DNA from: Pristiophorus japonicus
Lineage: Eukaryota
Length of the DNA: 64,000 bases
NCBI RefSeq assembly: GCF_044704955.1
Contig: NC_091984.1
Span: 153,202,001 to 153,266,000 of the forward strand
Reading direction: 5' to 3'
Each line of letters opens with the position of its first letter. The stretch's first letter is position 1. Positions 1 to 64,000 of the stretch are shown piece after piece. Made by a program: the position numbers and the translations under genes. The notes beneath the pieces were generated by a model, which was given only the letters and a program-made list of their open reading frames with translations, did no database searches and was not told the origin of the DNA.

Positions 1-3000
1 GCATTACTCGCCTGGATGTCGATATCACTCCTCTGTATGTCGGTATTATTCGTCGTGGTGAAAGTATTACTCTTCTGGATCTCGGCATTACTTCTTTGAA
101 TGTCGGTATTACTCTTCTGGGTGACGGTATTAGTCCTCTGGGTGTCGGTATTACTCCTCTGGGTGTCGATATTGCATCTCTGGGTGACGGTATTACTCCT
201 CTGGGTTGTTATTACTCGCCTGGTTGTCGATATTACTCCACTGCGTGTCGGTATTACTCCTCTGGATGTTGATATTCATCATCTGGATGTCGGCATTACT
301 CCATTGGGTGTCGGCATTACTCCTCTGGATGTCGATATTCCTCCTCTAAATGTCGGTATTACTCCTCTGGCTGAGGTTATTAGTCCTCTGGGTTTCGGTA
401 CTACATCTCTGGTTGTCGGTATTACTGCTCTGGCTGACGGTATTACTCCTCTGGATGTCGGTAGTATTCATCTGGATGTCGATATTACTCCGCTGGGGTT
501 CGGTATTACTCCTCTGGGAGACGCTATTATTCATCTGTGTATCGGTATTATTCATCTGGATGTCGGTAGTATTCCACTGGGTGACGGTATTACTCCACTG
601 GGTGACGGTATTAATCCTCTGGGTGATGGTATTAATCCTCTAGATGTCGGTCTTATTCCTCTGGGTGTCGGTATTACTCCTCTCGGTGACGGATTAACTC
701 CCATGAGTGACCGTATTACTCCTCTGGATATCGGCATTACTCCTCTGAGTGACAGTATTACTCCTCTGCATGAAGGTATTACTACTCGGGGTGACGCTAT
801 TATTCCTCTGGGTGGCGGTATTACTCCTCTGTTTTGATATTACTCCTCTGGGTGTCCGTAGTACTCCTCTTGGTTGATATTACTCCTCTGGGTGTCATGA
901 TTACTCTTCCCGGTGATCGTATTAAACAACTGGGTATCGGTATTGCTACCCTGCTTCTCAGTCCTGCTCCGGTGGGTGTCAGTATTACTCCTCTGGGTGT
1001 GGGATTGACTCTTCTGGGTTTCGTTATTACTCCTGTGGATGACAGTATTACTCCTCTGGGTGTTGTTATTACTTCTCTGCATGTCGGTATTACTCCTCTG
1101 AATGACGGCATTAGTCCTCTGGGTGTCGGTATTACTCCTCTGGGTGTCGATATTGCATCTCTGGGTGACGGAATTACTCCTCTGGGTTGTTATTACTCGC
1201 CCGGTTGTCGATATTACTCCACTGCGTGTCGGTATTACTCCTCTGGATGTCGGTATTCATCATCTGGGTGTCGGTATTACTCCATTGGGTGTCTGCATTA
1301 CTCCTCTGGATGTAGGTATTCCTCCTCTAAATGTCGGTATTACTCCTTTGGCTGAGGGTATTAGTCCTCTGGGTTTCGGTACTACATCTCTGGGTGTCGG
1401 TATTACTGCTCTGTGTGTCGATATTATTCCTCTCGGTGTAGTATTGCTCGTCTGGATGTCGGTATTGCTCCTCTAGGTGTCAGTATTACAACTCTGCGTG
1501 TCGGTATGACGCCTCTGGATGTCGGTATTACTCCCCTGGGTGACGATATTACTTCTCTGGGTGACTGTATTACTCATCTGGGTGTCGGTATTACTCCACT
1601 GGGTGACTGTATTAATCCTCTTGGTGATGGTATTAATCCTCTAGATGTCGGTCTTATTCCTCTGGGTGTCGCTATTACTCCTCTCGGTGACGGATTAACT
1701 CCCATGAGTGACGGTATTACTCCTTTGGATATCGGTTTTACTCCTCTGGCTGACAGTATTACTCCTCTGCATGAAGGTATTCCAATCGGGGTGACGCTAT
1801 TACTCCTCTGGTTTGCGGATTTACACCTCTGATTTGGTATTACTCCTCTGGGTGTCCGTAGTACTCCTCTGGGTTGATATTACTCCTCTGGGTGTCGTGA
1901 TTACTCTTCCGGGTGATCGTATTACACAACTGGATTTCGGTATTGTTCCCCTGCGTCTCGGTCCTGCTCCGGTGGGTGTCGTTATTACTCCTCTGGGTGT
2001 TGGATTTACTCTCCTGGGTTTCGTTATTACTCCTCTGGATGACGGTATTACTCCTCTGGGTGTTGGTATTACTTTTCTGCATGTCGGTATTACTCCTCTG
2101 GGTGTCGCTATTACTGCTCTGTGTGTCGGTATTATTCATCTCGGTGTCAGTATTGCTCCTCTGGGTGAAGGTATTACTCCTCTGGGTGACGGTATTACTC
2201 CTGTGGGTGATGGAATTAATCCTCTGGATGTCGGTATTATTCCACTGGCTGTCGGTATTACTCCTCTCAGTGACGGATTAACTCCCCTGGGTAACCGTAT
2301 TACTTCTCTGGATATCGGTATTTCTCCTCTGGGTGGCAGTATTACTCCTCTCGATGAAGGTATTACTGCTCGTGGTGACGCTCTTAATCCTCTGGGTAGC
2401 GGTATTATTCCTCTGGTTTGGTATTACTCGTCTGGGTATCGGTATTACTCCACTTGGTGTCGGTATTACTCCTCTGGGTGTCGGTATTTCTCCTTTCGGT
2501 GTCGGTATCACTCCTCTGGGTCTCGGTATAGCTCCTCTTGGTGACGGTTTTACTCCTCTGCTTTTCGGTATTAATCCTCTGGGTGAAAGTATTACTTCTC
2601 TGGGTGACGGTATTACTCCTCTGGATTTCGGAATTACTGCCTGGTTGTCGGTATTACTCCTCTGGGTGTCGCTATTACTCATCTGGGTGTCGGTATTACT
2701 CCTCTCGGTGCCGGTATTGCTCCTCTGAGTGTCGGTATTACACTTCTGGGTGTCGATATTAGTCTTCTGGGTGTTTGTATTACTCCTCTGGGTGACGGTA
2801 TTACTCCGCTGGGTGTCGGTATTACTCCTCTGGTGTCGGTCTTACTCCTCTGCGTGTCGGTATTACTCCTCTTGGTGAAAGTATTACTCATCTGGATGTC
2901 GGTATTACTTCTCTGGATGTCGGTATTCGTCCTCTGGCTGACGGTATTAATTGTCTGGGTGTCGGTATTACTCCTCTGCATGTCAGTTATACTTCTCTGG

Positions 3001-6000
3001 ATGTCGGTATTGCTCCTCTGGGTGACTGTATTACTCCTCTTCGCGACGGTTTTACTCCTCTGCTTTTCGGTATTAATCTTCTGGGTGAAAGTATTAACTC
3101 TCTGGGTGACGGTATTACTTCTCTGGATTTCGGAATTACTGCCCTGGTTGTCGGTATTACTCCTCTGGGTGTCGCCATTACTCATCTGGGTGTCGGTATT
3201 ACTCCTCTTGGTGCCGGTATTGCTCCTCTGAGTGTCGGCATTACACTTCTGGGTGCCGATATTAGTCCTCTGGGTGTTTGTATTACTCCTCTGTGTGACG
3301 GTAGTACTCCTCTGGATGTCGGTATTACTCATTTGGGTGTTGGTTTTACTCCTCTGGTCGTCGGAATTACTTCCACGTATGACAGTATTACTCCTCTGGG
3401 TGACGGCATTATTCCTCTTGATGTATATGTACTCCTCTGGGGTTTGGTATCACTCCACTGGCTCTCGGTACTACACCACTGGCTGTCGGTATTACCCCTC
3501 TGGCTGACGGTATTACTACTCTGGATATCGTTATTACTGATCTGGATGTCGGTATTGCTCCCCTGGGTGACAGTACTTCTCCTCTCGGTGACGGTATTAC
3601 CCATCTGGGTGATGATATTACTCCTCTGAATGTCTGTATTATTCCTCTGCGTGTCGGTATTACTCCTCTCGGCAACGGTATAATTCCCATGGGTGATCGT
3701 ATTACTCCTCTGGATATCGGTAATAGTCCTCTACGTGACAGTATTATTCCTCCCGGTGTCGGTATTACTCCTCTGGGTGTCGGTAGTACTCCTCTGGGTG
3801 AAGGTATTACACGTCTTGGTGTTGGTATTACTCCTCTACATTTAGGTATTATTACTCTGCGTGTCGGTATTACTCCACTTGGTGACGGTATTACTCCTCT
3901 GGATGTCGGTATTACTTCTCTGGGTGTCGGTATTACTCCTCTGGTCGTCGTATTACTCCTCTGTGTGTCGGTATTATTCGTCGTGGTGAAAGTATTACTC
4001 TTCTGGATGTCGGCATTACTTCTTTGAATGTCGGTATTACTCCTCTGGGTGACGGTATTAGTCCTCTGGGTGTCGGTATTACTCCTCTGGGTGTCGTTAT
4101 TGTTCCTCCGGCTGACGGTTTTGCTCCTCTGGGTGTCATTATTGCTGCTCTAGGTGTAGGTATTACTTCTGTGGGTGATGACATTACTCATCTGGGTTTC
4201 GGTATTACTTATCTGATCGACAGTATTAATCCTCTGGTATTGGTATTGCTCCTCTGGTTGTCGGGATTACTCATCTCGGTGACGGCTTTACTCCTCTGGG
4301 TATCGGTGTTACTCCTCTGGGTGACGACATTACTCCTCTGGGTGACGGATCGCTCCTCTCAGTGTCAGTACTACTCCTCTAGATGTCGATTGTACTCCTC
4401 TGGCTGTCGGTATTACTCTCTGCGTGACAGTATTATTCCTCTGGGTCTCGATATTACTCCACTGGTTGACAGTATTACTCCTCTGGGTCACAGTATTACT
4501 CCTCAGTGTTTCGGTAGTACTCCTCTGGGTGACAATATTACTCCTCTGGGTGTCGGGATTACACCGCCGGGTGATGGAATTACTCAAATGGGTCTCGGTA
4601 TTGCTCCTCTGGATCTCTGCATTGGTCCGCTGCGTGTCGGTATTACTCCTCAGGGTGTCGATATTACTCTTTTTGGGCTTCGGTATTACTCCTCGGGGTG
4701 ACGGTATTACTCCTTTGGTGTTGGTATTACTCCTTTGCATGTCGGTATTACTCCTCTCGTTGTCGGTATTACTCCTCTGGTGTCGGACTTACTCCTCTGG
4801 GTGTCGGTATTACTCCTCTGGGTGATGGTATTACTCCTCTGGATATCGGTATTATTCCTCTGGGTGTTGGTATTACTCCTCTTGTTGACAGTATAACTCC
4901 CCTGGGTGACCGCATTACCCCTCTGGATATCGGTATTACTCCTCTGGGTGACAGTATTGCTCCTCTCGATTTAGGTATACTTCTCGGGGTGAAGCTATTA
5001 CTCCTGTGGGTGGCGGTATTACTCCTCTGGATTGGTCTTACTCGTCTGGGTGTCGGTATGACTCCTCTGTGTGTCGATATTACTCATCTGGGTGTTGGTA
5101 TTACTCCTCTGGGTTGGTATTACTCCTCTGGGTGTCGGGATTACACCGGCGGGTGACGGAATTACTCAACTGGGTGTCGGTATTGCTCCTATGGGTCTCT
5201 GCATTGCTCCGCTGCATGTCAGTATTACTCCTCAGGGTGTCGGTATTACTCATTTGGGTTTCGGTATTACTCATTTGGGTGACGGTATTACTCCTTTGGT
5301 GTTGGTATTACTCCTCTGCATGTCGGTATTACTCCTATGGGTGTCGGTATTACTCCACATTGTGACGGTATTACTCCGCTGGATGCCTGTATTACTCATC
5401 TGGGTGTCGGTATTACTCCTCTGGTGTCGGTATTGCTCCTCTGGATAGCGGTATTACTCCACTTGGTGACAATATTACTCAACTGGAAGTCGGTATTACT
5501 ACTCTGGTTGTCGGTGTTACTCCTCTGGGTGACGGTATTACTCATCTGGTTGAAAATATTACACCTCTGGGTGAAAGTATTACGCCTCTGGTTGTCGGCA
5601 TTGCAGCTCTGGATATCAGTATTACTCCTCTGGGTTGGTATTACTCGTCGGGGTGTCGGTATTTATCCGCTGCTTGTCGGTATTACTCCTCTGGGTGTCG
5701 ATATTACTCCTCTGGGTGTCGGTATTACACACCTGCATGTCGGTATTACTCCTCTGGATGTCGGTTTTACTTCTCTGGATGTCAGCATTACTCGCCTGGA
5801 TGTCGATATCACTCCTCTGCTGTTCGGTATTACTCCTCTGTGTGACGAAATTACTCCTCTGGATGTCGGTTTTACTCCTCTTGGTGTTGATATTTCTCCT
5901 CCGGGTGTCGGTATTACTCCTCTGGATGTCGGCATTGCTCCTCTGTGTATCGGAATTACTGTTGTGGATGTCAGTATTACTCCCCTGGGTGACGGTATTA

Positions 6001-9000
6001 CTCCTCTGGGTGACGGTATTACTCCTCTGGATGATGATATTACTCCTCTGGGTGTCGGGATTACACCGCCGGGTGACGGAATTACTGAATAGTGTGTCGG
6101 TATTGCTCCTCTGGGTCTCTGCACTGCTCCGCTGCGTGTCGGTATTACTCCTCAGGGTGTCGGTATTACTCTGTTGGGTTTCGGTATTACTCCTCTGGTG
6201 TTCGGTATTACTCCTCTGGGTGTCGTTATTACTACTCTGGTGTCGGTATTGCTCCTCTGGATAGCGGTATAACTCCTCTTGGTGACAATATAACTCAACT
6301 GGATGTCGGTATTACTACTCTGGTTGTCGGTGTTACTCCTCTGGGTGAAAGTATTACTCCTCTGGTTGTCGGCATTGCAGCTCTGGATATCAGTATTACT
6401 CCTCTGGGTTGGTATTACTCTTCTGGGTGTCGTTATTTATCCGATGCTTGTCGGTATTACTCCTCTGGGTGTCGATATTACTCCTCTGGGTGTCGGTATT
6501 ACACACCTGGATGTCGGTATTACTCCTCTGGATGTCGGTTTTACTTCTCTGGATGTCAGCATTATTCGCCTGGATGTCGATATCACTCCTCTGCTGTTCG
6601 GTATTACTCCTCTGGGTGTCGGGATTACACCGCCGGGTGACGGAATTACTGAATAGTGTGTCGGTATTGCGCCTCTGGGTCTCTGCACTGCTCTGCTGCT
6701 TGTCGGTATTACTCCTCAGGATGTCGGTATTACTCTGTTGGGTTTCGGTATTACTCCTCTGGTGTTCGGTATTACTCCTCTGGGTGAAGGTATTACTCCT
6801 CTGCTTGTCGGTATTAGTACTATAGGTGTCGGTATTACTCAACTTTGTGACGGTATTACTCATCTGGATGTGGGTATTACTCCTCTGGGTGTCGGTATTA
6901 CTCATCTGGATGTGGGTATTACTCCTCTAGGTGTCGGTATTACTCCTCTGGTGTCGGTATTACTCCTCTGGATGTCGGTATTCGTCCTCTGGGTGACGGT
7001 ATTACTTGCCAGGGTGTCGGTATTACTACTCTGCATGTCAGTTATACTTCTCTGGATGTCGGTATTGCTCCTCTGGGTGACGGTATTACTCCTCTTCGCG
7101 ACGGTTTTACCCCTCTGCTTTTCGGTATTAATCCTCTGGGTGAGAGTATTACTTCTCTGGGTGACGGTATTACTCCGCTGGATTTCGGAATTACTGCCCT
7201 GGGTGTCGGTATTGCTCCTCTGGGTGTCGCTATTACTCATCTGGGTGTCGGTATTACTCCTCTCGGTGCCGGTATTGCCCCTCTGAGTGTCGGTATTACA
7301 CTTCTGGGTGTCGATATTAATCCTCTGGGTGTTTGTATTACCCCTCTGCGTGACGGTGTTACTCCTCTGGTGTCGGTATTACTCATCTGCGTGACGGTAC
7401 TACTCATCTGGATTTCGGTATTACTCATCTGGGTGTTGGTTTTACTCCTCAGGACGTCGGAATTACTCCCATGTGTGACAGTATTACTCCTCTGGGTGAC
7501 GGTATTACTCCTCTGGGCAACGGTATTACTCCTCTTGATGTATATGTTACTCCTCTGGGGTTCGGTATCACTCCATTGGCTCTCGGTACTACACCACTGG
7601 CTGTCTGTAATACTCCTCTGGCTGATGGTATTACTTCTCTGGATGTCGGCATTACTCATCTGGATGTCGATTTTACTCCTCTGGTGCTCGGTATTACTCC
7701 TCTGGGTGACGGCATTACTCCTCTGGGTGTCGGTATTACTCATCTGGGTGACGGTATTGCTCATCTGGATGACGGTAATACTGATCTGGGTGTCTATATT
7801 ACTACTATGAGTGTCGGTATTACTCCTCTGGATGTCGATATTACTCCTCTGCGTGTCGGTATTACTTCTCTGGATGTCGGTATTGCTCCCCTGGTTGACG
7901 GTACTTCTCCTCTCGGTGACGGCATTACCCATCTGGGTGATGGTATTACTCCTCTGAATGTCTGTATTATTCCTCTGCGTGTCGGTATTACTCCTCTCGG
8001 TAACGGTATAACTCCCCTGGGTGATCGTATTACTCCTCTGGATATCGGTATTACTCCTCTTTTAGAGAGTATTACTCTTCTGCATGAAGGTATTACTATT
8101 CGGGGTGACGCTATTATTCCTCTGGGTGGCGGTATTACTCCTCTGTTTTGATATTACTCCTCTGGGTGTCCGTAATACTCCTCTGGGTTGATATTACTCC
8201 TCTGGGTGTCGTGATTACTCTTCCGGGTGATCGTATTACACAACTGGGCGTCGGCATTGCTCCCCTGCGTCTCAGTCCTGCTCCGGTGGGTGTCGGTATT
8301 ACTCCTCTGGGTGTGGGATTGACTCTTCTGGGTTTCGTTATTACTCCTCTGGATGACGGTATTACTCCTCTGGGTGTTGGTATTACTTATCTGCATGTCG
8401 GTATTACTCCTCTGGGTGACCGCATTAGTCCTCTGGGTGTCGGTATTACTCCTCTGGGTGTCGATATTGCATCTCTGGGTGACGGTATTACTCCTCTGGG
8501 TTGTTAATATTCGCCTCGTTGTCGATATTACTCCACTGCGTGTCGGTATTACTCCTCTGGATGTCGGCATTCATCATCTGGGTGTCGGTATTACTCCATT
8601 GGGTGTCGGCATTACTCCTCTGGATGTAGGTATTCCTCCTCTAAATGTTGGTATTACTCCTTTGGCTGAGGGTATTAGACCTCTGGGTTTCGGTACTACA
8701 CCTCTGGGTGTCGGTATTACTGCTCTGTGTATCGGTATTATTCCTCTCGGTGTAGTATTACTCCTCTGGATGTCGGTAATGCTCCTCTAGATGTCAGAAT
8801 TACTCCTCTGGGTTACGTTATTACTCCTCTGGATGAAGGTATTACTACTCGTGCTGACGCTATTACTCCTCTGGGTAGCTGTATTATTCCTCTGGTTTGG
8901 TATTACTCGTCTGGGTATAGGTATTACTCATCTTGGTGTCAGTATTACTCCTCTGGGTGTCAGTATTTCTCCTCTCGGCGCCTGTATCACTCCTCTGGGT

Positions 9001-10344
9001 CTCGATATTGCTCCTCTGGGTGAAGGTATTACTCCTCTTCGTGGCCGTTTTGCTCCACTGCTGTACGATATTATTCCTCTGGATGACAGTATTACTTCTC
9101 TGGGTGACGGCATCACCCCTCTGGATTTCTGTATTACGCCTCTGGGTGTCGCTATTACTCCTCTGGGTGTCGCTATTACTCCTCTGGATGTCGGTATTAC
9201 TCCTCTCGGTGACGTTATTGTTCCTCCGGCTGACGGTATTGCTCCTCTGGGTCTCATTATTGCTGCTCTAGGTGTAGGTATTACTCCTCTGGGTGATGAC
9301 ATTACTCATCTGGGTTTCGGTATTACTTATTAGGTCGACAGTATTACTCCTCTGGTATTGGTATTGCTCCTCTGGTTGTCGGGATTACTCATCTCGGTGA
9401 CGGCATTACTCCTCTGGGTATCGGTATTACTCCTCTGGGTGACGACATTACTCCTCTGCGTGACGGTATCGCTCCTCTCAGTGTCAGTACTACTCCTCTA
9501 GATGTCGATTGTACTCCTCTGGCTGTCGGTATTACTCTCTGCGTGACAGTATTATTCCTCTGGGTCTCGATAATACTCCACTGGTTGACAGTATTACTCC
9601 TCTGGGTCACAGTATTACTCCTCAGTGTTTCGGTAGTACTCCTCTGGGTGACAATATTACTGCTCTGGGTGTCGGGATTACACCGCCGAGTGATGGAATT
9701 ACTCAACTGGGTCTCGGTATTGCTCCTCTGGGTCTCTGCATTGCTCCGCTGCGTGTCGGTATTACTCCTCAGGGTGCCGGTATTACTCTTTTGGGATTCG
9801 GTATTACTCCTCTGGGTGATGGTATTACTCCTTTGGTGTTGGTATTACTCCTTTGCATGTCGGTATTACTCCTATGGGTGTCGGTATTACTCCACGTTGT
9901 GACGGTATTACTCCTCTGGATGTCGGTATTACTCCTCTCGGTGTCGGTATTACTCCTCTGATGTCGGTCTTACTCCTCTGGGTGTCGGTATTACTCCTCT
10001 TCGCGCCGGTTTTACTCCTCTGCTTTTCGGTATTAATCCTATGGGTGAAAGTATTACTCACCTGGATGTCGGTATTACTTCTCTGGATGTCGGTATTCGT
10101 CCTCTGGGTGACGGTATTACTCGTCTGGGTGTCGGTATTACTCCTCTGCATGTCAGTTATACTTCTCTGGATGTCGCTATTGCTCCTCTGGGTGACGGCA
10201 TTACTCCTCTTCGCGACGGTTTTGCTCCTCTGCTTTTCGGTATTAATCCTCTGGGAGAAAGTATTACTTCTCTGGGTGACGGTATTACACACCTGGCTGT
10301 CGGTATTACTCCTCTGGATGTCGGTTTTAGTTCTCTGGATGTCA
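1..10344 (+). repeat. Higher-order repeat copy 1 (~10.3 kb; phase set arbitrarily by the window start)
   Basis: Position 1 (GCATTACTCGCCTGGATGTCGATATCACTCCTCTGTATGTC) recurs at 10345. Near-identical ORF pairs: 821/11102, 1813/12093, 2679/12980, 3689/14053, 5337/15765, 7471/17899. Confidence 0.92.
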
Positions 10345-13300
10345 GCATTACTCGCCTGGATGTCGATATCACTCCTCTGTATGTCGGTATTATTCGTCGT
10401 GGTGAAAGTATTACTCTTCTGGATCTCGGCATTACTTCTTTGAATGTCGGTATTACTCCTCTGCGTGACGGTATTAGTCCTCTGGGTGTCGGTATTACTC
10501 CTCAGGGTGTCGATATTGCATCTCTGGGTGACGGTATTACTCCTCTGGGTTGTTATTACTCGCCTGGTTGTCGATATTACTCCATTGGGTGTCGGCATTA
10601 CTCCTCTGGATGTCGATATTCCTCCTCTAAATGTCGGTATTACTCCTCTGGCTGAGGTTATTAGTCCTCTGGGTTTCGGTACTACATCCCTGGTTGTCGG
10701 TATTACTGCTCTGGCTGACGGTATTACTCCTCTGGATGTCGGTAGTATTCATCTGGATGTCGATATTACTCCGCTGGGGTTCGGTATTACTCCTCTGGGA
10801 GACGCTATTATTCATCTGTGTATCGGTATTATTCCTCTGGATGTCGGTAGTATTCCACTGGGTGACGGTATTACTCCACTGGGTGACGGTATTAATCCTC
10901 TGGGTGATGGTATTAATCCTCTAGATGTCGGTCTTATTCCTCTGGGTGTCGGTATTACTCCTCTCGGTGACGGGTTAACTCCCATGAGTGACCGTATTAC
11001 TCCTCTGGATATCGGCATTACTCCTCTGAGTGACAGTATTACTCCTCTGCATGAAGGTATTACTACTCGGGGTGACGCTATTATTCCTCTGGGTGGCGGC
11101 ATTACTCCTCTGTTTTGATATTACTCCTCTGGGTGTCCGTAGTACTCCTCTTGGTTGATATTACTCCTCTGGGTGTCATGATTACTCTTCCCGGTGATCG
11201 TATTAAACAACTGGGTATCGGTATTGCTACCCTGCGTCTCAGTCCTGCTCCGGTGGGTGTCAGTATTACTCCTCTGGGTGTGGGATTGACTCTTCTGGGT
11301 TTCGTTATTACTCCTGTGGATGACAGTATTACTCCTCTGGGTGTTGTTATTACTTCTCTGCATGTCGGTATTACTCCTCTGGGTGACGGCATTAGTCCTC
11401 TGGGTGTCGGTATTACTCCTCTGGGTGTCGATATTGCATCTCTGGGTGACGGTATTACTCCTCTGGGTTGTTATTACTCGCCCGGTTGTCGATATTACTC
11501 CACTGCGTGTCGGTATTACTCCTCTGGATGTCGGTATTCATCATCTGGGTGTCGGTATTACTCCATTGGGTGTCTGCATTACTCCTCTGGATGTAGGTAT
11601 TCCTCCTCTAAATGTCGGTATTACTCCTTTGGCTGAGGGTATTAGTCCTCTGGGTTTCGGTACTACATCTCTGGGTGTCGATATTACTGCTCTGTGTGTC
11701 GATATTATTCCTCTCGGTGTAGTATTGCTCGTCTGGATGTCGGTATTGCTCCTCTAGGTGTCAGTATTACAACTCTGCGTGTCGGTATGACGCCTCTGGA
11801 TGTCGGTATTACTCCCCTGGGTGACGATATTACTTCTCTGGGTGACGGTATTACTCATATGGGTGTCGGTATTACTCCACTGGGTGACTGTATTAATCCT
11901 CTTGGTGATGGTATTAATCCTCTAGATGTCGGTCTTATTCCTCTGGGTGTCGCTATTACTCCTCTCGGTGACGGATTAACTCCCATGAGTGACGGTATTA
12001 CTCCTTTGATATCGGTTTTACTCCTCTGGCTGACAGTATTACTCCTCTGCATGAAGGTATTCCAATCGGGGTGACGCTATTACTCCTCTGGTTTGCGGAT
12101 TTACACCTCTGATTTGGTATTACTCCTCTGGGTGTCCGTAGTACTCCTCTGGGTTGATATTACTCCTCTGGGTGTCGTGATTACTCTTCCGGGTGATTGT
12201 ATTACACAACTGGATTTCGGTATTGTTCCCCTGCGTCTCGGTCCTGCTCCGGTGGGTGTCGTTATTACTCCTCTGGGTGTTGGATTTACTCTCCTGGGTT
12301 TCGTCATTACTCCTCTGGATAACGGTATTACTCCTCTGGGTGTTGGTATTACTTTTCTGCATGTCGGTATTACTCCTCTGGGTGTCGCTATTACTGCTCT
12401 GTGTGTCGGTATTATTCATCTCGGTGTCAGTATTGCTCCTCTGGGTGAAGGTATTACTCCTCTGGGTGACGGTATTACTCCTGTGGGTGATGGAATTAAT
12501 CCTCTGGATGTCGGTATCATTCCACTGGCTGTCGGTATTACTCCTCTCAGTGACGGATTAACTCCCCTGGGTAACCGTATTACTTCTCTGGATATCGGTA
12601 TTTCTCCTCTGGGTGGCAGTATTAGTCCTCTCGATGAAGGTATTACTGCTCGTGGTGACGCTCTTAATCCTCTGGGTAGCGGTATTATTCCTCTGGTTTG
12701 GTATTACTCGTCTGGGTATCGGTATTACTCCACTTGGTGTCGGTATTACTCCTCTGGGTGTCGGTATTTCTCCTTTCGGTGTCGGTATCACTCCTCTGGG
12801 TCTCGGTATAGCTCCTCTTGGTGACGGTATTACTCCTCTTCGCGACGGTTTTACTCCTCTGCTTTTCGGTATTAATCCTCTGGGTGAAAGTATTACTTCT
12901 CTGGGTGACGGTATTACTCCTCTGGATTTCGGAATTACTGCCTGGTTGTCGGTATTACTCCTCTGGGTGTCGCTATTACTCATCTGGGTGTCGGTATTAC
13001 TCCTCTCGGTGCCGGTATTGCTCCTCTGAGTGTCGGTATTACACTTCTGGGTGTCGATATTAGTCTTCTGGGTGTTTGTATTACTCCTCTGGGTGACGGT
13101 ATTACTCCTCTGGGTGTCGGTATTACTCCTCTGGTGTCGGTCTTACTCCTCTGCGTGTCGGTATTACTCCTCTTGGTGAAAGTATTACTCATCTGGATGT
13201 CGGTATTACTTCTCTGGATGTCGGTATTCGTCCTCTGGCTGACGGTATTAATCGTCTGGGTGTCGGTATTACTCCTCTGCATGTCAGTTATACTTCTCTG

Positions 13301-16300
13301 GATGTCGGTATTGCTCCTCTGGGTGACTGTATTACTCCTCTTCGCGACGGTTTTACTCCTCTGCTTTTCGGTATTAATCTTCTGGGTGAAAGTATTAACT
13401 CTCTGGGTGACGGTATTACTTCTCTGGATTTCGGAATTACTGCCCTGGTTGTCGGTATTACTCCTCTGGGTGTCGCTATTACTCATCTGGGTGTCGGTAT
13501 TACTCCTCTTGGTGCCGGTATTGCTCATCTGAGTGTCGGTATTACACTTCTGGGTGCCGATATTAGTCCTCTGGGTGTTTGTATTACTCCTCTGTGTGAC
13601 GGTAGTACTCCTCTGGATGTCGGTATTACTCATTTGGGTGTTGGTTTTACTCCTCTGGTCGTCGGAATTACTCCCACGTATGACAGTATTACTCCTCTGG
13701 GTGACGGCATTATTCCTCTTGATGTATATGTACTCCTCTGGGGTTTGGTATCACTCCACTGGCTCTCGGTACTACACCACTGGCTGTCGGTATTACCCCT
13801 CTGGCTGACGGTATTACTACTCTGGACGCCGGCATTACTCATCTGGATGTCGGTATTACTCCTCTGGATGACGGTATTACTCATCTGGATATCGGTATTA
13901 CTGATCTGGATGTCGGTATTGCTCCCCTGGGTGACAGTACTTCTCCTGTCGGTGACGGTATTACCCATCTGGGTGATGATATTACTCCTCTGAATGTCTG
14001 TATTATTCCTCTGCGTGTCGGTATTACTCCTCTCGGCAATGGTATAATTCCCATGGGTGATCGTATTACTCCTCTGGATATCGGTAATAGTCCTCTACGT
14101 GACAGTATTATTCCTCCCGGTGTCGGTATTACTCCTCTGGGTGTCGGTAGTACTCCTCTGGGTGAAGGTATTACACGTCTTGGTGTTGGTATTACTCCTC
14201 TACATTTAGGTAGTATTCCTCTGCGTGTCGGTATTACTCCACTTGGTGACGGTATTACTCCTCTGGATGTCGGTATTACTTCTCTGGGTGTCGGTATTAC
14301 TCCTCTGGTCGTCGTATTACTCCTCTGTGTGTCGGTATTATTCGTCGTGGTGAAAGTATTACTCTTCTGGATGTCGGCATTACTTCTTTGAATGTCGGTA
14401 TTACTCCTCTGGGTGACGGTATTAGTCCTCTGGGTGTCGGTATTACTCCTCTGGGTGTCATTATTGTTCCTCCGGCTGACGGTTTTGCTCCTCTGGGTGT
14501 CATTATTGCTGCTCTAGGTGTAGGTATTACTTCTGTGGGTGATGACATTACTCATCTGGGTTTCGGTATTACTTATCTGATCGACAGTATTAATCCTCTG
14601 GTATTGGTATTGCTCCTCTGGTTGTCGGGATTACTCTTATCGGTGACGGCTTTACTCCTCTGGGTATCGGTGTTACTCCTCTGGGTGACGACATTACTCC
14701 TCTGGGTGACGGTATCGCTCCTCTCAGTGTCAGTACTACTCCTCTAGATGTCGATTGTACTCCTCTGGCTGTCGGTATTACTCTCTGCGTGACAGTATTA
14801 TTCCTCTGGGTCTCGATATTACTCCACTGGTTGACAGTATTCCTCCTCTGGGTCACAGTATTACTCCTCAGTGTTTCGGTAGTACTCCTCTGGGTGACAA
14901 TATTACTCCTCTGGGTGTCGGGATTACACCGCCGGGTGATGGAATTACTCAACTGGGTCTCGGTATTGCTCCTCTGGGTCACTGCATTGCTCCGCTGCGT
15001 GTCGGTATTACTCCTCAGGTTGTCGGTATTACTCTTTTGAGATTCGGTATTACTCGTCTGACTGACGGTATTACTCCTTTGGTGTTGGTATTACTCCTTT
15101 GCATGTCGGTATTACTCCTATGGGTGTCGGTATTACTCCACGTTGTGACGGTATTACTCCTCTGGATGTCGGTATTACTCCTCTCGTTGTCGGTATTACT
15201 CCTCTGGTGTCGGACTTACTCCTCTGGGTGTCGGTATTACTCCTCTGGGTGATGGTATTACTCCTCTGGATATCGGTATTATTCCTCTGGGTGTTGGTAT
15301 TACTCCTCTTGTTGACAGTATAACTCCCCTGGGTGACCGTATTACCCCTCTGGATATCGGTATTACTCCTCTGGGTGACAGTATTGCTCCTCTCGATTTA
15401 GGTACTACTTCTCGGGGTGAAGCTATTACTCCTGTGGGTGGCGGTATTACTCCTCTGGTTTGGTCTTACTCGTCTGGGTGTCGGTATGACTCCTCTGTGT
15501 GTCGATATTACTCATCTGGGTGTTGGTATTACTCCTCTGGGTTGGTATTACTCCTCTGGGTGTCGGGATTACACCGGCGGGTGACGGAATTACTCAAAAG
15601 GGTGTCGGTATTGCTCCTCTGGGTCTCTGCATTGCTCCGCTGCATGTCAGTATTACTCCTCAGGGTGTCGGTATTACTCATTTGGGTTTCGGTATTACTC
15701 ATCTGGGTGACGGTATTACTCCTTTGGTGTTGGTATTACTCCTCTGCATGTCGGTATTACTCCTATGGGTGTCGGTATTCCTCCACGTTGTGACGGTATT
15801 ATTCCGCTGGATGCCTGTATTACTCATCTGGGTGTCGGTATTACTCCTCTGGTGTCGGTATTGCTCCTCTGGATAGCGGTATTACTCCACTTGGTGACAA
15901 TATTACTCAACTGGATGTCGGTATTACTACTCTGGTTGTCGGTGTTACTCCTCTGGGTGACGGTATTACTCCTCTGGTTGAAAATATTACACCTCTGGGT
16001 GAAAGTATTACTCCTCTGGTTGTCGGCATTGCAGCTCTGGATATCAGTATTACTCCTCTGGGTTGGTATTACTCGTCGGGATGTCGGTATTTATCCGCTG
16101 CTTGTCGGTATTACTCCTCTGGGTGTCGATATTACTCCTCTTGGTGTCGGTATTACACACCTGGATGTCGGTATTACTCCTCTGGATGTCGGTTTTACTT
16201 CTCTGGATGTCAGCATTACTCGCCTGGATGTCGATATCACTCCTCTGCTGTTCGGTATTACTCCTCTGTGTGACGGAATTACTCCTCTGGATGTCGGTTT

Positions 16301-18900
16301 TACTCCTCTGGGTGTTGATATTTCTCCTCCGGGTGTCGGTATTACTCCTCTGGATGTCGGCATTGCTCCTCTGTGTATCGGAATTACTGTTGTGGATGTC
16401 AGTATTACTCCCCTGGGTGACGGTATTACTCCTCTGGGTGACGGTATTACTCCTCTGGATGATGGTATTACTCCTCTGGGTGTCGGGATTACACCGCCGG
16501 GTGACGGAATTACTGAATAGTGTGTCGGTATTGCTCCTCTGGGTCTCTGCACTGCTCCGCTGCGTGTCGGTATTACTCCTCAGGGTGTCGGTATTACTCT
16601 GTTGGGTTTCGGTATTACTCCTCTGGTGTTCGGTATTACTCCTCTGGGTGTCGTTATTACTACTCTGGTGTCGGTATTGCTCCTCTGGATAGCGGTATTA
16701 CTCCTCTTGGTGACAATATGACTCAACTGGATGTCGGTATTACTACTCTGGTTGTCGGTGTTACTCCTCTGGGTGACGGTATTACTCCTCTGGTTGAAAA
16801 TACTACACCTCTGGGTGAAAGTATTACTCCTCTGGTTGTCGGCATTGCAGCTCTGGATATCAGTATTACTCCTCTGGGTTGGTATTACTCGTCGGGGTGT
16901 CGGTATTTATCCGCTGCTTGTCGGTATTACTCCTCTGGGTGTCGATATTACTCCTCTGGGTGTCGATATTACACATCTGGATGTCGGTATTACTCCTCTG
17001 GATGTCGGTTTTACTTCTCTGGATGTCAGCATTACTCGCCTGGATGTCGATATCACTCCTCTGCTGTTCGGTATTACTCCTCTGGGTGTCGGGATTACAC
17101 CGCCGGGTGACGGAATTACTGAATAGTGTGTCGGTATTGCTCCTCTGGGTCTCTGCACTGCTCTGCTGCGTGTCGGTATTACTCCTCAGGATGTCGGTAT
17201 TACTCTGTTGGGTTTCGGTATTACTCCTCTGGTGTTCGGTATTACTCCTCTGGGTGACGGTATTACTCCTCTGCATGTCGGTATTAGTACTATAGGTGTC
17301 GGTATTACTCCACTTTGTGACGGTATTACTCATCTGGATGTGGGTATTACTCCTCTGGGTGTCGGTATTACTCCTCTGGTGTCGGTATTACTCCTCTGGA
17401 TGTCGGTATTCGTCCTCTGGGTGACGGTATTACTTGCCAGGGTGTCGGTATTACTACTCTGCATGTCAGTTATACTTCTCTGGATGTCGGTATTGCTCCT
17501 CTGGGTGACGGTATTACTCCTCTTCGCGACGGTTTTACCCCTCTGCTTTTCGGTATTAATCCTCTGGGTGAGAGTATTACTTTTCTGGGTGACGGTATTA
17601 CTCCGCTGGATTTCGGAATTACTGCCCTGGGTGTCGGTATTACTCCTCTGGGTGTCGCTATTACTCATCTGGGTGTCGGTATTACTCCTCTCGGTGCCGG
17701 TATTGCCGCTCTGAGTGTCGGTATTACACTTCTGGGTGTCGATATTAATCCTCTGGGTGTTTGTATTACCCCTCTGCGTGACAGTGTTACTCCTCTGGTG
17801 TCGGTATTACTCATCTGCGTGACGGTACTACTCATCTGGATTTCGGTATTACTCATCTGAGTGTTGGTTTTACTCCTCAGGACGTCGGAATTACTCCCAT
17901 GTGTGACAGTATTACTCCTCTGGGTGACGGTATTACTCCTCTGGGCAACGGTATTACTCCTATTGATGTATATGTTACTCCTCTGGGGTTCGGTATCACT
18001 CCATTGGCTCTCGGTACTACACCACTGGCTGTCTGTATTACTCCGCTGGCTGATGGTATTACTTCTCTGGATGTCGGCATTACTCATCTGGATGTCGATT
18101 TTACTCCTCTGCTGTTCGGTATTACTCCTCTGGGTGACGGCATTACTCCTCTGGGTGTCGGAATTACTCATCTGGGTGACGGTATTACTCATCTGGATGA
18201 CGGTATTACTGATCTGGGTGTCTATATTACTACTATGAGTGTCGGTATTACTCCTCTGGATGTCGATATTACTCCTCTGCGTGTCGGTATTACTTCTCTG
18301 GATGTCGGTATTGCTCCCCTGGTTGACGGTACTTCTCCTCTCGGTGACGGCATTACCCATCTGGGTGATGGTATTACTCCTCTGAATGTCTGTATTATTC
18401 CTCTGCGTGTCGGTATTACTCCTCTCGGTAACGGTATAACTCCCCTGGGTGATCGTATTACTCCTCTGGATATCGGTATTACTCCTCTTTTAGAGAGTAG
18501 TACTCTTCTGCATGAAGGTATTACTACTCGGGGTGACGCTATTATTCCTCTGGGTGGCGGTATTACTCCTCTGTTTTTATATTACTCCTCTGGGTGTCCG
18601 TAATACTCCTCTGGGTTGATATTACTCCTCCGGGTGATCGTATTTCACAACTGGGCGTCGGCATTGCTCCCCTGCGTCTCACTCCTGCTCCGGTGGGTGT
18701 CGGTATTACTCCTCTGGGTGTGGGATTGACTCTTCTGGGTTTCGTTATTACTCCTCTGGATGACGGTATTACTCCTCTGGGTGTTGGTATTACTTATCTG
18801 CATGTCGGTATTACTCCTCTGGGTGACGGTATTAGTCCTCTGGGTGTCGGTATTACTCCTCTGGGTGTCGATATTGCATCTCTGGGTGACGGTATTACTC
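10345..18900 (+). repeat. Higher-order repeat copy 2 (lacks the last ~2 kb of copy 1; end approximate)
   Basis: Colinear with copy 1 at offsets 10280-10470 up to ~18890. It then jumps to sequence matching the start of the unit (18966 matches 10627). Confidence 0.88.
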
Positions 18901-21900
18901 CTCTGGCTGACGGTATTACTCCATTGGGTGTCGGCATTACTCCTCTGGATGTCGACATTCCTCCTCTAAATGTCGGTACTACTCCTCTGGCTGAGGTTAT
19001 TAGTCCTCTGGATTTCGGTACTACATCTCTGGTTGTCGGTATTACTGCTCTGGCTGACGGTATTACTCCTCTGGATGTCGGTAGTATTCATCTGGATGTC
19101 GATATTACTCCGCTGGGGTTCGGTATTACTCCTCTGGGAGACGCTATTATTCATCTGTGTATCGGTATTATTCCTCTGGATGTCGGTAGTATTCCACTGG
19201 GTGACGGTATTACTCCACTGGGTGACGGTATTAATCCTCTGGGTGATGGTATTAATCCTCTAGATGTCGGTCTTATTCCTCTGGGTGTCGGTATTACTCC
19301 TCTCGGTGACGGATTAACTCCCATGAGTGACCGTATTACTCCTCTGGATATCGGCATTACTCCTCTGAGTGACAGTATTACTCCTCTGCATGAAGGTATT
19401 ACTACTCGGGGTGACGCTATTATTCCTCTGGGTGGCGGTATTACTCCTCTGTTTTGATATTACTCCTCTGGGTGTCCGTAGTACTCCTCTTGGTTGATAT
19501 TACTCCTCTGGGTGTCATGATTACTCTTCCCGGTGATCGTATTAAACAACTGGGTGTCGGTATTGCTCCCCTGCGTCTCAGTCCTGCTCCGGTGGGTGTC
19601 AGTATTACTCCTCTGGGTGTGGGATTGACTCTTCTGGGTTTCGTTATTACTCCTGTGGATGACAGTATTACTCCTCTGGGTGTTGTTATTACTTCTCTGC
19701 ATGTCGGTATTACTCCTCTGGGTGACGGCATTAGTCCTCTGGGTGTCGGTATTACTCCTCTGGGTGTCGATATTGCATCTCTGGGTGACGGTATTACTCC
19801 TCTTCTCGACGGTTTTACTCCTCTGCTTTTCGGTATTAATCTTCTTGGTGAAAGTATTAACTCTCTGGGTGACGGTATTACTTCTCTGGATTTCGGAATT
19901 ACTGCCCTGGTTGTCGGTATTACTCCTCTGGGTGTCGCTATTACTCATCTGGGTGTCGGTATTACTCCTCTTGGTGCCGGTATTGCTCCTCTGAGTGTCG
20001 GTATTACACTTCTGGGTGTCGATATTAGTCCTCTGGGTGTTTGTATTACTCCTCTGTGTGACGGTAGTACTCCTCTGGATGTCGGTATTACTCATTTGGG
20101 TGTTGCTTTTACTCCTCTGGACGTCGGAATTACTCCCACGTATGACAGTATTACTCCTCTGGGTGACGGTATTATTCCTCTTGATGTATATGTACTCCTC
20201 TGGGGTTTGGTATCACTCCACTGGCTCTCGGTACTACACCACTGGCTGTCGGTATTACCCCTCTGGCTGACGGTATTACTACTCTGGATGCCGGCATTAC
20301 TCATCTGGATGTCGGTATTACTCCTCTGGATGACGGTATTACTCATCTGGATATCGGTATTACTGATCTGGATGTCGGTATTGCTCCCCTGGGTGACAGT
20401 ACTTCTCCTCTCGGTGACGGTATTACCCATCTGGGTGATGATATTACTCCTCTGAATGTCTATTATTCCTCTGCGTGTCGGTATTACTCCTCTCGGCAAC
20501 GGTATAATTCCCATGGGTGATCGTATTACTCCTCTGGATATCGGTAATAGTCCTCTACGTGACAGTATTATTCCCTCCGGTGTCGGTATTACTCCTCTGG
20601 GTGTCGGTAGTACTCCTCTGGGTGAAGGTATTACACGCCTTGGTGTTGGTATTAATCCTCTACATTTAGGTAGTATTCCTCTGCGTGTCGGTATTACTCC
20701 ACTTGGTGACGGTATTACTCCTCTGGATGTCGGTATTACTTCTCTGGGTGTCGGTATTACTCCTCTGGTCGTCGTATTACTCCTCTGTGTGTCGGTATTA
20801 TTCGTCGTGGTGAAAGTATTACTCTTCTGGATGTCGGCATTACTTCTTTGAATGTCGGTATTACTCCTCTGGGTGACGGTATTAGTCCTCTGGGTGTCGG
20901 TATTACTCCTCTGGGTGTCGTTATTGTTCCTCCGGCTGACGGTTTTGCTCCTCTGGGTGTCATTATTGCTGCTCTAGGTGTAGGTATTACTTCTGTGGGT
21001 GATGACATTACTCATCTGGGTTTCGGTATTACTTATCTGATCGACAGTATTAATCCTCTGGTATTGGTATTGCTCCTCTGGTTGTCGGGATTACTCATCT
21101 CGGTGACGGCTTTACTCCTCTGGGTATCGGTGTTACTCCTCTGGGTGACGACATTACTCCTCTGTGTGACGGTATCGCTCCTCTCAGTGTCAGTACTACT
21201 CCTCTAGATGTCGATTGTACTCCTCTGGCTGTCGGTATTACTCTCTGCGTGACAGTATTATTCCTCTGGGTCTCGATATTACTCCACTGGTTGACAGTAT
21301 TACTCCTCTGGGTCACAGTATTACTCCTCAGTGTTTCGGTACTACTCCTCTGGGTGACAATATTACTCCTCTGGGTGTCGGGATTACACCGCCGGGTGAT
21401 GGAATTACTCAACTGGGTCTCGGTATTGCTCCTCTGGGTCACTGCATTGCTCCGCTGCGTGTCGGTATTACTCCTCAGGTTGTCGGTATTACTCTTTTGG
21501 GATTCGGTATTACTCGTCTGGGTGACGGTATTACTCCTTTGGTGTTGGTATTACTCCTTTGCATGTCGGTATTACTCCTATGGGTGTCGGTATTACTCCA
21601 CGTTGTGACGGTATTACTCCTCTGGATGTCGGTATTACTCCTCTCGTTGTCGGTATTACTCCTCTGGTGTCGGGCTTACTCCTCTGGGTGTCGGTATTAC
21701 TCCTCTGGGTGATGGTATTACTCCTCTGGATATCGGTATTATTCCTCTGGATGGTGGTATTACTCCTCTTGTTGACAGTATAACTCCCCTGGGTGACCGT
21801 ATTACCGCTCTGGATATCGGTATTACTCCTCTGGGTGACAGTATTGCTCCTCTCGATTTAGGTACTACTTCTCGGGGTGAAGCTTTTACTCCTGTGGGTG

Positions 21901-24482
21901 GCGGTATTACTCCTCTGGTTTGGTCTTACTCATCTGTGTGTCGGTATGACTCCTCTGTGTGTCGATATTACTCATCTGGGTGTTGGTATTACTCCTCTGG
22001 GTTGGTATTACTCCTCTGGGTGTCGGGATTACACCGGCGGGTGACGGAATTACTCAACTGGGTGTCGGTATTGCTCCTCTGGGTCTCTGCATTGCTCCGC
22101 TGCATGTCAGTATTACTCCTCAGGGTGTCGGTATTACTCATTTGGGTTTCGGTATTACTCATCTGGGTGACGGTATTACTCCTTTGGTGTTGGTATTACT
22201 CCTCTGCATGTCGGTATTACTCCTATGGGTGTCGGTATTACTCCACGTTGTGACGGTATTACTCCGCTGGATGCCTGTATTACTCATCTGGGTGTCGGTA
22301 TTACTCCTCTGGTGTCGGTATTGCTCCTCTGGATAGCGGTATTACTCCACTTGGTGACAATATTACTCAACTGGATGTCGGTATTACTACTCTGGTTGTC
22401 GGTGTTACTCCTCTGGGTGACGGTATTACTCCTCTGGTTGAAAATATTACACCTCTGGGTGAAAGTATTACTCCTCTGGTTGTCGGCATTGCAGCTCTGG
22501 ATATCAGTATTACTGCTCTGGGTTGGTATTACTCGTCGGGGTGTCGGTATTTATCCGCTGCTTGTCGGTATTACTCCTCTGGGTGTCGATATTACTCCTC
22601 TGGGTGTCGGTATTACACACCTGGATGTCGGTATTACTCCTCTGGATGTCGGTTTTACTTCTCTGGATGTCAGCATTACTCGCCTGGATGTCGATGTCAC
22701 TCCTCTGCTGTTCGGCATTACTCCTCTGTGTGACGAAATTACTCCTCTGGATGTCGGTTTTACTCCTCTGGGTGTTGATAATTCTCCTCCGGGTGTCGGT
22801 ATTACTCCTCTGGATGTCGGCATTGCTCCTCTGTGTATCGGAATTACTGTTGTGGATGTCAGTATTACTCCCCTGGGTGACGGTATTACTCCTCTGGGTG
22901 ACGGTATTACTCCTCTGGATGATGGTATTACTCCTCTGGGTGTCGGGATTACACCGCCGGGTGATGGAATTACTGAATAGTGTGTCGGTATTGCTCCTCT
23001 GGGTCTCTGCACTGCTCCGCTGCGTGTCGGTATTACTCCTCAGGGTGTCAGTATTACTCTGTTGGTTTTCGGTATTACTCCTCTGGTGTTATGTATTACT
23101 CCTCTGGGTGTCGGTATTACTCCTCTGGTGTCGGTATTGCTCCTCTGGATAGCGGCATTACTCCTCTTGGTGACAATATTACTCAACTGGATGTCGGTAT
23201 TACTACTCTTGTTCTCGGTGTTACTCCTCTGGGTGACGGTATTACTCCTCTGGTTGAAAATATTACACCTCTGGGTGAAAGTAGTACTCCTCTGGTTGTC
23301 GTCATTGCAACTCTGGATATCAGCATTACTCCTCTGGGTGTCGGTATTGATCCGCTGCTTGTCGGTATTACTCCTCTGGGTGTCGATATTACTCCTCTGG
23401 GTGTCGATATTACACACCTGGATGTCGGTATTACTCCTCTGGATGTCGGTTTTACTTCTCTGGATGTCAGCATTACTCGCCTGGATGTCGATATCACTCC
23501 TCTGCTGTTCGGTATTACTCCTCTGGGTGTCGGGATTACACCGCCGGGTGACGGAATTACTGAATAGTGTGTCGGTATTGCTCCTCTGGGTCTCTGCACT
23601 GCTCTGCTGCGTGTCGGTATTACTCCTCAGGATGTCGGTATTACTCTGTTGGGTTTCGGTATTACTCCTCTGGTGTTCGGTATTACTCCTCTGGGTGACG
23701 GTATTACTCCTCTGCATGTCGGTATTAGTACTATAGGTGTCGGTATTACTCCACTTTGTGACGGTATTACTCATCTGGATGTGGGTATTACTCCTCTGGG
23801 TGTCGGTATTACTCCTCTGGTGTCGGTATTACTCCTCTGGATGTCGGTATTCGTCCTCTGGGTGACGGTATTACTTGCCAGGGTGTCGGTATTACTACTC
23901 TGCATGTCAGTTATACTTCTCTGGATGTCGGTATTGCTCCTCTGGGTGACGGTATTACTCCTCTTCGCGACGGTTTTACCCCTCTGCTTTTCGGTATTAA
24001 TCCTCTGGGTGAGAGTATTACTTTTCTGGGTGACGGTATTACTCCGCTGGATTTCGGAATTACTGCCCTGGGTGTCGGTATTACTCCTCTGGGTGTCGCT
24101 ATTACTCATCTGGGTGTCGGTATTACTCCTCTCGGTGCCGGTATTGCCGCTCTGAGTGTCGGTATTACACTTCTGGGTGTCGATATTAATCCTCTGGGTG
24201 TTTGTATTACCCCTCTGCGTGACAGTGTTACTCCTCTGGTGTCGGTATTACTCATCTGCGTGACGGTACTACTCATCTGGATTTCGGTATTACTCATCTG
24301 AGTGTTGGTTTTACTCCTCAGGACGTCGGAATTACTCCCATGTGTGACAGTATTACTCCTCTGGGTGACGGTATTACTCCTCTGGGCAACGGTATTACTC
24401 CTATTGATGTATATGTTACTCCTCTGGGGTTCGGTATCACTCCATTGGCTCTCGGTACTACACCACTGGCTGTCTGTATTAC
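18901..24482 (+). repeat. Higher-order repeat copy 3 (internal ~1.9-kb deletion; truncated by the inversion junction)
   Basis: Offset to copy 2 is 8339 (19441/11102), then 6462-6441 (19995/13533, 22225/15765, 24106/17665). The last matching base 24482 corresponds to 18041. Confidence 0.88.
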
Positions 24483-24504
24483 CGTAGTAATACAGTAGTA
24501 ATAC
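24474..24504. other. Inversion breakpoint with 11-bp insertion, 9-bp hairpin and 10-bp direct repeat
   Basis: Forward match ends at 24482 and the inverted-arm match begins at 24494. The insert 24483-24493 is CGTAGTAATAC. CTGTATTAC (24474-82) and GTAATACAG (24487-95) are perfect inverted repeats around the loop CGTA. GTAGTAATAC occurs at 24484 and again at 24495. Confidence 0.93.
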
Positions 24505-27500
24505 CGACATCCAGTTGAGTAATATTGTCACCAAGAGGATTACAACCGCTATCCAGAGGAGCAATACCGACAACAGAGGAGTAATACCGACACCCAGAGG
24601 AGTAATACAGACATCCAGAGGAGTAATACCGACACCCATAGGAGTAATACCAACATGCAGAGGAGTAATACCAACACCAAAGGAGTAATACCGTCACCCA
24701 GATGAGTAATACCGAAACGCAAACGAGTAATACCGACACCCTGATGAGTAATACCGACATGCAGCGGAGCAATGCAGAAACCCAGAGGAGCAATACCGAC
24801 ACCCAGTTGAGTAATTCCGTCACCCGCCGGTGTAATCCCGACACCCAGAGGAGTAATACCAACCCAGAGGAGTAATACCAACACCCAAATGAGTAATATC
24901 GACACACAGAGGAGTCATACCGACACCCAGACGAGTAATACCAAACCAGAGGAGTAATACCGCCACCCACAGGAGTAATAGCTTCACCCCGAGGAGTAGT
25001 ACCTAAATCGAGAGGAGTAATACTGTCACCCAGAGGAGTAATACCGATATCCAGAGGGGTAATACGGTCACCCAGGGGAGTTATACTGTCAACAAGAGGA
25101 GTAATACCAACACCCAGAGGAATAATACCGATATCCAGAGGAGTAATACCATCACCCAGACGAGTAATACCGTCACCCAGTGGAGTAATACCGTCACCCA
25201 GAGAAGTAATACTTTCACCCAGAGGATTAATACCGAAAAGCAGAGGAGTAAAACCGTCGCGAAGAGGAGTAATACCGTCACCCAGAGGAGCAATAGCGAC
25301 ATCCAGAGAAGTATAATTGACATGCAGAGGAGTAATACCGACACCCAGACGAGTAATACCGTCACCCAGAGGACGAATACCGACATCCAGCGAAGTAATA
25401 CCGAAATCCACGTGAGTAATACTTTCACCCATAGGATTAATACCGAAAAGCAGAGGAGTAAAACCGGCGCGAAGAGGAGTAATACCGACACCCAGATGAG
25501 TAATACCGACACCAGAGGAGTAATACCGTCACCGTGAGGAGTAATATCGACATCCAGAGGAGTAATACCGTCACAACGTGGAGTAATACCGACACCCATA
25601 GGAGTAATACCGATACCCAGAGGAGTAATGCCATCACCCAGATGAGTAATACCGACAACCGGAGGAGCAATACCAAAACCCAGCTGAGTAATGTCATCAC
25701 ACAGTGGAGTAATACCTACACCCAGAGGAGAAATATCAACATCCAGAGCAGCAATACCAATACTCAGAATTGTAATACTGATATCCAGAGAAGTAATACC
25801 GTCACCCAGAGGAGTAATACCGAAACGCAGAGGAGTAAAACCATCAGGAAGAGGATTAATAACATCACGCAGATGAGTAATACTGTAAACCAGAGGATTA
25901 ATACAGACGCCACAGGATTAATGCAGACACCCAGGTGAGTCATATTGTCAGCCAGAGGAATAATACTGATAACCAGAGAAGTAATACCGTCATCAAGAAG
26001 AGTAATATTGTCACAAAGAGAAGTAATACCGACAGCCAAAGGAGTAATCTCGACACACAGAGGAGTAATATTGCTACTCAGGTGAGTACTGCCGACACAC
26101 TGAGGACTAATACTGTGACCAGAGGAGTAATACTGTCAACAGGTGGTGTAATACCGAGTCCCAGAGGAATAATACCGGAACACAGATGAGTAATGCCATC
26201 GGCCAGAGGAGTAATACCTACATCCAGAGGAGTAATACTGCCACCCAGAGGAGCAATACCGGCAGCCAGAGGAGTAATACCGACATCCACACGAGTAAGA
26301 CCGTCGCCCAGAGGAGCAAGACCGACACCCTGAGGACTAATACCGACACCCATAGGAGTAATGCAGACACACAGAGGATTAATATCGACATCCAGAGGAG
26401 CAATACCAACATTCTGAGGAGCAGTAACTACACCAAGAGGAGTAATACCGAGATCCAGAGGAGTAATAGCGACACCCAGAGGTGTAATACCGACACTCAG
26501 AGGCGTAATACCGAAATCCAGAGGTTTGATGCCGTCATTCAGAGAAGTAATACTGTCATCCAGAGGAATAATACCGAATAGCAGGGAAGCAAAACCTTCA
26601 CGAAGAGGAGTAATACAGTCACCCAGAGGAGCAATACCGACACCCAGAGGAGTGATATCGTCAGCCAGAGGTGTAATACCGACATCCAGAGAAGTAATAC
26701 CACCATCCAGAGGAGCAATACTGTCGCCAACAGGAGAAATACCGATGCCCAGAGGAGTAATACCGACATGCAGAGGTGTAATACCAACTCCCATAGGAGT
26801 AATACTGTCACCCACAGGAGTAATACAGACACCAGATTGTTAATACCGACACCCAGATGAGTAATATTGTCAGCCAGAGGAGTAATACTGATAACCAGAC
26901 GAGTCATACCGTCACCCAGAGGAGTAATATTGTGACAGAGAGGATTAATACCGACAGCCAGAGGAGTAATCCCGTCACCCAGAAGAGTAATATTGTCACC
27001 CAGAGCAGTACTACCGACACACTGAGGAGTAATAATGTCACCCAGAGGAGTAATACTGTCACCCAGTGGAGTAATACTGAGACCAAGAGGAATAATACTG
27101 TCACCCAGAGAGTAATACCGACAGCCAGAAGATTAATATCGTCATCTAGAGGAGTAGTACTGACACCGAGAGGAGCAATACCGCCACCCAGACGAGTAAT
27201 AGCGTCACCCAGAGAAGTAATGCCGATACCCAGAGGAGTAATGCTGTCGACCAGAGGAGTATTACCAAAACCCAGATGAGTAATGCCATCGCCCAGAGGA
27301 GTAATACCTACATCCAGAGGAGCAATACTGACACCCAGAGGAGCATTACCGACAGCCAGAGGAGTAATACCGGCATCCACATGAGTAAATCCGTCACCCA
27401 GACGAGTAATACCGTCACCCAGAGAAGTAATGCCGATACCCAGAGGAGTAATACTGTCGACCAGAGGAGTAATACCAGAACCCAGATGAGTAATGCCATC

Positions 27501-30500
27501 GCCCAGAGGAGTAATACCTACATCCGGAGGAGCAATACTGACACCCAGAGGAGCAATAGCGACAGCCAGAGGAGTAATACCGACATCCACAGGAGTGGAT
27601 CCGTCACCCAGAGGAGCAAAGCCGACACCCAGAGGAGTAATACCGACACCCAGAGGAGTAATGCAGACACACAGAGTATTAATATCGACATCCAGAGGAG
27701 CAATACCAACATTCGGAGGAGCAATAACTACACCGAGAGGAGTAATACCGACATCCAGAGAAGTAATAGCGACACCCAGAGGTGTACTACCGACACTCAG
27801 AGGCGTAATACCGAAATCCAGAGGTTTGATGCCGTCATCCAGAGAAGTAATATTGTCATCCAGAGGAATAATACCGAATATCAGGAGAGCAAAATCGCCA
27901 CGAATAGCAGTAATACCGTCACCCAGAGGAGCAATACCGAAACCCAGAGGAGTGATATCGTCACCCAGAGGGGTAATACCGACATCCAGAGAAGTAATGC
28001 CACCATCCAGAGGAGCAATACTGTCGCCAACAGGAGATATACTGGCACCCATAGGAGTAATACCTACAACCAGAGGAGTAATACCGACAGCCAGAGGAGT
28101 AACACCGAGAGGCGGAGGAATAATCCCGTCACCCAGAGGAGTAATATTGTCTTCGAGAGCAGTACTACCGACATACTGAGTAGTAATACTGTCAACCAGA
28201 GGAATAATACTGTCACCCAGTGGATTAATACTAAGACCCAGAGGAATAATACTGTCACCCAGAGACTAATACCGACAGCCAGAAGAGTAATATCGACATC
28301 TAGAGGAGTAGTACCGACACAGAGATGAACAATACCGCCACCAAGACGAGTAATACCGTCACCCAGAGAAGTAATACCGATACCCAGAGGAGTAATGCCG
28401 TCACCCAGATGAGTAATACCGACAAAAAGAGGAGCAATACCAACACCCAGAGGATTAATACTGTAACCAGAGGAGTAATACCGAAAACCAGATCAGTAAT
28501 GTTGTCATCCAGATGAGTAATACCTACATCCAGAGGAGCAATACCGACACCCATAGGCGCAACACTAACACAGAGATGAGTAATACCGATTTCCAGAGGT
28601 GTAATACCATCACCCAGAGGAGTAATAACGAAACGCAGGGGAGTAAAACCGTCACGAAGAGGAGTAATGCCATCACACAGAGGAGTAGTACTGTCACCCA
28701 GAGGAATAATACAGACACCACATGATTAATACAGACACCCAGATGAGTAAATATTGTCAGCCAGAGCAATAATACTGATAACCAGAGGAGTAATGCCGTC
28801 ACACAGAAGAGTAATATTGTCACCCAGAGAAGTAATACCGACAGCCAGAGGTGTAATCCCGACTCCCAGAGGAGCAATAATGCCACCCAGATGAGTACTA
28901 CCGACACACTGAGGACTAATACTGTGACAAGAGGAGTAATACTGTCAACCGGAGGAGTAATACCATCACACAGAGGAGTAATACTGTCACCCATAGGAGT
29001 AATACAGACACCAGATTATTAATACCTACACCCAGATGAGTAAAATTGTCAGCCAGACGAGTAATACTAATAACCAGAGGAGTAATACCGTCACCCAGAG
29101 GAGTAATATTGTCACCAAGAGTAGTAATACCGACAGCCAGAGAAGTAATCCCGTCACCCAGAGGAGTAATATTGTCACCCAGAGCAGTACTACGACACAC
29201 TGAGAAGTAATACTGAGACCCAGAGGAATAATACTGCCACCCAGAGAGGAATACCGACAGCCAGTATAGTAATATCGACATCTAGAGTAGTACTGACACC
29301 GAGAGGAGCAATACCGCCACCCAGACGAGTAATACCGTCAACCAGAGAAGTAATACCGATACCCAGAGGAGTAATGCCGTCACCCAGATGAGTAATTCCG
29401 ACAACCAGAGGAGCAATACCAACACCCAGAGGACTAATACTGTAACCAGAGGAGAAAAACCGAAAACCTAATCAGTAATGCCTTCATCCAGAGGAGTAAT
29501 ACCTACACCCAGAGGGGCAATACCGACACACAGAGGAGCAACACCGATACCCAGAGGAGTAATAAGGATTTCCAGAGGTGTAATACAGTCACCCAGAGGA
29601 GTAATGGCGAAACGCAGGGGAGTAAAACCGTCACGAAGAGGAGTAATGACATCACACAGAGGTGTAATACTGTCACCCAGAGGAGTAATACAGACACCAC
29701 ATGATTAATACAGACACCCAGATGAGTAATATTGTCAGCCAGAGCAATAATACTGAAAACCAGAGGAGTAATACCGTCACCGAGAGGAGTAATTTTGGAA
29801 CCCAGAAGAGTAATACCGACAGCCAGAGGAGTAATTCCGACACACAGAGGAGTAATATTGTCACCGAGATGAGTACTACCGAAACACTGAGGAGTAATAC
29901 TGTGACCCAGAGGAGTAATACTGTCACGCAGAGAGTAATACCGACAGCCAGAGGCGTACTATCGACATCTAGAGGAGTAGTGCCGACACTGAGAGGAGCG
30001 ATATCGTCACCCAGATGAGTAATGTCGTCACCCAGAGGAGTAATACCGATATCCAGAGGAGTAATGCCGTCACCGAGTTGAGTAATCCCGACAACCAGAG
30101 GAGCAATACCAATACCAAGAGGAGTAATACTGTCGACCAGAGGAGTAATACCGAACCCAAGATGAATAATGTCATCACCCAGAGGAGTAATACCTACACC
30201 TAGAGCAGCAATAATGACACACAGAGGAGCAATACCGTCAGCCGGAGGAACAATAACGACACCGAGAGGAGTAATACCGTCACCCTGAGGAGTAATAGCT
30301 ACACCCTGATGAGGAATAGCGACACCCAGAGGCGTAATACAGAATTCCAGAGGGGTGATGCCGTCACTCAGAGAAGTAATACTGTCACCCAGAGGAATAA
30401 TATCGTACAGCAGTGGAGCAAAACGGTCACGAAGAGGAGTAATATCTTCACCCAGAGGAGCAATATCGAGACCCAGAGGAGTGATACCGACACCGAGTTG

Positions 30501-33500
30501 AAAAATACCGACACCCAGATGAGTAATACCGACACCAAGAGGAGTAATACCGATACTCAGACGAGTAATACCAAACCAGAGGAATAATACCGCTACCCAG
30601 AGGAGTAATAGCTTCACCACGAGTAGTAATAACTTCATCCAGAGGAGCAATACTGTCACCCAGAGGAGAAATACCGATATCCAGAGAAGTAATACGGTCA
30701 GCCAGGGGAGTTAAGCCGTCACTGAGAGGAGTAATACCGACACCCAGTGGAATAATACCGACATCCAGAGGATTAATACCATCACCCACAGGAGTAATAC
30801 CGTCACCCAGAGGAGTAATACCGTCACCCAGGGGAGTAATACCGACATACAGAGGCGTCATTCCGACACGCAGAATTGCAATACTGACATCTAGAGGAGC
30901 AATACCGACATCCAGAGGAGCAATACTACACCGAGAGGAATAATACCGACACACAGAGCAGTAATACCCACACCCAGAGATGTAGTACCGAAACCCAGAG
31001 GACTAATACCCTCAGCCAAAGGAGTAATATCGACATTTAGAGGAGGAATACCTACATCCAGAGGAGTAATGCCGACACCCAATGGAGTAATACCGACACC
31101 CAGATGATGAATACCGACATCCAGAGGAGTAATACCGAAACGCAGTGGAGTAATATCGACAACCAGGCGAGTAATAACAACCCAGAGGAGTAATACCGTC
31201 ACCCAGAGATGCAATATCGACACCCAGAGGAGTAATACCGAAACCCAGAGGAATGATTCCGTCACCCAGAGGAGTAATACCGACATGCAGAGAAGTAATA
31301 CCAACACCCAGAGGAGTAATACCGTCATCCAGAGGAGTAATAACGAAACGCAGAAGAGTCAATCCCACAACCAGAGGAGTAATACCGACACCCACCGGAG
31401 CAGGACTGAGATGCAGGGGAGCAATACCGACGCCCAGTTATGTAATACGTCACCCGGAAGAGTAATCACGACACCCAGAGGAGTAATATGAACCCAGAGG
31501 AGTACTACGGACACCCAGAGGAGTAATATCAAAGCAGAGGAGTAAAACCGCTACCCAGAGGAATAATAGCGTCACCCCGAGTAGTAATACCTTCATGCAG
31601 AGGGGTAATACTGTCACCCAGAGGAGTAATACCTATATCCAGAGGAGTAATACGGTCACTCATGGGAGTTAATCCGTCACCGAGAGGAGTAATAGCGACA
31701 CCCAGAGGAATAAGACCGACATCTAGAGGATTAATACCATCACCCAGAGGATTAATACCGTCACCCAGTTGAGTAATACCGTCACCCAGTGGAGTACTAC
31801 CGACATCCAGAGGAATAATAATGATACACAGATGAATAATAACGTCTCCCAGAGGAGTAATACCGACATCCAGATGAATACTACTGACATCCAGAGGAGT
31901 AATACCGTCAGCCAGAGCAGTAATACCGACAACCAGAGATGTAGTACCTAAACCCAGAGGACTGATACCCTCAGCCAGAGGAGTAATACCGACATTTATA
32001 GAAGGAATACCGACATCCAGAGGAGTAATGCCGACACCCAATGGAGTAATACCGACACCCAGATGATGAATACCAACATCCAGAGGAGTAATACCGACAC
32101 GCAGTGGAGTAATATCGACAACCAGGCGAGTAATAACAACCCAGAGGAGTAATACCGTCACCCAGAGATGCAATATCGACACCCAGAGGAGTAATACCGA
32201 CACCCAGAGGACTAATACCGTCACCCAGAGGAGTAATACCGACATTCAGAGAAGTAATGCCGACATGCAGAAGAGTAATACTTTCAACAAGACGAATAAT
32301 ACCGACACACAGAGGAGTAATACGACAACCACAGGAGTAATACCGACACCCAGAGTAGTAATACCGACATCTAGAGGAGTAATACAGTCACCAAGTGGAG
32401 TAATACCGACACGCAGAGGTATAATACCGAAATGTAGAGGAGTAATACCAACACCAAGACGAGTAATACCGTCACCCAGAGGAGTAATACCGACACCCAG
32501 CGAAGCAATACCGAGACACAGAGGAGCAATACCGACAACAAGTTGAGTAATACCTTCACCCAGAAGAGTACTACCGATACCCAGAGGAGTAATACCGACA
32601 CCCGGAGGAGCAATACTCTCATGTAGAGGACTATTACCGATATCCAGAGGAGTAATACGATCACCCAGGGGAGTTATACCGTTACCGAGAGGAGTAATAC
32701 CGACACGCAGAGGAATAATACAGACATTCAGAGGAGTAATACCATCACCCAGATGGGTAATAGCATCACCGAGAGGAGAAGTACTGTCACCCAGGGGAAC
32801 AATACCGACATCCAGAGAAGTAATACCGATAGCAGAGGAGTAATCCCGACATCCAGAGGAGTAACACCGACACCCATAGTAGTAATGTAGACACCCAGAT
32901 CAGTAATAACGACATCCAGATGAGTAATACCGTCATCCAGAGGAGTAATACGGACATCCAGATGAGTAATGCCGACATCCAGAGAAGTAATACCGTCATC
33001 CAGAGGAGTAATACCGTCATCTAGAGGAGTAATACGGACATCCAGATGAGTAATGCCGACATCCAGAGGAATAATACCGTCACCCAGAGGAGTAATACTC
33101 TCATACATGGGAGTCATTCCGACGTCCAGAGGAGTAATACCGTCACCCAGAGGAGTAATACAAACACCCAGAGGACTAATATCGACACCCAGAAGTGCAA
33201 TACCGACACTCAGAGGAGCAATACCGGCACCGAGAGGAGTAATACCGACACCCAGATGAGTAATAGCGACAACCAGAGGAGTAATACTGACAACCAGGGC
33301 AGTAATTCCGAAATCCAGAGGAGTAATACCGTCACCCAGAGGAGCAATACCGACATCCAGAGAAGTATAACTGACATGGAGGGGAGTAATACCGACACCC
33401 AGGCGAGTAATACTTTCACCAAGCGGAGCAATACCGACACCCAGAGGAGTAAGAATGACACCAGAGGAGTAATACCGACACCCAGAGGAGTAATACGGTC

Positions 33501-36500
33501 ACCGAGGAGTAATACAAACACGCAGCGGACTAATATCGACACCCCTAAGTGTAATACCGACACTCAGAGGAGCAATACCGGCACCGAGGGCAGTAATTCC
33601 GAAATCCAGAGGAGTAATACCGTCACCCAGAGAAGTAATACTTTCACCCAGAGGAATAATACCGAAAAGCAGAGGAGTGAAACCGTCGCGAAGAGGAGTA
33701 ATACTGTCACCAAGATTAGCTATACCGAGACCCAGAGGAGTGATACCGATACCGAGAGGAGAAATACCGACACCCAGTGGAGTAATACCGACACCCAGAG
33801 ATGTAGTACCGAAACCCAGAGTACTAATACCCTCAGCCAGAGGAGTAATACCGACATTTAGAGGAGGAAAACCGACATCCAGAGGAGTAATGCCGACACC
33901 CAGTGGAGTAATACCGACACCCAGATGATGAATACCGACATCCAGAGGAGTAATACCGACACGCAGTGGAGTAATATCGACAACCAGGCCAGTAATAACA
34001 ATCCAGATGAGTAATACCTTCACCCAGAGATGCAATATCGACACCCACAGGAGTAATACCGACACCCAGAAGACTAATTCCGTAACCCAGAGGAGTAATA
34101 CCGACATTCAGTGAAGTAATGCCGACATCCAGTGGAGTAATACTTTCACCCAGTGGATTAATACCGAAAAGCAGAGGAGTGAAACCGTCGCGAAGAGGAG
34201 TAATACCGTCACCCAGAGGAGCAATACCGACATCCAGAGAAGTATAACTGACATGCAGGGGAGTAATACCGACACCCAGACGACTAATACTGTCACCCAG
34301 AGGACGAATACCGACATCCAGAGAAGTAATACCGACATACAGATGAGTAATACTTTCACCAAGCGCAGTAATACCGACACCCAGAGGAGTAGGAATGACA
34401 CCAGAGGAGTAATACCGACACCCAGAGGAGTAACACCGTCACCCAGAGGCGTAATACAAACACCCAGAGGACTAATATCGACACCCATAAGTGTAACACC
34501 GACAATCAGAGGAGCAATACCGGCACCGAGAGGAGTAATACCGACACCCAGAGAAGTAATACTTTCACCCAGAGGATTAATACCGAAAAGCAGAGGAGTA
34601 AAACCGTCGCGAAGAGGAGTAATACCGTCACCCAGAGGAGCAATAGTGACACCAAGAGAAGTATAACTGACATGCAGAGAAGTAATACCGACACCCAGAC
34701 GAGTAATACCGTCACCCAGAGGACGAATACCGACATCCAGAGAAGTAATACCGACATCCAGGTGAGTAATACTTTCACCCATAGGATTAATAACGAAAAG
34801 CAGAGGAGTAAAACCGGCGCGAAGAGGAGTAATACCGACACCCAGAGAAGTAATACCGACACCAGAGGAGTAATACCGACACCGAGAGGAGTAATACCGA
34901 CATCCAGAGGAGTAATACCGTCACAACGTGGAGTAATACCGACACCCATCGGAGTAATACCGACATGCAAAGGAGTAATACCAACACCAAAGGAGTAATA
35001 CCGTCACCCAGAGGAGTAATACCGAATCCTAAAAGAGTAATACCGACATCCTGAGGAGTAATACCGACACGCAGCGGAGCAATGCAGAGACCCAGAGAAG
35101 CAATACCGAGAACCAGTTGAGTAATTCCTTCACCCGGCGGTGTAATCCCGACACCCAGAGGAGTAATATTGTCACCCAGAGGAGTACTACCGAAACAGTG
35201 AGGAGTAATACTGTGACCCAGAGGAGCAATACTGTCAACCAGTGGAGTAATATCGAGACCCAGAGGAACAATACTGTCACGCAGAGAGTAATACCGACAG
35301 CCAGAGGAGTGCAATCGACATCTAGAGGAGTAGGACTGACATTGAGAGGAGCGATACCGTCACCCAGAGGAGTAATACCAACCCAGAGGAGTAATACCAA
35401 CACCCAGATGAGTAATATCGACACACAGAGGAGTCATACCGTCACCCAGACGAGTAAGACCAAACCAGAGGAGTAATACCGCCACCCACAGGAGTAATAG
35501 CATCACCCCGAGTAGAAGTACCTAAATCGAGAGGAGTAATACTGTCACTCAGAGGAGTAATACCGATATCCAGAGGTGTAATACGGTCACCCAGGGGAGT
35601 TATACTGTCAACAAGAGGAGTAATACCAACACCCAGAGGAATAATACCGATATCCAGAGGAGTAATACCATCACCCAGAGGAGTAATACCGTCACCCAGT
35701 GGAGTAATACCGTCACCCAGAGAAGTAATACTTTCACCCAGAGGATTAATACCGAAAAGCAGAGGAGTAAAACCGTCGCGAAGAGAAGTAATACCGTCAC
35801 CCAGAGGAGCAATAGCGACATCCAGAGAAGTATAACTGACATGCAGAGAAGTAATACCGACACCCAGACGAGTAATACCGTCACCCAGAGGACGAATACC
35901 GACATCCAGAGAAGTAATACCGACATCCAGGTGAGTAATACTTTCACCCATAGGATTAATACCGAAAAGCAGAGGAGTAAAACCGGCGCGAAGAGGAGTA
36001 ATACCGACACCCAGAGAAGTAATACCTACACCAGAGGAGTAATACCGACACCGAGAGGAGTAATACCGACATCCAGAGGAGTAATACCGTCACAACGTGG
36101 AGTAATACCGACACCCATAGGAGTAATACCGACATGCAAAGGAGTAATACCAACACCAAAGGAGTAATACCGTCACCCAGAGGAGTAATACCGAATCCCA
36201 AAAGAGTAATACCGACATCCTGAGGAGTAATACCGACACGCAGCGGAGCACTGCAGAGACCCAGAGAAGCAATACCGAGAACCAGTTGAGTAATTCCTTC
36301 ACCCGGCGGTGTAATCCCGACACCCAGAGGAGTAATATTGTCACCCAGAGGAGTACTACCGAAACAGTGAGGAGTAATACTGTGACCCAGAGGAGCAATA
36401 CTGTCAACCAGTGGAGTAATATCGAGACCCAGAGGAACAATACTGTCACGCAGAGAGTAATACCGACAGCCAGAGGAGTACAATCGACATCTAGAGGAGT

Positions 36501-37909
36501 AGGACTGACATTGAGAGGAGCGATACCGTCACCCAGAGGAGTAATGTCGTCACCCGGAGGAGCAATACCGATACCCAGAGGAGTAATGCCGTCACCGAGA
36601 TGAGTAATCCCGACAACCAGAGGAGCAATACCAATACCAGAGGAGTAATACTGTCGACCAGATAAGTAATACCGAAACCCAGATGAGTAATGTCACCACC
36701 CAGAGGAGTAATACCTACACCTAGAGCAGCAATAATGACACCCAGAGGAGCAATACCGTCAGCCGGAGGAACAATAACGACACCGAGAGGAGTAATACCG
36801 ATATCCAGAGGAGTAATAGCGACACCCAGAGGAGTAATAGCGACACCCAGAGGCGTAATACAGAAATCCAGAGGGGTGATGCCGTCACCCAGAGAAGTAA
36901 TACTGTCATCCAGAGGAATAATATCGTACAGCAGTGGAGCAAAACGGTCACGAAGAGGAGTAATACCTTCACCCAGAGGAGAAATATCGAGACCCAGAGG
37001 AGTGATACCGACACCGAGAGGAGAAATACCGACACCCAGACGAGTAATACCGATACCAAGATGAGTAATACCTATACCCAGACGAGTAATACCAAACCAG
37101 AGGAATAATACAGCTACCCAGAGGAGTAATAGCGTCACCACGAGTAGTAATGCCTTCATCCAGAGGAGTAATACCGTCACCCAGAGGAGTAATAATGACA
37201 TCTAGAGGAGTAATACCGACATCCAGAGGAGCAATACTACACCGAGAGGAATAATACCGACACACAGAGCAGTAATACCGACACCCAGAGATGTAGTACC
37301 GAAACCCAGAGGTCTAATACCCTCAGCCAAAGGAGTAATACCGACATTTAGAGGAGGAATACCTACATCCAGACGAGTAATGCCGACACCCAATGGAGTA
37401 ATACCGACACCCAGATGATGAATACCGACATCCAGAGGAGTAATACCGACACGCAGTGGAGTAATATCGACAACCAGGCGAGTAATAACAACCCAGAGGA
37501 GTAATACCGTCACCCAGAGATGCAATATCGACACCCAGAGGAGTAATACCGAAACCCAGAGGAGTAATACCGACATGCAGATAAGTAATACCAACACCCA
37601 GAGGAGTAATACCGTCATCCAGAGGAGTAATAACGAAACGCAGAAGAGTGAATCCCACACCCAGAGGAGTAATACCGACACCCACCGGAGCAGGACTGAG
37701 ACGCAGGGGAGCAATACCGACGCCCAGTTGTGTAATACGATCACCCGGAAGAGTAATCACGACACCCAGAGGAGTAATATCAACCCGGAGGAGAACTACG
37801 GACACCCAGAGGAGTAATATCAAAACAGAGGAGTAATACCGCCACCCAGAGGAATAATAGCGTCACCCCGAGTAGTAATACCTTCATGCAGAAGAGTAAT
37901 ACTGTCACC
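24494..37909 (-). repeat. 21-bp satellite array in reverse orientation; left arm of a 13.4-kb inverted repeat
   Basis: Monomers read GACACCCAGAGGAGTAATACC. ORFs here have mirror ORFs in 38628-52043 with coordinate sum 76537 and matching translation (e.g. 26904..28052- / 48485..49633+, 29673..30659- / 45878..46864+, 37323..37823- / 38714..39214+). Confidence 0.97.
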
Positions 37910-38109
37910 NNNNNNNNNNNNNNNNNNNNNNNNNNNNNNNNNNNNNNNNNNNNNNNNNNNNNNNNNNNNNNNNNNNNNNNNNNNNNNNNNNNNNNNNNNN
38001 NNNNNNNNNNNNNNNNNNNNNNNNNNNNNNNNNNNNNNNNNNNNNNNNNNNNNNNNNNNNNNNNNNNNNNNNNNNNNNNNNNNNNNNNNNNNNNNNNNNN
38101 NNNNNNNNN
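37910..38109. other. Assembly gap (200 N)
   Basis: Run of exactly 200 N. A round fixed length is typical of a scaffolding placeholder, so the true distance and relative orientation of the two contigs are unverified. Confidence 0.99.
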
Positions 38110-38627
38110 GTTATTTCGCGCTGGTTGTCGATATTACTCCACTGCGTGTCGGTATTACTCATCTGGATGTTGGTATTCATCATCTGCGTGTCGGTATTAC
38201 TCCATTGGGTGTCGGCATTACTCCTCTGGATGTCGGTATTCCTCCTCTAAATGTCGGTATTACTCCTCTGGCTGAGGGTATTAGTCCTCTGGGTTTATGT
38301 ACTACATCTCTGGTTGTCGGAATTACTGCTCTGGCTGACGGTATTACTCCTCTGGATGTCGGTAGTATTCATCTGGATGTCGGTATTACTCCTCTGGGAG
38401 ACGTTATTATTCATCTGTGTATCGGTATTATTCCTCTGGATGTCGCTAGTACTCCACTGGGTGACGGTATTACTCCACTGGGTGACGATATTAATCCTCT
38501 GGGTGATGGTATTAATCCTCTAGATGTCGGTCTTATTCCTCGGGGTGTCGCTATTACTCCTCTCGGTGACGGATTAACTCCCATGAGTGACCGTATTACT
38601 CCTCTGGATATCGGTATTACTCCTCTG

Positions 38628-41600
38628 GGTGACAGTATTACTCTTCTGCATGAAGGTATTACTACTCGGGGTGACGCTATTATTCCTCTGGGTGGCGGTA
38701 TTACTCCTCTGTTTTGATATTACTCCTCTGGGTGTCCGTAGTTCTCCTCCGGGTTGATATTACTCCTCTGGGTGTCGTGATTACTCTTCCGGGTGATCGT
38801 ATTACACAACTGGGCGTCGGTATTGCTCCCCTGCGTCTCAGTCCTGCTCCGGTGGGTGTCGGTATTACTCCTCTGGGTGTGGGATTCACTCTTCTGCGTT
38901 TCGTTATTACTCCTCTGGATGACGGTATTACTCCTCTGGGTGTTGGTATTACTTATCTGCATGTCGGTATTACTCCTCTGGGTTTCGGTATTACTCCTCT
39001 GGGTGTCGATATTGCATCTCTGGGTGACGGTATTACTCCTCTGGGTTGTTATTACTCGCCTGGTTGTCGATATTACTCCACTGCGTGTCGGTATTACTCC
39101 TCTGGATGTCGGTATTCATCATCTGGGTGTCGGTATTACTCCATTGGGTGTCGGCATTACTCGTCTGGATGTAGGTATTCCTCCTCTAAATGTCGGTATT
39201 ACTCCTTTGGCTGAGGGTATTAGACCTCTGGGTTTCGGTACTACATCTCTGGGTGTCGGTATTACTGCTCTGTGTGTCGGTATTATTCCTCTCGGTGTAG
39301 TATTGCTCCTCTGGATGTCGGTATTACTCCTCTAGATGTCATTATTACTCCTCTGGGTGACGGTATTACTCCTCTGGATGAAGGCATTACTACTCGTGGT
39401 GACGCTATTACTCCTCTGGGTAGCTGTATTATTCCTCTGGTTTGGTATTACTCGTCTGGGTATAGGTATTACTCATCTTGGTATCGGTATTACTCGTCTG
39501 GGTGTCGGTATTTCTCCTCTCGGTGTCGGTATCACTCCTCTGGGTCTCGATATTTCTCCTCTGGGTGAAGGTATTACTCCTCTTCGTGACCGTTTTGCTC
39601 CACTGCTGTACGATATTATTCCTCTGGATGACAGTATTACTTCTCTGGGTGACGGCATCACCCCTCTGGATTTCTGTATTACGCCTCTGGGTGTCGCTAT
39701 TACTCCTCTGGGTGTCGCTATTACTCCTCTGGATATCGGTATTACTCCTCTCGGTGTCGTTATTGTTCCTCCGGCTGACGGTATTGCTCCTCTGGGTGTC
39801 ATTATTGCTGCTCTAGGTGTAGGTATTACTCCTCTGGGTGGTGACATTACTCATCTGGGTTTCGGTATTACTTATCTGGTCGACAGTATTACTCCTCTGG
39901 TATTGGTATTGCTCCTCTGGTTGTCGGGATTACTCATCTCGGTGACGGCATTACTCCTCTGGGTATCGGTATTGCTCCTCCGGGTGACGACATTACTCCT
40001 CTGGGTGACGGTATCGCTCCTCTCAATGTCAGTCCTACTCCTCTAGATGTCGATTGTACTCCTCTGGCTGTCGGTATTACTCTCTGCGTGACAGTATTGT
40101 TCCTCTGGGTCTCGATATTACTCCACTGGTTGACAGTATTGCTCCTCTGGGTCACAGTATTACTCCTCACTGTTTCGGTAGTACTCCTCTGGGTGACAAT
40201 ATTACTCCTCTGGGTGTCGGGATTACACCGCCGGGTGAAGGAATTACTCAACTGGTTCTCGGTATTGCTTCTCTGGGTCTCTGCAGTGCTCCGCTGCGTG
40301 TCGGTATTACTCCTCAGGATGTCGGTATTACTCTTTTGGGATTCGGTATTACTCCTCTGGGTGACGGTATTACTCCTTTGGTGTTGGTATTACTCCTTTG
40401 CATGTCGGTATTACTCCTATGGGTGTCGGTATTACTCCACGTTGTGACGGTATTACTCCTCTGGATGTCGGTATTACTCCTCTCGGTGTCGGTATTACTC
40501 CTCTGGTGTAGGTATTACTTCTCTGGGTGTCGGTATTACTCCTCTTCGCGCCGGTTTTACTCCTCTGCTTTTCGGTATTAATCCTATGGGTGAAAGTATT
40601 ACTCACCTGGATGTCGGTATTACTTCTCTGGATGTCGGTATTCGTCCTCTGGGTGACGGTATTACTCGTCTGGGTGTCGGTATTACTTCTCTGCATGTCA
40701 GTTATACTTCTCTGGATGTCGCTATTGCTCCTCTGGGTGACGGTATTACTTCTCTTCGCGACGGTTTTACTCCTCTGCTTTTCGGTATTAATCCTCTGGG
40801 TGAAAGTATTACTTCTCTGGGTGACGGTATTACTCCACTGGGTGACGGTATTACTCCTCTGGGTGATGGTATTACTCCTCTGGATATCGGTATTATTCCT
40901 CTGGGTGTTGGTATTACTCCTCTTGTTGACAGTATAACTCCCCTGGGTGACCGTATTACACCTCTGGATATCGGTATTACTCCTCTGAGTGACAGTATTA
41001 CTCCTCTCGATTTAGGTACTTCTACTCGGGGTGATGCTATTACTCCTGTGGGTGGCGGTATTACTCCTCTGGTTTGGTCTTACTCGTCTGGGTGACGGTA
41101 TGACTCCTCTGTGTGTCGATATTACTCATCTGGGTGTTGGTATTACTCCTCTGGGTTGGTATTACTCCTCTGGGTGACGGTATCGCTCCTCTCAATGTCA
41201 GTCCTACTCCTCTAGATGTCGATTGCACTCCTCTGGCTGTCGGTATTACTCTCTGCGTGACAGTATTGTTCCTCTGGGTCTCGATATTACTCCACTGGTT
41301 GACAGTATTGCTCCTCTGGGTCACAGTATTACTCCTCACTGTTTCGGTAGTACTCCTCTGGGTGACAATATTACTCCTCTGGGTGTCGGGATTACACCGC
41401 CGGGTGAAGGAATTACTCAACTGGTTCTCGGTATTGCTTCTCTGGGTCTCTGCATTGCTCCGCTGCGTGTCGGTATTACTCCTCAGGATGTCGGTATTAC
41501 TCTTTTAGGATTCGGTATTACTCCTCTGGGTGACGGTATTACTCCTTTGGTGTTGGTATTACTCCTTTGCATGTCGGTATTACTCCGATGGGTGTCGGTA

Positions 41601-44600
41601 TTACTCCACGTTGTGACGGTATTACTCCTCTGGATGTCGGTATTACTCCTCTCGGTGTCGGTATTACTCCTCTGGTGTCGGTATTACTTCTCTGGGTGTC
41701 GGTATTACTCCTCTTCGCGCCGGTTTTACTCCTCTGCTTTTCGTTATTAATCCTATGGGTGAAAGTATTACTCACCTGGATGTCGGTATTACTTCTCTGG
41801 ATGTCGGTATTCGTCCTCTGGGTGACGGTATTACTCGTCTGGGTGTCGGTATTACTTCTCTGCATGTCAGTTATACTTCTCTTGGTGTCACTATTGCTCC
41901 TCTGGGTGACGGTATTACTCCTCTTCGCGACGGTTTTACTCCTCTGCTTTTCGGTATTAATCCTCTGGGTGAAAGTATTACTTCTCTGGGTGTCGGTATT
42001 ACTCCTCTCGGTGCCGGTATTGCTCCTCTGATTGTCGGTGTTACACTTATGGGTGTCGATATTAGTCCTCTGGGTGTTTGTATTACGCCTCTGGGTGACG
42101 GTGTTACTCCTCTGGGTGTCGGTATTACTCCTCTGGTGTCATTCCTACTCCTCTGGGTGTCGGTATTACTGCGCTTGGTGAAAGTATTACTCATCTGTAT
42201 GTCGGTATTACTTCTCTGGATGTCGGTATTCGTCCTCTGGGTGACAGTATTAGTCGTCTGGGTGTCGGTATTACTCCCCTGCATGTCAGTTATACTTCTC
42301 TGGATGTCGGTATTGCTCCTCTGGGTGACGGTATTACTCCTCTTCGCGACGGTTTCACTCCTCTGCTTTTCGGTATTAATCCACTGGGTGAAAGTATTAC
42401 TCCACTGGATGTCGGCATTACTTCACTGAATGTCGGTATTACTCCTCTGGGTTACGGAATTAGTCTTCTGGGTGTCGGTATTACTCCTGTGGGTGTCGAT
42501 ATTGCATCTCTGGGTGAAGGTATTACTCATCTGGATTGTTATTACTGGCCTGGTTGTCGATATTACTCCACTGCGTGTCGGTATTACTCCTCTGGATGTC
42601 GGTATTCATCATCTGGGTGTCGGTATTACTCCACTGGGTGTCGGCATTACTCCTCTGGATGTCGGTTTTCCTCCTCTAAATGTCGGTATTACTCCTCTGG
42701 CTGAGGGTATTAGTACTCTGGGTTTCGGTACTACATCTCTGGGTGTCGGTATTACTCCACTGGGTGTCGGTATTTCTCCTCTCGGTATCGGTATCACTCC
42801 TCTGGGTCTCGGTATAGCTAATCTTGGTGACAGTATTACTCCTCTTCGCGACGGTTTCACTCCTCTGCTTTTCGGTATTATTCCTCTGGGTGAAAGTATT
42901 ACTTCTCTGGGTGACGGTATTACTCCTCTGGATTTCGGAATTACTGCCCTCGGTGCCGGTATTGCTCCTCTGAGTGTCGGTATTACACTTAGGGGTGTCG
43001 ATATTAGTCCGCTGCGTGTTTGTATTACTCCTCGGTGACCGTATTACTCCTCTGGGTGTCGGTATTACTCCTCTGGTGTCATTCTTACTCCTCTGGGTGT
43101 CGGTATTGCTCCGCTTGGTGAAAGTATTACTCGCCTGGGTGTCGGTATTACTCCCCTCCATGTCAGTTATACTTCTCTGGATGTCGGTATTGCTCCTCTG
43201 GGTGACGGTATTACTCCTCTGGATTTCGGAATTACTGCCCTGGTTGTCAGTATTACTCCTCTGGTTGTCGCTATTACTCATCTGGGTGTCGGTATTACTC
43301 CTCTCGGTGCCGGTATTGCTCCTCTGAGTGTCGGTATTGCACTTCTGGGTGTCGATATTAGTCCTCTGGGTGTTTGTATTACTCCTCTGGGTGACGGTAT
43401 TACTCCTCTGGACGTCGGAATGACTCCCATGTATGAGAGTATTACTCCTCTGGGTGACGGTATTATTCCTCTGGATGTCGGCATTACTCATCTGGATGTC
43501 CGTATTACTCCTCTAGATGACGGTATTACTCCTCTGGATGACGGTATTACTTCTCTGGATGTCGGCATTACTCATCTGGATGTCCGTATTACTCCTCTGG
43601 ATGACGGTATTACTCATCTGGATGTCGTTATTACTGATCTGGGTGTCTACATTACTACTATGGGTGTCGGTGTTACTCCTCTGGATGTCGGGATTACTCC
43701 TCTGCTATCGGTATTACTTCTCTGGATGTCGGTATTGTTCCCCTGGGTGACAGTACTTCTCCTCTCGGTGATGCTATTACCCATCTGGGTGATGGTATTA
43801 CTCCTCTGAATGTCTGTATTATTCCTCTGCGTGTCGGTATTACTCCTCTCGGTAACGGTATAACTCCCCTGGGTGATCGTATTACTCCTCTGGATATCGG
43901 TAATAGTCCTCTACATGAGAGTATTGCTCCTCCGGGTGTCGGTATTACTCCTCTGGGTATCGGTAGTACTCTTCTGGGTGAAGGTATTACTCAACTTGTT
44001 GTCGGTATTGCTCCTCTGTGTCTCGGTATTGCTTCGCTGGGTGTCGGTATTACTCCTCTGGGTGACGGTATTACTCGTCTTGGTGTTGGTATTACTCCTC
44101 TACATTTCGGTATTATACCTCTGCGTGTCGGTATTACTCCACTTGGTGACTGTATTACTCCTCTAGATGTCGGTATTACTACTCTGGGTGTCGGTATTAC
44201 TCCTGTGGTTGTCGTATTACTCCTCTGTGTGTCGGTATTATTCGTCTTGTTGAAAGTATTACTCTTCTGCATGTCGGCATTACTTCTCTGAATGTCGGTA
44301 TTACTCCTCTGGGTGACGGTATTAGTCCTCTGGGTGTCGGTATTACTCCTCTGGGTGTCGATATTGCATCTCTGGGTGACGGTATTACTCCTCTGGGTTG
44401 TTATTACTCGCCTGGTTGTCGATATTACTCCACTGCGTGTCGGTATTACTCCTCTGGATGTTGGTATTCATCATCTGGGTGTCGGTATTACTCCATTGGG
44501 TGTCGGCATTACTCCTCTGGATGTCGGTATTCCTTCTATAAATGTCGGTATTACTCCTCTGGCTGAGGGTATCAGTCCTCTGGGTTTAGGTACTACATCT

Positions 44601-47600
44601 CTGGTTGTCGGTATTACTGCTCTGGCTGACGGTATTACTCCTCTGGATGTCAGTAGTATTCATCTGGATGTCGGTATTACTCCTCTGGGAGACGTTATTA
44701 TTCATCTGTGTATCATTATTATTCCTCTGGATGTCGGTAGTACTCCACTGGGTGACGGTATTACTCAACTGGGTGACGGTATTAATCCTCTGGGTGATGG
44801 TATTAATCCTCTAGATGTCGGTCTTATTCCTCTGGGTGTCGCTATTACTCCTCTCGGTGACGGATTAACTCCCATGAGTGACCGTATTACTCCTCTGGAT
44901 ATAGGTATTACTCCTCTGGGTGACAGTATTACCCCTCTGCATGAAGGTATTACTACTCGGGGTGACGCTATTATTCCTCTGGGTAGCGGTTTTACTCCTC
45001 TGCTTTGATATTACTCCTCTGGGTGTCCGTAGTACTCCTCTGGGTTCATATTACTCCTCTGGGTGTCGTGATTACTCTTCCGGGTGACGTATTACATAAC
45101 TGGGCGTCGGTATTGCTCCCCTGCATCTCAGTCCTGCTCCGGTGGGTGTCGGTATTACTCCTCTGGTTGTGGGATTGACTCTTCTGCGTTTCGTTATTAC
45201 TCCTCTGGATGACGGTATTACTCCTCTGGGTGTTGGTATTACTTCTCTGCATGTCGGTATTACTCCTCTGGGTGACGGAATCATTCCTCTGGGTTTCGGT
45301 ATTACTCCTCTGGGTGTCGATATTGCATCTCTGGGTGACGGTATTACTCCTCTGGGTTGTTATTACTCGCCTGGTTGTCGATATTACTCCACTGCGTTTC
45401 GGTATTACTCCTCTGGATGTCGGTATTCATCATCTGGGTGTCGGTATTACTCCATTGGGTGTCGGCATTACTCCTCTGGATGTAGGTATTCCTCCTCTAA
45501 ATGTCGATATTACTCCTTTGGCTGAGGGTATTAGTCCTCTGGGTTTCGGTACTACATCTCTGGGTGTGGGTATTACTGCTCTGTGTGTCGGTATTATTCC
45601 TCTCGGTGTAGTATTGCTCCTCTGGATGTCGGTATTGCTCCTCTAGATGTCAGTATTGCAATTCTGCGTGTCGGAATGACGCCTCTGTATGTCGGTATTA
45701 CTCCCCTGGGTGACGGTATTACTCCTCTGGGTGACGGTATTACTCCTGTGGGTGATGGTATTAATCCTCTGGATGTCGGTATTATTCCACTGGGTGTCGG
45801 TATTACTCCTCTCAGTGACGGCTTAACTCCCCTGGCTGACCGTATTACTTCTCTGGATATCGGTATTTCTCCTCTGGGTGACAGTATTGCTCCTCTGGAT
45901 GAAGTTATTACTACTCGTGGTGAAGCTATTACTCCTCTGGGTAGCGGTATTATTCCTCTGGTTTGGTATTACTCGTCTGAGTATCGGTATTACTCCTCTT
46001 GGTGTCGGTATTACTCATCTGGGTGTCGGTATTTTTCAACTCGGTGTCGGTATCACTCCTCTGGGTCTCGATATTGCTCCTCTGGGTGAAGATATTACTC
46101 CTCTTCGTGACCGTTTTGCTCCACTGCTGTACGATATTATTCCTCTGGGTGACAGTATTACTTCTCTGAGTGACGGCATCACCCCTCTGGAATTCTGTAT
46201 TACGCCTCTGGGTGTCGCTATTCCTCATCAGGGTGTAGCTATTACTCCTCAGGGTGACGGTATTACTCCTCTCGGTGTCGTTATTGTTCCTCCGGCTGAC
46301 GGTATTGCTCCTCTGTGTGTCATTATTGCTGCTCTAGGTGTAGGTATTACTCCTCTGGGTGATGACATTATTCATCTTGGGTTCGGTATTACTCCTCTGG
46401 TCGACAGTATTACTCCTCTTGGTATTGGTATTGCTCCTCTGGTTGTCGGGATTACTCAACTCGGTGACGGCATTACTCCTCTGGATATCGGTATTACTCC
46501 TCTGGGTGACGACATTACTCATCTGGGTGACGATATCGCTCCTCTCAGTGTCGGCACTACTCCTCTAGATGTCGATAGTACGCCTCTGGCTGTCGGTATT
46601 ACTCTCTGCGTGACAGTATTACTCCTCTGGGTCACAGTATTACTCCTCAGTGTTTCGGTAGTACTCATCTCGGTGACAATATTACTCCTCTGTGTGTCGG
46701 AATTACTCCTCTGGCTGTCGGTATTACTCTTCTGGGTTCCAAAATTACTCCTCTCGGTGACGGTATTACTCCTCTGGTTTTCAGTATTATTGCTCTGGCT
46801 GACAATATTACTCATCTGGGTGTCTGTATTAATCATGTGGTGTCTGTATTACTCCTCTGGGTGACAGTATTACACCTCTGTGTGATGTCATTACTCCTCT
46901 TCGTGACGGTTTTACTCCCCTGCGTTTCGCCATTACTCCTCTGGGTGACTGTATTACACCTCTGGAAATCCTTATTACTCCTCTGGGTATCGGTGTTGCT
47001 CCTCTGTGTGTCGGTATTGCCCCTCTGGGTGTAGGTATTACTCCTCTGGATGAAGGCATTACTGATTAGGTTTTCGGTTTTTCTCCTCTGGTTACAGTAT
47101 TAGTCCTCTGGGTGTTGGTATTGCTCCTCTGGTTGTCGGAATTACTCATCTGGGTGACGGCATTACTCCTCTGGGTATCGGTATTACTTCTCTGGTTGAC
47201 GGTATTACTCGTCTGGGTGGCGGTATTGCTCCTCTCGGTGTCAGTACTACTCTAGATGTCGATATTACTATACTGGCTGTCGGTATTCCTCTCTGGGTGG
47301 CAGTATTATTCCTCTGGGTCTCAGTATTACTTCTCAGTGTGTCGTAGTACTGCTCTGGGTGACAATATTACTCCTCTGGGTGACGGGATTACTTCTCTGG
47401 CTGTCGGTATTACTACTCTTGGTGACAATATTACTCCTCTGGGTGACGGTATTACTCCTCTGGTTATTAGTATTACTCGTCTGGCTGACAATTTTACTCA
47501 TCTGGGTGTAGGTATTAATAATCTGGTGTCTGTATTACTCCTATGGGTGACAGTATTACTCCTCTGTGTGATGGTATTACTCCTCCGGTTGACAGTATTA

Positions 47601-50600
47601 CTCCTCTTGTCACAGTATTAGTCCTCAGTGTGTCGGTAGTACTCATCTGGGTGGCATTATTGCTCCTCTGGGAGTCGGGATTACACCTCTGGCTGTCGGT
47701 ATTACTTCTCTGGGTGACAATATTACTCTTCTGTGTGACGGCATTACTCCTCTGGTTATCAGTATTATTGCTCTGGCTGACAATATTTACTCATCTGGGT
47801 GTCTGTATTAATCATGTGGTGTCTGTATTATTCCTCTGGGTGACAGTACTACTCCTCTGTGTGATGGCATTACTCCTCTTCGTGACGGTTTTACTCCCCT
47901 GCGTTTCGTTATTACTCCTCTGGGTGATGGTATTACACCTCTGGAAATCGGTATTACTCATCTCTGTGTTAGTGTTGCGCCTATGGGTGTCGGTATTGCT
48001 CCTCTGGATGTAGGTATTACTCATCTGGATGACAACATTACTGATCTGGTTTTCGGTATTACTCCTCTGGTTACAGTATTAATCCTCTGGGTGTTGGTAT
48101 TGCTCCTCTTTTTGTCGGTATTACTCATCTGGGTGACGGCATTACTCCTCTGGGTATCGGTATTACTTCTCTGGGTGACGGTATTACTCGTCTTGGTGGC
48201 GGTATTGTTCATCTCTGTGTCGGTACTACTCCTCTAGATGTCGATATTACTCTTCTGGCTGTCGGTATTAGTCTCTGGGTGACAGTATTATTCCTCTGGG
48301 TCTTAGTATTAATCCACTGGGTGACAGTATTATTCCTCTGGTTGACAGTATTACTACTCAGTATGTCGGTAGTACTGCTCTCGAAGACAATATTACTCCT
48401 CTGGGTGACGGGATTATTCCTCCGCCTCTCGGTGTTACTCCTCTGGCTGTCGGTATTACTCCTCTGGTTGTAGGTATTACTCCTATGGGTGCCAGTATAT
48501 CTCCTGTTGGCGACAGTATTGCTCCTCTGGATGGTGGCATTACTTCTCTGGATGTCGGTATTACCCCTCTGGGTGACGATATCACTCCTCTGGGTTTCGG
48601 TATTGCTCCTCTGGGTGACGGTATTACTGCTATTCGTGGCGATTTTGCTCTCCTGATATTCGGTATTATTCCTCTGGATGACAATATTACTTCTCTGGAT
48701 GACGGCATCAAACCTCTGGATTTCGGTATTACGCCTCTGAGTGTCGGTAGTACACCTCTGGGTGTCGCTATTACTTCTCTGGATGTCGGTATTACTCCTC
48801 TCGGTGTAGTTATTGCTCCTCCGAATGTTGGTATTGCTCCTCTGGATGTCGATATTAATACTCTGTGTGTCTGCATTACTCCTCTGGGTGTCGGTATTAC
48901 TCCTCTGGGTGTCGGCTTTGCTCCTCTGGGTGACGGATCCACTCCTGTGGATGTCGGTATTACTCCTCTGGCTGTCGCTATTGCTCCTCTGGGTGTCAGT
49001 ATTGCTCCTCCGGATGTAGGTATTACTCCTCTGGGCGATGGCATTACTCATCTGGGTTCTGGTATTACTCCTCTGGTCGACAGTATTACTCCTCTGGGTA
49101 TCGGCATTACTTCTCTGGGTGACGGTATTACTCGTCTGGGTGACGGATTTACTCATGTGGATGCCGGTATTACTCCTCTGGCTGTCGGTAATGCTCCTCT
49201 GGGTGTCAGTATTGCTCCTCTGGATGTAGGTATTACTCCTCTGGGCGATGGCATTACTCATCTGGGTTTTGGTAATACTCCTCTGGTCGACAGCATTACT
49301 CCTCTGGGTATCGGCATTACTTCTCTGGGTGACGCTATTACTCGTCTGGGTGGCGGTATTGCTCCTCTCGGTGTCAGTACTACTCCTCTAGATGACGATA
49401 TTAATCTTCTGGCTGTCGGTATTACTCTCTGGGTGACAGTATTATTCCTCTTGGTCTCAGTATTACTCCACTGGGTGACAGTATTACTCCTCTGGGTGAC
49501 ATTATTACTCCTCAGTGTGTCGGTAGTACTGCTCTGGGTGACAATATTACTCTTCTGGGTGACGGGATTACTCCTCTGGCTGTCGGTATTAATCCTCTCT
49601 GTCACAATATTACTCCTCTGGGTGACGGTATGACTCGTCTGGTTATCAGTATTACTCCTCTGGCTGACAATATTACTCATCTGGGTGTCGGTATTAACAA
49701 TCTGGTGTCTGTATTACTCCTGTGGGTGACAGTATTACTCCTATGGGAGTTGGTATTACACCTCTGCATGTCGGTATTACTCCTCTGGGCATCGGTATTT
49801 CTCCTGTTGGCGACAGTATTGCTCCTCTGGATGGTGGTATTACTTCTCTGGATGTCGGTATTACACCTCTGGCTGACGATATCACTCCTCTGGGTGTCGG
49901 TATTGCTCCTCTGGGTGACTGTATTACTCCTCTTCGTGAAGGTTTTGCTTCCCTGCTATTCGGTATTATTCCTCTGGATGACAGTATTACTTCTCTGAAT
50001 GACGGCATCAAACCTCTGGATTTCGGTATTACGCCTCTGAGTGTCGGTATTACACCTCTGGGTGTCGCTATTACTCCTCTGGATCTCGGTATTACTCCTC
50101 TTGGTGTAGTTACTGCTCCTCAGAATGTTGGTATTGCTCCTCTGGATGTCGATATTAATCCTCTGTGTGTCTGCATTACTCCTATGGGTGTCGGTATTAG
50201 TCCTCAGGGTGTCGGTCTTGCTCCTCTGGGCGACGGTCTTACTCGTGTGGATGTCGGTATTACTCCTCTGGCTGCCGGTATTGCTCCTCTGGGTGGCAGT
50301 ATTACTCCTCTGGATGTAGGTATTACTCCTCTGGCCGATGGCATTACTCATCTGTGTTCCGGTATTATTCCTCTGGGACTCGGTATTACACCACCTGTTG
50401 ACAGTATTACTCCTCTGGTCACAGTATTAGTCCTCAGTGTGTCGGCAGTACTCACCTGAGTAGCAATATTACTCCTCTGTGTGTCGAGATTACTCCTTTG
50501 GCTGTCGGTATTACTTCTCTTTGTGACAATATTACTCTTCTTGATGACGGTATTACTTCTCTGGTTATCAGTATTATTCCTCTGGCTGACAATATGACTC

Positions 50601-52043
50601 ACCTGGGTGTCTGCATTAATCCTGTGGCGTCTGTATTAATCCTCTGGTTTACAGTATTACTCATCTGCGTGATGTTATTAATCCTCTTCCTGATGGTTTT
50701 ACTCCTCTGCGTTTCGGTATTACTCCTCTGGGTGACGGTATTACTTCTCTGGATATCAGTATTACAATTCTGAGTATTGGTATTGCTGCTCTGGATGTTG
50801 ATATTTCTCCTCTGGGTGTAGGTATTACTCCACTGTGTGATGACATTACTCAGCTGGGTTTTGGTATTGCTCCTCCGGTTGTCGGTATTACTCATCTGGG
50901 TGATGGCATTACTCCTCTGGGTATCGGTATTACTCCTATGGGTGTCGGTATTACTCCACGTTGTGACGGTATTACTCCTCTGGATGTCGATATTACTCCT
51001 CACGGTGACGGTATTACTCCTCTGGTGTCGGTATTACTCATCTGGGTGTCGGTATTACTCCTCTTCGCGCCGGTTTTACTCCTCTGCTTTTCGGTATTAA
51101 TCCTATGGGTGAAAGTATTACTCACGTGGATTTCGGTATTACTTCGCTGGATGTCGGTATTCGTCCTCTGGGTGACGGTATTACTCGTCTGGGTGTCGGT
51201 ATTACTCCTCTGCATGTCAATTATACTTCTCTGGATGTCGCTATTGCTCCTCTGGGTGACGGTATTACTCCTCTTCGCGACGGTTTTACTCCTCTGCTTT
51301 TCGGTATTAATCCTCTGGGTGAAAGTATTACTTCTCTGGGTGACGGTATTACTCCACTGGGTGACGGTATTACTCGTCTGGGTGATGGTATTACTCCTCT
51401 GGATATCGGTATTATTCCTCTGGGTGTTGGTATTACTCCTCTTGTTGACAGTATAACTCCCCTGGGTGACCGTATTACCCCTCTGGATATCGGTATTACT
51501 CCTCTGGGTGACAGTATTACTCCTCTCGATTTAGGTACTACTCCTCGGGGTGAAGCTATTACTCCTGTGGGTGGCGGTATTACTCCTCTGGTTTGGTATT
51601 ACTCGTCTGGGTGTCGGTATGACTCCTCTGTGTGTCGATATTACTCATTTGGGTGTTGGTATTACTCCTCTGGGTTGGTATTACTCCTCTGGGTGTCGGG
51701 ATTACACCGGCGGGTGACGGAATTACTCAACTGGGTGTCGGTATTGCTCCTCTGGGTTTCTGCATTGCTCCGCTGCATGTCGGTATTACTCATCAGGGTG
51801 TCGGTATTACTCGTTTGCGTTTCGGTATTACTCATCTGGGTGACGGTATTACTCCTTTGGTGTTGGTATTACTCCTCTGCATGTTGGTATTACTCCTATG
51901 GGTGTCGGTATTACTCCTCTGGATGTCTGTATTACTCCTCTGGGTGTCGGTATTACTCCTCTGTTGTCGGTATTGCTCCTCTGGATAGCGGTTGTAATCC
52001 TCTTGGTGACAATATTACTCAACTGGATGTCGGTATTACTACT
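38628..52043 (+). repeat. Right arm of the 13.4-kb inverted repeat
   Basis: 38628 GGTGACAGTATTACTCTTCTGCATGAAGG is the reverse complement of the sequence ending at 37909. AACTGGATGTCGGTATTACTACT ending at 52043 is the reverse complement of the sequence starting at 24494. Confidence 0.96.
39990..41990 (+). repeat. Local direct duplication, period 1169 bp (second copy partial, ~830 bp); mirrored at ~34550-36550
   Basis: The private marker GGTATCGCTCCTCTCAATGTCAGTCCTACTCC follows 40001 and 41170. ORF pairs 40054/41223 and 40586/41755. Confidence 0.88.
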
Positions 52044-55000
52044 CTGGTTGTCGGTGTTACTCCTCTGGTTGTCGGTATTACTCCTCTGGTTGAAAAAATT
52101 ACACCTCTGTGTGGAAGTATTACTCCTCTGGTTGTCGGCATTGCAGCTCTGGATATCAGTATTAATCCTCTGGGTTGGTATTACTCGTCGGGGTGTCGGT
52201 ATTTATCCGTTGCTTATCGGTATTACTCCTCTGGGTGTCGATATTACTCCTCTGGGTGTCGGTATTACACAGCTGGATGTCGGTATTACTCCTCTGGATG
52301 TCGGTTTTACTTCTCTGGATGTCAGCATTACTCGCCTGGATGTCGATATCACTCCTCTGCTGTTCGGTATTACTCCTCTGTGCGACGAAATTACTCCTCT
52401 GGATGTCGGTCTTACTCCTCTGGGTGTTGATATTTCTCCTCCGGGTGTCGGTATTACTCCTGTGGTTGTCAGCATTGCTCCTCTGTGTATCGGTATTACT
52501 GTTGTGTGTGTCAGTATTACTCCCCTGTGTGACGGTATTACTCCTCTGGGTGACGGTATTACTGGCTGACGGTATTACTCCTCTGGATGATGGTATTACT
52601 CCTCTGGGTGCCGGGATTACACCGCCGGGTGACGGAATTACTGAATAGTGTGTCGGTATTGCTCCTCTGGGTCTCTGCACTGCTCCGCTGAGTGTCGGTA
52701 TTACTCCTCAGGGTGTCGGTATTACTCTGTTGGGTTTCGGTAGTACTCCTCTGGTGTTCGGTATTACTCCTCTGGGTGTCGGTATTACTCCTCTGGTGTC
52801 GGTATTGCTCCTCTGGATAGCGGTATTACTCCTCTTGGTGACAATATTACTCAACTGGATATCGGTATTACTACTCTGGTTGTCGGTGTTACTCCTCTGG
52901 GTGACGGTATTACTCCTCTGGTTGAAAATATTACCCCTCTGGGTGGAAGTACTACTCCTCTGGTTGTCGGTATCGCAGCCCTGGATATCAGTATTACTCC
53001 TCTGGGTTGGTATTTCTCGTCGGGGTGTCGGTATTTATCCGCTGCTTGTCGGTATTACTCCTCTGGGTGTCGATATTACTCCTCTGGGTGTCGGTATTGC
53101 ACACCTGGATGTCGGTATTACTCCTCTGGATGTCGGTTTTACTTCTCTGGATGTCAGCATTACTCGCCTGGATGTCGATATCACTCCTCTGCTGTTCGGT
53201 TTTACTCCTCTGTGTGACGAAATTACTCCTCTGGATGTCGGTCTTACTCCTCTGGGTGTTGATATTTCTCCTCCGGGTGTCGGTATTACTCCTGTGGATG
53301 TCAGCATTGCTCCTCTGTGTATCGGTATTACTGTTGTGTATGTCAGTATTACTCCCCTGTGTGACGGTATTACTCCTCTGGGTGACGGTATTACTCCTCT
53401 GGATGATGGTATTACTCCTCTGGGTGTCGGGATTACACCGCCGGGTGACGGAATTACTGAATAGTGTGTCGGTATTGCTCCTCTGGGTCTCTGCACTGCT
53501 CCGCTGCGTGTCGGTATTACTCCTCAGGGTGTCGGTATTACTCTGTTGGGTTTCGGTATTACTCCTCTGGTGTTCGGTATTACTCCTCTGGGTGTCGGTA
53601 TTACTCCTCTGGTATCGGTATTGCTCCTCTGGATAGCGGTATTACTCCTCTTGGTGACAATATTACTCAACTGGATGTCGGTATTAATACTCTGGTTGTC
53701 GGTGTTACTCCTCTGGGTGACGGTATTACTCCTCTGGTTGAAAATATTACACCTCTGGGTGAAAGTACTACTCCTCTAGTTGTCGGCATTGCAGCTCTGG
53801 ATATCAGTATTACTACTCTGGGTTGGTATTACTCGTCGGGGTGTCGGTATTTATCCGCTGCTTGTCGGTATTACTCCTCTGGGTGTCGATATTACTCCTC
53901 TGGGTGTCGGTATTACACACCTGGATGTCGGTATTACTCCTTCGGGTGTCGGTATTACTCCTCTGGATGTCGGCATTACTCCTCTGTGTATCGGTATTAC
54001 TGTTGTGGATGTCAGTATTACTCCCCTGGGTGACGGTATTACTCCTCTGGGTGACGGTATTACTCCTCTGGATGATGGTATTACTCCTCTGGGTGTCGGG
54101 ATTACACCGCCGGGTGACGGAATTACTGAATAGTGTGTCGGTATTGCTCCTCTGGGTCTCTGCATTGCTCCGCTGCGTGTCGGTATTACTCCTCAGGGTG
54201 TCGGTATTACTCTGTTGGGTTTCGGTATTACTCCTCTGGTGTTCGGTATTACTCATCTGGCTGACGGTATTACTCCTCTTCATGTCGGTATTACTACTAT
54301 AGGTGTCGGTATTACTCCACTTTGTGACGGTATTACTCATCTGGATGTCGGTATTACTCCTCTGGATGTCGATATTACTCCTCTGGTGTTCGGTATTACT
54401 CCTCCGGGTGACGGTATTACTCCTCTGCATGTCGGTATTACTCCTAAGGGTATCGGTATTACTCCACTTTGTGACGGTATTACTCCTCTGGATGTCGGTA
54501 TTACTCCTCTGGGTGTCGGTATTACTCCTCCGGTGTCGGTATTACTCCTCTGGCTGTCGGTATTCGTCCTCTGGGTGACGGTATTACTTGTCTGGGTGTC
54601 GGTGTTACTACTCTGCATGTCAGTTATACTTCTCGGGATGTCGGTATTGCTCCTCTGGGTGACGGTATTACTCCTCTTCGCGACGGTTTTACTCCTCTGC
54701 TAACGGTATTAATCCTCTGGGTGAAAGTATTACTTCTGTGGGTGACGGTGTTACTCCGCTGGATTTCGGAATTACTGCCCTGGGTGTCGGTATTACTCCT
54801 CTGGGTGTCGCTATTACTCATCTGGGTGTCGGTATTACTCCTCTCGGTGCCGGTATTGCTCCTCTGATTGTCGGTATTACACTTCTGGGTGTCGATATTA
54901 ATCCTCTGGGTGTTTGTATTACTCCTCTGCGTGACGGTTTTACTCCTCTGGTGTCGGTATTACACATCTGCGTGACGGTACTACTCATCTGGATTTCGGT

Positions 55001-58000
55001 ATTACTCACCTGGGTGTTGGTTTTACTCCTCGGGACGTCGGAATTACTCCCATGTGTGACAGTATTACTCCTCAGGGTGACGGCATTGCTCCTCTGGGCA
55101 ACGGTATTACTCCTCCTGATGTATATGTTACTCCTCTGGGGTTCGGTATCACTCCACTGGCTCTGGGTACTACACCACTGGCTATCTGTATTACTCCTCT
55201 GGCTGACGGTATTACTCCTCTGGATGGCGGCATTACTCATCTGGATGTCGATGTTACTCCTCTGGTGTTCGGTATTACTCCTCTGGGTGACGGCATTACT
55301 CATCTGGGTGTCGGTATTACTCATCTGGGTGACGGTATTACTCATCTGGATGTCGGTATTACTGATCTGGGTGTCTATATTACTACTATGGGTGTCGGTA
55401 TTACTCCTCTGGATGTCGATATTACTCCTCTGCGTTTCGGTATTACTTCTCTGGATGTCGGTATTGCTCCCCTGGTTGACGGTACTTCTCCTCTCGGTGA
55501 CGGTATTACCCATCTGGGTGATGGTATTACTCCTCTGAATGTCTGTGTTATTCCTCTGCGTGTCGGTATTACTCCTCTGGGTGTCGGTATTACTCCTCTG
55601 GGTGTCGGCCGTACTCCTCTGGGTGAAGGTATTACTCAACTGGGTGTCGGTATTGCTCCTCTGTGTCTCGGTTTTGCTTCACTGGGTGTCGGTATTACTC
55701 CTCTGGGTGACGGTATTATCCTCTGCATGGCGGTATTACTTCTCTGGGTGTCGGTATTACTCCTCTGGTTGTCGTATTACTCGTCTGTGTGTCGGTATTA
55801 TTCGTATTGGTGAAAGTATTACTCCTCTGGATGTCGGCATTACTTCTCTGAATGTCGGTATTACTCCTCTGGGTGACGGTATTAGTCTTCTGGGTGTCGG
55901 TATTAATCCTGTGGGTGTCGATATTGCATCTCTGGATAACGGTATTACTCATCTGGATTGTTATTACTCGCCTGGTTGTCGATATTACTCCACTGCGTGT
56001 CGGTATTGCAACTCTGGATGTCGGTATTCATCATCTGGGTGTCGGTATTACTCCACTGGGTGTCGGCATTACTCCTCTGTATGTCGGTGTTCCTCCTCTA
56101 AATGTCGGTATTACTCCTCTGGCTGAGGGTATTAGTCCTCTGGGTTTCGGTACTACATCTCTGGGTGTCGGTATTACTCCACTTGGTTTCGGTATTACTC
56201 CTCTGGGTGTCGGTATTTCTCCTCTCGGTGTCGGTATCACTCCTCTGGGTCTCGGTATAGCTCATCTTGGTGACGGTATTACTCCTCTTCGCGACGGTTT
56301 TACTCCTCTGCTTTTCGGTATTAATCCTCTGGGTGAAAGTATTACTTCTCTGGGTGTCGGTAATACTCCTCTCGGTGCCGGTATTGCTCCTCTGAGTGTC
56401 GGTGTTACACTTATGGGTGTCGATATTAGTCCTCTGGGTGTTTGTATTACGCCTCTGGGTGACGGTATTACTCCTCTGGGTGTCAGTATTACTCCTCTGG
56501 TGTCATTCCTGCTCCTCTGGGTGTCGGTATTACTCCACTTGGTGAAAGTATTACTCATCTGTATGTCGGTATTACTTCTCTGGATGTCAGTATTCGTCCT
56601 CTGGGTGACGGTATTACTCGTCTGAGTGTCGGTATTACTCCCCTGCATGTCAGTTATACTTCTCTGGATGTCGGTATTGCTCCTCTGGGTGATGGTATTA
56701 CTCCTCTTCGCGACGGTTTGAGTCCTCTGCTTTTCGGTATTAATCCCCTGGGTGAAAGTATTACTTCTCTGGGTGTTGGTATTACTCCTCTACATTTCGG
56801 TATTATTCCTCTGCGTGTCAGTTTTACTCCACTTGGTGACGGTTTTATCCTCTGGATGTCGGTATGACTTCTCTGGGTGTCGGTATTACTCCTCTGGTTG
56901 TCGTATTACTCGTCTGTGTGTCGGTATTATTCGTCTTGGTGAAAGTATTACTACTCTGGATGTCGGCATTACTTCTCTGAATGTCGGTATTACTCCTCTG
57001 GGTGACGGTATTAGTCTTCTGGGTGTCGGTATTACTCCTGTGGGTGTCGATATTGCATCTCTGGGTGAAGGTATTACTCATCTGGATTGTTATTACTGGC
57101 CTGGTTGTCGATATTACTCCATTGCGTGTCGGTATTACTCCTCTGGATGTCGGTATTCATCATCTGGGTGTCGGTATTACTCCACTGGGTGTCGGCATTA
57201 CTCCTCTGGATGTCGGTTTTCCTCCTCTAAATGTCGGTATTACTCCTCTGGCTGAGGGTATTGGTCCTCTGGGTTTCGGTACTACATCTCTGGGTGTCGG
57301 TATTACATCACTTGGTGTTGGTATTACTCCTCTGGGTGTAGGTATTTCTCCTCTCGGTGTCGGTATCACTCCTCTGGGTCTCGGTATAGCTCATTTTGGT
57401 GATGGTATTACTCCTCTTCGCGACGGTTTCACTCCTCTGCTTTTCGGTATTAATCCTCTGGGTGAAAGTATTACTTATCTGGGTGACGGTATTACTTCTC
57501 TGGATTTCGGAATTACTGCCCTCGGTGCCGGTATTGCTCCTCTGAGTGTCGGTATTACACTTATGGGTGTCGATAGTAGTCCGCTGGATGTTTGTATTAC
57601 TCCTCTGGGTGACGGTATTACTCCTCTGGGTGTCGGTATTACTCCTTTGGTGTCATTCGTACTCCTCTGGGTGTCGGTATTACTCCGCTTGGTGAAAGTA
57701 TTACTCATCTGGATGTCGGTATTACTTCTCTGGATGTCGGTATTCGTTTTCTGGGTGACGGTATTACTCGTCTGGGTGTCGGTATTACACCCCTCCATGT
57801 CAGTTACACTTCTCTGGATGTCGGTATTGATCCTCTTCGCGACGGTTTTACTCCTCTGCTTTTCGGTATTAATCCTCTGGGTGAAAGTATTACTTCTCTG
57901 GGTGACGGTATTACTCCGCTGGATTTCGGAATTACTGCCCTGGTTGTCGGTATTACTCCTCTGGTTGTCGCTATTACTCATCTGGGTGTCGGTATTACTC

Positions 58001-61000
58001 CTCTCGGTGCCGGTATTGCTTCTCTGAGTGTCGGTATTACACTTCTGGGTGTCGATATTAGTCCTCTGGGTGTTTGTATTACTCCTCTGGGTGACGGTCT
58101 ACTCCTCTGGACGTCGGAATGACTCCCATGTATGAGAGTATTACTCCTCTGGGTGACGGTATTACTCCTCTGGGTAACGGTATTACTCCTCTTGCTGTAT
58201 ATGTTACTGCTCTGGGGTTCGGTATCACTCCACTGGCTCTCGGTACTACACCACTGGCTGTCGGTATTACTCCTCTGGCTGACGGTATTACTTATCTGGA
58301 TGTCGGCATTACTCATCTGGATGTCCGTATTACTCCTCTGGGTGACGGTATTAATCATCTGGATGTCAGTATTACTGATCTGGGTGTCTACATTACTACT
58401 ATGGGCGTCGGTATTACTCCTCTGGATGTCGGTATTACTCCTCTGCGTGTCGGTATTACTCCCCTCCATGTCAGTTATACTTCTCTGGATGTCGTTATTG
58501 CTCCTCTGGGTGACGGTATTACTCCTCTTCACGACGGTTTTACTCCTCTGCTTTTCGGTATTAATATTCTGGGTGAAAGTATTACTTCTCTGGGTGAAGG
58601 TATTACTCCTCTGGATTTCGGAATTACTGCCCTGGTTGTCGGTATTACTCCTCTGGTTGTCGCTATTACCCATCTGGGTGTCGGTATTACTCCTCTCGGT
58701 GCCGGTATTGCTCCTCTGAGTGTCGGTATTACACTTCTGGGTGTCGATATTAGTTCTCTGGGTAACGGTATTACTCCTCTGGGTGACGGTATTACTCCTC
58801 TGGACGTCGGAATGACTCCCATATATGAGAGTATTACTCCTCTGGGTGACGGTATTAATCCTCTGGGTAACGGTATTACTCTTCTTGATGGATATGTTAC
58901 TCCTCTGGGGTTCGGTATCACTCCACTGGCTCTCGGTACTACACCACTGGCTGTCGGTATTACTCCTCTGGCTGACGGTATTACTTCTCTGGATGTCGGC
59001 ATTACTCATCTGGATGTCCGTATTACTCCTCTGGATGACTGTATTAATCATCTGGATGTCAGTATTACTGATCAGGGTGTCTACATTACAACTATGGGTG
59101 TCGGTATTACTCCTCTGGATGTCGGTATTACTCCTCTGCGTGTCGGTATTACTTCTCTGGATGTCGGTATTGCTCCCCTGGGTGACAGTACTTCTCCTCT
59201 CGGTGACGGTATTACCCATCTGGGTGATGGTATTACATCTCTGAATGTCTGTATTATTCCTCTGCGTGTCGGTATTACTCCTCTCGGTAACGGTATAACT
59301 CCCCTGGGTGATCGTAGTACTCCTCTGGATATCGGTAATAGTCCTCTACGTGACAGTATTGCTCCTCCGGGTGTCGGTATTACTCCTCTGGGTATCGGTA
59401 GTACTCCTCTGGGTGAAGGTATTACTCAACTTGCTGTCGGTATTGCTCCTCTGTGTCTCGGTATTGCTTCGCTGGCTGTCGGTGTTACTCCTCTGGGTGA
59501 CGGTATTACTCGTCTTGGTGTTGGTATTACTCCTCTATATTTCGGTATTATACCTCTGCGTGTCGGTATTACTCCACTTGGTGACGGTATTACTCCTCTG
59601 GATGTCGGTATTACTACTCTGGGTGTCGGTATTACTCCTCTGGTTTTCGTATTACTCCTCTGTGTGTCGGTATTATTCGTCTTGTTGCAAGTATTACTCT
59701 TCTGCATGTCGGCCTTACTTCTCTGAATGTCGGTATTAGTCCTCTGGGTGACGGTATTAGTCCTCTGGGTGTCGGTATTACTCCTCTGGGTGTCGATATT
59801 GCATCTCTGGGTGATGGTATTACTCCTTTGGGTTGTTATTACGCGCCTGGTTGTCGATATTACTCCACTGCGTGTCGGTATTACTCCTCTGGATGTTGGT
59901 ATTCATCATCTGGGTGTCGGTATTACTCCATTGGGTGTCGGCATTACTCCTCTGGATGTCGGTATTCCTCCTCTAAATGTCGGTATTACTCATCTGGCTG
60001 AGGGTATTAGTCCTCTGGGTTTAGGTACTACATCTCTGGTTGTCGGTATTACTTCTCTGGCTGACGGTATTACTCCTCTGGATGTCGGTAGTATTCATCT
60101 GGATGTCGGTATTACTCCTCTGGGAGACGTTATTATTCATCTGTGTATCGGTATTATTCCTCTGGATGTCGGTAGTACTCCACTGGGTGACGGTATTACT
60201 CCACAGGGTGACGGTATTAATCCTCTGGGTGATGGTATTAATCCTCTAGATGTCGGTCTTATTCCTCGGGGTGTCGCTATTACTCCTCTTGGTGACGGAT
60301 TAACTCCCATGAGTGACCGTATTACTCCTCTGGATGTCGGTAGTATTCATCTGGATGTCGGTATTACTCCTCTGGGAGAAGTTATTATTCATCTGTGTAT
60401 CGGTATTATTCCTCTGGATGTCGGTAGTACTCCACTGAGTGACGGTATTACTCCACTGGGTGAAGATATTAATCCTCTGGGTGATTGTATTAATCCTCTA
60501 GATGTCGGTCTTATTCCTCGGGGTGTCGCTATTACTCCTCTCGGTGACGGATTAACTCCCATGAGTGACCGTATTACTCCTCTGGATATAGGTATTACTC
60601 CTCTAGGTGACAGTATTACCCCTCTGCATGAAGGTATTACTACTCGGGGTGACGCTATTATTCCTCTGGGTAGCGGTTTTACTCCTCTGTTTTGATATTA
60701 CTCCTATGGGTGTCCGTAGTACTCCTCTGGGTTCATATTACTCCTCTGGTGTCGTGATTACTCTTCCGGGTGATCGTATTACACAACTGGGCGTCGGTAT
60801 TGCTCCCCTGCGTCTCAGTCCTGCTCCGGTGGGTGTCGGTATTACTCCTCTGGTTGTGGGATTGACTCTTCTGCGTTTCGTTATTACTCCTCTGGATGAC
60901 GGTATTACTCCTCTGGGTGTTGGTATTACTTCTCTGCATGTCGGTATTACTTCTCTGGGTGACGGAATCAGTCCTCTGGGTTTCGGTATTACTCCTCTGG

Positions 61001-64000
61001 GTGTCGATATTGCATCTCTGGGTGACGGTATTATTCCTCTGGGTTGTTATTACTCGCCTGGTTGTCGATATTACTCCACTGCGTGTCGGTATTACTCCTC
61101 TGGATGTCGGTATTCATCATCTGGGTGTCGGTATTACTCCATTGGGTGACGGCATTACTCCTCTGGATGTAGGTATTCCTCCTCTAAATGTCGATATTAC
61201 TCATTTGGCTGAGGGTATTAGTTCTCTGGGTTTCGGTACTACATCTCTGGGTGTGGATATTACTGCTCTGTGTGTCCGTATTATTCCTCTCGGTGTAGTA
61301 TTGCTCCTCTGGATGTCGGTATTGCTACTCTAGATGTCAGTATTACAATTCTGCGTGTCGGAATGACGCCTCTGTATGTCGGTATTACTCCCCTGGATGT
61401 CGGTATTATTCCACTGGGTGTCGGTATTACTCCTCTCAGTGACGGATTAACTCCCCTGGCTGACCGTATTACTTCTCTGGATATCGGTATTTCTCCTCTG
61501 GGTGACAGTATTACTCCTCCGGATGAAGTTATTACTACTCGTGGTGAAGCTATTACTCCTCTGGGTAGCGGTATTATTCCTCTGGTTTGGTATTACTCGT
61601 CTGAGTATCGGTATTACTCCTCTTGGTGTCGGTATTACTCATCTGGGTGTCGGTATCACTCCTCTGGGTCTCGATATTGCTCCTCTGGGTGAAGATATTA
61701 CTCCTCTTCGTGACCGTTTTGCTCCACTGCTGTACGATATTATTCCTCTGGGTGACAGTATTACTTCTCTGGGTGACGGCATCACCCCTCTGGAATTCTG
61801 TATTACGCCTCTGGGTGTCGCTATTCCTCCTCTGGGTGTCGCTATTACTCCTCAGGGTGACGGTATTACTCCTCCCGGTGTCGTTATTGTTCCTCTGGCT
61901 GACGGTATTGCTCCTCTGTGTGTCATTATTGCTGCTCTAGGTGTAGGTATTACTCCTCTGGGTGATGACATTATTCATCTTGGGTTCGGTATTACTCTTC
62001 TGGTCGACAGTATTACTCCTCTTGGTATTGGTATTGCTCCTCTGGTTGTCGGGATTACTCATCTCGGTGACGGCATTACTCCTCTGGGTATCGGTATTAC
62101 TCCTCTGGGTGACGACATTACTCCTCTGGGTGACGGTATCGCTCCTCTCAGTGTCGGTACTACTCATCTAGATGTCGATAGTACGCCTCTGGCTGTCGGT
62201 ATTACTCTCTGCGTGACAGTATTATTCCTCTGGGTCTCGGTATTACTCCTCTGGTTGACAGTATTACTCCTCTGGGTCACAGTATTACTCCTCACTATTT
62301 CGGTAGTACTCATCTCGGTGGCAATATTACTCCTCTGGGTGTCGGAATTACTCCTCTGGCTGTCGGTATTACTCTTCTGGGTTCCAATATTACTCTTCTC
62401 GGTGACGGTATTACTCCTCTGGTTTTCAGTATTATTGCTCTGGCTGACAATATTACTCATCTGGGTGTCTGTATTAATCATGTGGTGTCTGTATTACTCC
62501 TCTGGGTGACAGTATTACACCTCTGTGTGATGTTATTACTCCTCTTCGTGACGGTTTTACTCCCCTGCGTTTCGCCATTACTCCTCTGGGTGACTGTAAT
62601 ACACCTCTGGAAATCCTTATTACTCCTATGGGTATCGGTGTTGCTCCTCTGGGTGTCGGTATTATTCCTCTGGGTGTAGGTATTACTCCTCTGGATGAAG
62701 ACATTACTGATTAGGTTTCCGGTATTTCTCCTCTGGTTACAGTATTACTCCTCTGGGTGTTGGTATTGCTCCTCTGGTTGTCGGAATTACTCATCTGGGT
62801 GACGGCATTACTCCTCTGGGTATCGGTATTACTTCTCTGGTTGACGGTATTACTCGTCTGGGTGGCGGTATTGCTCCTCTCGGTGTCAGTACTACTCTAG
62901 ATGCCGATATTACTATACTGGCTGTCGGTATTCCTCTCTGGGTGGCAGTATTATTCCTCTGGGTCTCAGTATTACTTCTCAGTGTGTCGTAGTACTGCTC
63001 TGGGCGACAATATTACTCCTCTGGTGACGGGATTACTCCTCTGGCTGTCGGTATTACTACTCTGGGTGACAATATTACTCCTCTGGGTGACGGTATTACT
63101 CCTCTGGTTATTAGTATTACTCGTCTGGCTGACAATTTTACTCATCTGGGTGTCGGTATTAAAAATCTGCTGTCTGTATTACTCCTATGGGTGACAGTAT
63201 TACTCCTCTGTGTGATGGTATTACTCCTCCGGTTGGCAGTATTACTCCTCTTGGTCACAGTATTAGTCCTCAGTGTGTCGGTAGTACTCATCTGGGTGGC
63301 AATATTACTCCTCTGGGAGTCGGGATTACACCTCTGGCTGTCGGTATTACTTCTCTGGGTGACAATATTACTCTTCTGTGTGACGGCATTACACCTCTGG
63401 TTATCAGTATTATTGCTCTGGCTGACAATATTTACTCATCTGGGTGTCTGTATTAATCATGTGGTGTCTATATTATTCCTCTGGGTGACAGTATTACTCC
63501 TCTGTGTGATGGCATTACTCCTCTTCGTGACGGTTTTACTCCCCTGCGTTTCGTTATTACTCCTCTGGGTGATGGTATTACACCTCTGGAAATCGGTATT
63601 ACTCCTCTGGGTGTTAGTGTTGCTCCTATGGGTGTCGGTATTGCTCCTCTGGATGTAGGTATTACTCATCTGGATGACAACATTACTGTTCTGGTTTTCG
63701 GTATTACTCCTCTGGTTACAGTATTACTCCTCTGGGTGTTGGTATTGCTCCTCTGGTTGTCGGTATTACTCATCTGGGTGACGGCATTACTCCTCTGGGT
63801 ATCGGTATTACTTCTCTGGGTGACGGTATTACTCGTCTGGGTGGCGGTATTGTTCCTCTCTGTGTCGGTACTACTCCTCTAGATATCGATATTACTCTTC
63901 TGGCTGTCGGTATTAGTCTCTGGGTGACAGTATTATTCCTCTGGGTCTTGGTATTAATCCACTGGGTGAAAGTATTATTCCTCTGGGTGACAGTATTACT
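42400..64000 (+). repeat. Long-period HOR (~14.5-15.7 kb): ~42.4-48.35 kb recurs at ~56.9-64 kb
   Basis: ORF pairs 42430/56981, 43873/59308, 44292/59727, 45209/60896, 45878/61502, 46837/62482, 47983/63628. Position 63961 aligns to 48316. Confidence 0.87.

Follow-up and report, generated by a model that had tools for sequence, protein, structure and literature searches.

Perfectly mirrored arms beside an assembly gap in a shark 21-bp satellite array: a candidate for a very young inverted duplication

The window, i.e., the whole stretch of 64,000 nucleotides analyzed here (C8:153202001-153266000), is made up throughout of a satellite with a period of 21 bp, the monomers of which match one another at about 73% (TRF). 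The sequence fetched for the analysis comprised 1,184 kb of C8, in which the window lies, and the 33,222-bp unplaced contig C1351, giving 1,217 kb in total. In this sequence, C8 carries three arrays of the satellite family, located between 153.1 and 154.9 Mb, and C1351 contains the family as well, the total being about 863 kb; the host genome measures 5.9 Gb. Genome searches in this repeat were run with exact patterns. All 74 genome matches of a subfamily marker lay inside the fetched stretches, as did 141 of the 155 matches of a consensus marker, including all 11 reverse ones, the remaining 14 being forward. The monomer corresponds to seven codons and its consensus is free of stops in five of the six frames, which explains the open reading frames found in the arms described below. 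A coding role of these frames was ruled out: they are a by-product of the seven-codon monomer, and neither a third-position excess nor a codon pattern of substitutions was detected in 13,530 monomers. Besides, Rfam gave no match over positions 20000-56000, the arms contain no genes, and a literature search for shark 21-bp tandem-repeat satellite DNA yielded no paper on this satellite.

Within the window, two blocks of satellite face each other in opposite orientations across an assembly gap (Table 1). The left arm is the exact reverse complement of the right arm, with 0 mismatches over 13,416 positions in an ungapped comparison. The preliminary description had reported the two blocks as mirrored without any difference, and the full alignment of the arms confirmed it.

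Table 1. Organization of the mirrored arms and their surroundings, in positions of the window.
Feature	Positions	Strand	Basis
Left flank: 21-bp satellite, forward; mosaic of higher-order copies	1..24482	+	TRF period 21, 73% matches; direct paralogs
Young direct copy of ~16755-18041, ending exactly at the breakpoint	23215..24482	+	paralog comparison
9-bp inverted repeat over the junction, 4-nt loop (24474-24482 with 24487-24495)	24474..24495	.	
11-bp junction insertion	24483..24493	+	
Left arm: satellite in reverse orientation, stopping at the contig end	24494..37909	-	exact reverse complement of 38628-52043
Assembly gap, 200 N, nominal	37910..38109	.	
Forward satellite of 518 bp with which the right contig starts; one copy in the assembly	38110..38627	+	
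Right arm: forward satellite, source copy; unbroken into 52044	38628..52043	+	
Right flank: forward satellite in its ancestral adjacency; marker at its start once in the genome	52044..64000	+	

Among pairs of C8 stretches, the arm pair is the longest exact match in the 1,217 kb fetched, and it is one of only three inverted exact matches of at least 300 bp. When the arm and spacer were compared with everything else fetched, the longest other exact match was 279 bp; hence, the identity of the arms is far beyond chance for this array. In the same 1,217 kb, 4,173 of the 13,386 arm 31-mers were found exactly twice. The 518 bp at the start of the right contig are present on the right side only and have no counterpart left of the gap. 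They show a 1-bp deletion at 38120/38121 relative to four aligned paralogs, which could stem from an error at a read end. Toward the center, both arms stop at a contig end, so that the arm length, the spacer (718 bp) and the total of 27.5 kb are nominal rather than measured; all three gaps fetched have the same nominal size of 200 N. The initial proposal of a 27.5-kb palindrome with a spacer of 200 N plus 518 bp thus stands as regards its coordinates and not its sizes. The value of 13,416 bp is a minimum, the arms being at least 13.4 kb long, and the outer boundary, at which 24494 corresponds to 52043, is the sole biological boundary of the structure.

The outer junction was then considered at the level of single bases. 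Paralogs account for the left side up to 24482 and, on the right, for the sequence from 24494 onward; the 11 bases in between are inserted. Ten of these (24484-24493) are a direct copy of 24495-24504, at most 12 bases away, in the last monomer of the arm, a variant that is rare in the family (found after 189 of 7,197 monomer cores, 2.6%), and base 24483 is the one inserted base without a template. Seven of the nine pairs of the stem that spans the junction arise automatically with any reversed monomer, so the stem contributes two bases of evidence only. According to the SD-MMEJ criterion (a junction lying in one half of a repeat, direct or inverted, that is at least 4 bp long and at most 20 bp away), the right boundary is covered and the left base 24483 is not. 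The junction sequence occurs a single time in the genome. Judging from these bases, the outer junction is likely a repair scar rather than a join made by the assembler. Because assemblers do not invent templated joins of this kind, some molecule presumably carries it. The scar resembles SD-MMEJ and polymerase-theta junctions, in which an insertion from a local direct copy is found with a snap-back inverted repeat at most 20 bp away (Yu and McVey 2010, PMC2943611). However, the experiments described in that source dealt with insertions of 1-3 bp at a single break engineered in flies, whereas the 11-bp insertion found here takes two steps, leaves one base unexplained and joins, in inverted orientation, sites at least 14 kb apart; polymerase theta would be a putative enzyme.

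A junction of this kind would also be present in a false duplication at a real heterozygous inversion. In such a case, one chromosome would be inverted between 24482 and 52043, the arm would be present once on each chromosome, and the left contig would end on the inverted chromosome while the right contig would begin on the other. The position of the arms speaks for this explanation and against a young duplication, since a pair of copies on one scaffold split by a gap, as observed here (200 N, 37910-38109), is among the signs of false duplication listed in PMC9516828. The pair also follows the homotype pattern given in that source, no k-mer being private to either copy. The copy-distinguishing single-copy k-mers of a heterotype false duplication are absent, the arms being identical. 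Exact identity would be expected from pooled reads of one sequence, and hairpin-like connections and paths in assembly graphs are described as ending in gaps (10.64898/2026.06.03.729890). Unlike the false duplications treated in PMC9516828, the present pair, as assembled, is inverted and bounded by a biological-looking junction.

The read overhangs past a junction were simulated with assumed reads of mean 12, 15 or 18 kb and with 8, 15 or 25 reads per junction. Under these conditions, the median longest overhang past the junction was 11.7-20.9 kb, and both 13.4 and 13.9 kb fell inside the 5-95% range of the longest overhang for most read sets of mean 12-15 kb. Hence, the arm length may reflect read length alone, which is compatible with a heterozygous inversion. 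Two independent longest overhangs ended at most 518 bp apart in 8-17% of the simulations. With these assumed read lengths, the near-coincidence of the two contig ends mildly favors a shared stop at the center.

The contig C1351 bears on the same question. It has a single orientation throughout. Between about -3575 and 18900 it tracks the left flank, apart from several indels and a tandem duplication of 2.8 kb, and then departs from it. In nine colinear blocks, 66 of 18,218 aligned bases differ (0.36%), a count that leaves out one indel-broken block and one block at 1% near the departure point. This contig may be a second version of the left flank, the only one in the assembly, or instead a paralog lying in the gap. 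At 0.36%, about 47 differences would be expected per arm against the 0 observed. Therefore, if C1351 represents the other haplotype, the arms do not come one from each. A heterozygous inversion would require two chromosomes identical over the 13.4 kb of the arm, although the flank beside it is separated from C1351 by 0.36% and several indels. This argument falls if C1351 is a paralog within the gap. As a bridge over the gap, C1351 was rejected, its end being no more like the spacer than a paralog would be (9 differences over 230 bp, with a poorer fit beyond).

A heterozygous inversion further predicts sequences that are missing from this assembly. The right-flank start marker (52091-52125) has no second copy in this assembly, in which no reciprocal junction beside 52044 was found. 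The normal continuation of the left break is found elsewhere only at 18022 and on C1351, and thus no un-inverted path of 24482 is present in this assembly. The spacer marker has no second copy in the genome either, no contig extends the spacer, and no middle contig was seen, the subfamily-marker matches all lying in the fetched stretches. The missing reciprocal junction, un-inverted path and middle contig make a weak argument if these pieces were purged to an alternate assembly. Taking both sides into account, a false duplication at a heterozygous inversion appears unlikely. Of the three explanations offered by the preliminary description, which were the right set, the pairing of two haplotypes had been called a strong candidate. 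It stays in the set, and as two ordinary haplotypes it is now disfavored by the difference rate of C1351 and by the absence of the reciprocal junction and of the continuation of 24482, so that the ranking changes.

The left arm could also be a tip built from a single chimeric or somatic read, or from a few of them, and corrected to the right-arm consensus. The left contig indeed stops about one read length past the junction, which occurs once. However, the majority path, i.e., the forward continuation of 24482, should then be found in the assembly and is not, and a templated insertion is unexpected in a ligation chimera. We regard such a tip as quite improbable.

Near-identical young duplications are real in this array. 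This is illustrated by a gap-free direct duplication of 24.6 kb located 30-80 kb right of the window (C8:153296683-153345724), in which the copies share exact stretches of 12,313 and 7,093 bp and are set apart by one indel of 84 bp and by 4 substitutions over the 24,497 bases compared. Another duplication contains 6,352 bp of exact match. At the rate of the 24.6-kb duplication, about 2.2 differences would be expected per arm, with a chance of about 0.11 of finding none. The earlier statement that direct copies differ by much therefore applies inside the window, where the closest long ones differ by about 0.1-4%, and not elsewhere in the array. Besides, the arrays contain four further reversed blocks, of 3.6, 3.7, 2.6, and 10.8 kb, all assembled without gaps; for one of them, an exact inverted match of 470 bp lies at a distance of 286 kb. 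A test of insertion against balanced inversion for these four blocks, together with a test of circular origin for the third array, gave no adjacent paralog pair (0 of 9), while three of the four controls had one besides themselves. In a register test, the spacer was found to follow the left break in none of 25 paralogs, within 1.2 kb and with a strict cut-off, the background being 12-36% for one match.

From these results, we consider it a little better than an even chance that the locus is an inverted duplication of very recent date, produced through DNA repair, the center of which is probably unsequenced. This reading, which had been the first of the three initial explanations, gains from the templated junction and from the young direct duplication in the same array. 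In this reading, the inverted duplication would be too young to have mutated. The bases at the junction would be consistent with the following course. A broken end at 24482 would have been extended by short iterative synthesis, as in polymerase-theta-type end joining or a replication template switch. The end of the target block would have served as template for 10 bases, followed by a brief fold-back of the broken end on itself and re-annealing by 2 bases. Primed in this way onto the opposite strand at 52043, synthesis would have copied the array in the backward direction over at least 13.4 kb, until another switch, at a site now inside the gap, restored the forward direction. No strand switch was found within 38110-38627, and the return to the forward strand would fall in the gap. 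Identical arms, together with hairpin-forming DNA at the center, would halt a long-read assembly and leave two contigs ending 518 bp apart in mirrored coordinates. Hairpin-forming DNA is described as lowering long-read coverage in simple satellites, the case covered in 10.64898/2026.07.13.738322 rather than that of long palindromes. The instability reported for long perfect inverted repeats in mammals speaks by analogy against a young inverted duplication. According to the same source, this instability lasts until a central asymmetry arises (PMC1803023), and the 518 bp may accordingly, still by analogy, be a true spacer. No function is implied for the arms, which represent satellite turnover.

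Another observation that counts against a young inverted duplication comes from the direct copy left of the junction. Its start can only be placed within 23215-23263, and it contains 1,065 bp of exact match to its source, from which it differs by a six-site tract, one further substitution and a 19-bp deletion of its own at 23335/23336. If this 1.2-kb copy arose in the same event and on the same chromosome as the arms, changes have occurred since then, and real arms should not be identical, unless through conversion or artifact. The conflict would be resolved by an earlier origin of the copy, through unequal exchange, or by its origin from a homologous chromosome. Where C1351 and the source copy in the window differ, the 1.2-kb copy agrees with C1351 at 7 sites and with the source at 5, as a third haplotype might. 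This would fit a real inverted copy taken from a homologous chromosome type that this animal would also carry, with the two contigs coming from different chromosomes and the arms on one molecule differing by a few tenths of a percent. However, such an origin needs more steps, and no second version of the arm exists in the fetched sequence, as judged from the 279-bp limit given above; we find it very improbable.

The divergence of the copy beside the junction, when set against the unchanged arms, would also be expected from an old palindrome whose arms are kept identical through gene conversion between them, as is the case on mammalian Y chromosomes. In both systems, the arms are indeed long and very similar in sequence. 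However, the human Y palindromes P3-P8 described in 10.64898/2026.06.03.729890 have median arm identities of 99.787-99.988%, i.e., below 100%, and are old and shared between individuals, whereas the present arms bear no genes and no sign of age. Moreover, the identity extends to the very breakpoint base, and no homogenization is seen between direct copies of this array that lie a few kb from each other. An old converted palindrome, which had been the second of the initial explanations, found no support and appears very improbable.

Origin-dependent inverted triplication, like DUP-TRP/INV-DUP triplication, leaves a third, forward copy of the block beyond the outer junction. This candidate was rejected, as no third arm copy was found among the sequences fetched, given the same limit on other exact matches.

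Satellite strand switches, inverted duplications and templated junctions are all well described. Inverted duplications and fold-back inversions likewise have two opposed copies facing each other across a center (Al-Zain et al. 2023, PMC10622511). Compared with the cases presented in that source, the defining center is unassembled here, and the outer junction is non-homologous instead of a repeat-mediated telomere capture. Strand switches within satellites are frequent in complete human assemblies, and reversed blocks within satellite arrays are also known from human pericentromeres, where their boundaries are often located at palindromic repeats and about 129 switches per haplotype are given for one array (10.64898/2026.09.03.749043). 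In contrast with those, the reversed block here adjoins its identical forward source, and the family is a 21-bp one confined to one chromosome region of the genome. If real, the locus would show in clean form how an orientation switch in a satellite array looks at its earliest stage, the scar pointing to template-switch copying and not to a balanced inversion, which would be useful for studies of satellite turnover. A more specific reading, possible and yet doubtful, is that of a palindrome still free of mutations, its arms measuring at least 13.4 kb and its spacer being short, which would segregate in a vertebrate satellite array and have been made by one inter-homolog template-switching event whose scar can be read base by base, the four reversed blocks being later stages. 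It would then give a snapshot of how strand switches in satellites originate as inverted copies, at a stage preceding deletion at the center and decay. If false, the structure would be a local assembly defect marking a small heterozygous inversion. Real or false, no gene is touched. Arm-private k-mers would amount to two haploid units both for a palindrome on one chromosome and for a false one, the flank ratio being what differs between them.

The gap between the arms also has surroundings of its own. The other two gaps fetched adjoin GA/CT-rich repeats, which are cited in PMC7545148 as a known cause of drop-out in HiFi reads, the platform that we infer for this assembly. The arm gap does not adjoin such repeats, and its cause therefore differs from that of the other two. 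At these two neighboring gaps, the longest exact match between contig ends is 66 bp, so that an exact overlap of contig ends is not the rule there (n = 2).

The unplaced contig C1351 (33,222 bp), which consists of satellite throughout, differs from the left flank of the window by 0.36% across 18 kb. It carries a private exact tandem duplication of 2,776 bp, and its right-hand 8-9 kb differ from the window's left flank. C1351 could be either a leftover haplotig or a paralog from the gap. Within the window, six clustered sites at 16803-16908 differ both from C1351 and from the young direct copy of this segment at 23263-23349. Four of these six sites match an older window copy located near 6.4 kb, together with the C1351 counterpart of that copy. 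From this pattern of shared variants, the cluster is likely to represent a short gene-conversion tract.

Satellite in reversed orientation was also found elsewhere on NC_091984.1, as listed in the table.

Reversed blocks and 21-bp satellite block on NC_091984.1
Feature	Coordinates	Size	Remarks
Reversed satellite block	153181331-153185077	3.7 kb	gap-free
Reversed block, second array	153889106-153892829	3.7 kb	
21-bp satellite block	154734565-154862960	128 kb	both ends reversed (2.6 and 10.8 kb)

The right part of the first block has an exact inverted match of 470 bp at 153470579-153471048, 286 kb away. About 600 bp in the right flank of the second-array block form a 95% inverted copy of the block interior. 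The largest block is embedded in another tandem repeat, which has the same orientation on either side; a circular origin of this block found no support in an adjacent-paralog-pair test.

Direct duplications were also observed in the arrays. At 153296683-153345724, a tandem duplication of about 24.5 kb occurs without any gap, its copies being distinguished by four substitutions and one 84-bp indel, and each copy contains an internal repeat of 3,350 bp, of which 2,930 bp are exact. Another direct tandem duplication lies at 154066677-154079986, with an offset of 6,958 bp and 6,352 bp exact. The array is also interrupted at 153186200-153186690 and at 153564570-153565125, in each case by roughly 0.5 kb of inserted sequence that is not satellite.
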